From a virus (lineage: Duplodnaviria; Heunggongvirae; Uroviricota; Caudoviricetes): a DNA stretch of 55,239 nucleotides. Shown here one piece after another: positions 1 through 55,239 of this stretch. The stretch covers positions 1 through 55,239 of IMG/VR virus record IMGVR_UViG_3300033076_000726; one strand, 5' to 3'. Position numbers and translations under genes: made by a program. How positions within the stretch are numbered: the stretch's first letter is position 1; the number at the start of each line of letters is the position of its first letter. The notes under the pieces are model-generated. The model was not told where the DNA came from. It was given only the letters and a program-made list of their open reading frames with translations, and did not search any database.

Positions 1-240
1 ACTATAACACCAACAATTACTCCTACAATTACAATTACACCAAGTGTAACTGTTACTGTTACGCCTACACCTACAGACGTAGCGTTTACATCGACTTCAA
101 CCGTAACACCAACAACAACTATTACTAGCACTCCAACTATTACACCTACTAATACTATTACCCCAACAAATACTATTACCCCAACTGTAAGTATCACACC
201 AACTATAACCCCTACGGTAACAGTAACGCCAACAACGACT
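1..240 (+). repeat. Thr/Pro-rich coding repeat (TPTIT/TPTNT), mucin-like
   Basis: Direct translation of frame 1; Thr at roughly every second residue. Confidence 0.9.
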
Positions 241-1848
241 AATAGTAATGGTTTATTGGTTAATTTAGATAGTGGTAATTTATTATCATATCCAACTTCA
301 GGAAGTACTTGGTCGGATTTAATTGGTGTAAACAATAGTGCAACACTAACTAATACACCAACTTATTCATCAAATTATAATGGTATATTAAATTTTAATG
401 ATTCATCGTTAGAATATGGTGTGATAAATAATATAGGTAATTTATCTAATTGGACTGTTGAAGTATGGTTTAGGTTAACCACTTCATTAACAGGTAAAGT
501 CACCTCAATAGTATCTAACGTATATAATGGTTCCGTTTTAAATTTTAGTATTGGTACAAATAATCAACCATTTAATGCAAATTTAGCTGTTGGATTTTTT
601 GATGGTGCGTGGAGAACAAATACGGGATTTGTACCTGCAACAAATGTGTGGTATCAAGTGGTCGGTACATATGATGGGTCAACAATTAGACAATATGTTA
701 ATGGTAGTTTATCGGGAGGAACATTAAACTATACAGGAACACCAACTTCAGGAGGTGATATTCGTTTAATGAGAAGATGGGATGAAACTTTAACTGCAAG
801 TAATTTTACTAATGGTGATTTGGCAATTGTTAAAATATATAATAGAGCCATTTCCGGAACCGAAGTTTTACAAAATTACAATGATAACTATACAAGATTT
901 ATTGACCCAACACCTACACCTTCTGTAACAGTAACATCTACAGCAACAGTTACCCCAACTATTACACCAACAAACACAATTACACCTACTAATAGTGTAA
1001 CACCAACAAACACAATTACACCTAGTATAACACCAACTAATAGTGTGACGCCAACTATTACACCAACCGCGTCAATTACACCCACCATAACAGTTACACC
1101 AACAATAACTGTAACACCCACAATTACACCTACAGTAACTAAATCTCCTTCAGTTGGTGGATATTCTAATACTGCGGAAATTTACTTTGACCCAGGTAAT
1201 TCATCATCATATCCCGGTAGTGGAACTGCATTAACTAATATAGGGACTATAGGAAATGTGTCAGGAACAAATGGAACATTAAATGGTGTTGTATATGATG
1301 GTGCAACTGCAAGTGGTGTGTTTAATTTTGATGGTGGTACTGATTATATTTCATTTCTAACACATAATCTTGGAAGTACAATTACAACAACCGCTTGGGT
1401 TTACCCAAGAACGGAATATAGTATTAACTGTTTAATGTCAAATGCTTCTGCAAATACGAACACCAATGGTTTTAAAATGTGTTGGAATGGATGGAACACC
1501 ACAAATCTTAATATGAATTTTGAGGCGGGTAATGGTAGTTCGGGTGGAACTGCAACAACTGCAAATAGTACGATGGTTATGAGTCAATGGCAACATATTG
1601 CGTATGTTTTTGATAAAACAAATCAAACCATTAAATTTTATAGAAATGGAACTGAAATTGCAACAAGCAATGGAGTAACACCGGTTGCAAATATTGGAAC
1701 AAACCAAAGTTGGTGGATTGGTGGAATTGGTGGTGGATTTTATAATATGAATGCAAATATGGGTCAATTTAGAATTTATAAATCACTAAGAAGTGGTGCC
1801 GATATTTTAGCGGAATATAACGGAACAAAAAGTAGATACGGATTATAA
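1..1848 (+). CDS. 5'-truncated virion/fibre protein: Thr/Pro-rich (TPTIT) tracts alternating with two LamG/concanavalin A-like domains
   Basis: Frame 1 is open from base 1 (TITPTITPTITITPSVT...), so the track start at 256 (TTG) is not the true start. LamG signatures: LNFNDSSLEY...WTVEVWF...WYQVVGTYDG...RQYVNG...VKIYNRAIS and FNFDGG...WQHIAYVFD...KFYRNG. Confidence 0.75.
   Translation, partial: TITPTITPTITITPSVTVTVTPTPTDVAFTSTSTVTPTTTITSTPTITPTNTITPTNTITPTVSITPTITPTVTVTPTTTNSNGLLVNLDSGNLLSYPTSGSTWSDLIGVNNSATLTNTPTYSSNYNGILNFNDSSLEYGVINNIGNLSNWTVEVWFRLTTSLTGKVTSIVSNVYNGSVLNFSIGTNNQPFNANLAVGFFDGAWRTNTGFVPATNVWYQVVGTYDGSTIRQYVNGSLSGGTLNYTGTPTSGGDIRLMRRWDETLTASNFTNGDLAIVKIYNRAISGTEVLQNYNDNYTRFIDPTPTPSVTVTSTATVTPTITPTNTITPTNSVTPTNTITPSITPTNSVTPTITPTASITPTITVTPTITVTPTITPTVTKSPSVGGYSNTAEIYFDPGNSSSYPGSGTALTNIGTIGNVSGTNGTLNGVVYDGATASGVFNFDGGTDYISFLTHNLGSTITTTAWVYPRTEYSINCLMSNASANTNTNGFKMCWNGWNTTNLNMNFEAGNGSSGGTATTANSTMVMSQWQHIAYVFDKTNQTIKFYRNGTEIATSNGVTPVANIGTNQSWWIGGIGGGFYNMNANMGQFRIYKSLRSGADILAEYNGTKSRYGL
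907..1146 (+). repeat. Second Thr/Pro-rich coding repeat tract
   Basis: PTPTPSVTVTSTATVTPTITPTNTITPTNSVTPT... between the two LamG domains. Confidence 0.9.
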
Positions 1849-1887
1849 TTTTTCTGATATTCTATTTATCTAATCCGAATTTTTATG

Positions 1888-1895
1888 TATTTATA
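1888..1895 (+). promoter_or_regulatory. TATTTATA motif, candidate phage late promoter element
   Basis: The same TATTTAT core recurs in the gaps before 6469, 11760, 36029, 50060 and 54387. Confidence 0.5.
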
Positions 1896-1961
1896 GAAAG
1901 ACCTACATAGGTCGAATTAACCGTGGTATATACCACATTTTAGATTGAGGAAACCATATAT

Positions 1962-4900
1962 ATGGCACAAATAGTAAAACTGCGTAGGAGTAGTGTATCA
2001 GGTCAAAAACCCACTAACTCAAATTTACAATTAGGAGAATTAGCATTAAACACCACCGATGGTAAAGTATTTTTTGCCAAATCAGGTTCAAATGGTCCTA
2101 CAGTAGAAGAACTAATCTCAACAAACACGGTTAATACAGGTTCAGTTTCAATAAGTGGTAGTATGGACCTTATAGGTAATCAAATCATTACTGGTAGTAT
2201 AATTACCACAGGTTCAAATAAGTTAATAGGTAATACTCAATTAACTGGTTCATTAACAGTTTCAGGTTCCACAATACAAATTGGTAATAATACTTTATTT
2301 GGAACAACATTATTATCAGGTTCAATCACAATATCAGGGTCAAAAAGTGTCGGAATTCCAACCGTAAAAATATATGGTGACGTTGAACAGGATGGATACA
2401 CTAGATATCTCCCTGTAAACACAAATTTAAACACAACTATATCGGGTTCATATATTTTTGTTAGTGGTTCCACCGACGATTTATATTTTGCACAAAATGG
2501 TAAAGGTTATAATAACGTTACTCGTTTACGTTGGTTAGAAGGTAATTTATATACGGGTTTATTAAATGGTGGTAATATAACCGCAACAGTCGGTGGTACA
2601 ACTTTTAATGTGTCAGCTGGTAGTGGTATAGTTGTTAATCTTAATGCAAGTTTAACAGATAACCCATACCCAACTGTAAAATACGTTAATTGGGAATCAT
2701 TCACGGGACAAACATTAACTTATAGAACAACCAATATTCAAACATTTATTGGTATTGACGATAGTGGTCAAATAGTACAACAAACAGGCGCATTTAATGA
2801 TGGTCAATATAATAACATTATCACATTAGGTACGGTTATTCACCAAAATTTATCTACGGTAAACGCTTCTATAAATTACCCCAATGTTGCTTATGGTTAT
2901 AAACAAAGAACCTATGATTTTATAAAGGCATTTGGACCTTTAAAATTAAGTGGTTTAAATATTGTTCCAGTTGATACGTTAGGTTTGAATGTGGGTTCAG
3001 GTACCGCTTGGGCGGATGGTAGAAATTACCAAGTTGACCCTAGCAATCCAAGTTATATTACGGATTCTGGAACAGCGGTATCAAAAATATTTAGATATTA
3101 CCAAGTTTCGGGAACTACATTTGTGCAAGACACTAATAATGCATCAGGTTACACAACATTAGATGTTACACATTATAATGATAACGGTACATTAACAGCC
3201 GTTCCTGGTAATAATGTTAACAACTATGAATGGACAATCCAAAGAATATTTTGGTATCCAAATTCGGCAACAAAAGGTATAGTTGCATATTACGGTAATA
3301 GAACGTACACCTCATCAACTGAGGCAGCAGCTAACGTTCAATTTGAACCATTTGTTGAAGTTGAAAATACAAAACAAAATGCGGTTTATTTAGGTGCGAT
3401 TGCGGTTAGAAAAGATGCCGATTTTACCAACCCAAGTACATTCTTAGTTTTACCTGGTGGTGTGTTCCGTAATGTTGGTGGTTCAGGTGGTGGAGGTATA
3501 GTACCAACAAACCGTTTAGCGGATTTGGTGGATGTTTATGTTGCAAATGCGGTAAATGGAGATTTAATTTCATATAATGGAAATTCATTAAAATGGGAGC
3601 ATGGTAAATCGTTAACAGGTGAATATACAATTACCGGTTCGCTGAATGTAACCCAAGGATTGACAGGTTCAATTGATTATAGTAATTTAACCAATGTACC
3701 AACATTGGTTTCAGGTAGTGAACAAATTGTTGCGGATTTTACATTTACAACCGATACGATAACAAATACAGATGTAAACATTGTTGCAACAAGTGGTGAC
3801 ATTATTCTTAATGCCGATGGTAATGTTTACAAAGGTTCTGCAAGTGCGGGTAATGGTTTAGTTACTGACGGTTATTTAGACCTAATCATTGGTGACACCA
3901 CCATGATTAACACAGGAACGGGTCATAGTATCGCAGATAATCTTGGATACATCACCAGTTCATTTAACACTTTCACATCGTCATATAACACAGGTTCATT
4001 CACGGGTTCATTTATTGGTGATGGTTCAGGTTTATATAATGTACCTGCAAGTGGTATTACAGGATTAAATCTTTCCCAAATTGCAGATGGTTCCGCAACA
4101 GCATCTATTTCAAATACTGACGGTTTTAGAGTTAATACAAATTCTGAAATAACAGGTTCAATGTTTATTTCTGGACCATTAAATATTGGTGATATTCCAG
4201 TATATGGTGACCCACTAAATCCTGAAGTTGTTCATATACATAATTCAGGTAGTTATAATGGAATTGTTGCTTTAGGTAATAGTGATACATTCTATCAAAC
4301 ATACATTGCAAATACCAATAGCGGAAATGGTGCAAGTACCGATTTAATTATTGGTGCGGATAATGTTACAGATAATTCATATTATGTTGATTTAGGTATA
4401 AATTCAAGCACATATAACGCAGGATATGTTGGGCATGAAAATGATTCATACCTTTATGCCGCATCCGACGATTTATATATAGGTACAATTGGATTACTTG
4501 GTAATAGTTCTAATATATACCTTTTTACGAGTAATTCTTGGCAAAATCCACAAATTACTGTTAGTGGTTCAGGTCAAATTGGATTTAATTCACCAACAAT
4601 TAGTGATGGTTATCAATACGAATTTAGTGGTAGCATAAAAACGTTACACGAATTATCCGTTGGTGGAAGTGTAAGTGCGTCATATTTCACAGGTGCACAT
4701 ATTGGTGATGGTTCAGGTTTATATAACATACCTGCAAGTGGTGTAACCGGATTAGAATTAAATAAAATTGTTGATGGTTCTGTTAGTGCATCTATTTCTA
4801 ATGGTGCATTAAGAGTTAATAGTGATGTCTTTATTGGTGGCGTATTAACCGCAAGAGAATTACATACGGAATTAGTAACATCATCGGTTTTATACGAATC

Positions 4901-6395
4901 GGGTTCAACTAAATTTGGTAATTCATTAGATGATACACATACATTTAGCGGTTCAATTTTAGTTCATACTTTATTAGAAACAAATAGAATTTCACCTGTA
5001 AGTGGTGTTGATGTGACAATTGAATCATCAAATTTGAAAGTACCAAATGGAGGAATCTACACCGATTTCAATATTGAATCTAAGGGTACCATTAGTGCAA
5101 CATCTATAAGTGGTAACACAATAACAGGTTCTTTAATAAGTGGTTCATTTATTGGTGATGCAACTAATTTAATAAATGTTCCATTCCATATTAGTGGTTC
5201 AAACATTAGTGGTACAACTGTAGATAAAACATTTACAAAATTACAATTTGATGATAGTACGGGATTAAATGTTGACGAAACCGACCCAGGTACTGCGTTT
5301 ATATCAATTGGTTCACACTTTAAAGATATATTTGTTTCAGGTTCACCTGTATTAAGTGCAACTGGTTCAGATGCATTTGAAATTATTGGTTTAGGTGGAA
5401 TACACATTTCATCATCAACTGTTGATACGAATGGTAATGGATATGTTAAAGAATTAACATTTGATTTAACAGAAATTTCTTCATCATTAGACTATAGAAT
5501 CAATTCAATAAGTGTTGGTGGTGGTTCAGGTCTTAGTGATGGTGGATATGCAACATTAAACCAAACAAGTGCGGCAGCTACGTGGAGTTTTAATCACAAT
5601 TTAGGACAAAGATATCCAATTGTACAAGTGTATGATTCAAATGGTAAAGTAATGATACCATCTGAAGTAATAATGGTTGATAGTTCAACAACAACAATTA
5701 CATTCCCATCTGCACAAACAGGAAAGGCAGTTGCTTCATTAGGCACAGGTCCTGGTGGAATGACACAATTCTTTACATCTGCAACAACATGGTCATTACA
5801 ACATGATATGGGTGCGGATTACCCAATTGTAACAATTTATGATGTTAACAAAAACATCATAATGCCAGATAGAGTAACGTCTATTGATTCAAACAATATT
5901 GAAGTTGGATTTACAACCCCTGTTGCCGGTCATTTGAATGTTGCTAAGGGTGGACATATTATTAGTGGGTCAATTAACTTCTCAAATATTAGTACTGCGG
6001 GTAGTGGAATTGTTAGTAGTAGTATTCAAGTATATAACTATGGTTATGCAACAACAGGTTCTAACGCATTTAATGGTTCACAACTTATTAAAAACGCAAA
6101 GATTGATGCGAGATGTGTAACAGTATCAACAGGTACTTCACAAATATTCACAATGACAGGTTATGACGGAGCAAACATTGATTATGTTGTTAAGAGTGGT
6201 GGAAATATGAGAGCGGGGGTTATATCGGCGGTTTGGGATAACTACAATAGTAGTTTTACTGAAACATCCACGGCAGATTTAGGGAATACATCAAATGTTA
6301 CATTTACCGTTTCAAATGCGGGTGTTTTAAATGCGGTTGTAACATCAGGAACGTGGACAATTGAAGCAATGTATAGAGCCTTAGGGTGTTCTTAA
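1962..6395 (+). CDS. Large tail fibre/virion protein, 1477 aa
   Basis: N-terminus MAQIVKLRRSSVSGQKPT..LQLGELALNTTDGKVF resembles the phage major-tropism-determinant/hyaluronidase-type N-terminal anchor. It has two GDGSGLYN(V/I)PASG modules and two C-terminal W-x-x-x-H-(N/D)-(L/M)-G..YP.V..YD modules. Confidence 0.75.
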   Translation: MAQIVKLRRSSVSGQKPTNSNLQLGELALNTTDGKVFFAKSGSNGPTVEELISTNTVNTGSVSISGSMDLIGNQIITGSIITTGSNKLIGNTQLTGSLTVSGSTIQIGNNTLFGTTLLSGSITISGSKSVGIPTVKIYGDVEQDGYTRYLPVNTNLNTTISGSYIFVSGSTDDLYFAQNGKGYNNVTRLRWLEGNLYTGLLNGGNITATVGGTTFNVSAGSGIVVNLNASLTDNPYPTVKYVNWESFTGQTLTYRTTNIQTFIGIDDSGQIVQQTGAFNDGQYNNIITLGTVIHQNLSTVNASINYPNVAYGYKQRTYDFIKAFGPLKLSGLNIVPVDTLGLNVGSGTAWADGRNYQVDPSNPSYITDSGTAVSKIFRYYQVSGTTFVQDTNNASGYTTLDVTHYNDNGTLTAVPGNNVNNYEWTIQRIFWYPNSATKGIVAYYGNRTYTSSTEAAANVQFEPFVEVENTKQNAVYLGAIAVRKDADFTNPSTFLVLPGGVFRNVGGSGGGGIVPTNRLADLVDVYVANAVNGDLISYNGNSLKWEHGKSLTGEYTITGSLNVTQGLTGSIDYSNLTNVPTLVSGSEQIVADFTFTTDTITNTDVNIVATSGDIILNADGNVYKGSASAGNGLVTDGYLDLIIGDTTMINTGTGHSIADNLGYITSSFNTFTSSYNTGSFTGSFIGDGSGLYNVPASGITGLNLSQIADGSATASISNTDGFRVNTNSEITGSMFISGPLNIGDIPVYGDPLNPEVVHIHNSGSYNGIVALGNSDTFYQTYIANTNSGNGASTDLIIGADNVTDNSYYVDLGINSSTYNAGYVGHENDSYLYAASDDLYIGTIGLLGNSSNIYLFTSNSWQNPQITVSGSGQIGFNSPTISDGYQYEFSGSIKTLHELSVGGSVSASYFTGAHIGDGSGLYNIPASGVTGLELNKIVDGSVSASISNGALRVNSDVFIGGVLTARELHTELVTSSVLYESGSTKFGNSLDDTHTFSGSILVHTLLETNRISPVSGVDVTIESSNLKVPNGGIYTDFNIESKGTISATSISGNTITGSLISGSFIGDATNLINVPFHISGSNISGTTVDKTFTKLQFDDSTGLNVDETDPGTAFISIGSHFKDIFVSGSPVLSATGSDAFEIIGLGGIHISSSTVDTNGNGYVKELTFDLTEISSSLDYRINSISVGGGSGLSDGGYATLNQTSAAATWSFNHNLGQRYPIVQVYDSNGKVMIPSEVIMVDSSTTTITFPSAQTGKAVASLGTGPGGMTQFFTSATTWSLQHDMGADYPIVTIYDVNKNIIMPDRVTSIDSNNIEVGFTTPVAGHLNVAKGGHIISGSINFSNISTAGSGIVSSSIQVYNYGYATTGSNAFNGSQLIKNAKIDARCVTVSTGTSQIFTMTGYDGANIDYVVKSGGNMRAGVISAVWDNYNSSFTETSTADLGNTSNVTFTVSNAGVLNAVVTSGTWTIEAMYRALGCS

Positions 6396-6425
6396 AATTA
6401 AATTCAATTTAATTCATCAATTCGG

Positions 6426-6433
6426 TATTTATT
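6426..6433 (+). promoter_or_regulatory. TATTTATT motif, candidate late promoter element
   Basis: gTATTTATt in the intergenic gap before 6469. Confidence 0.4.
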
Positions 6434-6468
6434 AGTAACACATTAGTGGATAGTGAAACTAATTAAAT

Positions 6469-9400
6469 ATGGCAAACGAATTTATAATTAAGAACGGACT
6501 TAAAGTGTCCGGCTCTGCGGAAATCGAACAAGATTTACGTGTAAGAGGAACCCTAACGGTTGACGAATTTCATGCGTCAATTACTACTGCATCAATACTA
6601 TATGAATCAGGTTCATCAATCTTTGGTAACTCCTCAGATGATACCCATCAATTCACAGGTAGTGTAAACATTACGGGTTCAATTACATTGAATGGTAGTG
6701 CAATTGGTACTGGTAAATTAGATGAAACAACATTTAATTCATATACCCAATCTCAAGTAATATTAGACGGTAATCAAAATTCGTCAATTACTAATTTAAC
6801 TACAAATTTTAATTCGTTTACGTCATCATTTAATTCAATTTCGAGTACCTTTGCAACAACTGGTTCTAATACGTTTAAAGGAGACCAATATATTAGTGGG
6901 TCACTTATTCCTACTCACAATAATGTTTTTGATTTAGGAACACCAACGTATCAATTTAGAGATTTATATTTATCATCAGCATCACTATATATTGATGGTA
7001 CAAAAGTTCTTGGTAGTACAACACAAGAATTACAAATTACAACAGATAATGGTCAATCTTTTAAAATTTTAGAAGATGGTACTGATACCATTACTTTACA
7101 ATCCGCTGACGGCGACATTCAATTAAAATCATCAGGTGGGGGTAATCTATTGTTAGACCCAACAACCGGTTTAATTGATGTAAGAGGAACATTACAATTA
7201 CAAGATGGTAATAAAATTAGAAGTTCAGGTGGAACTAAAGTTATTGTTGGCGATGATTTAGATGTTACTGGTTCAGTTAGATTAACTGGCGATTTAATAA
7301 TCAACGGAACATCATATTCTGCCGCAACATCAGGTACTTCAGGTACTAGTGGTACTTCAGGTTCGTCCGGAACAAGTGGAACTTCGGGTAGTTCAGGGTC
7401 TTCAGGGACTAGTGGAATATCCGGTTCTTCAGGAACCAGTGGAACGTCTGGTAGTGACGGTTCATCTGGAACTAGTGGTACTTCAGGTTCTAGTGGTTCA
7501 TCTGGAACTTCTGGTACGTCAGGAACTAGTGGTACGTCAGGAACATCTGGTAATTCAGGAAGTAGTGGAACGTCAGGTAGTTCAGGTTCATCAGGAACTA
7601 GCGGCACATCGGGTTCATCAGGAACTAGTGGTACATCAGGTACGTCCGGTTCAAGTGGATCTTCGGGAACAAGTGGTTCATCAGGTTCTTCAGGTACTAG
7701 CGGTACATCCGGTTCAAGTGGTTCATCAGGAACCTCAGGTTCTTCTGGTACTGCAGGTACGTCAGGAACAAGCGGAACATCCGGTTCCTCTGGAAGTAGT
7801 GGTACCGTAACAATGACAGGTGTACAAAATAATGGTCTTTTAACTTTAAATGGTTCTTCTCCTAATGTGACAGTTGAAGATAACTTAACATACGATGGTA
7901 CAACATTTAAAGTTAATTCAAATACAGAAATAACGGGTTCGTTAATAATAACAGACAATTTAATGGTTCTTGGTACATCTTCAATTGTTTATTCGACGGC
8001 GTCTTATTTGAATGTACAGAACAATTTTATATCCGTTAATGCGTCATCTCCCGCCGTTAGATATGGTGGATTAAACGTTTTTGACTCTGGGTCGAACACG
8101 ACTGCATCATTTTATTTTGATAGTTTAACAAACGATTGGGCATATGAATATAGTTCATCCACGGTGGATTATGCGGTGGCTTTATTTGGTCCTGAATTTA
8201 ACACAAAAGGAACCCCAACATATCTAACTGAAAATAAAATAACTAAAGCACACGGTCACCATCATTTACTTGATAGTAATATCACCGATACTGGTACATT
8301 AGTAACTATTGATTCTGATACCAATATTACAGGTACGTTAAGAATAACTTCAGATATTGTAATTAACGGTACGTCTTATTCTGCAGCAACATCGGGAACT
8401 AGTGGTACATCAGGAACTAGTGGTAGTTCAGGTACGAGTGGAAGTTCAGGTTCTTCAGGTACTAGCGGTAGTTCAGGTACTGGTGGTACTTCAGGAACTT
8501 CGGGGTCTAGTGGTTCTTCAGGAACAAGTGGTACTTCGGGTTCTAGTGGTTCATCTGGTACTTCAGGTTCTAGTGGTTCATCTGGAACTTCCGGTTCTTC
8601 TGGAAGTAGTGGTACTTCAGGAAGTAGTGGTAATTCAGGTTCTTCAGGTACTAGTGGTTCTTCAGGAAATTCGGGTTCTAGTGGAACATCTGGTTCTAGC
8701 GGTTCTTCAGGTACGTCACCTTCAGCGGCTGCGTATGTAGCGAAAGCTGGTGATACAATGACAGGAACTTTATTATTTACATCGGTGTATGGTAATGCTG
8801 GCGGTGATTATACAGGTATAACCACACCACCTTACAAAGTATCGGTTAGTAGTGGTTATTGGAGAATTCCACATATTAGTGCAGATTCAACCAATTCAGG
8901 GGTTTATAATTATGAAAGTGGTAAAAAAGTGTTTTGGGGAGAGCCAACCGATACAGGAGATTATCAATTTAGAGGTAGAACTTTAAAATGGGTTAATAGT
9001 TCTGGAACGGAATATCCTGTCATACATTCAGGTAATATTGGTTCATATGCTGTCACATCGGAAACGGATACATTACAAACCGTAACTAGTAGAGGAAATT
9101 CAACTTCCGCATCGTTAACGATGAGTTCAACAACACCATTTGAATTTACAGGAACCTCAAATACAGGTACATACAATAGAACCTCAATATATGTAAATCA
9201 AAATAATACTTCGGCAGATACTGCGAATGGTATTTTCATTGAAAGAGGTAGACTAACCGATAGTGGTTCTGCCGAGGTTAGACACTTTGTAATTGGTGCT
9301 AGAGGAGGTTCAATACAATGGAAAGTTGATGGTTCGGGTAATACAACCCAAGCCGGTACATTACAAGCATATGCAACAACCGTTAACGGACAATTTTTAG

Positions 9401-9840
9401 TTGACCATAATGACACATATCATATGGGTATGAAACATACATATGATTCAACATTTGTAACAACAACTAAATTCGGTAGACCAAGTACAAGTAGTCATTT
9501 AGCTATTACCTATGATATTGCTGGTAGTGAAATAGCCTACATAAATAGAGCATATTCAACTGCGAGATTATTATTTCAAAGAGGAGGTTCGACTGACGTT
9601 GAAATAACGGGAGCGGGTAATTTAATACCCGGAACAAACGGTTCCCAAGATTTAGGTGGTGCATCAAATCGTTGGAGTACAGTTTATACTTCTGACTTAT
9701 CAATGTCAAATGGTATTGGTGATTACACAATAGTTGAAGGAGAAGAAGATTTATTCTTATATAATAATAAAACAAATAAGGTGTTTAAATTCATGTTACA
9801 GGAAGTTGACCCATTAACAGCTCCACCAAAAAAACTTTAA
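6469..9840 (+). CDS. Fibre protein with two (Gly-Ser/Thr-Ser)n tracts and a conserved C-terminal phage fibre domain
   Basis: SGTSGSSG tracts at about 7330-7803 and 8392-8718. C-terminus RWSTVYTSDLSMSNGIGDYTIVEGEEDLFLYNNKTNKVFKF is homologous to the end of 11760..15974. Confidence 0.75.
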   Translation: MANEFIIKNGLKVSGSAEIEQDLRVRGTLTVDEFHASITTASILYESGSSIFGNSSDDTHQFTGSVNITGSITLNGSAIGTGKLDETTFNSYTQSQVILDGNQNSSITNLTTNFNSFTSSFNSISSTFATTGSNTFKGDQYISGSLIPTHNNVFDLGTPTYQFRDLYLSSASLYIDGTKVLGSTTQELQITTDNGQSFKILEDGTDTITLQSADGDIQLKSSGGGNLLLDPTTGLIDVRGTLQLQDGNKIRSSGGTKVIVGDDLDVTGSVRLTGDLIINGTSYSAATSGTSGTSGTSGSSGTSGTSGSSGSSGTSGISGSSGTSGTSGSDGSSGTSGTSGSSGSSGTSGTSGTSGTSGTSGNSGSSGTSGSSGSSGTSGTSGSSGTSGTSGTSGSSGSSGTSGSSGSSGTSGTSGSSGSSGTSGSSGTAGTSGTSGTSGSSGSSGTVTMTGVQNNGLLTLNGSSPNVTVEDNLTYDGTTFKVNSNTEITGSLIITDNLMVLGTSSIVYSTASYLNVQNNFISVNASSPAVRYGGLNVFDSGSNTTASFYFDSLTNDWAYEYSSSTVDYAVALFGPEFNTKGTPTYLTENKITKAHGHHHLLDSNITDTGTLVTIDSDTNITGTLRITSDIVINGTSYSAATSGTSGTSGTSGSSGTSGSSGSSGTSGSSGTGGTSGTSGSSGSSGTSGTSGSSGSSGTSGSSGSSGTSGSSGSSGTSGSSGNSGSSGTSGSSGNSGSSGTSGSSGSSGTSPSAAAYVAKAGDTMTGTLLFTSVYGNAGGDYTGITTPPYKVSVSSGYWRIPHISADSTNSGVYNYESGKKVFWGEPTDTGDYQFRGRTLKWVNSSGTEYPVIHSGNIGSYAVTSETDTLQTVTSRGNSTSASLTMSSTTPFEFTGTSNTGTYNRTSIYVNQNNTSADTANGIFIERGRLTDSGSAEVRHFVIGARGGSIQWKVDGSGNTTQAGTLQAYATTVNGQFLVDHNDTYHMGMKHTYDSTFVTTTKFGRPSTSSHLAITYDIAGSEIAYINRAYSTARLLFQRGGSTDVEITGAGNLIPGTNGSQDLGGASNRWSTVYTSDLSMSNGIGDYTIVEGEEDLFLYNNKTNKVFKFMLQEVDPLTAPPKKL
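7330..7803 (+). repeat. (SGT/SGS)n coding tract, about 158 aa
   Basis: Gly every third residue; synonymous codons scrambled. Confidence 0.95.
8392..8718 (+). repeat. (SGT/SGS)n coding tract, about 109 aa
   Basis: Direct translation. Confidence 0.95.
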
Positions 9841-9843
9841 TAT

Positions 9844-10152
9844 ATGTTAGAAGAATTTGATTTTCCGGAAATAAATCCGGATAGAATTATTAAATCAAAT
9901 ACAATTGATAATCCGATGTCATTTGTTATATTTGATGTTAGTGAAATGAATAAAATTGACTTTAATGAAATATTTGATAACAATCAAGATGAGTTAAGAT
10001 ATTCACTTAATGGAGAAAAAACATTTATAAAATTTAGAGGAAGTCTCCCAAATTGTTTAAATAATGTGACGTCTAAATCGGAAATATTAACAGTAGATGA
10101 AATAAATGAAATAATGCATAATTCCGAATGGAATGAACAATTTATAAACTAA
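9844..10152 (+). CDS. Small hypothetical phage protein of the fibre gene cluster
   Basis: 102 aa ORF tightly packed between fibre genes; FVIFDVSE..KIDFNEI...LRYSLNGEKTFIKF pattern resembles small proteins seen beside phage fibre genes. Confidence 0.6.
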   Translation: MLEEFDFPEINPDRIIKSNTIDNPMSFVIFDVSEMNKIDFNEIFDNNQDELRYSLNGEKTFIKFRGSLPNCLNNVTSKSEILTVDEINEIMHNSEWNEQFIN

Positions 10153-10158
10153 TTAAGG

Positions 10159-10917
10159 ATGCCAGTAGATATAAACGGAAATCAAATAATTTCATTAAGT
10201 GCAAAACTAAACAATTCGACTAAATTTGTTACAAGTGGATTGGTTTGGTATTATGATGCGGGTATCGCGGATTCATATCCTGGTAGTAGCACAACAATAA
10301 CAGATTTTACAGGAAACGGTAATAATGCAACATTAAGTGATTATTCTTTCGTTACAACATATGGAGGTGCATTTAGCAATTCAAGTACCGGAACAGGTTC
10401 ACCGGGTATTCAAGTACCCCTAACCAATTTTTCTAAATCAGTCGGTACATGTGAGTTTTGGATGAGGCCTACGTCATGGGATGCCGCTACTGGTATTTTT
10501 ATAAATCGTTCGGATGATACCGCAAATGCGAGTGATTGGTGGTGGTTAGGACCATACGGCGCTGGTAGTACTTTATATTTTAGATTAGGAAACACCTCAG
10601 GTTGTTGTGGTAATGATAATTCAATAGGTAGTTGGTCGTCGACTCACCCTACAAACGTATGGGGTCATTATTGTGTAACGTGGAATTCAGGTGTTGAATC
10701 TAAAATTTATTTTAATGGTACATTAAGACAAACAGTTTCAATAACAGCAATACCGAGTTCAAACCCCTCATCAACAGGTAGATGGGGTTTAGGACATGCA
10801 AACACAAATTCAAGATGGATTGGACAAATGGCAACTTTTAGACATTATAATAGAGTTTTAACCGCTTCTGAAGTTTTACAGAATTATCAATCAGAAAGTA
10901 GAAGATTTGGAAAATAA
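10159..10917 (+). CDS. LamG/concanavalin A-like domain virion protein
   Basis: GLVWYYDAGIADSYPGS...DFTGNGN...WGHYCVTWN...KIYFNG...RHYNRVLTASEVLQNY. Confidence 0.8.
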   Translation: MPVDINGNQIISLSAKLNNSTKFVTSGLVWYYDAGIADSYPGSSTTITDFTGNGNNATLSDYSFVTTYGGAFSNSSTGTGSPGIQVPLTNFSKSVGTCEFWMRPTSWDAATGIFINRSDDTANASDWWWLGPYGAGSTLYFRLGNTSGCCGNDNSIGSWSSTHPTNVWGHYCVTWNSGVESKIYFNGTLRQTVSITAIPSSNPSSTGRWGLGHANTNSRWIGQMATFRHYNRVLTASEVLQNYQSESRRFGK

Positions 10918-10922
10918 AATTT

Positions 10923-11708
10923 ATGGCACCATTTAATATAGGAGGAAACACATTCGGTAATTTAACCGCAAAATTAAACAATTCAACATCTATTGTTAAA
11001 AGTGGATTAGTTTTATATTTGGATGCCAATATATCAGATTCTTACAATGGTTCTGGAAGTACTTGGTATGATTTGAGTGGTCAGTCAAATCATTTTACGA
11101 TGCAAGGTAATATTACATGGAGTCCATCAATAGGATTTGGTAATTTTAATGGTAATAGTACGGGTACTGGTAATAAATTTTATTGTAATAATTCATCATT
11201 TGGTAAGGCATTTAAAAGTGGTAATGGAGGTAATGGATACACAACAATTGCGTGGGCTAGAGTTACATCTGTCGCCGGTTGGCAAAAATTGATGGGTCAT
11301 TCTGATAGTGATTCATATATTGACCTTTATGCTATGCCAAATGCATCTGGACACTACCACCAAGAAGACGGGTCAACTGTTTGGGTTAATACATCAACAG
11401 TATCAACCGATAGTTACACATTGTACAATGCGGGATGGTTAATGTTAGTAAGTACAAATTTAAACGGAGGCTCAACAACAACACCAACATATACATTTAC
11501 AATTGGGAACGACCCAAATGGTGCAGGAACACAAACATCATACCCTTGGTTGGGTAATATACATACAGTGATGGTATATAATAGAGTATTATCCGCCCAA
11601 GAAATTTTACAAAATTATCAAGCAACTAGACAAAAATTTGAAGTATATTATGATTGTGGATACGGATGTCAACAATATAATTACGACCCGGGTTGTACTC
11701 CTTGCTAA
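10923..11708 (+). CDS. LamG-like protein with C-terminal Cys motif YYDCGYGCQQYNYDPGCTPC
   Basis: GLVLYLDANISDSYNGSGSTWYDLSG...MVYNRVLSAQEILQNY; shares AKLNNST with the upstream paralog. Confidence 0.8.
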   Translation: MAPFNIGGNTFGNLTAKLNNSTSIVKSGLVLYLDANISDSYNGSGSTWYDLSGQSNHFTMQGNITWSPSIGFGNFNGNSTGTGNKFYCNNSSFGKAFKSGNGGNGYTTIAWARVTSVAGWQKLMGHSDSDSYIDLYAMPNASGHYHQEDGSTVWVNTSTVSTDSYTLYNAGWLMLVSTNLNGGSTTTPTYTFTIGNDPNGAGTQTSYPWLGNIHTVMVYNRVLSAQEILQNYQATRQKFEVYYDCGYGCQQYNYDPGCTPC

Positions 11709-11735
11709 TATTTAATCTATAACCCATTAAACAAG

Positions 11736-11743
11736 TATTTATA
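11736..11743 (+). promoter_or_regulatory. TATTTATA motif, candidate late promoter element
   Basis: aagTATTTATAgtt before 11760; the same context aagtatttatagtt occurs at about 35996. Confidence 0.5.
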
Positions 11744-11759
11744 GTTAAACTATAATTTA

Positions 11760-14700
11760 ATGGAGATATACGGTTCGTTAGAGTTAATTTCGGGTTCATT
11801 TGTTGGTGATGCAAGTGGTTTATCAAATATACCAGCAACGGGTGTAACGGGATTAAATCTTTCACAAATAGCAGATGGTAGTGTTACTGCCTCAATATCA
11901 CAAGGTAACGGTTTTGAAGTTAATACGGATACCACAATTAAAGGTAATTTAACTGTTACAGGTTCAATAATTGCGGAAAGTTATATTGTAAGTTCATCGG
12001 TTACATTCATGACCACAAGTTATGCTAGTGGTTCAAGTGCATTTGGTGACACCTTGGCGGACGTACATCAATTTACGGGTTCAGTACAAATATCAGGTTC
12101 AATCTATTTAAACAACGAACTTGTTGGAACAGGTAAATTAAATTCAACAGAATTTTATTCATTCACATCATCCCAAGATTCATTTAATAGTTCGATTACC
12201 GCATCACAAGCTCAACAATCGAACGACATCAATACATTACAAACAAATCAAACATATTACGCTCAAAAAGCACAATCAAATACATTTACAGCCGACCAAA
12301 TTGTTACAGGTTCTGTAAAAGTTCAGGGTGATGTTGTAATTAACGGAACATCATATAACGCGGCAACCTCAGGAACAAGTGGAACATCAGGTTCTTCAGG
12401 AACTAGTGGTACATCTGGCAGTTCTGGTACAAGTGGTTCATCTGGTTCATCAGGGACTAGCGGAACTTCAGGTTCGTCAGGAAGTAATGGTTCAAGCGGC
12501 ACTTCAGGAACTAGTGGTTCGTCTGGTAGTTCAGGAACAAGTGGTACTTCAGGTTCATCTGGAAGTTCAGGTACGAGCGGTACATCTGGTAGTTCTGGCA
12601 CATCAGGTTCTAGTGGTTCATCAGGTTCAAGTGGTTCAAGTGGTACTTCCGGTACATCGGGGTCTTCCGGTTCATCAGGGTCTAGCGGAACATCTGGTAG
12701 TTCAGGTTCAAGTGGTACATCAGGTACGAGTGGAACTTCTGGTTCTTCAGGGTCTAGTGGTACTTCAGGTTCTAATGGAAGTAGTGGAACATCAGGTTCA
12801 TCGGGTAGTTCGGGTACTTCTGGAACATCCGGTTCATCAGGAACTAGTGGAACTTCAGGTTCTTCAGGAACAAGCGGTTCTTCAGGAACAAGCGGTTCTT
12901 CAGGTAGTAGTGGAACCTCGGGTTCTAGTGGTTCATCTGGTAGTTCAGGAACTAGTGGGACTTCAGGATCAAACGGTTCATCAGGAACAAGTGGAACATC
13001 AGGTTCTTCAGGTTCATCTGGTACAAGTGGAAGTGGAGGTTCTTCCGGAACAAGTGGAACATCAGGTTTTAGTGGTTCATCAGGAACAAGTGGAACGTCT
13101 GGTTCGTCAGGTAGTAGTGGAAGTTCCGGTACAAGTGGAAGTTCAGGTTCATCAGGAACTAGTGGTTCTTCAGGTACGTCGGGTTCATCCGGTTCTTCAG
13201 GAACTAGTGGTTCATCTGGTTCATCAGGAACCAGTGGAACGTCTGGAACTAGTGGTTCATCCGGTTCTTCAGGAACTAGTGGTTCATCTGGTTCATCAGG
13301 AACAAGAGGTACTTCAGGAACTAGTGGAACGTCTGGTTCGTCAGGTAGTAGTGGAAGTTCGGGTACCGTAACAATGACCGGAACCCAAGATAATGGTTTG
13401 TTGACATTAAATGGTTCATCACCTAATGTTACAGTAGAATCAAATTTAACATACGACGGAAGTTTATTTAGAGTTAATTCTAATACACATATAACGGGTT
13501 CATTAACAATTACTGATAACTTATTGGTAATAGGTTCCTCTTCAATTACATATGCAACTGCATCACAATTAAATGTTCAAAATAATTTCATATCAGTAAA
13601 TGCATCATCACCTGCAGTTAGATATGGTGGATTAAACGTTTTTGACTCCGGTTCAAATACTACCTCATCTTTCTATTTTGATAGTTTAACAAATGATTGG
13701 GCGTATGAATATAGTTCATCAACTGTTGATTATGCAGTTACCATATTTGGACCTGAATATTCAACAAAAGGTTCACCAACATATCCTGCAAACAATAAAA
13801 TACAAAAAGGTTCGGGTACACATCATATCGCCGATTCAAATATCACAGATACGGGTACTTTAGTTTCAATAAATTCAAATACAGAAGTTACGGGCACGTT
13901 AAAAGTAACAGGTGAAATAACATCAACATTCTCAAGCGGTGATGAAGGTGGTCAATTAAATTTGGTTAAGGCACAAACAAACACGACATTAGTTGGTGGG
14001 ATAAGTTTTGACGTTTTTCAAAATAAAGTTAGATTATTTGAACAAGGAGGAACAAACAGAGGAGGATATTGGGACATTTCAACATTAGCTACAGGGGTTG
14101 GTACAAATTTATTAACCGCAGGTTCATCAGGAACAAGTGGCACATCAGGAACAAGTGGAACCTCGGGTTCATCGGGTAGTTCAGGTACGAGTGGAACGTC
14201 TGGTTCAAGTGGTTCTTCTGGTACAAGAGGAACATCAGGAACTAGTGGTACATCAGGTACAAGTGGAAGTTCAGGTTCTTCAGGAACTAGTGGTTCCTCA
14301 GGTTCTTCAGGAACTAGTGGTTCCTCAGGTTCCTCAGGTTCTTCTGGTACATCCGGTTCATCTGGTTCTTCAGGAACAAGTGGAACATCTGGTACATCCG
14401 GTTCATCTGGTTCTTCAGGAACAAGTGGTTCTTCGGGTTCTTCTGGTACATCCGGTTCATCAGGAACAAGTGGTTCGTCCGGTAGTTCAGGAGTTGCGGG
14501 AGGAGTTAGATATAACTTCTCAACAACCACAACTGATGCGGACCCAGGTGCGGGTTTAATTGCATATAATAACGTAACAATTGCCTCCGTAACAACAATT
14601 TTTATAGATAACGCTGACCAATTAGGTGGCACAAGAACCACATGGTACGACACTTGGGATGATTCAACAACAACTTCATCAAGAGGTATAATTACAATTG

Positions 14701-15974
14701 TTAGTAGAGACACAGGCACAATAGTAAACCAATTTCAAGTAAATGGTGCGGTTACTGTGGCAACAGGATATTATAAAATACCTGTTTCTTATATATCGGG
14801 AACATTACCAACTAACGGAGCACAATTAGTGATTGAGTTTAATAGAACAGGTAATGCGGGTTCTTCAGGAACAAGTGGAACCTCGGGTTCATCGGGTAGT
14901 TCAGGTACGAGTGGAAGTTCAGGTTCTTCAGGTACTAGCGGTAGTTCAGGTACTAGTGGTACTTCAGGAAGTAGTGGAAGTTCGGGAACTTCAGGTTCGT
15001 CTGGAAGTTCAGGTACGAGCGGTACATCAGGTAGTTCAGGTTCGTCTGGAAGTAGTGGAACATCCGGCTCTAATGGTTCTTCGGGAACAAGTGGAACGTC
15101 CGGTTCTAGTGGAAGTAGTGGAACTTCAGGTTCTAATGGTTCATCAGGAACAAGTGGTACTTCGGGTACATCAGGTACTAGTGGCACATCTGGTTCCTCG
15201 GGTAGTTCAGGTTCTTCAGGGACTAGTGGTACTTCGGGGATAAATGGTTCACCTGGTTCAAATGGAACATCAGGAAGTAGTGGAACATCAGGAAGTTCAG
15301 GTTCATCAGGTACTTCAGGAGCTAATGGGTCTCCAGGTTCTAATGGAACATCTGGTTCTTCTGGTACATCTGGTTCAAGTGGTACGTCATTTGCAAATAC
15401 ATATAATATTAACCAAAATTTAGGAACGTCAAATAGTCCAACATTTTCTAGTTTAACATTAGCAGGTCCGATATATCGTACATCTGCGGCAACGGCATAT
15501 TTAAACGGAAACTATTCTAGTTCCGAAACAGGAACATCAACAGGTGCGATTTATACAATTGGGGGTTCATATGTTCCAACCGCATCATCATTGAATAATA
15601 TGTACGGTGTTGGTTATACTAATACAAACGGTTCAACAACGGCAGTTAACATGACAAACGCAAGTGGATGGGGTATGTATGTTGCGGCAAATGGAACACC
15701 ATATGTTTGGTTAGGGGCGGAAGGTAATGCATCGGTATTCAGAGGAAACATTTTACCACATTCAAATAACTCATATAACTTAGGCTCCGCATCAATGGGT
15801 TGGGCTAACGTTTATACCAATGACTTACACTTAAGTAACATGAATAAACCTGAAGGAAATGACATTGATGGAACATCCGGCAACTGGACTATACAAGAAG
15901 GTGAAGAAAATCTTTATATTATCAATAATAGAAACGGAAAGAAATTTAAATTCAGATTAGACGAATTAGAGTAA
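11760..15974 (+). CDS. Fibre protein, 1404 aa, with three (Gly-Ser/Thr-Ser)n tracts and a conserved C-terminal fibre domain
   Basis: Tracts at about 12369-13364, 14121-14492 and 14859-15389. C-terminus WANVYTNDLHLSN...DIDGTSGNWTIQEGEENLYIINNRNGKKFKF resembles ends of fibres in large myoviruses. Confidence 0.75.
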   Translation: MEIYGSLELISGSFVGDASGLSNIPATGVTGLNLSQIADGSVTASISQGNGFEVNTDTTIKGNLTVTGSIIAESYIVSSSVTFMTTSYASGSSAFGDTLADVHQFTGSVQISGSIYLNNELVGTGKLNSTEFYSFTSSQDSFNSSITASQAQQSNDINTLQTNQTYYAQKAQSNTFTADQIVTGSVKVQGDVVINGTSYNAATSGTSGTSGSSGTSGTSGSSGTSGSSGSSGTSGTSGSSGSNGSSGTSGTSGSSGSSGTSGTSGSSGSSGTSGTSGSSGTSGSSGSSGSSGSSGTSGTSGSSGSSGSSGTSGSSGSSGTSGTSGTSGSSGSSGTSGSNGSSGTSGSSGSSGTSGTSGSSGTSGTSGSSGTSGSSGTSGSSGSSGTSGSSGSSGSSGTSGTSGSNGSSGTSGTSGSSGSSGTSGSGGSSGTSGTSGFSGSSGTSGTSGSSGSSGSSGTSGSSGSSGTSGSSGTSGSSGSSGTSGSSGSSGTSGTSGTSGSSGSSGTSGSSGSSGTRGTSGTSGTSGSSGSSGSSGTVTMTGTQDNGLLTLNGSSPNVTVESNLTYDGSLFRVNSNTHITGSLTITDNLLVIGSSSITYATASQLNVQNNFISVNASSPAVRYGGLNVFDSGSNTTSSFYFDSLTNDWAYEYSSSTVDYAVTIFGPEYSTKGSPTYPANNKIQKGSGTHHIADSNITDTGTLVSINSNTEVTGTLKVTGEITSTFSSGDEGGQLNLVKAQTNTTLVGGISFDVFQNKVRLFEQGGTNRGGYWDISTLATGVGTNLLTAGSSGTSGTSGTSGTSGSSGSSGTSGTSGSSGSSGTRGTSGTSGTSGTSGSSGSSGTSGSSGSSGTSGSSGSSGSSGTSGSSGSSGTSGTSGTSGSSGSSGTSGSSGSSGTSGSSGTSGSSGSSGVAGGVRYNFSTTTTDADPGAGLIAYNNVTIASVTTIFIDNADQLGGTRTTWYDTWDDSTTTSSRGIITIVSRDTGTIVNQFQVNGAVTVATGYYKIPVSYISGTLPTNGAQLVIEFNRTGNAGSSGTSGTSGSSGSSGTSGSSGSSGTSGSSGTSGTSGSSGSSGTSGSSGSSGTSGTSGSSGSSGSSGTSGSNGSSGTSGTSGSSGSSGTSGSNGSSGTSGTSGTSGTSGTSGSSGSSGSSGTSGTSGINGSPGSNGTSGSSGTSGSSGSSGTSGANGSPGSNGTSGSSGTSGSSGTSFANTYNINQNLGTSNSPTFSSLTLAGPIYRTSAATAYLNGNYSSSETGTSTGAIYTIGGSYVPTASSLNNMYGVGYTNTNGSTTAVNMTNASGWGMYVAANGTPYVWLGAEGNASVFRGNILPHSNNSYNLGSASMGWANVYTNDLHLSNMNKPEGNDIDGTSGNWTIQEGEENLYIINNRNGKKFKFRLDELE
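12369..13364 (+). repeat. (SGT/SGS)n coding tract, about 332 aa (longest)
   Basis: Direct translation. Confidence 0.95.
14121..14492 (+). repeat. (SGT/SGS)n coding tract, about 124 aa
   Basis: Direct translation. Confidence 0.95.
14859..15389 (+). repeat. (SGT/SGS)n coding tract, about 177 aa, with NGS/SPG variants
   Basis: Direct translation. Confidence 0.95.
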
Positions 15975-15975
15975 T

Positions 15976-17154
15976 ATGGCATATATCGTAAATGGTAACG
16001 TTATTAGTTCAAGTGATATCAATAGTACAGGTGTTTTCAAAAGTAAAGTAAACATCGATGGTATGATATGCCATTTAGACGCTGCAGATAAAGATTCATT
16101 TCCACCAACAAATGAGTATACTAATATAATATCAGATGCGATTCACATGAATGGATGGGGCTCCTATAGTTATGGTAATGACGGTCAATTTGTAACTGAA
16201 TTTAATACAGTAGGTTACAAAATGATAAATAGAGGTTCTTGGAATGGAATTTATAAAAGTATATCACTTCCATCAACAGGAACATACACATTTTCGGCGT
16301 GGTATCGTTGGTACTTAAGTGGTTCAGGAAATAATGGTGCTACGGTTTATGTGAGTGGATTTGGTCAAGGTGATACTGCAACAGGTATTAGTCAAGCGGC
16401 CGACAAGGTTGGTGTTTGGCAAAGAGTCTCACATACAATAAGTGCATCATCCACATCAGGTACATTTTACATCATATCGTATGGTGGAACATCAGGAGGA
16501 AGTAACTCAACATGGGAAGTAACTATGCCGATGATACAATCGGGAGGTTCAATGGCGGGAGATTGGATAAATGGAACAAATGGCGATGCAGTAATTGATA
16601 TGAGTCAAAGTGGAAATAGTGTAATTAAAAATAGTAACACAACTTGGAATTCAAATTATGGTGGTGCGTTTATGTTTAACGGTTCAAATAGTGCTTTAGA
16701 CTTTAACACATATTTTAGTGAGTTATCGGGTTTAAATCCGTGGACAATTGAAGTTTGGTATAAAAGAATGTCAACAAATACGGGAGTTTTAATTAGTAAT
16801 TATGGTCCTGGATATGGTAATGGTATATGGATGTTTAGTGGTGGAGTATATATACAAGGAAATGCTTATGAGGCAGATTACGGTGCATCATATAATAATA
16901 CAGTTTATCAATTGACTTGTAGTAGAGATAAAAATGGTGTCGTAAAAGTTTATAGAAATGCTGTTTTAACAAAAACAACGGTATTAACAGGTTCAGTACC
17001 TGCTAACATTAACTGGAGAATTGGCCTTGATGTTAACGGAACATCAGAACCTTTCTATGGTGAGATATATATAGTAAGAATGTATAATAGAGTACTACAT
17101 CCATTTGAAATTGCTGAAAATTTTCAAGCAACAAGAGGAAGATTTAGTATATAA
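15976..17154 (+). CDS. LamG-like protein with an inserted carbohydrate-binding-like beta-sandwich
   Basis: GMICHLDAADKDSF [insert with YTFSAWY...WQRVSHT] DAVIDMSQSGN...FNGSNS...RMYNRVLHPFEIAENF. Confidence 0.7.
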   Translation: MAYIVNGNVISSSDINSTGVFKSKVNIDGMICHLDAADKDSFPPTNEYTNIISDAIHMNGWGSYSYGNDGQFVTEFNTVGYKMINRGSWNGIYKSISLPSTGTYTFSAWYRWYLSGSGNNGATVYVSGFGQGDTATGISQAADKVGVWQRVSHTISASSTSGTFYIISYGGTSGGSNSTWEVTMPMIQSGGSMAGDWINGTNGDAVIDMSQSGNSVIKNSNTTWNSNYGGAFMFNGSNSALDFNTYFSELSGLNPWTIEVWYKRMSTNTGVLISNYGPGYGNGIWMFSGGVYIQGNAYEADYGASYNNTVYQLTCSRDKNGVVKVYRNAVLTKTTVLTGSVPANINWRIGLDVNGTSEPFYGEIYIVRMYNRVLHPFEIAENFQATRGRFSI

Positions 17155-17164
17155 AAAATAGTTT

Positions 17165-17956
17165 ATGGGAATTATAATTGGTGGAAATACATTATCGGGA
17201 AATTTTAGTTCTTCTGGAGATACCCAGAATGCCCCGAGTATTGAAACACGTGGGTTAGTTTTACATTTTGATACATCAAATGCATCATCATTTGATAATA
17301 CGGGATACTATTATGATTGTGGATACGGATGTCAATATTATTCGTCAAACCCTGGATGTACCAATTGTAATAATAAATTGGTTGATTTAAGTGGATACGG
17401 TCATGACGGTGCAATTTATAATATATCAACATCAAATTTAGCATCAGGACCATCGTTTTATTTTAACGGTTCAAATAGTTACGTAAACGTCACACATACA
17501 AGTACATTAGCACCAAGTACCGGAGTAATATCAATAGGTGCGTGGTTTTATTCAACGGAAGTTGGTACAATAAACGATAGAATAATCTTTAATAAAGAAA
17601 ATGAGTTTGAATTATCTGCCGGTGGTGGATATATTTCATATGCATTTAGGCCAAACTGGGCATGGGTGGGAAATACTGCATTTAATATAAATCAATGGTA
17701 TCATGCAATGGTAACATATGACCAATCATATCAAAGACTATATGTAAATGGTGTGGAAGTATATAATGCGGCATTAACTGGTGCAATTGGTAATGTTTAT
17801 TCAAATGATTTAAGATTTGGTGCAAGAAATGCACCTGGCACACCAACAAGTCCATTTAAAGGTTATATACCTGTAATGCAAATGTATAATGTCGCATTAA
17901 CAGCATCGGAAGTTTTAACACTATATAATAACGGAAGACAAAGATTTGCAATATAA
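17165..17956 (+). CDS. LamG-like protein with internal Cys motif YYDCGYGCQYYSSNPGCTNC
   Basis: GLVLHFDTSNASSF...LVDLSGYGHDG...FNGSNSYV...WYHAMVTYD...RLYVNG...MYNVALTASEV. Confidence 0.8.
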   Translation: MGIIIGGNTLSGNFSSSGDTQNAPSIETRGLVLHFDTSNASSFDNTGYYYDCGYGCQYYSSNPGCTNCNNKLVDLSGYGHDGAIYNISTSNLASGPSFYFNGSNSYVNVTHTSTLAPSTGVISIGAWFYSTEVGTINDRIIFNKENEFELSAGGGYISYAFRPNWAWVGNTAFNINQWYHAMVTYDQSYQRLYVNGVEVYNAALTGAIGNVYSNDLRFGARNAPGTPTSPFKGYIPVMQMYNVALTASEVLTLYNNGRQRFAI

Positions 17957-19623
17957 TGTCAACATATTTTATAAAGAAAAGTTTACTCACAGACCCTAAA
18001 ACATGGACCACAGGTTCGGGCGGTTCATCGGGTTATGGACAGAATGGTAACACGGGTGAAAACGAAAGAGTTATTGGTACAGACCCATGGGGTAATAGTG
18101 CGGTTGTTTGGGAAACAAGAGCTTCAGGTGATGGAGGTGCGGATGGTGGATGGAATTCAGACTCATTTGCAATTGACATTACTAAATTATATAGATTCTC
18201 GGTTTGGGTAAAAAGAACATCATCAACAGGTGGAGGGACTTTTTATTTAGGTACTGCAGGTGGTAGCGAATGTCCTAATGCATTAGGAACAAGTAGTCAA
18301 ATGTGTAATCCATATTGGCACTGTGGAAGTGCTGGTGGACTAACTCAAAACCAATGGTATTTGGTTGTTGGGCACATTTTTCCATATTCATATACGAGTA
18401 CTATTCCACATCCAGATACGGGATTTTGGACCGTTTCGAATAATTCCATTTATTCTCTAACTAAAGCAATGGGAATTAACCAATGTAATATTAGTGGAGG
18501 TGACTTAAAATGGGGTGCTAGTTCAACGAGTACATATCATAGAACATATCATTATTATTGTGGTGATAGTACAACAAGATTACAATTTTTCAATCCAAGA
18601 GTCGATATTTGTGATGGAACACAACCAACATTACAAGCACTATTATTGAATCAAAATAATAAATTAGATAGTAGAACAATAACACTCGAAGGTAATTCAT
18701 TTAAACATCAAAGAGTAATTGCAACTGGAGGTAATTTAATTACTGAAGTTGGTGAGTGGAGAATACATAGATTTACAAGTTCGGGTACATTTACTGTAAC
18801 CGGTTATAAAGGAGATTCACTTACTGTAGATTATCTTATCGTCGGAGGTGGCGGTGGAGGAGGAATGGATATGGGTGGTGGTGGCGGTGGTGGTGCCGTA
18901 CTTAATGGAACAATGGTGTTAGGTACAGGTTCATATACAGTAACTGTTGGTGGTGGAGGTGCAGGTGCACCCGCTGCGAGTACTAACGGACAACCAGGTG
19001 GACACCAATATACGATTAGAGCAACTGCTGGAGGTAACAGTTCATTTAATGGATTTACCGCAAATGGAGGTGGATATGGTGCAAGTTCTTATTTTGGTTA
19101 TACGCCCGATTATGGTTATGGAGGTACCGGAGGTAATGGAGGAGGTGCTAGTGGTTATAGTGACGGAAATACAGGTAGAGGAGGTACAGGAAACCAAGGT
19201 TATAATGGCGGTGGTTCAGGTGGACAATATTATTCTGGCGGTGGAGGAGGCGCGGGTGCTGTCGGAGTTTCAGGTACCGCAAGACCAAATGGAGGTGCGG
19301 GTAAATTAGTTAATATATTAGGTAAACCATTCTATTGGGGTGGTGGCGGTGGTGGTGCTAGTTATTCACTAGGGACAGGTGGTGATGGTGGTCTCGGTGG
19401 AGGTGGTGGTGGTGCATTAGGTATCACATCAGGTGGTTCACAGGCATTAACTTGGGGTAATTCCGGTCAAAACGGTGCATGTTGTTCATGGGCAAACGTA
19501 CCTGGTGGTAATGGAGGAACAAATACCGGAGGTGGCGGTGGAGGTGGTTCACACTACAACGCAAATAACAAAGGTGGTGACGGTGGTTCGGGAATAGTTG
19601 TAATAAGATATAAATTTAAATAA
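17956..19623 (+). CDS. Virion protein: N-terminal beta-sandwich-like domain plus C-terminal glycine-rich domain
   Basis: WRIHRFTSSGTF...DYLIVGGGGGGG...GGGGGG...GGSGIVVIRY is the typical phage Gly-rich fibre domain. Confidence 0.75.
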   Translation: MSTYFIKKSLLTDPKTWTTGSGGSSGYGQNGNTGENERVIGTDPWGNSAVVWETRASGDGGADGGWNSDSFAIDITKLYRFSVWVKRTSSTGGGTFYLGTAGGSECPNALGTSSQMCNPYWHCGSAGGLTQNQWYLVVGHIFPYSYTSTIPHPDTGFWTVSNNSIYSLTKAMGINQCNISGGDLKWGASSTSTYHRTYHYYCGDSTTRLQFFNPRVDICDGTQPTLQALLLNQNNKLDSRTITLEGNSFKHQRVIATGGNLITEVGEWRIHRFTSSGTFTVTGYKGDSLTVDYLIVGGGGGGGMDMGGGGGGGAVLNGTMVLGTGSYTVTVGGGGAGAPAASTNGQPGGHQYTIRATAGGNSSFNGFTANGGGYGASSYFGYTPDYGYGGTGGNGGGASGYSDGNTGRGGTGNQGYNGGGSGGQYYSGGGGGAGAVGVSGTARPNGGAGKLVNILGKPFYWGGGGGGASYSLGTGGDGGLGGGGGGALGITSGGSQALTWGNSGQNGACCSWANVPGGNGGTNTGGGGGGGSHYNANNKGGDGGSGIVVIRYKFK

Positions 19624-19624
19624 T

Positions 19625-20014
19625 ATGGCACATTTTGCACAAATAGATGAGAACAATGTAGTTCTACAAGTTTTGGTTGTACCAAACGAAGAAGAACATA
19701 GAGGTCAAGATTATCTTTCAGAAGATTTAAATTTAGGTGGTAGATGGATACAAACATCTTATAATGGAAATATTAGAAAAATGTTTGCGGGTGTTGGATA
19801 TACATATAATGAAACGTTGGATATATTTTTACCCCCAAAACCATTTGAATCTTGGGTATTAAATGAAACATTAGGACAATGGGACCCACCTATTGAAAGA
19901 CCTGTGGTTGATGAAGATAAGGCAACAATATGGCACGAAGATACACAAACATGGACTATCGAAAATAGACCACTAGCGATAATTGAAAACCCTAATCCAT
20001 ATCCAAATGAGTAA
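19625..20014 (+). CDS. Conserved small phage protein accompanying Gly-rich fibre genes
   Basis: MAHFAQIDENNVVLQV...WIQTSYNGNIRKMFAGVGYTY...F.PPKPFESWVL pattern. Confidence 0.7.
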   Translation: MAHFAQIDENNVVLQVLVVPNEEEHRGQDYLSEDLNLGGRWIQTSYNGNIRKMFAGVGYTYNETLDIFLPPKPFESWVLNETLGQWDPPIERPVVDEDKATIWHEDTQTWTIENRPLAIIENPNPYPNE

Positions 20015-20144
20015 TGTAGAAATTTTTAAAGAAGGACAAGTATGGTATGTTAGATTCGAAGAAAATGGTGAAATTAAAACAAGTGAACCATTTATAAATG
20101 AGTCTGACGCAATTAGTTTCAGTTTAAATTTGAAATTTATTTAA
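20007..20144 (+). CDS. Small 45 aa hypothetical protein (absent from ORF track)
   Basis: MSNVEIFKEGQVWYVRFEENGEIKTSEPFINESDAISFSLNLKFI; overlaps the upstream stop and fills the gap. Confidence 0.55.
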   Translation: MSNVEIFKEGQVWYVRFEENGEIKTSEPFINESDAISFSLNLKFI

Positions 20145-20157
20145 TTTTTCGTATATT
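20130..20157 (+). promoter_or_regulatory. Sigma70-like promoter TTGAAA-N16-TATATT, 6 nt before ATG
   Basis: Same architecture as at 34932, 44477 and 53193. Confidence 0.45.
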
Positions 20158-20163
20158 ATACCT

Positions 20164-20892
20164 ATGAACAATATAGGTGTAGGGATTTTTTGTTTCGGAG
20201 AAGATTATTATTTTAAGGGAACAAAAGAAAAAATTATAGAATTAACCAATAGGAATATACCTGTGTATATTCTAACAAACGAAACTGAAAAGTTTAATGA
20301 CTATTTTGTTAATGTAATTGAATACACTAACGAAATAAAATCATATCATGATAAATTAACCATAGTCAAATACATACATCGATATCATGATATTGCATTA
20401 TTGTTAGATGCAGATTTACATATTACGGATTATTCTATTTTTGATACCTTAAAAACATATAATTTTAAAAATGGTATTTCATATGTTGATACATTATTGA
20501 ATCATCCGGCAAAAAAACAATTTGTAAAAGAAATCATTACAGATAATTTAGAGTGGAATTCATACAAAACATATGCTGAAAAATTACACCCAACATTTAC
20601 TGATATGGAAATGATTTGGGAGTATTTCTTAGTTTTTAATTTAGAAGGATTTAATAGTAAAGAATTTTATCATCACTATGAAAAACTACAAATAGCTAAA
20701 GATTTTTCAGATTTAACAATGAATAAACAAGTGTGCGGTGCGGGCGAAGGAATATCAATGTCAATTGCCACTAAATTATCGAATAGTGTAATTCAGAAGG
20801 ACGAAGAATTGTATGAATTAACAAAAGATAAAATGATAAGTGTAAGTAGAAAATATACAAGACCAGAATTTTGGCCTGATTGGATGAAATGA
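20164..20892 (+). CDS. GT-A-like (nucleotide-diphospho-sugar transferase-like) protein
   Basis: IGVGIFCFGEDY...IALLLDADLHI (DxD); resembles 39902..40603. Confidence 0.5.
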   Translation: MNNIGVGIFCFGEDYYFKGTKEKIIELTNRNIPVYILTNETEKFNDYFVNVIEYTNEIKSYHDKLTIVKYIHRYHDIALLLDADLHITDYSIFDTLKTYNFKNGISYVDTLLNHPAKKQFVKEIITDNLEWNSYKTYAEKLHPTFTDMEMIWEYFLVFNLEGFNSKEFYHHYEKLQIAKDFSDLTMNKQVCGAGEGISMSIATKLSNSVIQKDEELYELTKDKMISVSRKYTRPEFWPDWMK

Positions 20893-21617
20893 TAGGAAAT
20901 TACGGATATATTAAACGAAATGTCACAACTGACGAAGACAAACCGATTCCATATCGATGGACACACGGTGCAACCGATATGCATATGGGTGATGGTTTGT
21001 TAGTATATTCAATCATTCAACACATGAGAGCTAAAACTTGTGTTTGTATTGGTTCTGGTGGTGGATTCATTCCACGTATCATGACACTTGCCAGACAAGA
21101 GTTACATTACCAACAAATATTTGAAGGGAATGACAATCCAAATTGGGGAGACATTGGTGCAACTTATTTAGTTGACCCTTGTAACAATATCGGTGGGCCA
21201 TCAACTGTTAGTGACGAAGAATCATTTTATAGAAGAGAGTTTGGTCCACGTTTTATTAAAGAAACATCTGAAAATGCATACTATAATTTCTTTGTTCCAC
21301 AAGATATAAAAATCGATGTACTATTCATAGATGGTGACCATTCATATGAAGGAGTAAAATTAGATTTTGATTTATATTCAACCATTTTGTCAGAAAATGG
21401 TATCATTATTATACACGACACAGATAAAGATTATGAAGAAAGTCTTATTGTTTCAGAAGAATCTAAACCTTATCATCATAGGTTTGACGGACCATCAAAA
21501 CTAATTGAAGAATTACAGGAAAATCCTGAGTGGAACTTGATAAATTTGTTTAATTTTCGTATATTACCTACAAAACCATCATCAAGCGGAATTACGATTA
21601 TTAACAGAAAAAAATAG
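20889..21617 (+). CDS. Class I SAM-dependent methyltransferase (Methyltransf_24-like)
   Basis: CIGSGGGF; IDVLFIDGDHSYEGVKLDF...GIIIIHDT. Start reassigned to ATG 20889 (ATGA overlap) rather than TTG 20880. Confidence 0.8.
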   Translation: MIGNYGYIKRNVTTDEDKPIPYRWTHGATDMHMGDGLLVYSIIQHMRAKTCVCIGSGGGFIPRIMTLARQELHYQQIFEGNDNPNWGDIGATYLVDPCNNIGGPSTVSDEESFYRREFGPRFIKETSENAYYNFFVPQDIKIDVLFIDGDHSYEGVKLDFDLYSTILSENGIIIIHDTDKDYEESLIVSEESKPYHHRFDGPSKLIEELQENPEWNLINLFNFRILPTKPSSSGITIINRKK

Positions 21618-21623
21618 TTCAAT

Positions 21624-21827
21624 ATGACACAGGAAGAAAAAGACCAAGAGCAATTACTACTTGAACAAAGAAAAGTAAAGGCACTTGAAAAGATTGCAAA
21701 CTCATTAGACGCTCTTACATTATGGTTCGAAGAAATCGATAAAGGTGAATGGGGGGATAGGGTTCAATATTATTTAGCTGAATGGCATAAAACAACAAAA
21801 CCAAAAGACCCAACAATAGATGGATAA
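21624..21827 (+). CDS. Hypothetical protein, 67 aa
   Basis: Operon-packed ORF that overlaps the next gene. Confidence 0.55.
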   Translation: MTQEEKDQEQLLLEQRKVKALEKIANSLDALTLWFEEIDKGEWGDRVQYYLAEWHKTTKPKDPTIDG

Positions 21828-23241
21828 GAAATTAGGTGTTGTAGTTCCATATAGAAGACGTTATCAACAACTAATAAATTTCAAATCTGCAATCAGAAAT
21901 TATTTAAATTCAAAAAAAATAAAATTTGAAATTATAATTGTTGACCAAGATGACGCAAAAACATTTAATAGAGGTAAATTATTAAACATTGGGTTTAAAT
22001 ATGCCAAGAAATTAAATTGTGATTACGTTGTATTTCATGATGTGGATATGTTACCTGTTGATGTTGACTATTCATATTCGGATGTTCCCATACATTTAGC
22101 AACAAATTTTGAACCTGATGGTGATTTCACAAGAATCATATTTGATGATTATTTCGGAGGTGTAACTATATTCCCAATGAGTGCATTTGAAGAAATAAAT
22201 GGATATTCTAATGAATATTGGGGTTGGGGATATGAAGATACTGATTTATTACATAGATGTAAAATTAGTGGTATTGAATTAGATAAAAAAGAAATCAAAA
22301 TGATGGGTGGTAACACTGCGGCATTGAGATTTAATGGAAATGATGCTTATGTTGAATTAAAAAATAATATAAACTTTGTTGAACCTGTTACATTCTTTGT
22401 TAATTTTTATCCGGATGATTTAACATTAAATCATGAAAAATATGATGACACCTATTCCGTATTTGGTATACCGGGATTTGATTTAACAGTAAATTATAAT
22501 TCATATTCGAGATATAATTTTGAAATGTATGATGCAAATGAAAACATTATGTATATCAATTCAAATATTAAAACAAACTATAAAACTTCAATATGTGTAA
22601 CGATTGACCCTAAACAAAAAACATTTTCAATGTATCAGGACGGTGAGTTGGTTGGAACAAAAATATTTGAAGATAGATTATACAATTATAGAAGGGTTGA
22701 AAAATTATTTTTGGGTTGTACAAACCCAAATAATGATGTGGACCCTAAATTTTTTAAAGGGGTTATCACATCATTCGCTGCGTTTAATAAAATATTAACC
22801 GAGAATGAAATTAAAGAAATTTCAACGAATCAATATTTTGCATTAACACAACCATTTGGTGATTACCAATCCCAAAACAATTTAAAAATGTATTATGATT
22901 GTAAATTTATTAAAGATTACAAATTGATGGATTTGTCAGGTAATGGAAATGACGGTAAAATTGTTAATTGTGAAATTGTTGGATTTACACATGAAGATAG
23001 TAAAATAATCGATGTACCATACAGGAGAGACTCAACATTTAGACTGGTGAGGCATGAAGAAAATGGATATGTTAAAAGTGCGTGGAAAGATATCACGACA
23101 AGATATAATCAATTAAGATATTACAATGAAGTTGCTAAAGGTTATCGAAACACAAAAGAAGACGGATTAAACAATTGTAAATATCGAGAAATAAGTAATT
23201 CAAATTTAAACGGAGAAACACACGTAGTAGTATCAATATGA
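21820..23241 (+). CDS. GT7 (beta-1,4-galactosyltransferase-like) glycosyltransferase with inserted LamG domain
   Basis: FNRGKLLNIG, VFHDVDMLP, YFGGV, NGYSNEYWGWGYEDTDL. LamG at about 22320-22970 (FNGNDAYVEL...MYQDGELV...FFKGVITSFAAFNKILTENEI). Confidence 0.85.
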   Translation: MDKKLGVVVPYRRRYQQLINFKSAIRNYLNSKKIKFEIIIVDQDDAKTFNRGKLLNIGFKYAKKLNCDYVVFHDVDMLPVDVDYSYSDVPIHLATNFEPDGDFTRIIFDDYFGGVTIFPMSAFEEINGYSNEYWGWGYEDTDLLHRCKISGIELDKKEIKMMGGNTAALRFNGNDAYVELKNNINFVEPVTFFVNFYPDDLTLNHEKYDDTYSVFGIPGFDLTVNYNSYSRYNFEMYDANENIMYINSNIKTNYKTSICVTIDPKQKTFSMYQDGELVGTKIFEDRLYNYRRVEKLFLGCTNPNNDVDPKFFKGVITSFAAFNKILTENEIKEISTNQYFALTQPFGDYQSQNNLKMYYDCKFIKDYKLMDLSGNGNDGKIVNCEIVGFTHEDSKIIDVPYRRDSTFRLVRHEENGYVKSAWKDITTRYNQLRYYNEVAKGYRNTKEDGLNNCKYREISNSNLNGETHVVVSI

Positions 23242-24650
23242 GTCATAAATTAGGTGTATGTATACCATACAGAAATAGAAAAGAACATGTTGAAAGATTG
23301 ATACCACATCTTTCTAAACAATTAACTGAACAAGGAATTGAACATACATTTTATGTTGGACATCAGATAGATGACAAATTATTTAACAGAGGTGCAATGA
23401 AAAATATCGCAGCTCATGTTGCATTTGAAGATGGTTGTGATTACATTGCTTGGCACGATGTTGATATGTTATCATATAACATTGAAGGTCACATTGGTGG
23501 GGATTATTCGTATCCCGAAGAAAACCCAATACATATTGCAACAAAATTATCAAAATATAATTATGGATTAGGTTACGACCAATACTTTGGTGGTGTGGTT
23601 CTATTCACAAAAGAACAAGCCTATGAAACCAATGGTTATTCAAATGAATATTGGGATTGGGGTCAGGAAGACGATGACCTTTTTTGGAGATGTTATTATG
23701 AGGGAATGACAACTGGTAAAGTTTTTAAAAAATATGAAAATAAGAAGGTTTTAAATTTTACTGGTGAGAACTCATACGTTGCAATTCCAACTAATAGGGA
23801 AATAAGTTCTGCGTTAAGAGATGACCATACCATATCAATTTTATTTAATGCAGAACAACAAGAAAATAAAGTACCAATTTGGTTGGTTGGTGATTTAGAA
23901 AAAAGATTCATAGAGTATCCACTATTAAGAAAAGACGGGTCATGGACTTGGGGTTTATCATTTAACAATTCAAGAGCGGTGACAATGTTATACCACGATA
24001 AGTCAAACCATCCAATTTATAATTGGGCAAAAAGATTTGAACATCTATGGACTTGGGTTACTTTATCATATTCAAAAGAAAAAAGTCAAATCTATTTTTA
24101 TATAAATGATGAATTGATTTGTCAAATGAATGGAATTAAACAAAATGAACCATTTCCTGTTCACGGTGAATTAAAATCACATGATTCCATTAAACCATTC
24201 TTGATTGGATTTTGCAATCATTCAAACACATTTTATAAAGGTAAAATTGCCGAGGTAAAAATGTACAATAGGTTTTTTGAAAACATAAATGATGTATTTG
24301 ATTCGAATGATACAATTATGACATTTAATGATGAATCAATTTATAATAATGTGTTAACAACTGAAGAAGATATTGAGGTTATTGAAAACATATTACCATA
24401 TAGAAGAGAAGGTTCGTTTTATTGTTTACCACATGAAGATGAGGGATTTGTTAATGGCAGATGGAAAAAAGGTGAGACTACCGCAAGAAACGAAAGAAGA
24501 TTTGTTACAGAAATGCAACAAGGAAAAATAAATTATAAAGAAGATGGTTTAAGTCAAATTATGAATGTTTTGGAGATTGATAACATCGATGAATCATTAT
24601 ATTCAAACACCAAATTCATAAATGTAAAAATGACAACAAACAATGCTTAA
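23238..24650 (+). CDS. Second GT7 glycosyltransferase with inserted LamG domain
   Basis: FNRGAMKN, AWHDVDML, YFGGV, NGYSNEYWDWGQEDDDL; LamG-like FTGENSYVAI...FYINDE...YKGKIAEVKMYN. Confidence 0.85.
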   Translation: MSHKLGVCIPYRNRKEHVERLIPHLSKQLTEQGIEHTFYVGHQIDDKLFNRGAMKNIAAHVAFEDGCDYIAWHDVDMLSYNIEGHIGGDYSYPEENPIHIATKLSKYNYGLGYDQYFGGVVLFTKEQAYETNGYSNEYWDWGQEDDDLFWRCYYEGMTTGKVFKKYENKKVLNFTGENSYVAIPTNREISSALRDDHTISILFNAEQQENKVPIWLVGDLEKRFIEYPLLRKDGSWTWGLSFNNSRAVTMLYHDKSNHPIYNWAKRFEHLWTWVTLSYSKEKSQIYFYINDELICQMNGIKQNEPFPVHGELKSHDSIKPFLIGFCNHSNTFYKGKIAEVKMYNRFFENINDVFDSNDTIMTFNDESIYNNVLTTEEDIEVIENILPYRREGSFYCLPHEDEGFVNGRWKKGETTARNERRFVTEMQQGKINYKEDGLSQIMNVLEIDNIDESLYSNTKFINVKMTTNNA

Positions 24651-25482
24651 TTTAGTTACAGTTGTAGGAAGAAATACACATATATTACCACATATGTTAA
24701 AACACTATGAAAGTATTGTGGATAAAGTATATGTTGGTGTTTATAGACAACACGAAGGAGATGGGATATTAGAAGAAGTAAAAGAGTTAGGAATTGAACC
24801 ATTTTTAGTTGTAACCGAACCAAAATATAATTGGAACAAGGTGACAGAGATGTATAATGAGATTAAACGTACCAAACCTGACGAATGGTGGATTGTTTCT
24901 GACGATGACGAACTTCAAGTATATCCATATGATATAAGGGATATAATCAAAGAATGTGAAGATAATAAATTTACATTTGTTACTGGTGGATTTTTAGATA
25001 GATTGGGTGACGGAGGAACATTCCCAATTGTGGAAAGAGATAGTGATATCCACAAGTTATTCCCATATGCGGGATTTTTTAGGTACCCAATGTCAAACGC
25101 ATGTCCAAATAAAGTAACTTTAATGTTAGGTTCTCAAGACATTACGTCAGGACAACATTATGCCGATTTTGGATACAATAAAAATAGTTGGGGTAGATGG
25201 CACAGAAAACGTATGCCAATTGATATTGTATTCACACAAGTACATCATTTCAAATGGGACTCAACGTGTAATGTTAGAATTAAAGAAGTTGCAGATACTC
25301 GAATAGAATATAGTTGGTTTTGGGAATACGAAAAATTATATGATAACTTAGCATCAAGTAATTGGGTGGTTGATTTAAAAAATCCTGAGTACATGTTTGA
25401 AAAATTGGATAATTTTTCGTATATTGACTTTAATGATTACTCTAAGTGGAATATTCTTAGAGATAAAATAGTACTAATCTAA
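24643..25482 (+). CDS. GT2/GT92-like glycosyltransferase
   Basis: WWIVSDDDELQVYP (DxD-like), VTGGFLDRL, QVHHFKW. Confidence 0.6.
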   Translation: MLNLVTVVGRNTHILPHMLKHYESIVDKVYVGVYRQHEGDGILEEVKELGIEPFLVVTEPKYNWNKVTEMYNEIKRTKPDEWWIVSDDDELQVYPYDIRDIIKECEDNKFTFVTGGFLDRLGDGGTFPIVERDSDIHKLFPYAGFFRYPMSNACPNKVTLMLGSQDITSGQHYADFGYNKNSWGRWHRKRMPIDIVFTQVHHFKWDSTCNVRIKEVADTRIEYSWFWEYEKLYDNLASSNWVVDLKNPEYMFEKLDNFSYIDFNDYSKWNILRDKIVLI

Positions 25483-25483
25483 T

Positions 25484-26848
25484 ATGAACAAAAAAACACC
25501 AGTAAGTGATACTTTTTGTATTTTACCGTGGAATCATTTAATGATTCAACCAAACGGTAATATACAACCTTGTTGCATGACTCCACATGATATGCCAATT
25601 GGTAACACTAAAGAAGATACTTTGGAAGAAGTGTGGAATGGATTTGTTATGAAGAACATTCGTAAAAAAATGTTAAAAGGTGAAAGACCAATGCTTTGTA
25701 ACAGATGTTATATGATGGAAGATAATGGTGCGGTTAGTCCGAGAGTTAATCTTACTGATAAGTTTAGAAAAGATGTTGATAATTTAGTTAGTCAAACAGA
25801 CCCCGAAACAGGACACAGTAACACATTCACATTAAAATATTGGGATTTCAGATTTTCAAATATTTGTAATTTCAAATGTAGAATGTGTGGAACATTTGCA
25901 AGCAGTAAATGGGTAGACGATGAAATGGCATTACACGGTAAATCATTCAATGGTTTAATGAACTTCAGAAGTGAGTCTAAAGAAGACATCATGAACTATG
26001 TTGATAAATTCATTTATGAAGTTGAAGAGATTTATTTTGCTGGAGGTGAACCACTTATCATGGATGAACATTATATCATACTTGAAAAGTTAATCGCAGC
26101 AGGTAGAACTGACGTACTATTACGATACAACACCAATTTTAGTCATATCCAATTTAAAAAATGGGATTTACAAAAACTGTGGAAACCATTTATTGATAAC
26201 CCTAAAGGTAAGGTTCAATTATTCGCCTCATTAGATGCTGTTGGACCTGTTGCAGAATTAGCACGTAACGGTACAAAATGGAATGATGTACATAACAATA
26301 TTAAAACCGCTTTAAGTAGTGGTGTTGAGGTATTTGTGTCACCAACAGTTAGTATCATTAACGTATTTCATGTTACCGATTTATTTGATACGATTGTTAA
26401 TTTAGGAATTAAACCAGAATATATCGTATTCAATAATTTTCTAACGGACCCACAATGTTATGACATTAGAATTCTTCCTGAAGATTTGAAAGAAGAGTTG
26501 ATGAGAAAGTTAGAAAATTATGGTGATAGTTTACCTAATGGACCATATAAAAACGCAATTAACAACGCCATCACAGCTTGGGTTAATTTCTTATATTCCG
26601 ATTTCAATGTTGATTTATTACAGCTTCAAATTAGTAGAAGAGAATTAGTAAGAGTAACAACAATTTTAGATGTAAGAAGAAATGAAAATTTCTTAGATAT
26701 TAACCCACAATATAAAGATTGGTTTAAAGAAATTAGAGCGACGATAAAAAACTACGAAACTGAAGAATCGTTCTTTAGAGATAGAAGTTTACCAGAGCAA
26801 CAAGTTGAAGTACCTAAAACGATTGATGATAAGAAAAACGTATACTAA
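25484..26848 (+). CDS. Radical SAM enzyme with N-terminal twitch/SPASM-like domain
   Basis: FCILPW...PCC...CNRC; core SNICNFKCRMC (CxxxCxxC); YFAGGEPL. Confidence 0.9.
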   Translation: MNKKTPVSDTFCILPWNHLMIQPNGNIQPCCMTPHDMPIGNTKEDTLEEVWNGFVMKNIRKKMLKGERPMLCNRCYMMEDNGAVSPRVNLTDKFRKDVDNLVSQTDPETGHSNTFTLKYWDFRFSNICNFKCRMCGTFASSKWVDDEMALHGKSFNGLMNFRSESKEDIMNYVDKFIYEVEEIYFAGGEPLIMDEHYIILEKLIAAGRTDVLLRYNTNFSHIQFKKWDLQKLWKPFIDNPKGKVQLFASLDAVGPVAELARNGTKWNDVHNNIKTALSSGVEVFVSPTVSIINVFHVTDLFDTIVNLGIKPEYIVFNNFLTDPQCYDIRILPEDLKEELMRKLENYGDSLPNGPYKNAINNAITAWVNFLYSDFNVDLLQLQISRRELVRVTTILDVRRNENFLDINPQYKDWFKEIRATIKNYETEESFFRDRSLPEQQVEVPKTIDDKKNVY

Positions 26849-27864
26849 TGTTAAATAAAAAAGATTTTGTTTGTTTACAGCCGTTTGAGTTTACTGAGTT
26901 CTTTGACTACAAAACTTATATGTGTTGTCCAAATTGGTTACCCGTAAATTTAGGTGACCCGAATAACATTGCGGACATATGGAATTCACCCTTAGCGAAT
27001 CAAGTTAGGGAAAGTATGTTAGATGGTAGTTACAAATATTGTATCGAAGCAAGATGTCCTAAATTAACTGGATTGAAAGAAGGTAAGAGTGAGGGATTCA
27101 TGCCAAAAGAAGAGTTTTTAAAAATAAAAGAACAATACGATTATCCGGTTCCTAAAAGTGTTAAATTTAATTTTGACCAAAGTTGTAATTTACAATGTCC
27201 AACTTGTCGAGTGGAGAAAATTAACTATGAGGGAGAACAAAGAGATAGAACCGAATTGATTTTAGAAAACATTGAAACTCACTTGGCGGAGAATCTTGAA
27301 CATATCGAATGTACCGGTTCTGGCGACCCATTCTTTTCAAGAACGTTTAGAAAATGGATGATGGACTTTGACCCAAGTTTATATCCTAATTTAAAAAGTA
27401 TTCATTTACACACAAATGGAACACTTTGGAACGAATCTAATTGGACTCGTATGGGTAGAATATCTAAATTTGTTAAGTCTGCGGAAATATCTGTTGATGC
27501 AGCAACAAAGGAAACATATGAGAAGGTAAGATTGGGAGGTAAATGGGAAGATATTCAAACGAATTTGAAATACATTGCCAAAATCCCAAGTTTAGAATAT
27601 CTTACTATGTCATTCGTGGTTCAAGATTCCAATTATAAAGAAATGGAAATGTTCTATAAAATGTCAGAAGAGATATTTGATGAGACACCAATAAATTGGA
27701 TGGTGTTTTTTAATAGAATTGTAAATTGGGGTACATTTAGTGATTCTGTTTTTAAATTAAAAGATGTGGGTAATCCACAACACCCCGAATATAAGGATAT
27801 GGTAGAGATTTATAATAGACTACCAAAATCAAATAATATAAGACATAATTTAACAATATTATGA
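26848..27864 (+). CDS. Radical SAM enzyme with N-terminal Cys cluster domain (subtype B)
   Basis: VCLQPF...MCCPNWL...DGSYKYCIEARCP; core DQSCNLQCPTC; GSGDPF. Confidence 0.85.
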   Translation: MLNKKDFVCLQPFEFTEFFDYKTYMCCPNWLPVNLGDPNNIADIWNSPLANQVRESMLDGSYKYCIEARCPKLTGLKEGKSEGFMPKEEFLKIKEQYDYPVPKSVKFNFDQSCNLQCPTCRVEKINYEGEQRDRTELILENIETHLAENLEHIECTGSGDPFFSRTFRKWMMDFDPSLYPNLKSIHLHTNGTLWNESNWTRMGRISKFVKSAEISVDAATKETYEKVRLGGKWEDIQTNLKYIAKIPSLEYLTMSFVVQDSNYKEMEMFYKMSEEIFDETPINWMVFFNRIVNWGTFSDSVFKLKDVGNPQHPEYKDMVEIYNRLPKSNNIRHNLTIL

Positions 27865-29114
27865 TAGAGTGTAAGAACCTTACAAATGGTCTTAGAATTG
27901 CAACGGCAGGTACATACTTTGCATGTTGTCACACATTTAATCACCCTTTTAAAGATGAAAATGGGGATTTAATGGTTGCTAGTAAACATACGATAGATGA
28001 TGCGTTGAATAGTGTCACAAGACAAGAAATGTTAAAAGATTTTGCAAATGATGTTAGACACCCCGCATGTAAAGTATGTTGGGATGCCGAAGATGCTGGA
28101 TTTGTAAGTAAAAGACAAAGAGATAATGATACCTTTAATGCGTTTCCTGAAAGAGACCAAAACGATTTATTCTTTTTAGAATTGAATTTGGGTAACACTT
28201 GTAATCTATCTTGTAGAATTTGTCACATTTCCGCATCGTCCAAATGGAGAAATTTCCATAAAGTTTTGGAACCACATATTACAGAAAAAGAATTGGATGA
28301 TTATGTTATAAAATATTCAAGAGCATTTACTGATGATAGTTTAGTGTGGAAAGAATTAAGAAGAGTTCTACCAACAGTAAGAACTGTGGACATTTATGGA
28401 GGTGAACCCATGTTAATGAAAAAACAATGGGAAATTATTCAAGAATGTGTTGAAAATGGATATGCACAAAGACAACAAATGAGTTTCAATACTAACGGAA
28501 CAATCATAAACGACAAGTATGTTGAATTGATGAAGAATTTTCAACAAATTCGTATTGGTTTTAGTTTAGACGGTGTTGGAAAAAGATTTGAATTTTTAAG
28601 ATATTATGCAAATTGGGAAAATGTAAAAGAAAACATTAGAAATTACCAAGAAAAATTAAAAGATTGTGGAACTGAAGTTATTTTTGAAATATGTTCAACA
28701 ATTTCAATGTTAAATGTGTTATATGTTTTCGATATTGTGGATTTTGCAATTGAATCTAAAATAAAACTTATGATAGCATTTGTTCACAATCCGAGACACT
28801 TACACATCGGTTACATGCCTGATGAATATAAACCAAAAATATTGGCAATATTGGAACCAGAGTTGGCAAGAAGAAGAGAAGAGTTACTTAGAGATGCGTC
28901 AATTGACGGTAAAGATAGAGAGTTTATAACAAACCTTCTTTATCAAGCAGAAAAGGTAATTAACATGTTGAAATTACCAACTAAAGGTGAAACAAATGAT
29001 TGGTTAGAATTTAAAAGACAAACAAAAGAATTGGACGAGTTAAGAAATGAACAATTTCATGTAACTTTCCCTGAATTAGCTAAAATATATAACATACCTA
29101 AAAGTCTAGTATAA
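27861..29114 (+). CDS. Radical SAM enzyme with N-terminal twitch-like domain
   Basis: ECK...ACC...ACKVCW; core GNTCNLSCRIC; IYGGEPM. Confidence 0.9.
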   Translation: MIECKNLTNGLRIATAGTYFACCHTFNHPFKDENGDLMVASKHTIDDALNSVTRQEMLKDFANDVRHPACKVCWDAEDAGFVSKRQRDNDTFNAFPERDQNDLFFLELNLGNTCNLSCRICHISASSKWRNFHKVLEPHITEKELDDYVIKYSRAFTDDSLVWKELRRVLPTVRTVDIYGGEPMLMKKQWEIIQECVENGYAQRQQMSFNTNGTIINDKYVELMKNFQQIRIGFSLDGVGKRFEFLRYYANWENVKENIRNYQEKLKDCGTEVIFEICSTISMLNVLYVFDIVDFAIESKIKLMIAFVHNPRHLHIGYMPDEYKPKILAILEPELARRREELLRDASIDGKDREFITNLLYQAEKVINMLKLPTKGETNDWLEFKRQTKELDELRNEQFHVTFPELAKIYNIPKSLV

Positions 29115-29115
29115 T

Positions 29116-30606
29116 ATGTCAGAAAGATTATTAAAATTTAAAGAGGAAAAATTAAACTCAGTAAGCTGTAGTTTCTGTCCCGCAAAATGGTATAACGCAA
29201 CTATCGATTTAGGTAGTGGTTATAGTCGTTCTTGTTTTTTACCATTACCACACCCGATTGATGTGGATGAAATAAAAACAAACCCATCGGCATTACACAA
29301 TACATCTCATAAAAAGAAAATGAGAAAGATGATGTTGGAAGGTACACGACCTGCCGAATGTTCATACTGTTGGAAAGTTGAAGATATTGGAAGAAACAAT
29401 ATCTCTGATAGAGTCTACAGAAGTATGGAATACAAACATGAAGATATTGACATATTAAAAGACACACCTTGGGACGCAAATGTAAATTTAAGAACAGTTG
29501 AATTATCATTTGATAGAAGTTGTAATTTTGCATGTTCATATTGTAATCCAAGTTATTCAACAACTTGGGGTAGAGATATTGATAAACATGGACCATATCA
29601 AAAATTTAAAACATTGACCGCAGGTGCCTACCAACAAAATGGTTCTTGGGCTGACCCTGAAACTAAATTTATTGGTGAGAATCCGTATGTTGAAGCATTT
29701 TTAAAATGGTGGCCAGACTTATCTAAAGATTTACAAACGTTAAGAATCACTGGAGGAGAACCTTCAACAAGTCATAACTTTTGGAGATTCTTAGACCAAA
29801 TTAAAGGACAACCATATCCTAAATTAAATCTATCCATTAACTCTAACTTAGGTGTTAAAGATGAGTTGATAGATAAGTTAATTGAAACCACTAATACGTT
29901 AGATATTGAATCATTTGACATTTACACAAGTAATGAATCATATGGTGCACATGCGGAATATTTGAGAGATGGTTTAAAGTATGAAAAATGGAGAAATAAT
30001 GTAATCAGAATGATTGAGGAGGCTAACATTAGACAAATCGTTATTATGATGACAGTTACTGGTTTATCTTTAATGTCTATCACAGAATTTATGGATGACA
30101 TGTTAGAATTAAAGAAAAAATACGGACCAAATAAACCAACATTGGATTTGAATTTCTTAAGATGGCCAGGTTTTATGTCACCATTGAATTTACCTGACCA
30201 CATTAAAATGGAGGCAAAAGAAAAGATTCAAGTTTGGTTAGATAAAAATAGAGATTCTGGTTTACTATTAGAACATGAAATCACTCAAACACAAAGAGTA
30301 ATTGATTATATTGATGTTGTTGACCAAGGTCACGCAAGAGCTGAGTTTGATAAGGATAAACACTTCCACGACTTCAAAAGTTTCTACGAACAATATGATA
30401 AGAGAAGAGGTAAAAACTTTAGAGAAACTTTCCCAATGTTAATTGAATGGTATGATTCAATTCAAGTTGATGAGTATATTCCTGACGTTAAATTATCAGG
30501 TGGTGGTATGGAAGGATGGGAAACTGGTGAATATAAACCAGATATTATGAAACGTAACTTAGCAAGACAAAATAATTCACAAAGTCAAAACGATTTAAAT
30601 GGATAA
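29116..30606 (+). CDS. Radical SAM enzyme with N-terminal twitch-like domain
   Basis: FCPAKW...SC...ECSYCW; core DRSCNFACSYC; ITGGEP. Confidence 0.9.
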   Translation: MSERLLKFKEEKLNSVSCSFCPAKWYNATIDLGSGYSRSCFLPLPHPIDVDEIKTNPSALHNTSHKKKMRKMMLEGTRPAECSYCWKVEDIGRNNISDRVYRSMEYKHEDIDILKDTPWDANVNLRTVELSFDRSCNFACSYCNPSYSTTWGRDIDKHGPYQKFKTLTAGAYQQNGSWADPETKFIGENPYVEAFLKWWPDLSKDLQTLRITGGEPSTSHNFWRFLDQIKGQPYPKLNLSINSNLGVKDELIDKLIETTNTLDIESFDIYTSNESYGAHAEYLRDGLKYEKWRNNVIRMIEEANIRQIVIMMTVTGLSLMSITEFMDDMLELKKKYGPNKPTLDLNFLRWPGFMSPLNLPDHIKMEAKEKIQVWLDKNRDSGLLLEHEITQTQRVIDYIDVVDQGHARAEFDKDKHFHDFKSFYEQYDKRRGKNFRETFPMLIEWYDSIQVDEYIPDVKLSGGGMEGWETGEYKPDIMKRNLARQNNSQSQNDLNG

Positions 30607-31888
30607 GAATTTTAATGAAGAAACCTTTTGTGTGGCACCGTGGGTGTCCACACATTTAAGTACATTTGGTAACATAATCCCTTGTTGTCTTTATAAACAA
30701 GAAGACCACCAAGTATTTGGACAATTAAAACAAGGTATACCAATTAAGGACGCATATAATTCAGATGTTGCCAAAGAAGTAAGAAGAGCTTTATGGAATG
30801 GTGAAAAAATAGATGCGTGCCAAATTTGTTGGTACAGAGAAGAAGTATCCAAAGGTAAGAGTATAACTGACAGTTATCGTTACAATTTGAATAATCATTT
30901 TATGAAATATATCGATGACATTGTTGCAAATACGAATGACGATTTTTCATTAAAAGAAGTTAACTTTAAAATGATTGACTTACGTTTTGATAATAAATGT
31001 AATTTAAAGTGTCGTATCTGTAATCCAAGTTACTCCTCGTCTTTATATAAAGAATATAAGGAATTGGGTTTCACCAATTTTAAAGATTTGGGACAACCAT
31101 ATAGTCAGTCAATTGATAGTGATGACTACGAATTTATCCTAAGTCAATTACATAATGTAGATGTTTTATTCTTTGCTGGTGGTGAACCATTAACACAAGA
31201 TAAACACTACGAAATTTTACAATATTGTATCGATAAGGGTTACGCCAAAAACATTTCAATTTGGATTACCACTAATTTAACAAAGATTCAATATAAAAAC
31301 TATAATCTTGTTGAAATGTGGAAACACTTTAAACGTATTGAGGTTACTGCAAGTATTGATGGATATGGCGCAAGAGGTGAATATCTAAGAAATGGTTCAA
31401 AATGGTCACAAGTTGTACAAAATAGAATTGATATTCTAAGAGAATTACCTGATATCTATTTTGCTATTGTCCCCACCATCAATATCATGAATAGTTACAC
31501 CATTATTGATTTATACAAAGAGTTTGTTACTGCGGGTTATATTAAAACGGGACATATGCATGTTAATCTATTAACACATCCGGCACATATGCAGATTCGT
31601 AATTTACCTGAAAATCATAAGGTTATCTTAAGAGAAAAATACGCAAAAATTATGGATTGGATTAGAGAAACTTATCCATATGATAATGAGGCACAAAAAG
31701 ATATCGAACAGTTTGAGTTTATACTTGGATTACTTAACCAAGACCGTTCTGAGGAGGAATTTCAACACTTCCTTAAAATGACCGATGTTGTTGACACATA
31801 TAGAGGTGATGACTTCTTTGGAGTGTTTACAGAATTCCAAGACTTCAATCCAAAACAAGAAACTAAACCTGTTGTAAATTTAATATAG
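30599..31888 (+). CDS. Radical SAM enzyme with N-terminal twitch-like domain
   Basis: FCVAPW...PCC...ACQICW; core DNKCNLKCRIC; FAGGEPL. Confidence 0.9.
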   Translation: MDKNFNEETFCVAPWVSTHLSTFGNIIPCCLYKQEDHQVFGQLKQGIPIKDAYNSDVAKEVRRALWNGEKIDACQICWYREEVSKGKSITDSYRYNLNNHFMKYIDDIVANTNDDFSLKEVNFKMIDLRFDNKCNLKCRICNPSYSSSLYKEYKELGFTNFKDLGQPYSQSIDSDDYEFILSQLHNVDVLFFAGGEPLTQDKHYEILQYCIDKGYAKNISIWITTNLTKIQYKNYNLVEMWKHFKRIEVTASIDGYGARGEYLRNGSKWSQVVQNRIDILRELPDIYFAIVPTINIMNSYTIIDLYKEFVTAGYIKTGHMHVNLLTHPAHMQIRNLPENHKVILREKYAKIMDWIRETYPYDNEAQKDIEQFEFILGLLNQDRSEEEFQHFLKMTDVVDTYRGDDFFGVFTEFQDFNPKQETKPVVNLI

Positions 31889-33120
31889 TGAAAATAAATC
31901 CTGAAACATTTTGTTATTTACCCTTTGGGTCGATTTATGTGTTTCCAGATGGTACATTACATCCATGTTGTATCGCATATCCATTTAAAGAAAATATAAA
32001 CTTTAAAGATTTCAATACTGTGGATGAGGTAATCAATAGTGAACCATATAAAAGGATTAGAAAAGAAATGTTGGATGGAAAACAACCAACAGAATGTGCC
32101 GAATGTTTTATCTATAAAAATGTTCATCGTACCAACATCAATCAGGAGTTTCATCAACAGATACAGGAACCCGATTTAGTTAATGACGATTATAGTGTAA
32201 ACAAAATTGTTTATACGGATTTAAGACTTTCAAATCATTGTAATTTTAGATGTAGAATGTGTTATCATGGTTCTTCATCGAGTTGGTATGATTATTGGGG
32301 TTATATTCTGGATAAACCTGAATATCAAAACGAAAATCCAAGAATTATAACTGCGGGGGAGAATGGTATTAGTAAATTTTCAGACGAGAATATTAACACA
32401 ATTCGTAAAATTTATCTTGCAGGTGGAGAACCTTTCATAACACCATCCACATTTGAATTATTAGATAAATTTACAGATGAACAAGCTAGTAAAGTAACGG
32501 TTTTGATAAACACAAATTTATCGACTCTAACATATAAAGGAATTAACATATTAGATAAGTTAAAGAAATTTAAATTCATTAACATATCTTGTTCATGTGA
32601 CGGTTATGGTAAAATAGGTGAGTATCAAAGACCTGGATTTAATTCAGATAGATTCTTTAAAAATTTAAGAACATTAGTGGATTTTAAAAATCAACACCCG
32701 AACTTTATTATTCAAATAGATTATACAATATCAACAATCAATATGTATCATTCGTTTGATTTTATTGAATATGTTGGTAGTCAATACCTACACCCAAATA
32801 ACATAAGATTTCATACAGTAACCCAACCGTTTTATTTTGCACCGGGTGCTTTAAGTGAAGAGACTAAAAAAGGTTTAGTTGAGTTTTATCAGAATGGGCT
32901 GAATAATTTAAAATACGATAATATCCACCTATTAACTCGACTTTTAAATGATTTTATTAACTATTTGAAGGTGACAAATGACGAGGAAGTTTACAATCAT
33001 TTAATGTCCAAGAAACAATATATGAACATTTCTTTAGAGGAAACTTTAAAGAGATTTGATGAAATAAATAACACCGACTACAGAGAAGTATGTCCATGGT
33101 TGGAGGAGAGTTTTAAATGA
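31888..33120 (+). CDS. Radical SAM enzyme with N-terminal twitch-like domain (GTG start)
   Basis: FCYLPF...PCC...ECAEC; core SNHCNFRCRMC; YLAGGEPF. Confidence 0.9.
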   Translation: MKINPETFCYLPFGSIYVFPDGTLHPCCIAYPFKENINFKDFNTVDEVINSEPYKRIRKEMLDGKQPTECAECFIYKNVHRTNINQEFHQQIQEPDLVNDDYSVNKIVYTDLRLSNHCNFRCRMCYHGSSSSWYDYWGYILDKPEYQNENPRIITAGENGISKFSDENINTIRKIYLAGGEPFITPSTFELLDKFTDEQASKVTVLINTNLSTLTYKGINILDKLKKFKFINISCSCDGYGKIGEYQRPGFNSDRFFKNLRTLVDFKNQHPNFIIQIDYTISTINMYHSFDFIEYVGSQYLHPNNIRFHTVTQPFYFAPGALSEETKKGLVEFYQNGLNNLKYDNIHLLTRLLNDFINYLKVTNDEEVYNHLMSKKQYMNISLEETLKRFDEINNTDYREVCPWLEESFK

Positions 33121-33141
33121 TTTTTAGGATAATTATAACTA

Positions 33142-34809
33142 ATGGGGTATGTAATTGGAATATCAGCTTATTATCATGATTCATCGGCTTGTTTATTTAG
33201 AAATGGACAACTTATTTTTGCGTGTGAGGAAGAAAAGTTTACAGGAATAAAACACGACAGCTCATTTCCCGTTAATACATTAGACTACATCTTTAAGAAA
33301 TTTAAAATAACTAAAAAAGATGTTGAAATGATTTGTTATTATGAAGACCCAAAGTTAAAACTAAAGAGAGTTCTTAATAACATCAAACCACAATTATTTA
33401 AAAATCCATTATATTCATTAAAATCGTTAATAAAGATAAAGAAGAATACTTGGGATTTAAAAAAGAAATTGTCACAATATGGGGATAATATCTTTTATTC
33501 TGAACATCATCTATCACACCAATATTATTCATTTTATACATCTAATTTCGATAGTTCAATAGTACTATCGGTTGATGGTGTCGGGGAAGAAGATACATTG
33601 TCTATGGGGTTAGCAGACAAATTTGGAATTAACTATATCCCAATGGCAACCTACCCACACTCTGTTGGTTTATTTTATTCTGCAATGACGTCATTTTTAG
33701 GATTTAAACCAAATGAAGGTGAATATAAAGTGATGGGATTGGCACCATACGGTAATCCAAATGTTTATAAGGATAAAATAGAACAGTTAATTTCATTTAA
33801 AAATAGTAAGTTAGAATGTAATATGAATGTGTTCAGTTGGGATAAATCAACCAACGAAATGTTTAATTATAAATTATCCGAACTATTAGACATGGACCCC
33901 AGATTACCCGATGAGTCGATAGAACCATATCATATGGATTTAGCTGCGGGGATTCAAAAAGTATACGAAGAGATTTTCTTTAAAATAATAAAAGCAATAT
34001 CAATCATAAACGATAATGGTAATCTTTGTTTAGGTGGTGGTTGTGCATATAACGGAACCTTAAATGGTAAAATAGTAAAAAATTCACACTTTAACAATCT
34101 ATGGATTCCACCCGCACCTTCAGATGCCGGTTCTTGTGTTGGTGCTTGTTTACATTATTTGGTTAAGAATAAATTATTAAAAGATAGAATTACTAAAAAC
34201 CCATTTATGGGTCCAGAGTTTTTCTATAACGACATTTTAACTGCAATAAAGAATAGGAAATACTTAAAATTCAAAACAGAAGAAACTTTATTTAGGAATG
34301 TTGCAAAACTTTTAAAAGACGGTAAGGTTGTGGGATGTTTTCACGGTCACATCGAATTTGGTGCAAGGGCGTTAGGTAATCGTAGTATTCTTGCTGACCC
34401 CACAAGACCTGAAATGAAAGACAAAATCAACAAAGTCATCAAAAAAAGAGAAAACTTTAGACCTTTTGGACCGATGGTGACAAAAGAATCACAACACATA
34501 TATTTTCACGTTACTGATGATGTGCCATATATGAATCAAGTGGTTCAAGTTAAGTCTGAATATAAAGATAAACTACCCGCAATTACACATATTGACGGAA
34601 GTGCCAGAATACAAACTGTTTATAAGAACACTTTCGTACATTCAATATTGAAAGAATTCGAAAGACAAACAGGTTATCCTATATTGTTAAACACATCTAT
34701 GAACGTTAAAGATAAGACCATGGTTTTAACACCAAAAGATGCTGTCGATATGTTTTATGAAACAGAAATGGACTTCCTTTTAATAGGTAATTACTTATTA
34801 TACAAATAG
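33142..34809 (+). CDS. Carbamoyltransferase, NodU/CmcH family
   Basis: GISAYYHDSSAC, EEEKFTGIKH, EHHLSH, DGVGE, GEYKVMGLAPYG, GGCAYNG, EFGARALGNRSILADP, RENFRPF, HIDGSARIQTV, LLNTSMN. Confidence 0.93.
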   Translation: MGYVIGISAYYHDSSACLFRNGQLIFACEEEKFTGIKHDSSFPVNTLDYIFKKFKITKKDVEMICYYEDPKLKLKRVLNNIKPQLFKNPLYSLKSLIKIKKNTWDLKKKLSQYGDNIFYSEHHLSHQYYSFYTSNFDSSIVLSVDGVGEEDTLSMGLADKFGINYIPMATYPHSVGLFYSAMTSFLGFKPNEGEYKVMGLAPYGNPNVYKDKIEQLISFKNSKLECNMNVFSWDKSTNEMFNYKLSELLDMDPRLPDESIEPYHMDLAAGIQKVYEEIFFKIIKAISIINDNGNLCLGGGCAYNGTLNGKIVKNSHFNNLWIPPAPSDAGSCVGACLHYLVKNKLLKDRITKNPFMGPEFFYNDILTAIKNRKYLKFKTEETLFRNVAKLLKDGKVVGCFHGHIEFGARALGNRSILADPTRPEMKDKINKVIKKRENFRPFGPMVTKESQHIYFHVTDDVPYMNQVVQVKSEYKDKLPAITHIDGSARIQTVYKNTFVHSILKEFERQTGYPILLNTSMNVKDKTMVLTPKDAVDMFYETEMDFLLIGNYLLYK

Positions 34810-34811
34810 TT

Positions 34812-34928
34812 ATGAAAAGATTGATACAATGGATTCTCAACCTAATTGAAGAGAGGAAAAGAAAAAAAAGATTTAAGAAAAAATTAGAAGAACTTAAAAA
34901 AAGAGACCCTTTCATTTATAATCATTAA
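34812..34928 (+). CDS. Small basic 38 aa protein ending KRDPFIYNH (absent from ORF track)
   Basis: MKRLIQWILNLIEERKRKKRFKKKLEELKKRDPFIYNH directly after the carbamoyltransferase. Confidence 0.65.
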   Translation: MKRLIQWILNLIEERKRKKRFKKKLEELKKRDPFIYNH

Positions 34929-34931
34929 AAT

Positions 34932-34960
34932 TTGGACTTTTCGAATTTTTTTATTATATT
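34932..34960 (+). promoter_or_regulatory. Sigma70-like promoter TTGGAC-N17-TATATT, 5 nt before ATG
   Basis: Seen directly; recurrent architecture. Confidence 0.5.
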
Positions 34961-34965
34961 ATAAT

Positions 34966-35403
34966 ATGATATATTGGTTAACCGGTCAACCCGGAGCAGG
35001 TAAAACTACCTTAGCAACATGGATAATGGCATCGTTCCCATCTAAAAGTGTACACATCGATGGTGATGATTTGAGAGATTGTTTCCAAGACAAAGACTTT
35101 AGTAGGGAGGGTAGGATAAAAAATGTTGAAAGGGCACAAAACATTGCTCAATTTCTACACCATAAAGGGAATACCGTGGTTGTTTCTTTTGTGTCACCAT
35201 ACAAAGAACAAAGAGAAGAATTCAAACAAAAAATGGGTGAAAACCTAACTGAAATTTATGTACATACAACCGAGGAAAGAGGTAAGGAGAAATTTCACGT
35301 CGTAGATTATGAACCACCAATAGAAAACTTCATAGACTGTGACACAACAAAAAGTACAGAATATAATACATTCCTAAATCTAAGAAGAAAATTAAATATA
35401 TGA
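34966..35403 (+). CDS. cysC: Adenylylsulfate (APS) kinase-like P-loop kinase
   Basis: WLTGQPGAGKTT, HIDGDDLR, DFSREGRIKNVERA, VVSFVSPYKEQR, EIYV. Confidence 0.8.
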   Translation: MIYWLTGQPGAGKTTLATWIMASFPSKSVHIDGDDLRDCFQDKDFSREGRIKNVERAQNIAQFLHHKGNTVVVSFVSPYKEQREEFKQKMGENLTEIYVHTTEERGKEKFHVVDYEPPIENFIDCDTTKSTEYNTFLNLRRKLNI

Positions 35404-35741
35404 GTAAAAAGTATGCATTGTTCATCGGAAGATGGCAGACATGGCACGAAGGACACAGATGGTTAATTGACCAACAATTAAACAAAGGTAAAAACGTTTG
35501 GATAGCTATTAGAGATGTGGAGGTTGACGAAAACAATCCCAAAACATCAAAAGAGGTTTTTGATAATTTAAAAGTAGAATTGAGTGATTTATTACAAACG
35601 GGTAAATTGTTCATTTCAGTAATTCCCGACATTGAATCAGTAAACTACGGTCGAGGTGTGGGTTATGAAGTTATCTATCACGAACCACCACCCGAAATTG
35701 CAGTAATAAGTGGAACAAACATTAGAAATGGTTCACTATAA
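35400..35741 (+). CDS. Minimal HIGH-superfamily (cytidylyltransferase-like) nucleotidyltransferase
   Basis: LFIGRWQTWHEGH (HxGH) and C-terminal ISGTNIR. Confidence 0.75.
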   Translation: MSKKYALFIGRWQTWHEGHRWLIDQQLNKGKNVWIAIRDVEVDENNPKTSKEVFDNLKVELSDLLQTGKLFISVIPDIESVNYGRGVGYEVIYHEPPPEIAVISGTNIRNGSL

Positions 35742-35937
35742 ACGACATTTAGCTAAAACCATTAGCTACAGAATAATTGGTACGATAACTACCGTCATAT
35801 TGGCAACATGTGCCGGTTTACCAATTAAATGGGCGGGTTTAGTTGGATTGGGTGAGTTAATAATTAAACCCATTATCTATTTTTTACATGAAAGAGTGTG
35901 GTATAAATGGATAAAATACGGAATAAAAAGGGACTAA
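35728..35937 (+). CDS. DUF2061-like small membrane protein
   Basis: KRHLAKTISYRIIGT...IIKPIIYFLHERVW; likely start ATG 35728. Confidence 0.8.
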   Translation: MVHYKRHLAKTISYRIIGTITTVILATCAGLPIKWAGLVGLGELIIKPIIYFLHERVWYKWIKYGIKRD

Positions 35938-35998
35938 GAATTGATTCTTCCTCAGGATTTCGTATACTTATAATGTTAAATTTAAATGGGATAATAAG

Positions 35999-36006
35999 TA
36001 TTTATA
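35999..36006 (+). promoter_or_regulatory. TATTTATA motif, candidate late promoter element
   Basis: aagTATTTATAgtt, same context as 11733-11746. Confidence 0.5.
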
Positions 36007-36028
36007 GTTAGTAAAATATTTTATATAT

Positions 36029-37921
36029 ATGAAAGGAACTTTTTTTTCGGCGGATTTCGTAACAGACAAGGACGACAATCTACGTCTAATTGAAATTAAC
36101 ACCGATACTGGTATATTGGAGTCACAAAAGTGGGTTTTTGATTGGACCGACTTTATTAGTGTGTTAAGTGCAAATAATATTACGGAGGTGGAAGTGGTGT
36201 ACAAATATGACATCCAAAAAGATATCATTTCAAGTTTATCAGAGGCATTAACGGCAAATGCACCGTTTATCACCTCTTTTACCGAACACATAGTTGCCGC
36301 AGATTCCATATTTCCAACATCACCAACAGATTCGACAAACAAGTTTATCATTAGATTTGCTTATGATGAGTCGGCTATTTTGGACTCCGAATATGCTAAA
36401 GGAACATTAAACCTATTAAAACTATTTGCCGATGCTGGTGATAGTGGTTCTATTACAAATTTCTACCACTCATCATCATATTACGGTAGTTACAATACTT
36501 TAGATACTAACCAATTTAACGGTAGTAATTTACCCGATATTGTTACAAAAACAGTGTTGGAAGCGCACCAACCGCATAAGTTCTATAAAATAGGTAATTC
36601 AGATTCGGGTTCTTTAGTGAGATATGAAAGTTTCATTGACAGAATTGCAACATCTGACAATATTTTACAACAATACCACATCCCACAATCACAAATTACA
36701 AAAGGAACTGTAAGTTCTATCCGTAGTTTCCAAATTGTATATGGGTCTAATTTAGATGTATGTTATGTTGCACAATATGAAATTGATTCAGTATTAGACT
36801 TACCAACATCAATTACATATGACGATAGTCGTATTGATAATTTAATCGAAAGTAAACATTATTACGAATACGCGACCAATACAATTAAAAACACAAACCA
36901 CGGACTTTTAGAAAATGAAACCATTTTAGATGTTGATGGAAATGAGGTTCAAGTTAAAGATGTTGTTTTAGGTAACACATACAAATCGTATTATGTTGCG
37001 GGTTCACCTAATACCGATGATTATGATGTGTTGAGACAATGGTATGTTACAGGTTCAACATTACCTGAAGGTTCTTATTTAACTTCATCTGTATTGGTAG
37101 GTAAATTCGAAGCAACAACATTTGCAAATGACATGACAGAAATTGTATTCCAAGACGGTTCTGATATTGTGATTGGTGGTGAAGCAAGAATGTTGGTTTA
37201 CAATCAATTAGAAGATAAAATCCAATACGTTAGAGTATCTGAATTAAACAGTAATTACTCAGTAATTGGTCAAACGGGATTAAATCCAATAAGTCAAATA
37301 AATTTAAATATTTACGACGAAGAACAACCAATATACAACATGAACATGGAAGATGTCGATAACTTTATTTTAAGTAACGGTAACTTATTAACATTCTATA
37401 TTACTCACAACTTAGGTATTTCAGGTAGTTGCTTTAAGGCAGGTACCAAAGTAAGAATGGCTGATGGTACAGAGAAGAACATTGAGGATGTACAAATTGG
37501 TGACCAAGTAATGTCATATAATGAAACAACAAACGAAATTGAACCTAAAGAGGTAATCGATTTAAAACAACCAATTCATAATGATTTGGTAAAATATACA
37601 TTCGATAAAGTACTCATTAAGGCAACTGAACCTAGAGAGGAAGATGTTATGTTAACATTAACATGTACACAAGACCATCCGATATATGTAAATGGTTTAA
37701 ATTTGGCATCATATCACCCAGGATTAACAATTCAAAGATATAATTTAGGTAGAGATATTAAAGCACTTGAAAGTGACGATGTGGTTAATTTATATGATGG
37801 TACAACATCAGTATTGAATAAATTACAAAGATTACCTGAAGTTGACACTCAAACTTACATCATAACCGTAGCAGATAATCACAATTTCTACGCAAATAAC
37901 ATATTAGTACACAACAAATAA
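36029..37921 (+). CDS. Circularly permuted ATP-grasp-like domain fused to two tandem Hint domains
   Basis: N-terminal SADFVTDKDDNLRLIEINTDTG (ExN near the N-terminus, as in GSP synthase/eukaryotic GSH synthase-type folds). Hint1: GLLENETILDVDG...ITHN (res 292-461). Hint2: CFKAGTKVRMADG...TQDHP...NFYANNILVHNK (res 468-630). Confidence 0.7.
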   Translation: MKGTFFSADFVTDKDDNLRLIEINTDTGILESQKWVFDWTDFISVLSANNITEVEVVYKYDIQKDIISSLSEALTANAPFITSFTEHIVAADSIFPTSPTDSTNKFIIRFAYDESAILDSEYAKGTLNLLKLFADAGDSGSITNFYHSSSYYGSYNTLDTNQFNGSNLPDIVTKTVLEAHQPHKFYKIGNSDSGSLVRYESFIDRIATSDNILQQYHIPQSQITKGTVSSIRSFQIVYGSNLDVCYVAQYEIDSVLDLPTSITYDDSRIDNLIESKHYYEYATNTIKNTNHGLLENETILDVDGNEVQVKDVVLGNTYKSYYVAGSPNTDDYDVLRQWYVTGSTLPEGSYLTSSVLVGKFEATTFANDMTEIVFQDGSDIVIGGEARMLVYNQLEDKIQYVRVSELNSNYSVIGQTGLNPISQINLNIYDEEQPIYNMNMEDVDNFILSNGNLLTFYITHNLGISGSCFKAGTKVRMADGTEKNIEDVQIGDQVMSYNETTNEIEPKEVIDLKQPIHNDLVKYTFDKVLIKATEPREEDVMLTLTCTQDHPIYVNGLNLASYHPGLTIQRYNLGRDIKALESDDVVNLYDGTTSVLNKLQRLPEVDTQTYIITVADNHNFYANNILVHNK

Positions 37922-37927
37922 TATACC

Positions 37928-38074
37928 ATGGCATCAAAGACAATTTACAAAAAAATTACTTTAGTCCAATCACAAACAAGAACACTTACTTTGTTAACGG
38001 ATGCAACTAAAAAACAAAAAGTAAACACAGTTGTAAGTAATTTTATTCAATATTTGAAGAACGCACACTCTTAA
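37928..38074 (+). CDS. Small 48 aa basic Thr/Lys-rich peptide (absent from ORF track)
   Basis: MASKTIYKKITLVQSQTRTLTLLTDATKKQKVNTVVSNFIQYLKNAHS; fills the gap 6 nt after the Hint gene. Confidence 0.6.
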   Translation: MASKTIYKKITLVQSQTRTLTLLTDATKKQKVNTVVSNFIQYLKNAHS

Positions 38075-38083
38075 TAGAATGTT

Positions 38084-38722
38084 ATGAAAAATATTTGGGT
38101 GTTTGGTGATAGCTTCACCGACAAACGTATTCTTTCCAATAATAACACATATACAGATTGGAAAGGATACGTACCAAAAACTTATCACGAAATATTAGGT
38201 GAACAATTAGGATTACCTGTTAAAAATTTTGCTGAGAGTTACGGAATGGATAATTACACAATATTTCAAACCTTGTGTAACAATATAAACGAAATCAATC
38301 AAGATATTATAGTTATCAATTGGAGTGAACCTGTTAGGTTTAGACTGGTTGATACTGCAACACAAAAATGGAGAACGGCATTACCCGTTAAAAGTTCAAG
38401 GGTTGCGAGAGGATTACCTTATGTAAACGGAGTAAAAGACGAAACTATTTTAGATGTTTTCACCAATAGAGAAAATCAATTATGGTTAACAGAAATTGAT
38501 AGTTGGATAAAACTTATTAACAGAGCATTATCAGATTCAATAGTTATTCATTGGACTTGGCACAACAACACACAATATCAATCAATAACCGAAGAAACAA
38601 ATGGTGAGGTTGTTGATTTTCACTATTCTGAGAAAGGTCATTTAGATTTGGCAAATTGGATATTAGAACAAATAAAGGTGGGTACAAATAAAAGTCCTTA
38701 CAATCAAAATTCAATACTATGA
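38084..38722 (+). CDS. SGNH/GDSL-like hydrolase or acyltransferase
   Basis: WVFGDSFT (block I Ser) and DFHYSEKGH (DxH). Confidence 0.65.
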   Translation: MKNIWVFGDSFTDKRILSNNNTYTDWKGYVPKTYHEILGEQLGLPVKNFAESYGMDNYTIFQTLCNNINEINQDIIVINWSEPVRFRLVDTATQKWRTALPVKSSRVARGLPYVNGVKDETILDVFTNRENQLWLTEIDSWIKLINRALSDSIVIHWTWHNNTQYQSITEETNGEVVDFHYSEKGHLDLANWILEQIKVGTNKSPYNQNSIL

Positions 38723-39276
38723 TAAATTACGAAGGTATTGTTTTCACTAAAGATGAATGTGAAGATATAAAAAACAAGGCGGACGAATGGATGGAGGCCA
38801 AACTATTAGTAAAAAGAGGTTTAGGTGAAGTTGAGGATATTGTCATCCAAAACAAAAGATATAACAAAGCGTCATATTTTAAATTAAAAAATGATTCACC
38901 ATATTATCAAAAATTAAACAATTCAATCAATAGTTTCGGTTATGAACTTATTGCAAATGAGTTAGATGCGGGAATATTAAAGTACGAAAAGGGTAATTTC
39001 ATTTTTCTCCATAATGATTTACCAATTGAAGGGGAAAAGAGATTTTTCTGTATCGTCACACAATTAAGTGACGATAGTGATTATGTTGGTGGTGATTTTA
39101 GATACCTAATTGATAATCAACCACACACAATGATTAGAACCATCGGTAATGCGATTATGTTTAAACCAGAAGTCCTACACGAGGTAACAATGGTAGAAGG
39201 TGGAACTAGGTTTTCATTGGTAATATGGGTTAATTATGAACAGGTAAAATCTTTAACTAAACCTTCCCTTATCTAA
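38719..39276 (+). CDS. 2OG-Fe(II) oxygenase (prolyl-4-hydroxylase-like)
   Basis: KYEKGNFIFLHND (HxD), YVGGDF, LHEV, RFSLV. Confidence 0.85.
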   Translation: MINYEGIVFTKDECEDIKNKADEWMEAKLLVKRGLGEVEDIVIQNKRYNKASYFKLKNDSPYYQKLNNSINSFGYELIANELDAGILKYEKGNFIFLHNDLPIEGEKRFFCIVTQLSDDSDYVGGDFRYLIDNQPHTMIRTIGNAIMFKPEVLHEVTMVEGGTRFSLVIWVNYEQVKSLTKPSLI

Positions 39277-39905
39277 TGCCAAATCTTTTTGTTTATGGTT
39301 GTAGTAATAGTGAATCTTTTAACACTAAAGCTCATTGGGCAATAAATTATGTTAAATGGAAAGGATACATACCAAAAACTTATGGTGAATTGATAAGTGA
39401 TAAATTAAATCTTAATTTAATAAATTACTCCAAATCAGGGACAAACAATCAATTTATTTTTCAAAAAATATGTGAGACTTTTAAAAAAATAAAAGAAGAT
39501 GATGTTGTTATTGTTCAATGGACAAACGTTATTCGTTTTAGGCTTGTAAACGACAAAAACGAATGGGTTGAATTTTATTACGGTAATGATGATTATTTAA
39601 AAAAACTCAATCAATTTGAAAACATATCTAAACAAACGATAACTGAAATTTTTGTAAATAGAATGAACCCAAAATATTTAGAAGAAATCAAAACTTGGGA
39701 GTTAATTATAAAACAAGTTTTAAATAAAAACAAATTACTATTTTGGTCACCATTTGAGGAATTCAACAGTTATCATTTATTGGAAAGAATTGAAACCGAA
39801 ACCAATGGAGAAATTCACGATATACACATAAGTGAAAATGGACATAAAGATTTAAGTGAGTTACTTTTAAAAGATTTAAATACTAATAAAATAAATTTTA
39901 TATGA
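39276..39905 (+). CDS. SGNH-like protein, paralog of 38084
   Basis: FVYGCS, WKGYIPKTY (cf. WKGYVPKTY), TNGEIHDIHISENGH. Confidence 0.65.
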   Translation: MPNLFVYGCSNSESFNTKAHWAINYVKWKGYIPKTYGELISDKLNLNLINYSKSGTNNQFIFQKICETFKKIKEDDVVIVQWTNVIRFRLVNDKNEWVEFYYGNDDYLKKLNQFENISKQTITEIFVNRMNPKYLEEIKTWELIIKQVLNKNKLLFWSPFEEFNSYHLLERIETETNGEIHDIHISENGHKDLSELLLKDLNTNKINFI

Positions 39906-40603
39906 GTGTTGGGGTTTGTTCAATTGCATACGGTAAAGAACACGTTAATGAATGTAAAAATTTGATAAGTAAAATCAATACAGAATTTTACGTATTAACG
40001 GATGATGAAACATTTGTAACGGATAACTCAATTGTGGATAAAACTACGTTTAATTTTAACAAAAAAAGAATTCCAATACTTGAGGCATTTAAAAAACACG
40101 ACACGGTAATATGTTTTGACACAGATATTGATTTAAAAACAAATATTGACCACAACCAATTCGAAAACATTGAAGATGGATTATATGTAAAGTGGTTTGG
40201 TGGTTTACAATTCATCAGAGGATATAAAATATCTATAAATCAAATATTAAAAAGCTCAACACCGTTTGATGATTTAAATCAATATGGAACGGCGTTAACA
40301 GAATGTGGTGCTAACGAATCTAACATCGGTTTTTTTGATGAATATGTCTTTGTTTTAAAAATTAGAGATGAAAATAAAAGAAAAGAATTCATATCTAATT
40401 GGGAATCAATAAACAACAGAACCATAAATAGACAACCTAAAGATAGACATGGTAAAAATTTAAATGGTGCGGTTGAAAGTCTCATTATATCATTAGCTTG
40501 TAATTTAACTGGAATTTCGTTATATTTTACTGAGTTACAACCGTTTTTTAATGCAATCGTACATTATGATTCGGTTCAACCACCATCTAAAACGATACTA
40601 TGA
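39902..40603 (+). CDS. GT-A-like protein, paralog of 20164
   Basis: VGVCSIAYGKEH...VICFDTDIDL (DxD). Confidence 0.5.
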   Translation: MSVGVCSIAYGKEHVNECKNLISKINTEFYVLTDDETFVTDNSIVDKTTFNFNKKRIPILEAFKKHDTVICFDTDIDLKTNIDHNQFENIEDGLYVKWFGGLQFIRGYKISINQILKSSTPFDDLNQYGTALTECGANESNIGFFDEYVFVLKIRDENKRKEFISNWESINNRTINRQPKDRHGKNLNGAVESLIISLACNLTGISLYFTELQPFFNAIVHYDSVQPPSKTIL

Positions 40604-41358
40604 AATTAGTTTGGACATATAATATTTTAGCCAAAGTTGGCAATAAAACCGAGGAGAGAAAAAGAATACTAATCAATTATTACATATTGTCCATCCAATC
40701 GGCAAAACGATTGGGATATTATTGTGTAATTTATACCGATTCATTTTCTGCAAAATACTTTGAAAAAATTGTTGACGAAATACACATTTACGACCACTAC
40801 GAAAATTCAATACAATGGGATTGTTATAAGATAAAAGCGTGTGAAGAAAGAGACGATGATTTTGTTTTAATTGATGGGGACGTAATTCTACATTCCAAAC
40901 TACCACCTATGAATGATGATGTGATGTTTGACACATATGAGGTTGCAAATTGGAAAGATGAGTATGAACCTGTAATAAATCAATTTACAAAATTAGATAT
41001 TGACAAAATAATTGATGTTTGGTGTGATAAAAGAAAACCCGTATTCTCATGTGGGATTCTTTATTTTAAAAATGATTCAGATAGAAAGTTTTACGTCGAC
41101 CAATGGAAAAAATACAACAATTTCTTAAATGAAATTATAAAAACAAATGAGGTTGATGTGGATGTTGCAACAATGGTGGGAGGACAATATTTGGTAACCT
41201 TGTGTGCAAATCATTTGAACTTAAGTAGAAGTTATTTAACCCCACATTTAGGTGCAACTGGTAATTCATATAAACATCACTGCGGAGCATTAAAATACAA
41301 TAACCCAATTGTCCCAAGGGATTACATAATAAGTGTTGAAAATAAAATTTTAATTTAA
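40600..41358 (+). CDS. GT-A-like protein (DUF6734-like)
   Basis: LSIQSAKRLGY..VIYTDS...FVLIDGDVIL (DxD)...CGIL. Confidence 0.5.
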   Translation: MKLVWTYNILAKVGNKTEERKRILINYYILSIQSAKRLGYYCVIYTDSFSAKYFEKIVDEIHIYDHYENSIQWDCYKIKACEERDDDFVLIDGDVILHSKLPPMNDDVMFDTYEVANWKDEYEPVINQFTKLDIDKIIDVWCDKRKPVFSCGILYFKNDSDRKFYVDQWKKYNNFLNEIIKTNEVDVDVATMVGGQYLVTLCANHLNLSRSYLTPHLGATGNSYKHHCGALKYNNPIVPRDYIISVENKILI

Positions 41359-42401
41359 TGAAGTTAGATTTAAGAAAACATTATATATGTAAAGTTCCCT
41401 TTGAATATATGGAGGTTCACCATATGGGAGTTTATAGTTGTTGTCCCGCATGGTTACCAACAAAACTTAGTGATATTAAAGATGTGTCAACAGTATGGGA
41501 GAGTGATACTTTAAAAGAGGTACAGGAATCCATATTAGACGGGTCATATTCACATTGTGTCGAAGAACTTTGCCCAGTATTATCTGAGTTAGTAAATCAA
41601 GGTACGGTAGATAGAGGGTTTTTTATTACTAAAGAAGAGTTTTCAAAAAACGATTATAGTAATCCAAAGATAATAAACTATTCATTTGATAGGAGTTGTA
41701 ATCTTTCGTGTCCAAGTTGTAGGAAGGAATCAATAATGGCAAATTCGGAAGAAATTAGCGAGATTGATGTAACAATAAAAGAAATTGAATCCACATATGG
41801 TGAGAAACTAAAGGGACTATATCTATCTGGTACTGCAGACCCATTTGCTTCGAAATCATTTCGTAAATTATTAACTCAATTTGATAGAACAAAATACCCA
41901 AATGTAAATGACATCCATTTACACACTAACGCTATTTTATTAAATCAAGATATGTGGAATAAAATGAGTAAAATACATTCAATGATAAGAATCATTGAAA
42001 TTAGTATTGATGCCGCAACAAAAGACACATATGAGATTGTTAGAAGGGGAGGTAATTGGGATACTCTTATAGAAAACCTTAAATTCATATCAACCTTACC
42101 AATAGGTGAGAAAAGAATATCTATGATTGTACAGGACACTAACTTTATGGAAATGGAAGAATTCTATAATTTGATGTCTGAAATATTCAAAAATAAAGCA
42201 AGAATTTATTTTAAAAGAATTGATAATTGGGGAACATTCACAGAAGAAGAATTTAAAGAAAAGGAAGTATTCAAAGAGGACCACCCAATGTTTAATTTAT
42301 TTTTATTACAACTACTAAAAATTGACAAGAAACATAATTCTTTTCATAATATGCATGACATTGTTTTAAAACATTTAAAAAAAGAAAAAAACATCATATA
42401 A
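41358..42401 (+). CDS. Radical SAM enzyme, subtype B (paralog of 26848)
   Basis: ICKVPF...SCCPAWL...DGSYSHCVEELCP; core DRSCNLSCPSC; GTADPF. Confidence 0.85.
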   Translation: MKLDLRKHYICKVPFEYMEVHHMGVYSCCPAWLPTKLSDIKDVSTVWESDTLKEVQESILDGSYSHCVEELCPVLSELVNQGTVDRGFFITKEEFSKNDYSNPKIINYSFDRSCNLSCPSCRKESIMANSEEISEIDVTIKEIESTYGEKLKGLYLSGTADPFASKSFRKLLTQFDRTKYPNVNDIHLHTNAILLNQDMWNKMSKIHSMIRIIEISIDAATKDTYEIVRRGGNWDTLIENLKFISTLPIGEKRISMIVQDTNFMEMEEFYNLMSEIFKNKARIYFKRIDNWGTFTEEEFKEKEVFKEDHPMFNLFLLQLLKIDKKHNSFHNMHDIVLKHLKKEKNII

Positions 42402-42970
42402 TGGAAAAAATTGTTTTAAGTAAAAAATATTCAATATATAAGATAAAATTCAATACCCCGTTAATGAAGGGGTATGTTGAAAGAGCATATCAAGTAATTG
42501 AATTAAAAAAAACACATAAAACTGATAGAAACCATTTTTTCTATATCCCATTTAATTGTACCGAATTAGAATTATTAAATAATATAGTTATTCAATCATG
42601 TGAGAAGATAGAAAATAAGAGAAGTAGAGAACATGCGATTCAAAATTGGGTGTATATAGTTAACAATAATTCAGAGGTTGAATTATATCATACACATATA
42701 GATTTAATTGACGGAGATTCAAGAATAAAAACCGATTGGACATTTTGTTTCTATATACAAGTACCTGATAGTGATGGTAAAATTTCATTTAAAACGGAAG
42801 ACAACATAGAACATGAATTTTTACCGGAGGAAGGAGACATATATATTTTTCCACCAGATTTATTACATACACCAAGAACGATACATAATTTCAGCAAGGA
42901 TAGAATTTTAATTGCTGGCAACATAAGTCTAAATCCACTTAAAAAAATAAATGATAAAAACATTTTCTAA
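42401..42970 (+). CDS. Putative 2OG-Fe(II) oxygenase
   Basis: NWVY...YHTH...WTFCFYIQVP...PEEGDIYIFPPDLLHTP...RILIAGN. Confidence 0.7.
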   Translation: MEKIVLSKKYSIYKIKFNTPLMKGYVERAYQVIELKKTHKTDRNHFFYIPFNCTELELLNNIVIQSCEKIENKRSREHAIQNWVYIVNNNSEVELYHTHIDLIDGDSRIKTDWTFCFYIQVPDSDGKISFKTEDNIEHEFLPEEGDIYIFPPDLLHTPRTIHNFSKDRILIAGNISLNPLKKINDKNIF

Positions 42971-43436
42971 TTTATTGGATGATAATGAAATGGAATACAT
43001 TTTAACTAAATGTAAATCATTTGTTAAAAACAACAAAACAATCCCTGATGGTTTAAATTGGTTTTATAATAGTATGCATCTATATGACGATACTAATTTA
43101 GATGAATTTAAAATGAAGATGTTAGACGTTGTTGGAATAGATTACCACATTCAACATAATGGAATTTTTATAAATAAAATTACCGAAAAAACAAACCAAA
43201 ATGATTCATATCATAGAGATGAGAGTGATTTAACCATCGTTACTTATATAAATGATGATTATATTGGTGGAGAATTTGAATATGTCATAAATAATGAAAT
43301 TAAAATATTAAAACCACAACCAAACTTATCTGTCATGATGGATAAGAAAATATTACATAGGGTTTTACCTGTTATTGAGGGTGAAAGATATAGTTTAATA
43401 ACTTGGTTTAGATTGGTAAATAAGAACATTATATGA
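42951..43436 (+). CDS. 2OG-Fe(II) oxygenase (prolyl-4-hydroxylase-like)
   Basis: YHRD, TYINDDYIGGEF, LHRVLPV, RYSLI. Confidence 0.85.
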   Translation: MIKTFSNLLDDNEMEYILTKCKSFVKNNKTIPDGLNWFYNSMHLYDDTNLDEFKMKMLDVVGIDYHIQHNGIFINKITEKTNQNDSYHRDESDLTIVTYINDDYIGGEFEYVINNEIKILKPQPNLSVMMDKKILHRVLPVIEGERYSLITWFRLVNKNII

Positions 43437-44476
43437 AACCAGATTTAAAAAATTATATATGTTTAAATCCATTTAAAATATTGGAAATGCATGAGTATTT
43501 CCATGCTTTGTGTGTTCCTGAATGGTTATTAAAATACATACCGGTAGATACTAAGGTTGAGGATATTTGGAATTCGGATATTGCAAAACAAATCAGAGAA
43601 TCCGTAACCGATGGCTCTTATAAATTCTGCGACACCGAACAATGTCCATATTTGAGTCACCTACTTAGATACAATGAAGTAGATGATAAAGGTCCAATCA
43701 TACATAAATCAAAGTTACCTGAGAATTTCTTTTCAGAAAAAAGTCCTAGTAGGATTGATTTCGATTTTGATAGAACTTGCAATTACAAATGTCCATCATG
43801 TAGAAAATCTGTTTATACTGCAGATAAAGAAAAAATCGAAGAGGTTAAAAATACGATTAGTGATATTGAAAATGTGTTTGGTAATGATGTTGAAGAATTA
43901 TATTTAAGTGCTAGTGGAGACCCCTTTGCATCGGTTTCATATAGAAACTTTCTACGAAATTTTGACCCACTAAAATTCCCTAAATTAAAAAATATCCATT
44001 TCCACACCAACGCATCTAATTGGTCCAAAGAAATGTGGGAAACGATGCCAAATGTCCACAATTATGTTGGTTCCTGTGAAATTAGTATTGATGCTGCAAC
44101 AAAAGAAACATATGAAACCAAAGTTAGATTAAACGGTAAGTGGGATAGGTTAATTGAAAATTTAAAATTCATAAGTACAATAAAATCTTTAAAATTGGTA
44201 AAGTTATCCTTTGTAACCCAACAAAAGAACTATAAAGAAATGAGAATGTTTGTTGACATAATGAAAGATATATTCGGTAAAAAACTTTTGGTGTTGTTTG
44301 TAAAGATAAATAATTGGGGGACATTCACAGAGGAAGAATTTTTAAAAGAAAAAATATGGGACCCGAATCATCCAGAACATTCTGAATTTATAAAAGAAGT
44401 GATTAAAATACACGGAGACCCTCAAGTATATCATAATTTCCACGAGTTTATTGTTGCAAATAAAAACCTCATATAG
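43433..44476 (+). CDS. Radical SAM enzyme, subtype B
   Basis: ICLNPF...LCVPEWL...DGSYKFCDTEQCP; core DRTCNYKCPSC; ASGDPF. Confidence 0.85.
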   Translation: MKPDLKNYICLNPFKILEMHEYFHALCVPEWLLKYIPVDTKVEDIWNSDIAKQIRESVTDGSYKFCDTEQCPYLSHLLRYNEVDDKGPIIHKSKLPENFFSEKSPSRIDFDFDRTCNYKCPSCRKSVYTADKEKIEEVKNTISDIENVFGNDVEELYLSASGDPFASVSYRNFLRNFDPLKFPKLKNIHFHTNASNWSKEMWETMPNVHNYVGSCEISIDAATKETYETKVRLNGKWDRLIENLKFISTIKSLKLVKLSFVTQQKNYKEMRMFVDIMKDIFGKKLLVLFVKINNWGTFTEEEFLKEKIWDPNHPEHSEFIKEVIKIHGDPQVYHNFHEFIVANKNLI

Positions 44477-44505
44477 TTGTTAATTTGAAGTATTTTTCAT
44501 ATATT
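44477..44505 (+). promoter_or_regulatory. Sigma70-like promoter TTGTTA-N17-TATATT, 7 nt before ATG
   Basis: Seen directly; recurrent architecture. Confidence 0.45.
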
Positions 44506-44512
44506 TTACATA

Positions 44513-47233
44513 ATGAAAATACTTGCACACACATCATTTATTGGGACCACGGGATATGCTAACCATGCAAGGTCTTTTTTTACTGCATTGAACAAATACC
44601 ATACGGTAAAAGTTAGAAATTTAACAATTGGTAGTGGATGGAAAGGGTATAGACTAAATGCTCATGACGACGAACCATACATTACCGAAGAAATGAAAAA
44701 CATGTTATATCAACAAACGTTGATTAACACCGATAATACAACCACCGATTTTCCATTATACAATTATGACGGTAATTATGTACCTGATATTCATATTGTG
44801 TTGGTTGAAATGGACAATGAATATTTCTACGAAAATTACGAGGGTTATAAGATAGCATATAACGTATGGGAATCAACTCGTTATCCCGATAAATTCTTCC
44901 AAAGATTACATTATTTCGATGAAGTGTGGGTACCTACTCAATGGCAATATGATTCTTTAATTGAACAAGGATATCCTAAAGAAAAAATAAGTATTGTTCC
45001 TGAAGGTGTTGATGTTGAAACATTTAAACCAATTGAAAAATTCCCAAAGAAAGATAAATTTAGATTTTTATTATTTGGTAGATGGGATTATAGAAAATCA
45101 ACAACGGAAATTATACGAACATTTGGTGAAACATTCAAAGATTATGACGATGTTGAGTTGATAGCCTCTGTTGAAAATCCATATGCATCAGACGGAATGA
45201 ACTCAACAGAAGAAAGAGTAAATAAACACAAACTACTTTATAAAAACGTCAAATATATTGAATTTCCAAGTAGGGAAGAATATGTGAAATATCTACAAGA
45301 AGGTGATGTGTTTGTGTCATGTGCCAGAAGTGAGGGTTGGAATTTGCCTTTAATTGAGGCCATGGCTTGTGGAACACCATCAATTTATTCCGAATATGGT
45401 GGTCAATTACAATTTGCACAAAATAAAGGTATTGCGGTATCAATATCCCATATGAGACAAGCAAATATTGGGGATAGAGATGTTGTTGGTGAATATTGTG
45501 AACCAAATTTCCAAGACTTAGCATCTAAAATGATGGAGTCCTACAATTACTATACTGCAATTTTAATAAAGTCGAGAGAAGAGTCAAAAGAAATACATAA
45601 AAATTTTAATTGGGATACAATTGCACAAAATGCATCTAAAATATTAGAATCAAGAATTAAATCATTTGCATTTGTTACAACGGGAAACATTGGTTACATG
45701 CCGGTGATTGAAAAGTTAGTACAATCGTTATTAGAGTTTTCAAATCAAAAGATAATTGTTTACGGAGTTGATTGCGATGTACCATTTGATTATCCAAATG
45801 TAATCAAAAGAAAAATAACACCACCAAAAATTTCAGAACACGATAAATGGTATTGGAAACAATATGCATGTATTGAATCTCTAAATGAAGGATTTGATTA
45901 TTACATATGGATTGATGGGGATGTTGTTGTAAATTATAACATCGATGATGTAAAAAAATATTTTAATCAAGTAGGAAGATATCCGTTATCCGATATACAT
46001 GTCCAAGAAGAATTTTTTGGAATCTATGATGACGACAAGTCACAATTATTTAATGAAGAGTTGGCAAAAAAATGGAAGGTTGATAAAAAACAACCATACA
46101 TGCACATCTGTTTCTACATTTACAATGATGGTTCAAAATCATTTTTTTATCAGATATTAACTGAATATAGAACTTTGATGAAAGAAAATCCTGAAGAATA
46201 TGGAAAATATTTTTTATGGAATGATGAAGGTATTGATAACGGATTGAGATGGACTCTTGATTATACAAATCATTTACCACTTTCAAATTTCGACACGTCT
46301 GGTTATGATGGAGATTTAGGTAACACAAATGAAACCCTACACCATTTCTATAAGTTTTGGAATGAAGATGGTCCACAAAATTTTGATAGAATATTTGGAT
46401 ACCAATCTATTCCTCAGGATAAATCAAACATAATATATTTTCACGGTAACAAAAACGCGGACATATCAGATAAGATGATTGAATTTATTAAAATGAAAAG
46501 AGATAATTCATTTTATAAATCAAAATGTTTTTATACTGGCGTTTATAAATTAGATAACTTTGAATCATTAACTGAATATGAGGGTTCGACAATGGAAGTG
46601 GCGGAAAAATTTGGGTGGGCTCCAGCCATATTTCATGAAATCTACAATTTAAGAGATTATTATAAAAATAGAGAAAGAACAATAAACGAAGGTGATGTGG
46701 TTGTTGATTTGGGGGGTAACATTGGAGTCTTTAATAGATGGGCATATAGTCAAGGTGCAAGTAGAGTTATATCCTTTGAACCTGATAGACGTTATTTCAA
46801 ATTACTTTCATTAAATGCTGACCCACGTTCTGTTTTGTTTAACGCGGCGGCATCAAACGAAATGGGTGAGATGACATTACATGAAAGCACACATTTGGGA
46901 GGTTCTAATTTATTTTATACACAAGAAGGTGCTAAAAAATATAAAGTTCAAACATATACGTTAAATTATCTTTTTGAGACTGGATTAGTTGATAAAATTG
47001 ATTTTCTTAAAGTTGATATTGAAGGTGCGGAGATTCATGCATTGAATGGAATTAGTAACGAGAATTTAATGAAAGTTAAAACCATCTCTATGGAATATCA
47101 CCATAGTCATTTTAATTATGATGAAATTTTAAGACAGGATTTAATTGATAGGATGAATAAACTCGGATTTAATTCTTACCTAATGTTTATGGGTGGGAAT
47201 GATAATCTACAAATGATATACTTTACAAGATGA
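44513..47233 (+). CDS. Trimodular GT4 glycosyltransferase + GT-A-like domain + FkbM-family methyltransferase
   Basis: GRWDYRKS...RSEGWNLPLIEAMACGTP (GT4); YIWIDGDVVV (DxD); VVDLGGNIG...SFEP...IDFLKVDIEGAE (FkbM). Confidence 0.85.
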   Translation: MKILAHTSFIGTTGYANHARSFFTALNKYHTVKVRNLTIGSGWKGYRLNAHDDEPYITEEMKNMLYQQTLINTDNTTTDFPLYNYDGNYVPDIHIVLVEMDNEYFYENYEGYKIAYNVWESTRYPDKFFQRLHYFDEVWVPTQWQYDSLIEQGYPKEKISIVPEGVDVETFKPIEKFPKKDKFRFLLFGRWDYRKSTTEIIRTFGETFKDYDDVELIASVENPYASDGMNSTEERVNKHKLLYKNVKYIEFPSREEYVKYLQEGDVFVSCARSEGWNLPLIEAMACGTPSIYSEYGGQLQFAQNKGIAVSISHMRQANIGDRDVVGEYCEPNFQDLASKMMESYNYYTAILIKSREESKEIHKNFNWDTIAQNASKILESRIKSFAFVTTGNIGYMPVIEKLVQSLLEFSNQKIIVYGVDCDVPFDYPNVIKRKITPPKISEHDKWYWKQYACIESLNEGFDYYIWIDGDVVVNYNIDDVKKYFNQVGRYPLSDIHVQEEFFGIYDDDKSQLFNEELAKKWKVDKKQPYMHICFYIYNDGSKSFFYQILTEYRTLMKENPEEYGKYFLWNDEGIDNGLRWTLDYTNHLPLSNFDTSGYDGDLGNTNETLHHFYKFWNEDGPQNFDRIFGYQSIPQDKSNIIYFHGNKNADISDKMIEFIKMKRDNSFYKSKCFYTGVYKLDNFESLTEYEGSTMEVAEKFGWAPAIFHEIYNLRDYYKNRERTINEGDVVVDLGGNIGVFNRWAYSQGASRVISFEPDRRYFKLLSLNADPRSVLFNAAASNEMGEMTLHESTHLGGSNLFYTQEGAKKYKVQTYTLNYLFETGLVDKIDFLKVDIEGAEIHALNGISNENLMKVKTISMEYHHSHFNYDEILRQDLIDRMNKLGFNSYLMFMGGNDNLQMIYFTR

Positions 47234-47886
47234 GTAATTTAGACAGAATTGCAAAACAACACGGAACAGATAAGAGTTCTGAAATACACAACTATTGTGT
47301 TAAATATGAAAAATATCTACCATTTAATAGATATGATGAATTAAACATATTAGAAATTGGGGTTTTAAATGGAAAATCATTAAAAACGTGGAAAGATTAT
47401 TTCTATCGTTCGAAGATTTTAGGTATTGATATTAACCCCGATTGTAAACAATACGAAGAAGAAAACATAAGGGTTGAAATAGGTTCACAATACGATGCGA
47501 ATTTCCTATCAAACATTTCAAAAATGTATGGTCCATTTGATTTAATTATCGATGATGGTTCGCATATGAATTCACATGTTAATTTTTCATTTGAATGTTT
47601 ATTTGACCATGTGAAATCTGGTGGAATATATGTTGTGGAGGATTGCGGTACCGCATATTGGCCTGAATATGAAGGAGGTTATTTAAAACCTGATACAAGT
47701 ATTGAAAACTTTAAGTCTCTTGTTGACGATGTTAACTTTAGAGGCTTAATGAATTATAATAAACCAAACGTACATGCAAGAAGAGAAGATTGGTTAATCG
47801 AGAATTCACATAATGTTTCAATGTGTAGAATTGATATTGAATCTATAAACTTCCTTAATGGAATTATAATAATAACAAAAAGATAA
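47230..47886 (+). CDS. Class I SAM-dependent O-methyltransferase (MycE/TylE-like sugar methyltransferase pattern)
   Basis: HGTDK...HNY...YEKYL...ILEIGV..GKSLKTWKDYF...GIDI...FDLIIDDGSH. Confidence 0.8.
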   Translation: MSNLDRIAKQHGTDKSSEIHNYCVKYEKYLPFNRYDELNILEIGVLNGKSLKTWKDYFYRSKILGIDINPDCKQYEEENIRVEIGSQYDANFLSNISKMYGPFDLIIDDGSHMNSHVNFSFECLFDHVKSGGIYVVEDCGTAYWPEYEGGYLKPDTSIENFKSLVDDVNFRGLMNYNKPNVHARREDWLIENSHNVSMCRIDIESINFLNGIIIITKR

Positions 47887-50003
47887 TGGAATTTAACGAA
47901 GATGTATTTGTCATCGATTGTTGGTTAGACACAATTGAAAAAGAAAATACTTTAAAAGAACTAATAGTAAGTTTAAAGGAATTTAATTGTCCAATAATTT
48001 TGTGTGGTCACTATCCTGTTAATCCAAATGTACAAAAAATGGTTGATTACTATATCTACGATGGTAATAACGATATTTTGTTGGAAAAAGATTTTGAATT
48101 ATATGAAATTCAAAGTGATAGGTGGACGGATACTAATGATTATAAAATTGTAAACAGAAATAAATTTCATCATGATTATGCCATTTGGTTAACCATAAAG
48201 AACGCTTTTAATTTAGTTAAACAGTTAGGTAAAAAATATATTCATTTCTTAGAATATGATAATTTACCAAACACAACACAGTATCGACAATCGTTTCTTG
48301 AGTATATAAGACATCACGATGCTGTAATATATGAATACGACAGAGGTTCCACAAATCAAGAAAATCCATATTGTGCTGCATACATTTTCTCAATTAAGAC
48401 GGATGTTGCAATTGAAATGGTGAATTTAATCAATTCAAAAGAAGAATATTTTAAGAACAAACCCGATTCTTGGCAATTAGAAAAACAATTGTTCCAATCA
48501 ATTAAAAAAATAACCAATAACGTATTTGTGAGCAAATACATCCCAAACAATGAGGAATTGAATTTATTTGCTGCATGGAATAGAAACGGAATTTTAAGAA
48601 ATGGTGCAAGATTTCAAACATATCTTGGTTTTGATGGTGATGATACCTACATTCATTTCATATCAGGTTTTGATGGTAAACCAGCGGATAAAGATTATTT
48701 AGTTGAAATACGTTATAACAATGTTGGTAGATTTTTTAATATTCAAAAGGGTCAATATCATTTAGAAAGTGTGGGGAAATACATAGAAGGTGGAGTTGTT
48801 GAGGTTTTATATCAAGGAGTAAAAGTATTTTCCGAAACGTTAAACGAAGAAATAAAAAGATTAAATAAAGTCGAGAAAAAAACAGTATACAAAGACCAAA
48901 AGAACACCAAAGTTAATTTAAATTTTATTGATGGTCCATTTATTGAAATTTTGAACGACACCAATTCAAATTATCACGTTGAGTTTATTAACCCAAAAAA
49001 TGATAAGGTTGAATATGAGTTAAATATGAAGAGTAATCATTGGGCAAAATGTTCAATAAAATATTATGTTGAGTGGATTATTAAAGTAAAAGGTCTTGAT
49101 AATGATTATAAATTAGAATACAAGTTCAACCCAAAGAAACAAAAATTTCTTATTTCATTTGAAACAAAATCATTGGGAGACAACATCGCATATATGGGAT
49201 ATGTTGAGGAATTTAGAAAGAAACATAACTGTGAGGTTGTTTGTTCCACTTTCCATAATAAACTATTCCAAAATCAATATCCTAAAATACAATTTGTTGA
49301 ACCAGGTACTAGTGTGAATAACTTATATGGAATGTATAGGTTGGGAATGTTCTATAAAGAAAATAGAAACGGAATAGATTTTACATCTCACCCAACCGAC
49401 CCTAAGAAAGAACCATTAACTAAAATGGCTTCCGATATTTTAGGTTTAGACTATGTTGAAGTTAGACCTAAACTTAAAAAATTAGGTAAGGATGTTAAAA
49501 AAAGGGTTTGTATTGGAATACATTCAACAGCACAATGTAAGTATTGGAATAATCCAAACGGATGGCAAGACATTACCAATTATTTGTTAGATAAAGGGTA
49601 TGAGGTTAGATTATTATCCAAAGAAGAGGATGGTTTTATGGGGAATAAAACTCCAATAGGTGTCACCAAACAACCCGAAGGTCCATTGGATGATATTATT
49701 AAAATTTTACAAGAATCGGAACTTTTTATAGGTGTTAGTAGTGGACTAAGTTGGGTATCTTGGGCATGTGGAACCCCAACAATTTTAATATCTGGTTTTA
49801 CCGACGTATATACCGAACCATTCGAGGGTATTAGTCGAATAATAAATAAAGATGTTTGTAATAGTTGTTGGAATAATTACGATTTTGATATGAGTGATTG
49901 GAATTGGTGTCCAGTACATAAAAACACAGATAGACAGTTTGAATGTTCTAAAAATATCACCTCACAAGACGTAATAAAAGAGATTGATAAGTTATTGTTC
50001 TAA
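47886..50003 (+). CDS. Multidomain protein with C-terminal Aah/TibC-like (autotransporter O-heptosyltransferase, GT9-like) domain
   Basis: KSLGDNIA, HSTAQCKYWNNPNGW, FIGVSSGLSWVSWA, ISGFT, and the iron-finger cysteines CNSC...WC P.HK.T.RQFEC typical of TibC/Aah. Confidence 0.8.
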   Translation: MEFNEDVFVIDCWLDTIEKENTLKELIVSLKEFNCPIILCGHYPVNPNVQKMVDYYIYDGNNDILLEKDFELYEIQSDRWTDTNDYKIVNRNKFHHDYAIWLTIKNAFNLVKQLGKKYIHFLEYDNLPNTTQYRQSFLEYIRHHDAVIYEYDRGSTNQENPYCAAYIFSIKTDVAIEMVNLINSKEEYFKNKPDSWQLEKQLFQSIKKITNNVFVSKYIPNNEELNLFAAWNRNGILRNGARFQTYLGFDGDDTYIHFISGFDGKPADKDYLVEIRYNNVGRFFNIQKGQYHLESVGKYIEGGVVEVLYQGVKVFSETLNEEIKRLNKVEKKTVYKDQKNTKVNLNFIDGPFIEILNDTNSNYHVEFINPKNDKVEYELNMKSNHWAKCSIKYYVEWIIKVKGLDNDYKLEYKFNPKKQKFLISFETKSLGDNIAYMGYVEEFRKKHNCEVVCSTFHNKLFQNQYPKIQFVEPGTSVNNLYGMYRLGMFYKENRNGIDFTSHPTDPKKEPLTKMASDILGLDYVEVRPKLKKLGKDVKKRVCIGIHSTAQCKYWNNPNGWQDITNYLLDKGYEVRLLSKEEDGFMGNKTPIGVTKQPEGPLDDIIKILQESELFIGVSSGLSWVSWACGTPTILISGFTDVYTEPFEGISRIINKDVCNSCWNNYDFDMSDWNWCPVHKNTDRQFECSKNITSQDVIKEIDKLLF

Positions 50004-50031
50004 TTTTCCGTTTTAGATACAAATAATCAAG

Positions 50032-50039
50032 TATTTATC
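50032..50039 (+). promoter_or_regulatory. TATTTATC motif, candidate late promoter element
   Basis: aagTATTTATct before 50060. Confidence 0.45.
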
Positions 50040-50059
50040 TAAGTATAACATTATATTAG

Positions 50060-53000
50060 ATGAATATTTTTGACGCCATAATATCGGGTTCACTCGAAGT
50101 TGCAGGAGATAGTCACATTGCGGGAGATTTAACGGTTGACGGTATTATAAATGCCGTAATTAGTGGTACGACATCAAATGCAATATCCGCATCACATGCT
50201 GCTAACTACACATTAACCACATCGTTTAACGATTTTACATCATCATATAACACCGGTTCATTTACCGGTAGTTTTAGAGGTGATGGTAATGGTTTATATA
50301 ACATACCTGCAAGTGGTGTAACAGGATTACAATTAAATAAGATTTCAGACGGAAATACCAACGCACAAATTTATGATGGTGTTGGATTAAGGATAAACGA
50401 TGATACGTTTGTTACCGGTTCAATTTATGTGACGGGTGACGTTGTTATTAACGGTACATCATATAACGCCGCAACATCCGGAACAAGTGGTACGTCAGGA
50501 ACATCTGGTAGTTCAGGAAGTAGTGGAACATCAGGTTCATCTGGTTCTAGTGGAACTTCAGGTACGAGCGGTAGTTCGGGTTCATCGGGCACATCGGGTT
50601 CTAGTGGTAGTTCAGGTACATCAGGGTCTAGCGGTTCTTCAGGTACAAGCGGAACATCTGGAACTTCGGGGTCAAGCGGTTCTTCAGGAACAAGTGGTTC
50701 TTCGGGTTCTAGTGGTAGTTCAGGTACATCTGGTACTTCAGGTTCTAGCGGTAGTTCAGGTACATCAGGTACGAGTGGAAGCTCAGGGTCTAGCGGAACC
50801 GCAGGTACTAGCGGCACTTCAGGAAGTGATGGTTCTTCAGGTACTTCAGGAACATCAGGTAGTTCAGGGTCTAGTGGTACATCCGGTTCTTCGGGTACAA
50901 GTGGCACATCAGGTAGTTCAGGAAGTAGTGGAACAAGTGGAACGTCAGGTTCATCCGGTTCTAGTGGAACTTCAGGAACCAGTGGTTCATCTGGTAGTAG
51001 TGGTACCTCAGGTTCTAGTGGAACTTCTGGAACAAGTGGAACGTCGGGTTCTAGTGGTTCTTCGGGAACGTCAGGTTCTAGTGGTTCATCGGGAACAAGT
51101 GGTAGCTCAGGGTCTAGCGGAACATCTGGAACTTCAGGAACATCCGGGTCAAGCGGTTCTTCAGGTACCGTAACCATGACAGGAACACAAGATAACGGAC
51201 TTCTTACTTTAGATGGAAGTTCACCAAATGTAACTGTCGAATCAAATTTAACATTTGATGGTAACAATTTAAAATTAGTAGGAAATCAATATATAACAGG
51301 TTCATTATGGGTAACTCAAGACTTAACTGTATTGGGTTCATCATCAATAACATATGTAACATCATCACAATTAAATGTTTTAACATCTTACATATCAGTA
51401 AACGTAAATGAACCATCTGAAAGATTTGGAGGTATTAAAGTATACGATAGCGGTAGTTCAACTGCAACAGCGTCTTTATCGTGGGATAGTTTAAATAATA
51501 GATGGGTTTATCAAAATGCTAGTGGTTCTAACTATAACGGTGCGATGTTAATAATGGGTCCGAGAAATACGGGTTCATTAGGTGAAGAACAAACATTAAC
51601 CAGCGGTAAAATTCCAAAATCAATTGGTGGTGATCACATTGGAGATTCGATAATTTCAGAAAGTGGTGGTGCAATTGGTGTGTCGGGTAGTTTATCAGTA
51701 ACGGGTTCATTATATATTAACGGTAGTTCATATACGGCAGCAACATCAGGTACTAGTGGAACTTCGGGTACAAGCGGAACTTCCGGTACAAGTGGTACTT
51801 CAGGTAGTTCCGGCTCTTCAGGAACCAGTGGTACGTCAGGTAGTTCGGGTTCATCTGGTACATCCGGTAGTTCAGGAAGTAGTGGAAGTTCCGGTACAAG
51901 TGGTACATCAGGTAGTTCAGGTTCTTCAGGAACAAGTGGAACTTCAGGTAGCTCGGGCTCTTCAGGAACCAGTGGTACGTCAGGTAGTTCAGGTTCATCA
52001 GGAACATCGGGAACTAGTGGCTCTTCAGGAAGTAGTGGAACTGCGGGTACATCTGGTAGTTCTGGAAGTAATGGTAGTTCAGGTACATCTGGTAGTTCGG
52101 GAAGTAGTGGAACAAGTGGTAGTTCAGGTTCTAGTGGTACGTCTGGTACAAGCGGAACTTCAGGTTCTAGTGGTACATCAGGTAGTTCGGGGTCTAGTGG
52201 TTCTTCAGGAACAAGTGGAACTTCAGGTTCTAGCGGTTCATCTGGTACATCAGGGTCTAGTGGAAGTTCAGGAACAAGTGGTTCATCAGGTTCTTCTGGT
52301 AGCTCAGGAACATCAGGGATAAATGGTACTTCAGGTACAAGTGGAACGTCAGGTTCTTCAGGTTCTAGTGGTAGTTCAGGTACGTCACCATCAGCGGCAT
52401 TATATGTTGCAAAGGCAGGTGATGAAACAATAACGGGACAAAAAACATTCCCTAGTGAAATTGCTAATAGACCTATTTTATCAGGAGGTTTCATTTCCGC
52501 AGCAACAGGTGATTTAGACGTTGATTTATGGGGTATTTCTGAAGATTATTATCCATCACACGCAACTGCAGCAAATGCATGGGGACTAAGATGGTACGGA
52601 ACAGGTAATGAATTTAGATTTGTTGGTGGAGGTACTAATAGGGTTATTATGGACATGGATAACGGAGATATAACCTCAACAGGTACTATCACCGCCCCAA
52701 CCTTCTCAGGTGCTTTATCGGGTAATGCATCAACAGCAACAAGTGCAAATCAAATCGATGGAGTTGATTTTGTTAATACAAATTCAAATAACGGATTGAA
52801 TGCCAATAGTGTAGATGCTAACGTAGTTGGTTATGTAACAAATATTGATGGTTCATCAGGTAATCCATCTGGAAATGCATCAGACGGTGCGTTGTATGGC
52901 CAAGCATATAATTCAAGTTGGCAACATCAATTTTACGGTGATTATCGTTCAGGTCAAGTTTGGGTAAGAGGTAAAAATAGTGGAACATGGACAAGTTGGA

Positions 53001-53209
53001 AAAAATTATCCACAAAATATTCAACAACTTTCAGTAACGTATCGTCAGTATCAGTTACACATAATTTAGGTAGTAAAGATGTTGCGGTATTCGTTTATGA
53101 TAGTAGTGATAATATGTTCTGGCCATCATCAATTGTAACAACATCGGTGAATGTTGTTGATATAACTTTTACAACATCGAGAACAGGAAGGGTTGTAATT
53201 ATCGGTTAA
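50060..53209 (+). CDS. Fibre protein with two (Gly-Ser/Thr-Ser)n tracts, a knob-like domain and a C-terminal HNLG module
   Basis: Tracts at about 50477-51166 and 51746-52387. WQHQFYGDYRSGQVWVRGKNSGTWTSWKKL resembles pyocin/fibre knob ends. VTHNLGSKDVAVFVYD resembles the C-terminal modules of 1962..6395. Confidence 0.75.
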   Translation: MNIFDAIISGSLEVAGDSHIAGDLTVDGIINAVISGTTSNAISASHAANYTLTTSFNDFTSSYNTGSFTGSFRGDGNGLYNIPASGVTGLQLNKISDGNTNAQIYDGVGLRINDDTFVTGSIYVTGDVVINGTSYNAATSGTSGTSGTSGSSGSSGTSGSSGSSGTSGTSGSSGSSGTSGSSGSSGTSGSSGSSGTSGTSGTSGSSGSSGTSGSSGSSGSSGTSGTSGSSGSSGTSGTSGSSGSSGTAGTSGTSGSDGSSGTSGTSGSSGSSGTSGSSGTSGTSGSSGSSGTSGTSGSSGSSGTSGTSGSSGSSGTSGSSGTSGTSGTSGSSGSSGTSGSSGSSGTSGSSGSSGTSGTSGTSGSSGSSGTVTMTGTQDNGLLTLDGSSPNVTVESNLTFDGNNLKLVGNQYITGSLWVTQDLTVLGSSSITYVTSSQLNVLTSYISVNVNEPSERFGGIKVYDSGSSTATASLSWDSLNNRWVYQNASGSNYNGAMLIMGPRNTGSLGEEQTLTSGKIPKSIGGDHIGDSIISESGGAIGVSGSLSVTGSLYINGSSYTAATSGTSGTSGTSGTSGTSGTSGSSGSSGTSGTSGSSGSSGTSGSSGSSGSSGTSGTSGSSGSSGTSGTSGSSGSSGTSGTSGSSGSSGTSGTSGSSGSSGTAGTSGSSGSNGSSGTSGSSGSSGTSGSSGSSGTSGTSGTSGSSGTSGSSGSSGSSGTSGTSGSSGSSGTSGSSGSSGTSGSSGSSGSSGTSGINGTSGTSGTSGSSGSSGSSGTSPSAALYVAKAGDETITGQKTFPSEIANRPILSGGFISAATGDLDVDLWGISEDYYPSHATAANAWGLRWYGTGNEFRFVGGGTNRVIMDMDNGDITSTGTITAPTFSGALSGNASTATSANQIDGVDFVNTNSNNGLNANSVDANVVGYVTNIDGSSGNPSGNASDGALYGQAYNSSWQHQFYGDYRSGQVWVRGKNSGTWTSWKKLSTKYSTTFSNVSSVSVTHNLGSKDVAVFVYDSSDNMFWPSSIVTTSVNVVDITFTTSRTGRVVIIG
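50477..51166 (+). repeat. (SGT/SGS)n coding tract, about 230 aa
   Basis: Direct translation. Confidence 0.95.
51746..52387 (+). repeat. (SGT/SGS)n coding tract, about 214 aa
   Basis: Direct translation. Confidence 0.95.
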
Positions 53210-53221
53210 TTTTGGTATATT
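53193..53221 (+). promoter_or_regulatory. Sigma70-like promoter TTGTAA-N17-TATATT, 6 nt before ATG
   Basis: Seen directly; recurrent architecture. Confidence 0.45.
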
Positions 53222-53227
53222 TTATAT

Positions 53228-54370
53228 ATGATAAGAGAAAACGTTGTTCAAAGTGGGTCATTAACTGTAGGAAGTATAAAAGGTCAGTTAATTGTACCCG
53301 CAGGTCCAAGAAGTGGTCGACCATCTACACCTGATACAGGTTCATTGTATCTTGAAACGTCTTCAAGTGGTAGTGTCATTATGGTTTATAATGGAATTAA
53401 CAATATTGATAACGGTTGGGAACCTATTGGTAGTCAAGATGATTCAAGAATTGCTTTCAAATATAGACAAATTATTAGTACCTCATATACTGCCGGTGGT
53501 TATAAAGATGCATCACCATGGAAAACAGTACAAAGAACAATCAACGCAACAGACCAAACAGTTAGTGTGGGTGATTTGATGGATTATCCATCATCATACT
53601 CATCAGGTGGATGTAGTCCAACTAAATTATTTATGTGGTCAGTTAATACAGATAACTTATGGAAATCGGCAACGGAAGTTCACGGTACATATACAACGGG
53701 AATCGACATGGTTAATGAAACAGCATATGCTCACCAATCAAAATGGGATTTGGCAAATGCTAGAGACCAAATGGGAACATTGTTTCAAGAAGGTTTATTT
53801 GCGTGGATATTTGGTGGTTCGGTGGCTGCGGTTGAGAAGTTTAATTTTACAAACGAAACAATGTATTCCAACTATTACCCAAATGCCGCACCATACATTA
53901 CGATGACATCATCAATCACCAGTTCATTAGGTTGTGCGGGATTTTCGGACGAAAATTATGGTTACGGTTATGGTTCGGAAAGTGGTATGAAGTTATTTTT
54001 TGCAACAGATACCATATCTGTTAAACAGCAATGGGGTGCTAGTGGACAACAAAAAGGTATTAGTTCAAAAGTAGGTAAAGGATATGCCGGTAATGAGGGG
54101 ACATATAATGGTGGATACAATTTAAGAAGATGGGATTATGCTACGGAATCAAATATTGGTAATGTGGCAAAACCTTACCCTAATTGTGGAGAAGAAAATT
54201 TTACAATGGGACAAGACCATCAATATATGATAGGTAACTATGATGGCACACAAAATAACGGTAGTTGGAAATTCTACTACGCAACCGATAGCGGTTCGTC
54301 AAGCGTTTCCGGTTTAAATCCAACAACACACGGTGGGATGTCATCAGGTCATTGTGGATGGAGAGCATAG
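53228..54370 (+). CDS. Putative virion protein, beta-propeller/Kelch-like repeats
   Basis: N-terminal anchor-like RPSTPDTGSLYLET; YTAGGYK..SPWK, IFGG..VEKFNF, YAGNEG repeats; paralog follows. Confidence 0.55.
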   Translation: MIRENVVQSGSLTVGSIKGQLIVPAGPRSGRPSTPDTGSLYLETSSSGSVIMVYNGINNIDNGWEPIGSQDDSRIAFKYRQIISTSYTAGGYKDASPWKTVQRTINATDQTVSVGDLMDYPSSYSSGGCSPTKLFMWSVNTDNLWKSATEVHGTYTTGIDMVNETAYAHQSKWDLANARDQMGTLFQEGLFAWIFGGSVAAVEKFNFTNETMYSNYYPNAAPYITMTSSITSSLGCAGFSDENYGYGYGSESGMKLFFATDTISVKQQWGASGQQKGISSKVGKGYAGNEGTYNGGYNLRRWDYATESNIGNVAKPYPNCGEENFTMGQDHQYMIGNYDGTQNNGSWKFYYATDSGSSSVSGLNPTTHGGMSSGHCGWRA

Positions 54371-54386
54371 AAAATATTTATAAAAT

Positions 54387-55239
54387 ATGATATACGAAAA
54401 TATGGAAGTAAGTGGGTCTTTAAGAGCGGCACAAATTATTGCCGGTCCGAAGAACACAAGAGCAAATAGACCAACAAGTCCAGCAATTGGGTCTTTATTT
54501 TTAGAAACTTCACCTAGTGGAAGTTATATGATGGTATACACAGCAATATCAAATAATGACGATGGATGGGAAAGAATATCATCACAACAAAGTGCAAACT
54601 TGGCCTTTAAATATCGTCAAATTATTGCCTATGGATATTTGGCTGGAGGTTATAAAGATTCGTCACCATGGAAAAATGTACATAAAACGGTGGCAGCAAC
54701 AGACCAAACTTCACACGTTGGTCAATTGTTAGATTATCCCGTAAGTTACACTAAGGGTGCGTGTAGTAAAACAATATTATTTGTGTTTTCATCTAATAGT
54801 GATAATGCATGGAAAGGTCCAGATACTGTTCATGGAACATACACCTCGGCCGTAAACATGTCAAATGATACTGGATATGCCAATCAAACTAAATTCAATT
54901 TATTTAATGCTAGATCGGATTTGGCTGTTATGTTTAAAGAAACTGAGATGGCTTATATTGTTGCAGGAGGTACCACATCCGTTGAGAAATTTAATCTTGC
55001 AAATGAAACAAACATAACAGGATTTAATTTAACCTCTTTTAACTCTAGTGAAGGTGCGTCTGCGTTTTCAGATGAGAACAACGGTTATGCATATAATTCG
55101 GGTAATGGTGTAAAATTCTCATTTTCCACCGAAACATTCTCAAACGGTTCGGTATGGGGTGCACATGGACAACAAAAAGGTATTAGTTCAAAAGTAGGTA
55201 AAGGATATGCGGGTAATGAAGGTTCATACAATGGTGGAT
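54387..55239 (+). CDS. 3'-truncated paralog of 53228..54370 (absent from ORF track)
   Basis: MIYENMEVSGSLRAAQ...RPTSPAIGSLFLETS...AFKYRQII..GYLAGGYKDSSPWK...GQQKGISSKVGKGYAGNEG; frame open to the window end. Confidence 0.8.
   Translation, partial: MIYENMEVSGSLRAAQIIAGPKNTRANRPTSPAIGSLFLETSPSGSYMMVYTAISNNDDGWERISSQQSANLAFKYRQIIAYGYLAGGYKDSSPWKNVHKTVAATDQTSHVGQLLDYPVSYTKGACSKTILFVFSSNSDNAWKGPDTVHGTYTSAVNMSNDTGYANQTKFNLFNARSDLAVMFKETEMAYIVAGGTTSVEKFNLANETNITGFNLTSFNSSEGASAFSDENNGYAYNSGNGVKFSFSTETFSNGSVWGAHGQQKGISSKVGKGYAGNEGSYNGG

Follow-up and report, generated by a model that had tools for sequence, protein, structure and literature searches.

The window analysed here, a 55,239-nucleotide stretch of DNA, derives from a jumbo tailed phage that has not been cultured, and carries a tail-fibre module fused to a glycan-building region. 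It belongs to a 119-kb viral contig that amounts to 36% of the whole phage genome. All the features of the window described below lie on the plus strand, and the genes of the glycan-building island are co-oriented and closely packed between fibre genes. An earlier note described an island of 30 kb flanked by fibres; the region goes on beyond the third fibre and past the window, spanning approximately 20–74 kb of the contig (about 50–54 kb in total). The enzymes between and beyond the fibres comprise soluble glycosyltransferases, methyltransferases, eight radical SAM enzymes, 2OG oxygenases and a carbamoyltransferase. Beyond the window lie a sugar-nucleotide operon, with a 4,6-dehydratase-type epimerase and a DegT aminotransferase, and one membrane protein (DUF401). 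As the same note stated, no replication or DNA-modification genes are recognisable within the window.

The window opens with a 5´-truncated structural protein (1..1848; PHROG 'virion structural protein', E 2.3e-24), which contains two LamG domains (Laminin_G_3, PF13385, E 1.2e-34) separated by TITPT-type linkers; these are the Thr/Pro-rich tracts reported previously. A fibre-like structural protein of 1,477 residues follows (1962..6395; 23% Ser+Thr), which lacks collagen repeats and whose C-terminal repeats match PHROG virion structural proteins. Three genes encode collagen-like fibres. Fibre 1 (6469..9840; 1,123 aa; PF01391, E 1.4e-35) contains G-(S/T)-S runs of 159 and 108 residues (nt 7333-7809 and 8395-8718), and is followed by two small LamG-domain proteins of 252 and 261 residues (10159..11708; PF13385, E 3.7e-19 and 1.3e-8). 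Fibre 2 (11760..15974; 1,404 aa; PF01391, E 9.1e-85) contains runs of 333, 129 and 180 residues (nt 12372-13370, 14121-14507 and 14850-15389), and its C-terminal domain matches a PHROG tail fiber protein (E 6.6e-12). Downstream are four fibre-associated genes (15976..20014; Pfam and PHROGs) for proteins of 392 and 129 residues, LamG263 and a 555-residue Gly_rich_2 protein, which are syntenic in the closest relative. Fibre 3 (50060..53209; 1,049 aa; PF01391, E 2.7e-61) contains runs of 231 and 213 residues (nt 50480-51172 and 51749-52387). The last genes encode two paralogous structural-type proteins of 380 and 369 residues (53228..55239, the latter continuing to 55496; PHROG 1417, E 9.7e-47), both of which terminate in ...CGWRA.

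In total, the three fibres have seven Gly-X-Y runs without interruption, each 108 to 333 residues long. These sum to 1,353 residues, close to the 1,340 estimated before from Gly-Ser/Thr-Ser repeats, whose collagen-type nature, evident from the PF01391 matches, had been overlooked. G-(S/T)-S accounts for 418 of the 451 triplets (93%); the Y position is Ser in 94% of triplets and the X position is Ser or Thr, roughly half each. The repeats are proline-free and packed with serine. All six Ser codons are in use and the DNA repeats are only 62–81% alike, which indicates that the periodicity is maintained at the protein level. The fibres match PHROG tail-fibre and virion-structural families, and by these matches they are virion parts.

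The island begins with a block that is conserved across about 25 viral contigs (20164..24650; Pfam): a GT-A/GT8-like protein, a TylF-type methyltransferase (MT24) and two GT7 (beta4GalT-like) enzymes, both of which also carry a LamG domain of the kind shared with fibre-associated proteins. The GT8-like protein (20164-20892) is supported by the ESM Atlas (score 0.96, TM 0.6–0.75). The GT7 enzymes match PDB beta4GalT7 in sequence (E 1.2e-26) and in fold, their DVD and WGWGxEDDD motifs are invariant, and by these features they are true beta4GalT-type enzymes. The core also includes a GT2-like protein (24643..25482; PF13704, E 1.7e-5, below cut-off), which is present in all relatives at 40–54% identity. 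Next come six radical SAM paralogues in tandem (25484..33120; Pfam), which carry a twitch/SPASM-like Cys domain at the N-terminus, and the fourth type comes after GT7b in all relatives. The first and the fourth score 377 and 311 bits against NF033640 (N_Twi_rSAM; cut-off 170), whereas, of the three short radical SAM proteins, the two that were tested (26848-27864 and 43433-44476) fall below this cut-off. The CxxxCxxC motif is invariant in the alignment. Eight radical SAM enzymes had been counted, and the number holds: seven are found by Pfam, and the eighth, 43433-44476, by an alignment in which it retains the motif.

Further downstream are a NodU/CmcH-type carbamoyltransferase (33142..34809; PF02543, E 1.5e-54; PF16861, E 1.8e-63), a 145-aa P-loop kinase together with a 113-aa HxGH nucleotidyltransferase-like protein (34966..35741), and a 630-aa protein with C-terminal Hint/intein-like domains (36029..37921; Pfam Hint-type, E 1e-11 to 1e-5). 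The kinase is APS-kinase-like (PF01583, E 4.9e-20), but its 70 bits against NCBIfam cut-offs of 127 or more do not sustain the name APS kinase that it had been given; the nucleotidyltransferase matches of its neighbour are weak. A tailoring block (38084..44476) encodes two SGNH-like proteins and three 2OG-Fe(II) oxygenases, together with two GT-A-like proteins that have DxD motifs and a pair of short radical SAM enzymes (41358-42401 and 43433-44476; Pfam and alignment). The SGNH assignment, made previously without qualification, derives from a GDSF motif and a weak Pfam match, while the three oxygenases, the carbamoyltransferase and three methyltransferase domains are as reported. The count of about nine glycosyltransferase-like domains is roughly right. 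Seven are recognised by sequence, by fold (weakly, for one GT-A-like N-terminal domain) or by Atlas; of these, the two GT7, GT2-like, GT4 and TibC-like domains come from sequence comparison with Pfam or the PDB. Three further candidates are thin, namely DUF6734 (a weak Pfam match and a DxD motif), 39902-40603 (a DxD motif alone) and the middle of a 906-aa protein (an Atlas lead below threshold).

This 906-aa protein joins a GT4 glycosyltransferase to an FkbM methyltransferase (44513..47233; PF00534, E 1.3e-12; PF05050, E 4.5e-16; 84 bits for TIGR01444, cut-off 37.7), and is encoded by the first gene of a three-gene cassette. The second encodes a TylF-type methyltransferase (47230..47886; PF13578, E 1.4e-7). 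The third, directly 5´ of fibre 3, encodes a 705-aa transferase (47886..50003) with a GT-A-like N-terminus (residues ~1–230; weak fold match) and a TibC/Aah-family (BAHT) domain (residues 361–703; nt 48966-49994). The protein scores 292 bits against TIGR04414 (cut-off 200), and the BAHT domain matches TibC (PDB 4rap) with E 5e-54 and LPS heptosyltransferases with E 0.12 only. The key residues of TibC, including the catalytic base Asp110 and the iron-finger cysteines, were taken as defined in PMC4358343; Asp110, Thr226, Lys230, Trp305 and all four iron-finger cysteines are conserved in the aligned phage enzyme. On these sequence grounds the protein is a genuine TibC/Aah-family protein O-glycosyltransferase, as first proposed. 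The sugar-binding Arg286 is replaced by Ile, which suggests that the donor may not be ADP-heptose, and no GmhA-type heptose gene occurs on the 119-kb contig. A GT4-FkbM gene neighbours BAHT in 36 of the 80 viral loci, and the TylF-type gene is kept between the two in 16 loci. Genes of the 43433-type radical SAM, 39276-type SGNH and 2OG families again lie upstream of the cassette in relatives.

The TibC/Aah-type enzyme is the strongest link between the enzymes and the fibres. Among 25 records with the GT7 core, BAHT occurs in just five, all five of which have G-S/T-S repeats with BAHT directly upstream of a collagen-like gene; one further record has repeats at the contig end, and 19 have neither (Fisher p 1e-4, a value that ignores relatedness). 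A fibre orthologue without repeats (L036, record G006) occurs where BAHT is absent and the GT7 core is retained, and a relative with G-x-Q collagen also lacks BAHT. More widely, a same-strand G-(S/T)-(S/T) run begins 1.35 to 3.5 kb downstream in 28 of 80 viral BAHT loci, a count that overstates independent events, as do the others, because many positive loci come from related phages. The adjacency nevertheless includes enzymes 39–43% identical, in loci without other homology to the window, and within a BAHT group of at least 50% identity the N-terminal domains of the adjoining fibres differ. Approached from the repeat, TIGR04414 was found in 15 of 44 viral records picked solely by this feature, and in three of the four of those that are at least 90% complete. 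No collagen repeat lies within 8 kb in approximately 45 of the 80 BAHT loci, several of which are incomplete, which indicates that the family has other contexts; these include other glycosyltransferases, 2OG oxygenases and a sulfotransferase-like gene.

The MT24-GT2-GT7a-GT7b-radical SAM core is found in 19 of 24 related records without a G-S/T-S repeat. Of the 25 core records, a set to which the window's own belongs, 17 give no match to Pfam Collagen, and one of these 17, at 213.6 kb, is rated 100% complete. Across related records, the distribution of the GT7 core follows neither the G-S/T-S repeats nor the T-P-T tracts. The conserved core thus occurs independently of SG-repeat genes, on which the whole island had been thought to depend, so the island is not one fibre-dedicated pathway. 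The expected co-occurrence with SG-repeat fibres is borne out for the TibC-like enzyme and fails for the GT7 and N-twitch radical SAM core.

To our reading, for which the chances are somewhat better than even, the region is composite: the BAHT cassette would glycosylate the phage's own fibres, and the core and a variable tailoring set would be separate modules. The first module has good comparative support. Its GT4/FkbM, TylF-type and GT-A/BAHT proteins would work in the host cytoplasm, where the BAHT domain would add the first sugar to serines in these G-(S/T)-S triplets, with the near-invariant Y-position Ser as the likeliest site. Given a donor like that of TibC, this sugar would be a heptose, but one sugar-binding Arg of TibC is replaced here. 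The fused GT-A and GT4 domains would then lengthen the glycan and the two cassette methyltransferases would O-methylate it. The three fibres would offer roughly 900 Ser/Thr acceptors per monomer set, on predicted rods of 31 to 95 nm per segment. The second module would consist of the clade-wide GT8-like protein, methyltransferase, GT2, two GT7-LamG beta-1,4-transferases and N-twitch radical SAM enzyme, a set whose function is putative and which occurs independently of the collagen repeats. In the third, the variable radical SAM enzymes, 2OG oxygenases, carbamoyltransferase, SGNH esterases, kinase, epimerase and DegT protein may diversify glycans. Gene position is the only link of these two modules to the virion. 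No island protein of the window has a transmembrane-strength hydrophobic stretch, and Pfam reveals no flippase, polymerase or phosphoglycosyl transferase in the window or the region beyond, with which cytoplasmic, protein-directed chemistry fits. The virion-decoration proposal is partly supported: it gains support for the enzyme tied to the fibres but not for the island as a single system; 'proteoglycan-like' is only an analogy, and a glycocalyx for shielding, mimicry or adhesion is hypothetical.

The alternative closest to that proposal, in which the entire ~54 kb island is a single pathway for one heavily tailored, proteoglycan-like glycan on the SG-repeat fibres, is unlikely. The tight, co-oriented packing between fibre genes is in its favour, the closest relative retains the full arrangement at 80–98% identity, and a second (G008; 63–70% identity) has the same order of GT7 core, ~29 kb, BAHT and collagen fibre. 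Against this, the core persists in the repeat-free and collagen-free records described above, the BAHT cassette occurs in other phages without the GT7 core, the tailoring genes differ between relatives, and no xylosyltransferase-type or other core-initiating enzyme was recognised among the island genes. Somewhat less probable still, the cassette may act as we propose while the rest remodels host envelope glycans, for example for superinfection block or a cell-surface change, or makes a free or lipid-linked polysaccharide. Serotype-changing phage glycosyltransferases are well known (as cited in PMC12619734), the sugar-nucleotide operon and the DUF401 protein would suit such a role, and no S/T-rich acceptor tracks the GT7 core. 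However, the enzymes of the window all look soluble, no initiating phosphoglycosyl transferase, flippase or polymerase was recognised, in the six examined relatives a large gene for a fibre or another structural-type protein immediately precedes the core, and the GT7 LamG domains resemble those of fibre-associated proteins.

It is improbable that the BAHT-like enzyme modifies a host protein or another phage protein and adjoins the fibre merely through shared late expression. More than half of the viral BAHT loci have no nearby collagen repeat and the known substrates are beta-helical autotransporters rather than collagen (PMC4358343), but enzyme and G-S/T-S repeat are gained or lost jointly within the clade, their adjacency persists at 40% enzyme identity despite changing fibre domains, and G-x-Q collagen occurs without BAHT. 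We give equally little credence to the eight radical SAM enzymes, 2OG oxygenases and ATP-grasp/Hint protein modifying peptide or protein side chains (RiPP-like or fibre cross-linking) in place of sugars: most characterised SPASM enzymes do mature peptides, weak NCBIfam matches include sactipeptide and other peptide maturases, and hundreds of fibre Ser/Thr residues are on offer, yet in the PDB the auxiliary-cluster domain resembles BtrN alone, an enzyme of aminocyclitol oxidation (E 0.012), and the conserved radical SAM always follows GT7b. Hypermodification of phage DNA by part of the island (kinase, nucleotidyltransferase, radical SAM enzymes, 2OG oxygenases, some glycosyltransferases) is very improbable, for although phage glycosyltransferases that build glycans on DNA exist (Pyle et al. 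2024, as cited in PMC12619734), one 2OG oxygenase weakly matches a DNA-oxygenase family (PF09859, E 5e-4) and the contig covers only part of the genome, the thymidylate synthase homologue on the contig is ThyA of the canonical kind (E 3e-80; dUMP-specifying Asn and catalytic Cys both present). Nor was any hydroxymethylase, DNA kinase or pyrophosphorylase type recognised in the window or the region beyond, and glycans or proteins are the substrates of the GT7, BAHT, NodU and TylF/FkbM families.

Among known systems, the first and fourth radical SAM enzymes resemble NF033640 in having an auxiliary Cys domain N-terminal to the core; this is a named family without a known reaction, and eight paralogues in one locus are unusual. 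Mimivirus coats its long surface fibrils by virus-encoded, host-independent glycan machinery, with a 4,6-dehydratase and a DegT-type aminotransferase that serve amino-deoxy sugar synthesis, and its genomes also contain collagen-like genes, whose product is modified through Lys hydroxylation and glucosylation. It differs in being a eukaryotic giant virus with other enzymes, and no BAHT is known in it. BclA of the Bacillus anthracis exosporium and the Riftia cuticle collagen carry Gly-X-Thr repeats with O-glycans on the Y-position hydroxy residue, and in Riftia-type Thr-galactosylated peptides the sugar stabilises the triple helix; in contrast to the phage repeats, theirs contain proline, their enzymes are unrelated and neither system is viral. 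Freeman et al. (PMC10527164, as cited in PMC12619734) are said to have described in 2023 mycobacteriophage-encoded glycosyltransferases that decorate the phages' own structural proteins, reportedly with small enzyme sets and on the C-termini of capsid and tail-tube subunits, whereas the presumed targets here are collagen-like fibres, the key enzyme is a BAHT protein and the gene set is ~50 kb. The E. coli pairs TibC-TibA and Aah-AIDA-I (TIGR04414; PDB 4RAP/4RB4; PMC4358343) belong to the same family by curated cut-off. The phage enzyme keeps the catalytic Asp, three of the four sugar-binding residues and the four iron-finger cysteines; it too is a soluble cytoplasmic enzyme whose gene adjoins a presumed Ser-rich repetitive acceptor, which would likewise be modified at many sites (hyperglycosylation). 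Unlike the beta-helical autotransporter passenger, this acceptor consists of proline-free collagen-like triplets, and the phage enzyme is distinguished by the Arg286 replacement, with its possible change of donor, and by an N-terminal extension of 360 aa that has a GT-A-like fold. Its BAHT gene also shares a cassette with GT4 and methyltransferase genes, which points to a glycan that is extended and methylated.

Three genes of the window (6469–9840, 11760–15974 and 50060–53209; fibres 1, 2 and 3) encode the Gly-Ser/Thr-Ser repeats described in the earlier note, and these repeats proved to be collagen-type triplets, with matches to the Pfam Collagen profile (PF01391) at E values of 1.4e-35, 9.1e-85 and 2.7e-61, respectively. 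They form seven unbroken Gly-X-Y runs of 108–333 residues (1,353 in total), all of which show the long-range periodicity expected of collagen, every third residue being Gly. The triplet G-(S/T)-S accounts for 418 of the 451 triplets; Ser occupies the Y position in 94% of them, and the X position is shared about equally by Ser and Thr. The helix-stabilising Pro/Hyp or charged X/Y residues that also mark collagens are lacking, Pro being found at 2 of 902 X/Y positions. The repeats are collagen-like by periodicity only, and the triple helix is putative; if triple-helical, each segment would span 31–95 nm (0.286 nm per residue). The likeness between repeats at the DNA level is 62–81%, with all six Ser, four Thr and four Gly codons in use, which indicates that the periodicity is kept at the protein level and is not a product of recent slippage.

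The Thr/Pro tracts noted alongside the repeats are genuine linkers, which join LamG domains in the truncated first ORF (1–1848). T-P-T-x-T-P-T matches number 6 in the window versus 126 in the relative G003 (IMGVR_UViG_3300042566_000706; tracts at ~38–45 kb), and very long Thr-Pro-rich tracts are also present in a second relative (G006, 0–17 kb). The proteins encoded at 10159–10917, 15976–17154, 17165–17956 and 1–1848 are fibre-module proteins that contain LamG or share PHROG 24074 with LamG proteins. Their common C-terminal tail, ...(S/G)R(R/Y/F)(F/G)(G/S/A)(K/I/L) (e.g. RRFGK, GRFSI, QRFAI and SRYGL), may be a shared docking end. Two paralogues of ~370–380 aa with fibre-like N-termini occupy 53228–55239, the second ending at contig position 55496; their shared C-terminus is ...SSG(H/T)CGWRA, and each matches PHROG 1417 (function not assigned).

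The gene at 47886–50003 encodes a 705-aa protein to which Pfam gave only a weak GT9 match. Compared with solved structures, its residues 361–703 match TibC at E 5e-54 and LPS heptosyltransferase at E 0.12, and the protein scores 292.1 bits (E 5.6e-87) against TIGR04414, the TibC/Aah equivalog, for which the curated cut-off is 200. These matches place the enzyme (hereafter BAHT, TibC/Aah-family protein O-glycosyltransferase) in the sole family known to glycosylate, within the cytoplasm of bacteria, the Ser residues of a repetitive protein. Residue conservation was read by hand from the printed alignment with TibC, whose functional residues (PMC4358343) comprise the catalytic base Asp110, the heptose-binding Thr226, Lys230, Arg286 and Trp305, the stereoselectivity determinant Pro300, and the iron-finger Cys339, 342, 358 and 370. 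The catalytic base is kept, as 'LGD' of the phage protein aligns with L108-G109-D110 of TibC, and Cys is found at all four iron-finger positions ('CNSCW...WCPVHKNTDRQFEC'). Thr226, Lys230 and Trp305 are conserved and Arg286 is replaced by Ile, while the Pro300 position is Ser, the same as in AAH. A search of the 119-kb contig for heptose donor genes gave no SIS/GmhA-type match and only a sub-threshold nucleotidyltransferase match (35418–35537); the sugar donor of the phage enzyme may differ from ADP-heptose. Known members of the family move heptose from ADP-heptose onto Ser of an autotransporter passenger and work as a dodecameric ring; no autotransporter is present. A phage-specific extension makes up the N-terminal 360 residues, of which residues 1 to ~230 are tentatively GT-A-like (weak matches, E ~1e-4; TM 0.35/0.5; AlphaFold model pLDDT 78).

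The distribution of BAHT follows that of the repeats. A clade sample was assembled from 25 viral records carrying the GT7 core, which comprises a GT8-like protein, the TylF-type methyltransferase MT24, a GT2-like protein, GT7a, GT7b and an N-twitch radical SAM. BAHT is present in exactly five of the 25, and all five have G-S/T-S repeats, with the BAHT gene directly upstream of the collagen-like gene. A sixth record has the repeats, and its contig ends at the expected BAHT position; the remaining 19, which include a 213.6-kb record rated complete, have neither BAHT nor repeats. The relative G006 (locus L036) retains an intact GT7 core and a fibre orthologue that is 48–71% identical in the non-repeat domains, with no collagen run and no BAHT. 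Another relative has a G-x-Q collagen and no BAHT.

Scanning IMG/VR with the BAHT domain recovered at least 80 loci. In 28 of the 80 listed loci, a same-strand G-(S/T)-(S/T) run lies in the next gene, 1.35–3.5 kb downstream of the BAHT-domain start, and two more have such a run 7–8 kb upstream. Among the 24 listed loci with at least 50% BAHT identity, 17 have a downstream run, 2 have an upstream run, 4 are truncated too soon for a verdict and 1 lacks any run. The pairing is kept in 11 listed loci (L110-112, L123, L125, L128 and L130-134) in which the enzyme is 39–43% identical and nothing else is common with the window. The comparable fibres near BAHT in the listed loci vary in their non-repeat N-terminal domains, which resemble fibre 3, 1 or 2 or the 1,477-aa fibre-like protein of the window (1962–6395, without collagen repeats). 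BAHT-less loci fetched with GT7a or the fibre middle domain contain no such run except for L014 and L020, both of which end just before the BAHT position. In the reciprocal sample of 44 viral records chosen only for ten consecutive G-[ST]-[ST]-type triplets, TIGR04414 matched in 15, of which 14 were above the cut-off; it is present in 3 of the 4 repeat-selected records that are at least 90% complete, and most other records are small fragments. Fisher tests against internal controls gave p values of 1e-4 to 3e-3, which ignore relatedness and are descriptive. The coupling of enzyme and repeat is argued mainly by their repeated adjacency across deep divergence and with changing fibre domains, more than by these p values. 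The pairing of BAHT with such fibres is widespread, and we found no publication that links a heptosyltransferase of the BAHT family with collagen-like phage proteins.

Tandem BAHT pairs, ~30% identical to each other, occur in many distant phages (L110-L112, L125, L130, L135-L137, L141 and L144), and in several of these the pair is followed by G-S/T-S collagen genes of great length (L111 has as many as 333 triplets in a row). At four BAHT loci (L104-L106 and L122), collagen-like genes that are T/Q/A/Y-rich or Q/P/A-rich lie 4–6 kb upstream, instead of a G-S/T-S gene downstream.

BAHT forms a cassette with a 906-aa GT4-FkbM fusion and a 218-aa TylF-type methyltransferase, homologues of which precede it in 16–36 of the 80 listed loci; a 43433-type short radical SAM, a 39276-type SGNH-like protein or small 2OG oxygenases are often also found upstream. 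Judged by family membership, the glycan would be started by BAHT, lengthened by the GT-A and GT4 domains, and then O-methylated. We conclude from sequence and gene order that the BAHT cassette probably glycosylates the G-(S/T)-S collagen-like fibres. Since enzyme and substrate are small and soluble, the pair is directly testable in E. coli. Thr-linked galactose in Riftia collagen provides a parallel for a sugar-stabilised triple helix. By analogy, dense O-glycosylation might be a structural need: the Pro-free G-(S/T)-S repeat would fold as a stable triple helix only once its Y-position Ser residues are sugar-loaded by the cassette, BAHT would be an obligatory fibre-assembly factor, and a strain-specific coat would result from tailoring of the protein-bound sugars by the N-twitch radical SAM, 2OG and carbamoyl enzymes. 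We consider this extension unlikely.

The GT7 core behaves differently from BAHT. It is conserved at 40–67% identity in ~25 viral contigs and includes the GT8-like protein at 20164–20892 (ESM Atlas). The Pfam GT7 profiles Glyco_transf_7N and 7C score 69.8 and 61.4 bits against cut-offs of 27 and 23. GT7a matches human beta4GalT7 at E 1.2e-26, and its motifs DVD and WGWGxEDDD (H73-D74-V-D76; W134...D142) are invariant in 14 sequences; we take the DxD and WGWGxEDD(D/E) of GT7a to be the functional motifs of GT7 beta-1,4-galactosyltransferases. The AlphaFold model of GT7a (pLDDT 85) adopts a GT-A fold that can be superimposed on beta4GalT7 (Foldseek E 2e-13, rmsd 2.0–3.5 Å over ~156 residues) and also on beta4GalT1. 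This alignment takes in ~156 of ~240 residues of the catalytic domain, which when complete includes a C-terminal metal and donor loop, and a LamG/pentraxin-like domain (residues 172–332) follows. Alignment and model together predict that GT7a is a real beta4GalT-type enzyme. Enzymes of the GT7 family are known for extending sugars, not for starting chains on protein. In each of the six relatives compared, a large structural-type gene of 1,000–1,900 aa with 20–33% Ser+Thr immediately precedes the core, an arrangement that is compatible with a virion target and proves nothing. Across the 25 core-bearing records, the presence of the core is tied neither to G-S/T-S repeats nor to any Pfam collagen or T-P-T tracts. 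The earlier note had treated the whole island as one system for the SG-repeat fibres and had proposed occurrence without the repeats as the test of this idea. The GT7 core does occur without them, so the idea fails for the core, and it is improbable that the whole island serves the G-(S/T)-S fibres.

The island also extends further than had been described. The window is the first part of a 119,239-base IMG/VR virus record (class linear), which is 36% complete according to CheckV, and a whole genome of ~300 kb is therefore expected. The 41 window genes are all on the + strand and tightly packed, and the window contains no tRNA; the enzyme region has a GC content of 27–32%, and the repeat genes reach 42%. 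The virus is placed among the tailed phages by PHROG matches to tail-fibre and virion-structural families and by relatives classed as Uroviricota in ESM Atlas. No match was found in GenBank phages by megablast with 24 kb of the island or by tblastn with GT7a and a fibre middle domain; the clade is known from metagenomes only. A Pfam scan of the next 20 kb past the window revealed a 2OG oxygenase, a further radical SAM and a methyltransferase, and the opposite strand past the window carries GT2, NAD-dependent epimerase/dehydratase, DegT-type aminotransferase, more methyltransferases, TOD1/MUCI70-type transferase and GT1-type genes. According to these scans, island enzymes reach ~74 kb of the contig. 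What had been presented as a 30-kb island flanked by fibres is a ~54-kb glycan region in which the third fibre and the two structural paralogues are embedded. Beyond the island, the contig encodes a canonical thymidylate synthase, a DNA methyltransferase and an endolysin-like gene.

The enzymes listed for the island were essentially recovered, with labels that were too strong for 'APS kinase' and SGNH. The Pfam assignments in the window comprise two GT7-LamG proteins, a GT2-like protein, the GT4-FkbM fusion, a GT9-type domain, three methyltransferase domains, a carbamoyltransferase and three 2OG oxygenases; there are also two more proteins with DxD motifs, and the SGNH-like protein has a second paralogue. 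The SGNH call consists of a GDSF motif and a sub-threshold Pfam match. Both NodU/CmcH Pfam domains of the carbamoyltransferase are above cut-off (186.2 and 213.6 bits), and the protein falls below the NodU equivalog (164 bits versus 1000). The 'APS kinase' is a P-loop kinase that is only APS-kinase-like: its best score is 71.7 bits versus an NCBIfam cut-off of 127, and the 145-aa protein covers profile positions 4–114 of 152; its P-loop, 'DGDDLR' and 'SFVSPY' motifs are present. This protein and a 113-aa HxGH nucleotidyltransferase-like protein (34966–35741) are conserved together in an unrelated BAHT-bearing viral contig (L087, 1235–2000), where their identities are 58% and 66%; the pair may activate a sugar or other group. 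The same contig contains, beside the pair and BAHT, a counterpart of the N-terminal 377 residues of a 630-aa window protein (36029–37921) with C-terminal Hint/intein-type domains (Pfam AXH, Hom_end_hint and Intein_splicing; E 1e-11 to 5e-6). No gene here could be recognised as a sulfotransferase, and a sulfotransferase-like neighbour occurs at one BAHT locus elsewhere (L116).

The reported count of eight radical SAM enzymes holds: seven were found by Pfam and the eighth (43433–44476) by alignment with them, and CxxxCxxC is invariant in all eight. Against N_Twi_rSAM (NF033640; N-terminal twitch-type Cys domain; cut-off 170 bits), 25484–26848 scores 377 bits and 29116–30606 scores 311.5 bits, while 26848–27864 (69.9 bits) and 43433–44476 (44.1 bits) are below the cut-off. 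By this profile, at least the first and fourth of the six tandem radical SAMs belong to this named but uncharacterised family. The only PDB similarity of the first is to the BtrN auxiliary-cluster domain (E 0.012), and for the fourth, nothing in the PDB matched at E up to 1. A literature search for viral radical SAMs with an N-terminal twitch domain yielded no paper. No solved structure matches the 2OG oxygenases significantly (best E 0.27 to 1), and they are unlikely to serve as collagen prolyl/lysyl hydroxylases, given the near absence of Pro and Lys from the repeats. Between 24643 and 44476, 13–14 island enzymes end in K/N-x-(I/L)-(I/L/F/V) (e.g. ...DKIVLI, ...NKILI, ...EKNII, ...NKNII and ...NKNLI), and in many cases the stop codon overlaps the start codon of the following gene or lies right next to it. 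Translation of an A/T-rich initiation region belonging to the following gene may therefore account for part of this tail; yet the tail also precedes a 36-nt gap (44476 to 44513).

A composite explanation, in which the BAHT cassette acts on the fibres and the GT7 core and tailoring enzymes are separate modules, is modestly favoured. The observation in the earlier note is confirmed with corrections, and its interpretation is partly supported. The SPASM-type enzymes may act directly on protein. Remodelling of the host envelope, which might still be a role of the non-BAHT part, is weakened as an explanation by the window proteins, which include no recognisable lipid-carrier machinery and no hydrophobic stretches of transmembrane strength. 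Hypermodification of the phage DNA has little support, as the thymidylate synthase homologue (79372–80418) is a canonical ThyA and the recognisable island families act on glycans or proteins. If the cassette does act on the fibres, it would represent a second, widespread route of virion self-glycosylation in tailed phages, besides that of mycobacteriophages, and an enzyme family until now associated only with virulence adhesins of bacteria would have a new acceptor, a collagen-like triplet repeat composed almost wholly of Gly, Ser and Thr. This would bear on the protease resistance and host recognition of phage fibres, on the stabilisation of Pro-free collagen helices, and on the purpose of the many radical SAM and sugar genes in large aquatic phages. 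The negative result matters as well, in that most of the large island is not assignable to the fibres on present evidence.

Glycosylated collagen-like fibres are found in Bacillus (BclA), and virus-encoded fibril glycosylation is found in Mimivirus. The 'Moraphages', large aquatic Bacteroidota phages, have four core glycosyltransferase families (PMC12619734) and may or may not correspond to the present clade; the same source cites virion glycosylation as known in mycobacteriophages. The closest known system is that of TibC-TibA and Aah-AIDA-I, which resembles the phage cassette in its soluble enzyme, its many serines and a repetitive acceptor encoded next door; the phage cassette differs from it in the acceptor class, the fusion partner, the cassette itself and the viral setting.

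Follow-up and report, generated by a model that had tools for sequence, protein, structure and literature searches.

We propose that the short hydrophobic tail closing unrelated tailoring enzymes in an island of this giant, uncultured phage is a linear address or docking tag, and we lean, by a modest degree, towards the view that it is most likely read by the ligase–Hint protein encoded among them. That the tail works at the protein level, with selection on the protein rather than on the DNA, is strongly supported, and the same tail is also present on relatives of these enzymes in hundreds of related phages. The window, by which we mean the whole 55,239-nucleotide stretch analysed here, belongs to a 119-kb genome. 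The first-pass annotation had credited 13 island enzymes with a C-terminal K-x-[LI]-[IL] motif. When positions and endings were rechecked, the 13 tails were found at the genes named, but the motif in its strict form fitted five of them; what unites all 13 is an ending in two hydrophobic residues, in most cases with K or N just before them. The last residue is I, L, V or F in every case, and the residue two before it is S or T in 4/13 and N in 5/13. The structural genes end differently, as had been claimed.

Four of the tails come early in the island, all on the plus strand: on a GT2-like glycosyltransferase of 279 aa (24643..25482, KIVLI; weak match to Pfam PF13704), for which no orthologue was found in the sampled loci, on a 338-aa paralogue of radical SAM family A (26848..27864, NLTIL), whose family members in related loci outside the window are tagged in 86/86 cases, and on two SPASM-type radical SAM proteins (family B) of 417 aa (27861..29114, PKSLV) and 429 aa (30599..31888, VVNLI). 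Family B is only partly tagged, with the tail in 2/5 window paralogues; the others lie at 25484..26848 (plus strand, KKNVY), 29116-30606 (DLNG) and 31888-33120 (ESFK). The remaining nine genes form an unbroken plus-strand series from 38084 to 44476. It opens with an SGNH hydrolase of 212 aa (38084..38722, QNSIL; tag in 28/29 family members outside the window), a 2OG-Fe(II) oxygenase of 185 aa (38719..39276, KPSLI; 159/179), an SGNH hydrolase paralogue of 209 aa (39276..39905, KINFI), a 233-aa protein without a Pfam match (39902..40603, SKTIL; KTIL ends both orthologues) and a DUF6734-like protein of 252 aa (40600..41358, NKILI; 4/4 orthologues tagged). The series continues with a family A radical SAM protein of 347 aa (41358..42401, EKNII), 2OG-Fe(II) oxygenases of 189 aa (42401..42970, DKNIF; 44/45 family members outside the window) and 161 aa (42951..43436, NKNII), and a second 347-aa family A protein (43433..44476, NKNLI). 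The 13 tails are not fully independent, because their genes group into about seven families: radical SAM family A (three genes), SPASM-type radical SAM (two), SGNH (two), 2OG (three) and three singletons. Beyond the range first described, a GT9-like protein of 705 aa on the plus strand is tagged too (47886..50003, DKLLF; 7/12 orthologues), as are genes at 78746 (RKNLI), 87249 (KTKLV), 95885 (KKTLI) and 110004 (RDTLI) in the rest of the genome.

Could the tail be a by-product of the nucleotide sequence? On such a reading, A/T-rich start contexts of overlapping downstream genes that lack a Shine–Dalgarno sequence would, together with paralogy, generate these endings. The genome is indeed without Shine–Dalgarno sites and shows tATAT-like contexts ahead of ATG, and an ATGA overlap forces a final NNA codon; 5/17 of the ATGA-overlap genes outside the island end in a hydrophobic doublet. 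Codon usage in the tails is close to that at internal positions, with ATA somewhat over-used (58% in tails vs 41% internally). However, two terminal ILVFM residues occur in 13/21 island genes vs 13/125 genes elsewhere in the 119-kb genome (Fisher p = 8e-7), the frequency of such doublets at internal positions being 7.3%, and the difference persists when coupling is controlled: among genes whose successor overlaps or starts within 15 nt, the doublet is present in 12/16 in the island vs 8/82 elsewhere (p = 2e-7). An equal frequency in all translationally coupled genes, which the first-pass annotation had named as a refuting outcome, was not what the counts showed. The C-rich tail codons mentioned in the first-pass annotation are as claimed (cct tcc ctt atc at 38719..39276; aac ctc ata at 43433..44476), and so is the gap of 36 nt after 44476.

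Conservation across families points in the same direction. Among database homologues of the radical SAM protein at 41358..42401, 119/120 end in two hydrophobic residues, homologues of the 2OG oxygenase at 42951..43436 are tagged in 52/53 cases, and the SGNH family of 39276..39905 carries the tag in 93/150 representatives, including almost all of the nearest ones. Within families the last two residues are written with TTA, TTG, CTT, CTA and CTG as well as ATA, ATT and ATC, and the tails are followed by stop codons of all three kinds and by every arrangement of the downstream gene. The tails of orthologues thus survive synonymous codons, each stop codon, long gaps and convergent gene ends when the neighbour changes: tail frequency is 52% at convergent ends and 32% at ends followed by more than 50 nt. 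Around family A, 51% of ORFs in 80 related viral loci are tagged vs 8.3% in 76 control viral loci of similar composition, and none of 13 cellular homologues of family A that were examined has the tail, two of them at 33% GC. The earlier claim of a protein-level signal is borne out by these comparisons, and the by-product reading is contradicted by the coupling, codon, control-locus and cellular-homologue tests; we regard its probability as practically negligible.

The tail is restricted to this viral lineage and its distribution over families is bimodal. In the 81 families seen in at least three loci, 30 are tagged in at least 80% of members, 40 in at most 20%, and 11 lie between. The tagged families comprise radical SAM, 2OG oxygenase, SGNH, glycosyltransferase-like, SET and sulfotransferase-like proteins and several without a known function. 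Their family-level consensus is K-[S/T]-L-I-COOH, often with more lysines ahead; I is the consensus last residue in 23/30 tagged families, S or T stands two before it in the consensus of 16/30, and the penultimate position holds L, I or F and no basic residue. B12-type radical SAM homologues have the tail in only the 12 closest of 120, and the cultured relatives that were inspected, phage Melnitz and the dioxygenase array of Syn9, do not carry it. In our literature search no publication describing the tag was found. In the structure model of the 2OG oxygenase at 42951..43436 the fold stops at residue 155, and residues 156-161 form a coil past the last strand, with confidence falling to 45 at the last residue. 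The same terminal peptide therefore occurs on unrelated folds, outside the folded domain and with conservation at the protein level, which is what is generally expected of a C-terminal address tag.

Where the tag is placed suggests what it may be for. Tagged genes lie in contiguous runs that adjoin one untagged gene, which encodes a protein with permuted ATP-grasp ligase and Hint domains (36029..37921, plus strand; Pfam Hint matches); in one complete genome of 238 kb it is flanked by ten tagged genes in succession, and outside the tagged zone the frequency is at background. Untagged neighbours of the same operon, also on the plus strand, are a carbamoyltransferase that makes a donor substrate (33142..34809, LLYK; Pfam PF02543/PF16861), an APS-kinase-like P-loop kinase (34966..35403, KLNI; Pfam PF01583) and a small protein without a Pfam match (35400..35741), whose GRWQxWHxGH motif we read as a putative HIGH-type nucleotidyltransferase signature. 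Relatives of these proteins outside the window end in a hydrophobic doublet in 9/36 cases for the carbamoyltransferase (HKIL in 8) and are tagged in 0/23 and 0/38 cases for the kinase and the small protein, respectively. Because selection acts on the tail as protein, the tail probably serves to attach enzymes of unrelated families to a single partner. We envisage that it would extend beyond the final structural element of tailoring enzymes that are otherwise unrelated, that the phage lineage may have put it onto captured genes, and that it would plug any newly gained enzyme into the shared partner, most likely the untagged ligase–Hint protein around which the tagged run clusters. Docking on a shared partner would account for tags on the run of enzymes that is shuffled and hypervariable, and for their absence from the makers of donor substrates in the same operon.

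The ligase–Hint protein is the leading candidate reader on the grounds of gene-order co-occurrence, and the suggestion of the first-pass annotation that the Hint protein might act as scaffold stands to that extent. Its gene is found in 61/81 sampled loci and is never tagged; it is present in both complete tag-bearing genomes and missing from 10 contigs without the tag, of which two are at least 95% complete. This co-occurrence compares two complete genomes with two, and both common descent and the conservation of gene order confound it. The model of the protein matches BIL/intein domains and YgiC/glutathione synthetase. The chemistry is in favour of this candidate as well, since glutathione synthetase and glutathionylspermidine synthetase work on a peptide's C-terminal carboxylate. 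In most relatives the protein is also fused to a hypervariable Cys-rich peptide, which looks like a self-releasing precursor. In the alignment the window version is without this peptide although genes of the window are tagged, which means that the tag does not require a peptide fused in cis. Three of the distant tagged genes, at 78746, 95885 and 110004, lie 40–70 kb from the island, a position that counts against docking on the ligase–Hint protein. The partial tagging of two families, SPASM-type radical SAM (2/5) and GT9-like proteins (7/12), also counts against it.

The ligase itself offers another interpretation, in which the tail is a substrate: the free Ile carboxylate of the Leu-Ile end would be activated and the enzyme joined covalently to an amine, from the Hint-released Cys-rich peptide or elsewhere, so that enzymes become tethered to a common carrier or to the substrate on which they act. 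The one feature that all tagged proteins have in common is a free C-terminus, the ligase is matched in fold by YgiC and glutathione synthetase, and the putative metal- and ATP-binding residues E22, N24, K174 and R232 are invariant in 32 ligase sequences. Among the ATP-grasp enzymes, RimK, LysX and tubulin-tyrosine ligase work at the C-terminus of proteins. However, ligation is pure inference and such tagging of about 30 enzyme families has no known precedent; the window version has no peptide, and the ligase might equally use the peptide's own carboxylate. We consider ligation very improbable, although, if true, it would be a C-terminal conjugation chemistry unlike that of ubiquitin or Pup.

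How does the tail compare with known C-terminal signals? It resembles class I PDZ ligands (x-[S/T]-x-hydrophobic-COOH) in being short and unstructured, with a free C-terminus and a hydrophobic last residue, on unrelated proteins. It differs from them at the next-to-last residue, where there is a strong constraint to Leu, Ile or Phe that PDZ ligands do not share. The Ser/Thr of class I ligands stands in 16 of the 30 family consensuses and in 4 of the 13 window tails. PDZ domains (PF00595, PF13180) were searched for in this genome and in two complete related ones and gave no match, while control genomes matched. Like the peroxisomal-type PTS1 signal (SKL-COOH, read by the TPR domain of PEX5), the tail is a basic and hydrophobic C-terminal peptide of three to four residues that would bring unrelated folds to one reader; unlike the PTS1 tripeptide [SAC]-[KRH]-[LM], it has K at -4 and two hydrophobic residues at the end, in a bacterial virus with no organelle known and with a reader that is a candidate only. 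Encapsulin cargo-loading and microcompartment peptides are likewise short and terminal, and direct unrelated enzymes that are encoded together to a partner encoded nearby, but they are longer and, to our knowledge, share no sequence consensus with the tail, and the encapsulin shell gene (PF04454) is absent from the three phage genomes, two of them complete. As in RiPP leader/RRE systems, many tailoring enzymes (radical SAM-SPASM, hydroxylases) would be gathered on a precursor-like protein with a hypervariable Cys-rich peptide; the polarity would however be reversed, with the label on the enzymes and the folded reader on the precursor, and Pfam scans of 30 proteins, from the island or chosen to represent families, returned no RRE (PqqD) match.

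A conserved reader other than the ligase–Hint protein, in the host or elsewhere in the phage, would also account for an address. The tail would then lead to a place such as the site of virion assembly, to a compartment or to a chaperone, with the ligase–Hint gene no more than a syntenic neighbour. No co-variation at -3 or -4 was found among tails of unrelated families within one genome; a genome-specific, fast-evolving reader might produce it, and this result counts against the docking reading, whereas a tag uniform across clades agrees with a conserved reader, for instance one supplied by the host. The occurrence of tagged genes far from the island, and the Hsp20 gene present in 26 sampled loci, also fit. 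Hsp20 is, however, a core gene of cyanophages without the tag as well, and its groove binds I-x-I, not adjacent hydrophobic pairs; furthermore, PDZ domains, the S41 tail-specific protease (PF03572) and the encapsulin shell were all absent from the same three genomes. We judge another reader unlikely, if deserving of serious attention.

Two further functions may be considered for the tail. As a degron of the MuA type, with a basic stretch before a non-polar C-terminus, the tail would make the tailoring enzymes short-lived. ClpX C-motif 2 (MuA RRKKAI-COOH) and ssrA-type degrons resemble it in their basic stretch, non-polar last residue and free carboxylate, a likeness of sequence only; non-polar C-termini destabilise E. 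coli proteins, and one of the two complete related genomes encodes ClpP. The other does not, and about 30 enzyme families would have had to acquire a degron convergently and retain it, with none on the enzymes for donor supply in the same operon. A specific pocket is suggested by the strict preference for L-I and the frequent S/T at -3, and degradation appears improbable to us. The lysine-rich stretch at -4 to -7 with a hydrophobic end might instead be a weak membrane-targeting motif that brings enzymes to a lipid-linked glycan intermediate, in keeping with the glycosyltransferases of the island. This we hold to be highly unlikely: just two hydrophobic residues stand beside a charged carboxylate, there is no amphipathic periodicity, and the tag is missing from the glycosyltransferases that start at 21820, 23238 and 44513.

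What are the implications of docking by a C-terminal tag? The tag would connect about 30 enzyme families with a ligase–Hint-peptide protein, and K-[S/T]-L-I-COOH would provide a simple sequence rule that marks members of one system among thousands of unannotated viral genes. If the docking interpretation is true, four to six C-terminal residues would suffice to bring a captured gene into the pathway, and giant aquatic phages could thereby gain or exchange the tailoring enzymes of a hypervariable island. A portable tag that recruits enzymes by four residues might also be of use in building enzyme assemblies.

Every gene of the window lies on the + strand, and translation of the 42 long open reading frames (ORFs) recovered the 13 C-terminal tails noticed in the first-pass annotation among the tailoring-enzyme genes of the island (24643-44476). 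Four of these tails are KIVLI, NLTIL, PKSLV and VVNLI; the remaining nine, carried by consecutive genes (38084-44476), are NSIL, KPSLI, KINFI, SKTIL, NKILI, EKNII, DKNIF, NKNII and NKNLI. Endings of another kind are found on the structural genes and, as had also been stated, some tails use C-rich codons and a gap of 36 nt follows 44476. Only 5 of the 13 tails conform to the motif originally proposed, K-x-[LI]-[IL]. Two terminal hydrophobic residues are common to all 13, usually with K or N ahead of the pair; genes with such an end are called tagged below. On the parent contig (119 kb, 32.7% GC, estimated to be 36% complete), whose first 55 kb are the window, two terminal ILVFM residues occur in 13/21 island genes versus 13/125 genes elsewhere (p = 8e-7); the background frequency of such doublets at internal positions is 7.3%. 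It was reasonable to caution that the starts of overlapping downstream genes might bias these ends, because the genome is devoid of Shine-Dalgarno sites and has A/T-rich contexts ahead of ATG. The suggested comparison with genes of equal coupling, those whose downstream neighbour overlaps or starts no more than 15 nt away, gave 12/16 tagged genes in the island versus 8/82 outside (p = 2e-7). Restricting the count to ATGA overlaps leaves 5/6 and 5/17, respectively. The 13 tails are not independent, as the genes group into shared families: radical SAM family A (3), SPASM-type radical SAM (2), SGNH (2), 2OG oxygenase (3) and singletons (3). A third SGNH paralogue, at genome position 78746, is tagged too. 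The oxygenase gene at 42951 starts 20 nt inside the preceding oxygenase gene, and the overlap (42951-42970) encodes both the upstream tail DKNIF and, in a different frame, MIKTFS at the N-terminus of the downstream protein.

Is the tail a feature of the protein or of the DNA? It is selected as protein. Among database homologues of the radical SAM enzyme at 41358, down to 49% identity, 119/120 end in two hydrophobic residues, commonly as K-K-x-x-x-L-I, and the sole untagged one (259 aa) looks truncated. For the 2OG oxygenase at 42951 the share is 52/53 homologues. Of 150 SGNH family representatives 93 are tagged; nearly all close ones have the tail and many distant ones are without it. Around radical SAM family A, 80 viral loci were fetched, and 801/1578 of their ORFs (51%) carry the tag. 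Inside single families the last two residues are written with five Leu and three Ile codons, and the tail is kept when the neighbour changes, across all three stop codons, ATGA and TAATG overlaps, and short as well as long gaps. Codon usage in the tails is close to internal usage. The tag occurs at 52% of convergent gene ends and at 32% of gene ends with a downstream gap above 50 nt. In the model of the 161-aa oxygenase at 42951 (mean pLDDT 91.7) the last strand stops at residue 155 and the tail is coil, with confidence falling to 45 at the final residue. Synonymous codons, varied stops and varied downstream arrangements thus bear out the protein-level signal first suspected, and effectively exclude a nucleotide-level by-product.

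When 1531 proteins of the window's genome and the 80 loci were clustered, 81 families occurred in three loci or more. Of these, 30 are tagged in at least 80% of members, 40 in no more than 20%, and 11 fall in between. The tagged families comprise three 2OG groups, radical SAM family A, SGNH, sulfotransferase-like and SET-domain proteins and many of unknown type. The untagged ones include a ligase-Hint protein, a carbamoyltransferase, an APS-kinase-like protein, a small protein with the motif GRWQxWHxGH, Hsp20, a GT4-FkbM fusion, a methyltransferase and structural-looking proteins ending CGWRA. For 11 of the 13 window tails, family relatives in other phages are tagged as well. The tag was added by this viral lineage to genes that it captured, from about 30 unrelated families. 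Across families the consensus reads K(-4), S/T(-3), L(-2), I(-1), with further lysines at -5 to -7. When tails were permuted within families across 18 dereplicated loci, unrelated families of one genome showed no excess co-variation at -2 to -6; agreement exceeded expectation at -1 only (0.489 versus 0.439, z = 5.5), where the last residue is I or L. As this excess is modest and limited to one position, which may reflect composition or overlap, no genome-specific flavours of the tag are seen.

The tail is confined to one viral lineage. All 13 cellular homologues of radical SAM family A that were examined lack it, including two from genomes of 33% GC. A B12-type radical SAM enzyme beyond the window on the same contig (95885-98032, 715 aa) ends KKTLI; only the 12 closest of its 120 homologues are tagged, which roughly marks the point of gain within the family. 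As a control, 76 viral loci around tail-less B12-type members (31-44% GC) gave 93/1123 tagged ends (8.3%), the background level. Cultured relatives are without the tail: no K/N-preceded tail was found among 43 genes of Methylophilales phage Melnitz, the Syn9 dioxygenase array has 0/23 tagged ends, and the distant 2OG homologues of cultured Kyanoviridae are untagged. Neither megablast with the island nor tblastn with radical SAM family A and the ligase-Hint protein matched any of 50,697 phage records. A viral-contig scan with a single SGNH protein also returned no match, whereas alignment-based scans did find loci. The literature searched contained no published description of the tag or of a ligase-Hint-peptide system. 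A hypervariable host-recognition island with radical SAM cassettes (PMC7029224) and cyanophage dioxygenase arrays with PAPS and sulfotransferase genes (PMC2938197) have been described; the passages of these two papers that were searched do not mention the tag.

The layout of the island is recurrent. A carbamoyltransferase, a kinase, a small nucleotidyltransferase-like protein and the ligase-Hint protein (36029-37921) follow one another in conserved order, and the tagged genes form a contiguous yet shuffled run after or around the ligase-Hint gene. In a complete 238-kb relative, 38/300 genes have the hydrophobic doublet, concentrated at 90-135 kb, and ten tagged genes in a row (115207-123444) surround the ligase-Hint gene at 118083. 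The tag is restricted to tailoring enzymes clustering beside one untagged ligase-Hint gene. Its product has a circularly permuted ATP-grasp domain with the E-x-N motif N-terminal, modelled as resembling YgiC/YjfC and glutathione synthetases, and then a Hint/BIL domain retaining the terminal His-Asn. In most relatives a Cys-rich and hypervariable peptide, roughly 20-45 residues long, comes after (I/V)-E-H-N and looks like a self-releasing precursor. The window and its two closest relatives have a second Hint domain, ending VHNK, in place of the peptide. The small ORF behind the gene (37928-38074) was rejected as a detached Cys-rich peptide. Three relatives of about 912 aa each contain three Hint-like stretches.

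Upstream of the ligase-Hint gene, an APS-kinase-like P-loop protein (34966-35403, + strand) adjoins a 113-aa protein (35400-35741, + strand) whose GRWQxWHxGH motif resembles the HIGH-type signature of nucleotidyltransferases. Up to 39 loci conserve these two genes, a possible minimal module for PAPS or an activated donor that would feed a sulfotransferase-like tagged family. Of the five SPASM-type radical SAM paralogues (25484-33120), just two carry the tag. The SPASM-like Cys-rich domain, usually C-terminal, is N-terminal in four of the five (Pfam, near residues 4-78); 29116-30606 has no SPASM Pfam match. Other proteins have endings of their own. The tandem paralogues 53228-54370 and 54387-55496 (57% identical) both end CGWRA, and 12/21 relatives from other loci likewise have GWRA or GWRT as their last residues; they thus show a second conserved C-terminal motif, one borne by proteins outside the set of island enzymes. 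The fibre-like paralogues 256-1848, 10159-10917, 15976-17154 and 17165-17956 share the ending R-[FY]-[GSA]-[KLI] (RYGL, RFGK, RFSI, RFAI; GRFGI or GRYGV in relatives).

What might the tag do? We infer that it serves for docking or as an address, with the ligase-Hint protein as candidate reader. Both complete tag-bearing genomes encode the ligase-Hint protein, and ten tag-less contigs, of which two are at least 95% complete, do not; this co-occurrence is suggestive of a link but is confounded by shared ancestry. Complex prediction for ligase-Hint residues 1-467 with the 2OG oxygenase 42951-43436 scored 0.00 without controls, which is evidence neither way. That another protein reads the tag seems unlikely: the window's contig and the two complete genomes hold no PDZ, S41 or encapsulin genes. 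The 113-aa neighbour at 35400 was rejected as a PDZ-like adaptor because of its nucleotidyltransferase-like motif. The groove of Hsp20 binds I-x-I motifs, and owing to this preference and its presence in only 26/81 sampled loci it was set aside as a reader. A degron of the MuA/ClpX type is improbable, given that ClpP is encoded by one complete genome and absent from the other, and a membrane-targeting motif is very improbable; all three readings rank below docking on the ligase-Hint protein. There is also only a slim chance that the ATP-grasp domain takes the free tail carboxylate as substrate. By docking, the tagged tailoring enzymes would be recruited to a shared macromolecular substrate. 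Such recruitment fits the division, in one operon, between tagged tailoring and untagged donor-supply enzymes, as well as the lack of RRE domains in the island enzymes; it would resemble RiPP leader/RRE recognition, but with the polarity reversed.

Follow-up and report, generated by a model that had tools for sequence, protein, structure and literature searches.

A putative two-protein ATP-grasp amide ligase of uncultured marine phages with a fossil Hint domain and an exchangeable Hint cassette

Introduction

What could two consecutive Hint domains, one of them apparently disabled at its N terminus, be doing at the end of a phage enzyme, and is the short peptide held between them a product? 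Hint domains use their first residue, Cys1, together with a TxxH motif, to drive an N-to-S acyl shift that makes a thioester, and a terminal His-Asn to drive C-terminal cleavage. The question is raised by the open frame at positions 36029-37921 (+) of the window, that is, of the whole stretch of 55,239 nucleotides analysed here, which comes from a large, uncultured marine phage and in which this gene encodes a 630-aa protein combining an ATP-grasp ligase-like enzyme with Hint domains. An initial annotation had drawn four parts in this protein, namely, an ATP-grasp domain, Hint1, the hexapeptide LGISGS and Hint2; all its positions map onto the frame, and both the coordinates and the motifs of this architecture were confirmed.

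The N-terminal domain resembles circularly permuted ATP-grasp ligases

Residues 1-291 (36029..36901, +) have no Pfam match, and gave nothing usable in single-sequence searches of Pfam and PHROGs. A profile built from 109 N-terminal domains retrieved only chance matches among PDB sequences, e.g. S100-A9, and none of the viral structures in BFVD matched below an E-value of 0.04. Weak matches to the Pfam family GSP_synth were found in 8 of the 109 members, the best of them, with an E-value of 0.0027, being below threshold. The ATP-grasp fold that had been read from the sequence was nonetheless recovered by modelling, since AlphaFold gave a confident model of the domain (pLDDT 96.8, pTM 0.91) with the appearance of a circularly permuted ATP-grasp, probably of the glutathione synthetase, glutathionylspermidine synthetase or YgiC type. 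Amide ligases of this permuted kind are the best fold matches of the phage domain in four libraries. Foldseek against the PDB returned the glutathione synthetase-like 5oeu and 1m0w, YjfC (7uk6), YgiC (7uk8) and GspS (2io7), with E-values from 7e-6 to 2e-4 and a probability of 1.0 for the top match (E 7e-6). In VIA, permuted enzymes align over model residues 1-288 with Z scores of 8.0-8.9 (best Z 8.9; 5oeu_A with an rmsd of 5.0 Å over 213 residues, 7uka_A with 4.3 Å over 199), and the Atlas clusters of GSP_synth, CP_ATPgrasp and GSH synthase reach TM scores of 0.54-0.58; overall these are moderate values (Z 8-9, TM 0.36-0.58), a Z near 8 possibly denoting a common arrangement, according to the aligner's own note. 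For canonical ATP-grasps, including LysX/ArgX, RimK, TTLL and Ddl, the alignment starts only around residue 50, with Z scores of 4.3-6.0 (ArgX, 6.0; LysX, 5.5).

Candidate active-site residues are conserved. The putative Mg-binding hairpin, D9...E22-x-N24, comes first in the domain, within a D-F...I-E-I-N-T-D motif at residues 9-26, as the D...E-x-N hairpin does in E. coli GspS (2io7), YgiC/YjfC, the eukaryotic glutathione synthetases (1m0w, 2hgs) and the fungal Cp1B (9cjn). Among the 109 sequences, with identities down to 24%, conservation is 100% for D9, 99% for E22, 98% for N24, 95% for K174, 98% for R232 and at least 95% for each of R109 and D119; the first five of these lie in motifs resembling the classic ones, K174 and R232 being candidate nucleotide and transition-state residues. 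By analogy with permuted ATP-grasps, the expected chemistry would be the activation of a carboxylate to an acyl phosphate, followed by the attack of an amine. YgiC and YjfC (7uka, 7uk6) are peptide-spermidine ligases according to Pederick et al. (2023), as this work is cited in PMC12568646. Unlike these permuted enzymes, however, the phage domain has 291 aa rather than 370-600, is only ~10-14% identical to them, stays below every Pfam threshold, continues into a Hint fold in the same protein and, by prediction, requires a subunit of 48 aa.

Hint1 is an apparently ancient Hint domain that became a fixed part of the enzyme

Hint1 (residues 292-461; 36902..37411, +) was missed by single-sequence searches, its Pfam E-value being 0.0026 only, and residues 285-467 gave nothing usable in Pfam or PHROGs. 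The Hint fold proposed for this region is borne out by profile and structure comparisons. Thus, hhalign of 70 Hint1 against 93 Hint2 sequences gave a probability of 98.2% and an E-value of 3e-14, end to end and in the same residue-by-residue register as originally drawn, and VIA superposed the model of residues 290-460 on inteins, namely, 6zgq_B (Z 16.9, rmsd 2.0 Å, 141 residues), 6rpp (Z 16.5) and the Prp8 intein 6mwy (Z 16.2).

At the position of Cys1 this domain has Gly292; it contains no Cys, and its sole His is H460, within the terminal H460-N461, so it has neither Cys1 nor the block-B His. In 70 family sequences, G292 is conserved to 98% and H460 and N461 to 90% each; in the block-F region Asp444 is invariant and Glu441 is conserved to 95%; there is also a conserved insert at about residues 320-354. 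Profile matches place Hint1 in nearly all family members, distant ones included, and a regex count found HN missing from one representative only (P0184, with RN). Even members lacking a complete Hint end in HN plus 1-10 residues. Hence the pattern of a dead N terminus and a live His-Asn, first noticed in this one protein, holds family-wide. Judging from these alignments and models, Hint1 appears to be an ancient Hint, now devoid of N-terminal chemistry, which retained its His-Asn and became a fixed part of the enzyme. A purely structural role would leave its near-universal His-Asn unexplained.

A small downstream protein is predicted to staple the two conserved domains together

The frame of a 48-aa protein (37928..38074, +), recognized by adjacency, alignments and a predicted complex, starts 6 nt after the stop codon of the ligase gene. 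An open frame of 45-48 aa lies directly downstream in all five independent contexts, which include an orthologue lacking a complete Hint and a member only ~25% identical in its N-terminal domain. The complex predicted for this protein with residues 1-467 reached an ipSAE of 0.85, against 0.01 for the best control. Of 80 solved complexes 58 attain that mark, as do 2 of 110 mismatched pairs; these counts apply only roughly here, since custom alignments went into the prediction. At least 89% of contacts are common to the runs, and the partner pLDDT is at least 81. In the model, the partner packs its C-terminal helix against the ATP-grasp sheet and helix 127-141 and its N-terminal strand against residues 423-434 of Hint1, where further contacts fall at 367-371 and 404-407. 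The partner is thus predicted to staple the ATP-grasp domain and Hint1 together, and the conserved unit of the family is ATP-grasp plus fossil Hint plus downstream protein of 45-48 aa.

An ATP-grasp enzyme with a small adjacent or dedicated protein recalls LysX/ArgX with LysW (3vpb, 5k2m) and RimK with S6. Unlike LysW, however, to which it has no sequence similarity, the 48-aa protein is modelled as a structural staple packed behind the sheet and onto Hint1, with no C-terminal tail reaching into the active site.

Hint2 is a complete mini Hint resembling type-A BIL domains

In Hint2 (residues 468-629, followed by a terminal Lys630; 37430..37918, +) all the expected residues are present, that is, C468, T547-Q-D-H550 and H628-N629, before Lys630 and the stop codon. 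Sequence searches matched Pfam Hom_end_hint (3e-10) and AXH (2e-11), as well as BIL2 in the PDB (7.5e-05); 6tmm and 6y75 are its best PDB sequence matches, and 6y75, 6tmm and 2lwy its best fold matches. VIA aligned it to BIL2 (6y75_B) with a Z score of 22.0 and an rmsd of 1.7 Å over 146 residues, and to the C. thermocellum BIL (2lwy) with a Z score of 18.7, dozens of inteins and Hedgehog (1at0) following at Z 14-18; the Foldseek E-value was 8e-13. In 93 Hints of the family, C1, the block-B His and HN are conserved to 100% and the block-B Thr to 97%. We therefore regard Hint2 as a complete mini Hint that looks like a type-A BIL at ~25% identity, a placement resting on its closest matches rather than on a tree.

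BIL domains carry out mainly N- and C-terminal cleavage (PMC7664689), and BIL2 of Tetrahymena BUBL1 makes a Lys isopeptide (PMC8616854). With type-A BILs (BUBL1 BIL2, 6y75/6tmm; C. thermocellum, 2lwy) Hint2 shares the mini-Hint fold, Cys1, TxxH and His-Asn, a +1 residue other than Cys, Ser or Thr, the lack of an endonuclease and a location in a variable part of its host protein. It departs from them in that the host is a phage ATP-grasp enzyme and the C-extein a single Lys, and in that the phage proteins bear 0-3 copies in tandem, downstream of an older, dead Hint. The fold, Cys1, TxxH, HN and a patchy, exchanged distribution are also those of class 1 inteins (the gp41-1, DnaB and RecA mini-inteins); unlike these, Hint2, with 163 aa and no insert domain or homing endonuclease, sits in the variable C-terminal tail, outside any conserved active-site motif, and has no real C-extein. 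With Lys at +1 instead of Cys, Ser or Thr, Hint2 cannot undergo standard splicing and is not a canonical class 1 intein. Of 115 complete Hints of the family, 78 have K at +1, 26 have R, five have F and two have T, whereas none has C or S. Lys occupies this position in 64 of 71 terminal Hints and is invariant among close homologs, whereas Arg prevails in internal Hints; the -1 position shows no conservation.

Complete Hints come and go among related proteins

Members of the family carry 0, 1, 2 or 3 complete Hints, and on a core tree of 84 rows this number changes at least 14 times, for example in a sister pair with 100% support that has 0 copies in one protein (P0126) and 3 in the other (P0127). 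The former, an orthologue at locus L006, lacks Hint2 and retains both the small frame and the 2OG oxygenase as neighbours; a truncated gene call was considered for members of this kind and rejected in the case of P0126, whose small frame begins 4 nt after the stop codon. Identity between tandem Hints of the same protein is only 25-43%, and such copies belong to different Hint clades; recent tandem duplication was rejected on these grounds. Partial or degenerate Hint remnants occur in 26 of the 84 representatives.

Hints can be far more similar than the cores that bear them. The Hint2 of the window shares 81% identity with the second of the P0107 Hints, with cores at 42%, and 77% with the Hint of P0032, with cores at 53%; in other pairs, 90% for the Hint stands against 47% for the core, and 69% against 32%. 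From the changes in copy number and from an 81% Hint on a 42% core, Hint2 behaves as an optional, exchanged, putatively self-removing cassette; we infer that it is transferred horizontally and lies outside the conserved job of the ligase, although part of the excess identity of the Hints could come from stronger constraint and not from transfer. No compositional sign of a recent import was seen, as the GC content of Hint2 (0.316) is not distinct from the rest of the gene (Hint1, 0.316; N-terminal domain, 0.341).

The proposed enzyme, its linker and competing readings

On balance, this protein is probably the larger of the two proteins that make up a virus-specific ATP-grasp amide ligase, with a self-removing Hint cassette on its tail, a reading in which cleavage, ATP use and partner binding of the ligase are predictions throughout. 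After translation, Cys468 would form a thioester at Ser467 by an N-to-S acyl shift, with the help of T547 and H550, Asn629 would cyclise, and Hint2 would cut or splice itself out, leaving a core of ~467 aa that ends in LGISGS, with or without Lys. The mature core and its partner might then activate a carboxylate with ATP-Mg and join it to an amine, as residue conservation suggests; candidate substrates are a peptide C-terminus, either the enzyme's own tail or that of the partner, and a metabolite of the surrounding tailoring island.

The linker between N461 and C468 (37412..37429, +) was compared across the family. Among 79 representatives with a Hint after Hint1, 15 have no residue between HN and Cys1, five have a single one and 28 have two; for the length of this spacer, a regex count gave a range of 0-14 aa, extending to 35 aa with Cys-rich forms, and modes of 2 aa (AP) and 0 aa. 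The spacer of 6 aa occurs in the lineage of the window only, with LGISGS or LGISGG confined to close relatives and Cys-rich spacers to distant branches, and the 79 share no conserved domain or peptide between a C-cleaving and an N-cleaving Hint. Modules of 27-35 aa with six Cys are found directly after HN in deep branches, either at the C terminus or between Hint1 and a complete Hint. Thus, of the two features of Hint1 and its surroundings that homologs might have shared, the dead-N/live-C pattern is conserved, but the length of the linker is not. From its distribution, LGISGS is the variable C-terminal tail of the core and the N-extein end for Hint2, and not a conserved excised product.

SICLOPPS are engineered cyclisation cassettes made of a C-intein, a peptide and an N-intein, and the initial annotation had in effect described a natural counterpart, in which Hint1 cuts before Leu462 and Hint2 activates Ser467, giving an excised LGISGS thioester to be cyclised or conjugated. 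The geometry fits, with a Hint ending in HN, a spacer and a Hint starting with Cys1 in the same formal order, and a few distant members do have a sizeable Cys-rich peptide as spacer; we nevertheless judge such a cassette most improbable, and find the excised thioester unsupported, given that the intervening peptide is 0-2 aa in 48 of the 79 representatives and its sequence is not conserved, that Hint2 is optional and exchanged, and that the first residue of the spacer, Leu, provides no nucleophile. In contrast with SICLOPPS, moreover, both flanks are whole Hint folds, and Hint1 is without all N-terminal chemistry. The bracketed alternative of the same annotation, a ligase core activated at its C terminus, may apply. 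It is also unlikely that Hint1 acts as a C-terminal autoprotease whose Asn461 cyclises to release everything downstream, the tail being a disposable site where Hint cassettes gather and decay and, in deep branches, a six-Cys peptide being freed from a ligase-Hint-peptide precursor. His-Asn in ~90% or more of the members, including those lacking a complete Hint, the conserved Asp444 and Glu441, the six-Cys modules right after HN and the frequent Hint remnants all agree with such cleavage, and if Hint1 does cut at N461, then Hint2's own chemistry is irrelevant to the mature enzyme. However, a tail that is always discarded should not keep its Hints catalytically perfect, nor the terminal Lys, and the tail here is only six residues long and is missing in many members, so that it yields no product in this protein. 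Just as doubtful is a device for peptide release or transfer formed naturally on an ATP-grasp ligase by Hint1 and a live Hint, in which the former would free the N terminus of the tail, whose C terminus would be kept as a thioester by the following Hint; the six-Cys branches (27-35 aa) would then release, cyclise or conjugate a ribosomal peptide modified by the ligase, hydroxylases and other tailoring enzymes, and the six-residue linker of the window would be a remnant, or else the thioester would conjugate the ligase itself.

Rather unlikely, though less so, is a Hint2 that is functional instead of selfish and passes the Ser467 thioester to a nucleophile, as BIL2 of Tetrahymena BUBL or Hedgehog would, the acceptor being the epsilon-amine of the +1 Lys, a small molecule, or a Lys on another protein of phage or host, with the result that the ligase core acquires a covalent tag or anchor at no cost of ATP. 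Both by sequence and by fold, the best match of Hint2 is indeed a maker of Lys isopeptide conjugates, BUBL1 BIL2 (PMC8616854). With the catalytic residues fully conserved and the +1 Lys invariant among close homologs and prevalent in terminal Hints, the Hints could serve some use, thioester transfer for instance. But orthologues without a complete Hint retain the same partner and neighbours, sister proteins differ by 0-3 copies, and internal Hints mostly have at +1 an Arg, which is no nucleophile; nor is the -1 residue conserved. A structural or virion-associated protein, with a dead ATP-grasp-like scaffold and the Hint as a maturation protease akin to the C-terminal chaperone domains of tail fibres, might be suspected from the tail-fibre-like genes that flank this gene on the scale of the whole window and from the absence of any Pfam ATP-grasp model above threshold. 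Yet the residues that would bind metal and phosphate are 95-100% conserved at identities down to 24%, and the immediate neighbours are enzymes, which makes this reading very unlikely.

Distribution and significance

A word-index search assigned more than 830 proteins to the family, in 245 clusters at 50% identity, all of them viral. In 50,697 phage records, tblastn matched Hint2 to unrelated inteins and gave nothing else, a megablast search with 15 kb gave no match, and the family is absent from cultured phages. Literature searches on Hint domains in cyanophage and on circularly permuted ATP-grasp in phage found nothing relevant. The parts are of known kinds, namely, an ATP-grasp ligase and a BIL-type Hint, and their combination was found in no paper or family library; the earlier statement that no such system had been described therefore stands for the layout, but not for the concept, which has precedents in BUBL BIL2 and the type-A BILs.

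If the ligase reading is right, the family represents a Hint fold permanently recruited as a domain of an enzyme with a predicted 48-aa partner, and the tail of this enzyme is a landing pad on which endonuclease-free Hint cassettes move between diverged alleles. It would thus offer a natural system for how Hints spread and decay without homing endonucleases, and a source of compact, diverse, putatively self-cleaving domains, basic at +1 and of potential use in protein engineering. The locus may also be an entry point to a tailoring pathway of ocean jumbo phages.

Genomic surroundings

A gene for a 2OG-Fe(II) oxygenase, identified by its Pfam match to PF13640, lies at 38719..39276 (+). The same kind of gene recurs 1-5 genes downstream of the ligase at three loci (L001, L004 and L006) and on the P0131 contig, in a loose position, and its product may act in the same pathway as the ligase. 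Tail-fibre-like genes occur on both sides at the scale of the window. The surrounding tailoring island contains radical SAM, 2OG oxygenase, glycosyltransferase and sulfate-activation genes.

Domain architecture of a ligase-like Hint protein

The open reading frame at 36029-37921 (+ strand) translates to 630 residues, as the initial annotation had it, and the positions assigned there to the parts of the protein are all correct: Hint1 spans residues 292-461 (36902-37411), the linker LGISGS lies at 37412-37429, and Hint2 starts at Cys468 (37430), carries TQDH at residues 547-550 and ends in VHN-K-stop. Taken as a whole, the observations of that annotation (coordinates and domains) stand, as do its fold calls, whereas the hexapeptide that it proposed as the product is not supported, so that its interpretation holds in part. 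The ligase-Hint protein is a real, undescribed variant of known parts: literature searches returned no paper on an ATP-grasp-Hint fusion, and phage isolates, PHROGs and BFVD yielded no relative of the family. Its main value lies in a fixed fossil Hint, a predicted two-subunit permuted ligase, and mobile Hint cassettes free of endonuclease, with the hexapeptide not being central.

A divergent ATP-grasp domain and its predicted small partner

The N-terminal domain (residues 1-291) was modelled from 109 diverse sequences with a pLDDT of 96.8, and four independent libraries agree on its fold. Foldseek matches in the PDB are eukaryotic glutathione synthetases, YjfC, YgiC and GspS (E 7e-6 to 2e-4); VIA, which is independent of Foldseek, returned 5oeu_A and 7uka_A (Z 8.9), GspS (8.5) and the E-64 ligase Cp1B (8.0); AlphaFold DB returned GspS, glutathione synthetase and entries named 'circularly permuted ATP-grasp'; and the ESM Atlas returned GSP_synth, CP_ATPgrasp_1/2 and GSH synthase clusters (TM 0.54-0.58). 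Permuted enzymes align with the model from residue 1, whereas the alignment of canonical ATP-grasps (ArgX/LysX, RimK, TTLL, Ddl) starts only near residue 50, as expected of a circular permutation that brings the D...E-x-N metal hairpin to the N-terminus. Thus, the annotated circularly permuted ATP-grasp is upheld in fold and permutation by models that resemble GspS/GS-type enzymes, at moderate scores and with no Pfam model, or other curated sequence threshold, being reached; because of these scores and thresholds we call the domain a very divergent permuted ATP-grasp.

Conservation of D9, E22, N24, R109, D119, K174 and R232 is 95-100% among sequences down to 24% identity, and the domain is probably active. 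P-D-x-V-x-K174 resembles the phosphate-binding Lys strand of ATP-grasps, S-I-R232-S-F-x-I-V-Y-G the D-I-R-x-x-V-V-G strand of RimK/LysX, and I-L-Q-Q-Y-H the adenine-binding hinge. In the nearest structural relatives, a peptide carboxylate is joined to an amine; YgiC and YjfC are described as peptide-spermidine ligases (Pederick et al. 2023, as cited in PMC12568646), and Cp1B joins epoxysuccinate to an amino acid. As a separate observation, the two top cellular matches in AlphaFold DB, an uncharacterised 473-aa protein (TM 0.64) and residues 205-492 of a 'Piwi domain-containing protein' (TM 0.66), outscore the GspS-type entries by a clear margin.

Directly after the ligase gene, a 48-aa protein is encoded at 37928-38074 (+), and an ORF of 45-48 aa occupies this place in all five independent contexts examined, including those of a Hint-less form, of a form with three Hints and of a member whose N-terminal domain is about 25% identical. 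The predicted complex of the 48-aa protein with residues 1-467 scored 0.85, against 0.01 for the top control, and passes the tool's mark, which 58 of 80 solved complexes and 2 of 110 mismatched pairs reach and which is a rough guide here, as our own alignments were used. Contact agreement among runs was at least 89%, and partner pLDDT at least 81. The model supports, as a prediction, binding of the 48-aa protein to residues 1-467. In it, the C-terminal helix of the partner contacts residues 8, 10, 20, 129-141 and 231-256, some of which adjoin D9 and R232, so that the helix is probably placed against the back of the catalytic sheet. The N-terminal part of the partner is paired with residues 423-434 of Hint1, and in the model the partner looks more like a structural subunit stapling two domains than a threaded substrate.

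A fossil Hint followed by a complete one

Residues 292-461 are almost invisible to single-sequence searches. A profile of 70 Hint1 sequences aligned over its full length with that of Hint2 (98.2% probability, E 3e-14), in the same register as the residue-by-residue alignment first proposed, and modelled residues 290-460 superpose on inteins with Z of 16.9, 16.5 and 16.2, confirming the Hint fold. Hint1 is indeed half-disabled, with Gly292 in place of Cys1, no block-B His and H460-N461 retained; it has no Cys at all, and H460 is its sole His. Across the family, Gly292 is conserved at 98%, H460 and N461 at 90% each, D444 at 100% and E441 at 95%, and a family-specific insert (about 320-354) is kept. 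We would say that Hint1 is an old cassette, since fixed and stripped.

Residues 468-630 match Pfam Hint families (Hom_end_hint, 3e-10; AXH, 2e-11), and among PDB sequences they match BIL2 from the Tetrahymena BUBL1 locus best. Hint2 of the full-length AlphaFold model (pLDDT 78.9) superposes on BIL2 with Z 22.0 (rmsd 1.7 Å, 146 residues), on the C. thermocellum BIL with Z 18.7, and on Hedgehog and many mini-inteins with Z 14-18. All of 93 family Hints keep Cys1, the block-B His and the terminal His-Asn; after this Asn, 104 of 115 Hints have Lys or Arg, and none has Cys or Ser. This basic +1 residue is a signature of type-A BIL domains, which Hint2 resembles in every sequence and fold feature that could be tested, unlike canonical inteins, whose +1 nucleophile it lacks.

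Complete Hints as probable exchanged cassettes

A word-index search recovered more than 830 family proteins, all metagenomic, on contigs of up to 265 kb; an exhaustive search with residues 1-291 gave 245 clusters at 50% identity. Atlas clusters of the family are 100% viral, and a Kyanoviridae marker is present at one locus. The ATP-grasp domain and Hint1 form the constant unit, downstream of which members bear zero, one, two or three complete Hints, or degenerate remnants. Among 79 representatives, 15 have no residue between the Hint1 Asn and the next Cys1, 5 have one and 28 have two (usually Ala-Pro), which puts the spacer at 0-2 aa in 48; six residues occur only in the lineage of the window, and Cys-rich forms reach 35 aa. 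A conserved excised peptide is therefore absent, and often impossible, in most relatives, which argues against release of LGISGS.

The core tree requires at least 14 changes in the copy number of complete Hints, and the representatives P0126 (none) and P0127 (three) are sisters with 100% support; the P0126 gene is complete, since the conserved small ORF begins 4 nt past its stop. Tandem Hints of one protein share 25-43% identity and fall in separate clades with positional preferences, and between proteins Hint identity can far exceed that of the core (90% vs 47%; 69% vs 32%). Hint2 of the window is 81% identical to the second Hint of P0107, which shares its unusual insert, and 77% to a Hint of P0032, with cores at 42% and 53%, respectively. 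Because of these results combined (spacers, copy number, clades and identities), we would describe the complete Hints as optional, exchanged, putatively self-removing cassettes. Hint-less tails (HN-K, HN-AKSY, HN-PAPPPKL) end like Hint-bearing proteins (HN-K, HN-KL), and cassettes thus look to have been inserted in a short tail, just ahead of a basic residue.

Two variations were also seen. In deep branches, a 27-35 aa module with at least six cysteines (roughly C-x2-C ... C-x4-C-x3-C-x2-C, with a Gly-rich stretch and Lys after it) follows the Hint1 His-Asn, C-terminally in P0249, P0240, P0253, P0260, P0235 and P0247, and between Hint1 and a complete Hint in P0242, P0229, P0262, P0238 and P0226, the sole case in which a peptide enclosed by two Hints is of substantial size; the module may be a zinc knuckle or else a disulfide-rich peptide that is set free. 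Some members (P0131, P0136, P0147, P0162, P0171 and P0145, about 600-757 aa) carry an extra domain of about 130 aa past one complete Hint, with a Hint-like start (the first 30-50 residues align) and a shared tail, Y-Q/K-R-Q ... L-x-x-H-L, replacing His-Asn; it represents a Hint that has decayed or else a new domain at the C-terminus.

Proposed mechanism

Domain order and conserved catalytic sets are apparent from sequence and models together. By established Hint chemistry, Cys468 would form a thioester at Ser467, Asn629 would cyclise, and Hint2 would depart through hydrolysis or attack by the Lys630 amine; the core and its partner, given their conservation, would be an ATP-Mg dependent carboxylate-amine ligase. 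Cleavage products are the main output of BIL domains (PMC7664689), and BIL2 makes a Lys isopeptide (PMC8616854). This simplest reading, self-removal of Hint2 from a ligase, leaves two features unexplained, the near-universal Hint1 His-Asn and the invariant +1 Lys, and two rivals stay alive because of them: Hint1 may sever the tail, or the thioester may serve conjugation.

Genomic setting

The source record is a 119-kb IMG/VR virus contig with a CheckV completeness estimate of 36%, and therefore belongs to a large phage. All genes of the window are on the + strand (GC 27-42%), with an island of radical SAM, carbamoyltransferase, APS kinase, 2OG oxygenase, SGNH and glycosyltransferase genes between tail-fibre-like genes on either side. 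A 2OG oxygenase of family PF13640 is a recurrent neighbour, a few genes downstream of the ligase. Just upstream of the ligase, at 34966-35937, are genes for an APS-kinase-like protein (145 aa) and for a small nucleotidyltransferase (113 aa); the P0131 contig, of unrelated context, also has an APS-kinase-like gene and a nucleotidyltransferase (133 aa, CTP_transf_like match) there, which points to a possible connection with sulfate or nucleotide activation. Similar hydrophobic C-terminal tails (SIL, SLI, NFI, TIL, ILI) are shared by the five enzymes encoded immediately downstream of the ligase (38084-41358) and may partly come from four-base start/stop overlaps in AT-rich DNA. In the radical SAM protein at 31888-33120, the SPASM-type Fe-S domain is N-terminal (Pfam SPASM 9-73, Radical_SAM 114-265), reversing the usual order. 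GC and GC3 differ little among the three domains of the ligase protein, and GC skew is 0.037 in the 2-kb bin holding its gene (36001-38000) vs 0.12-0.31 in most other bins.
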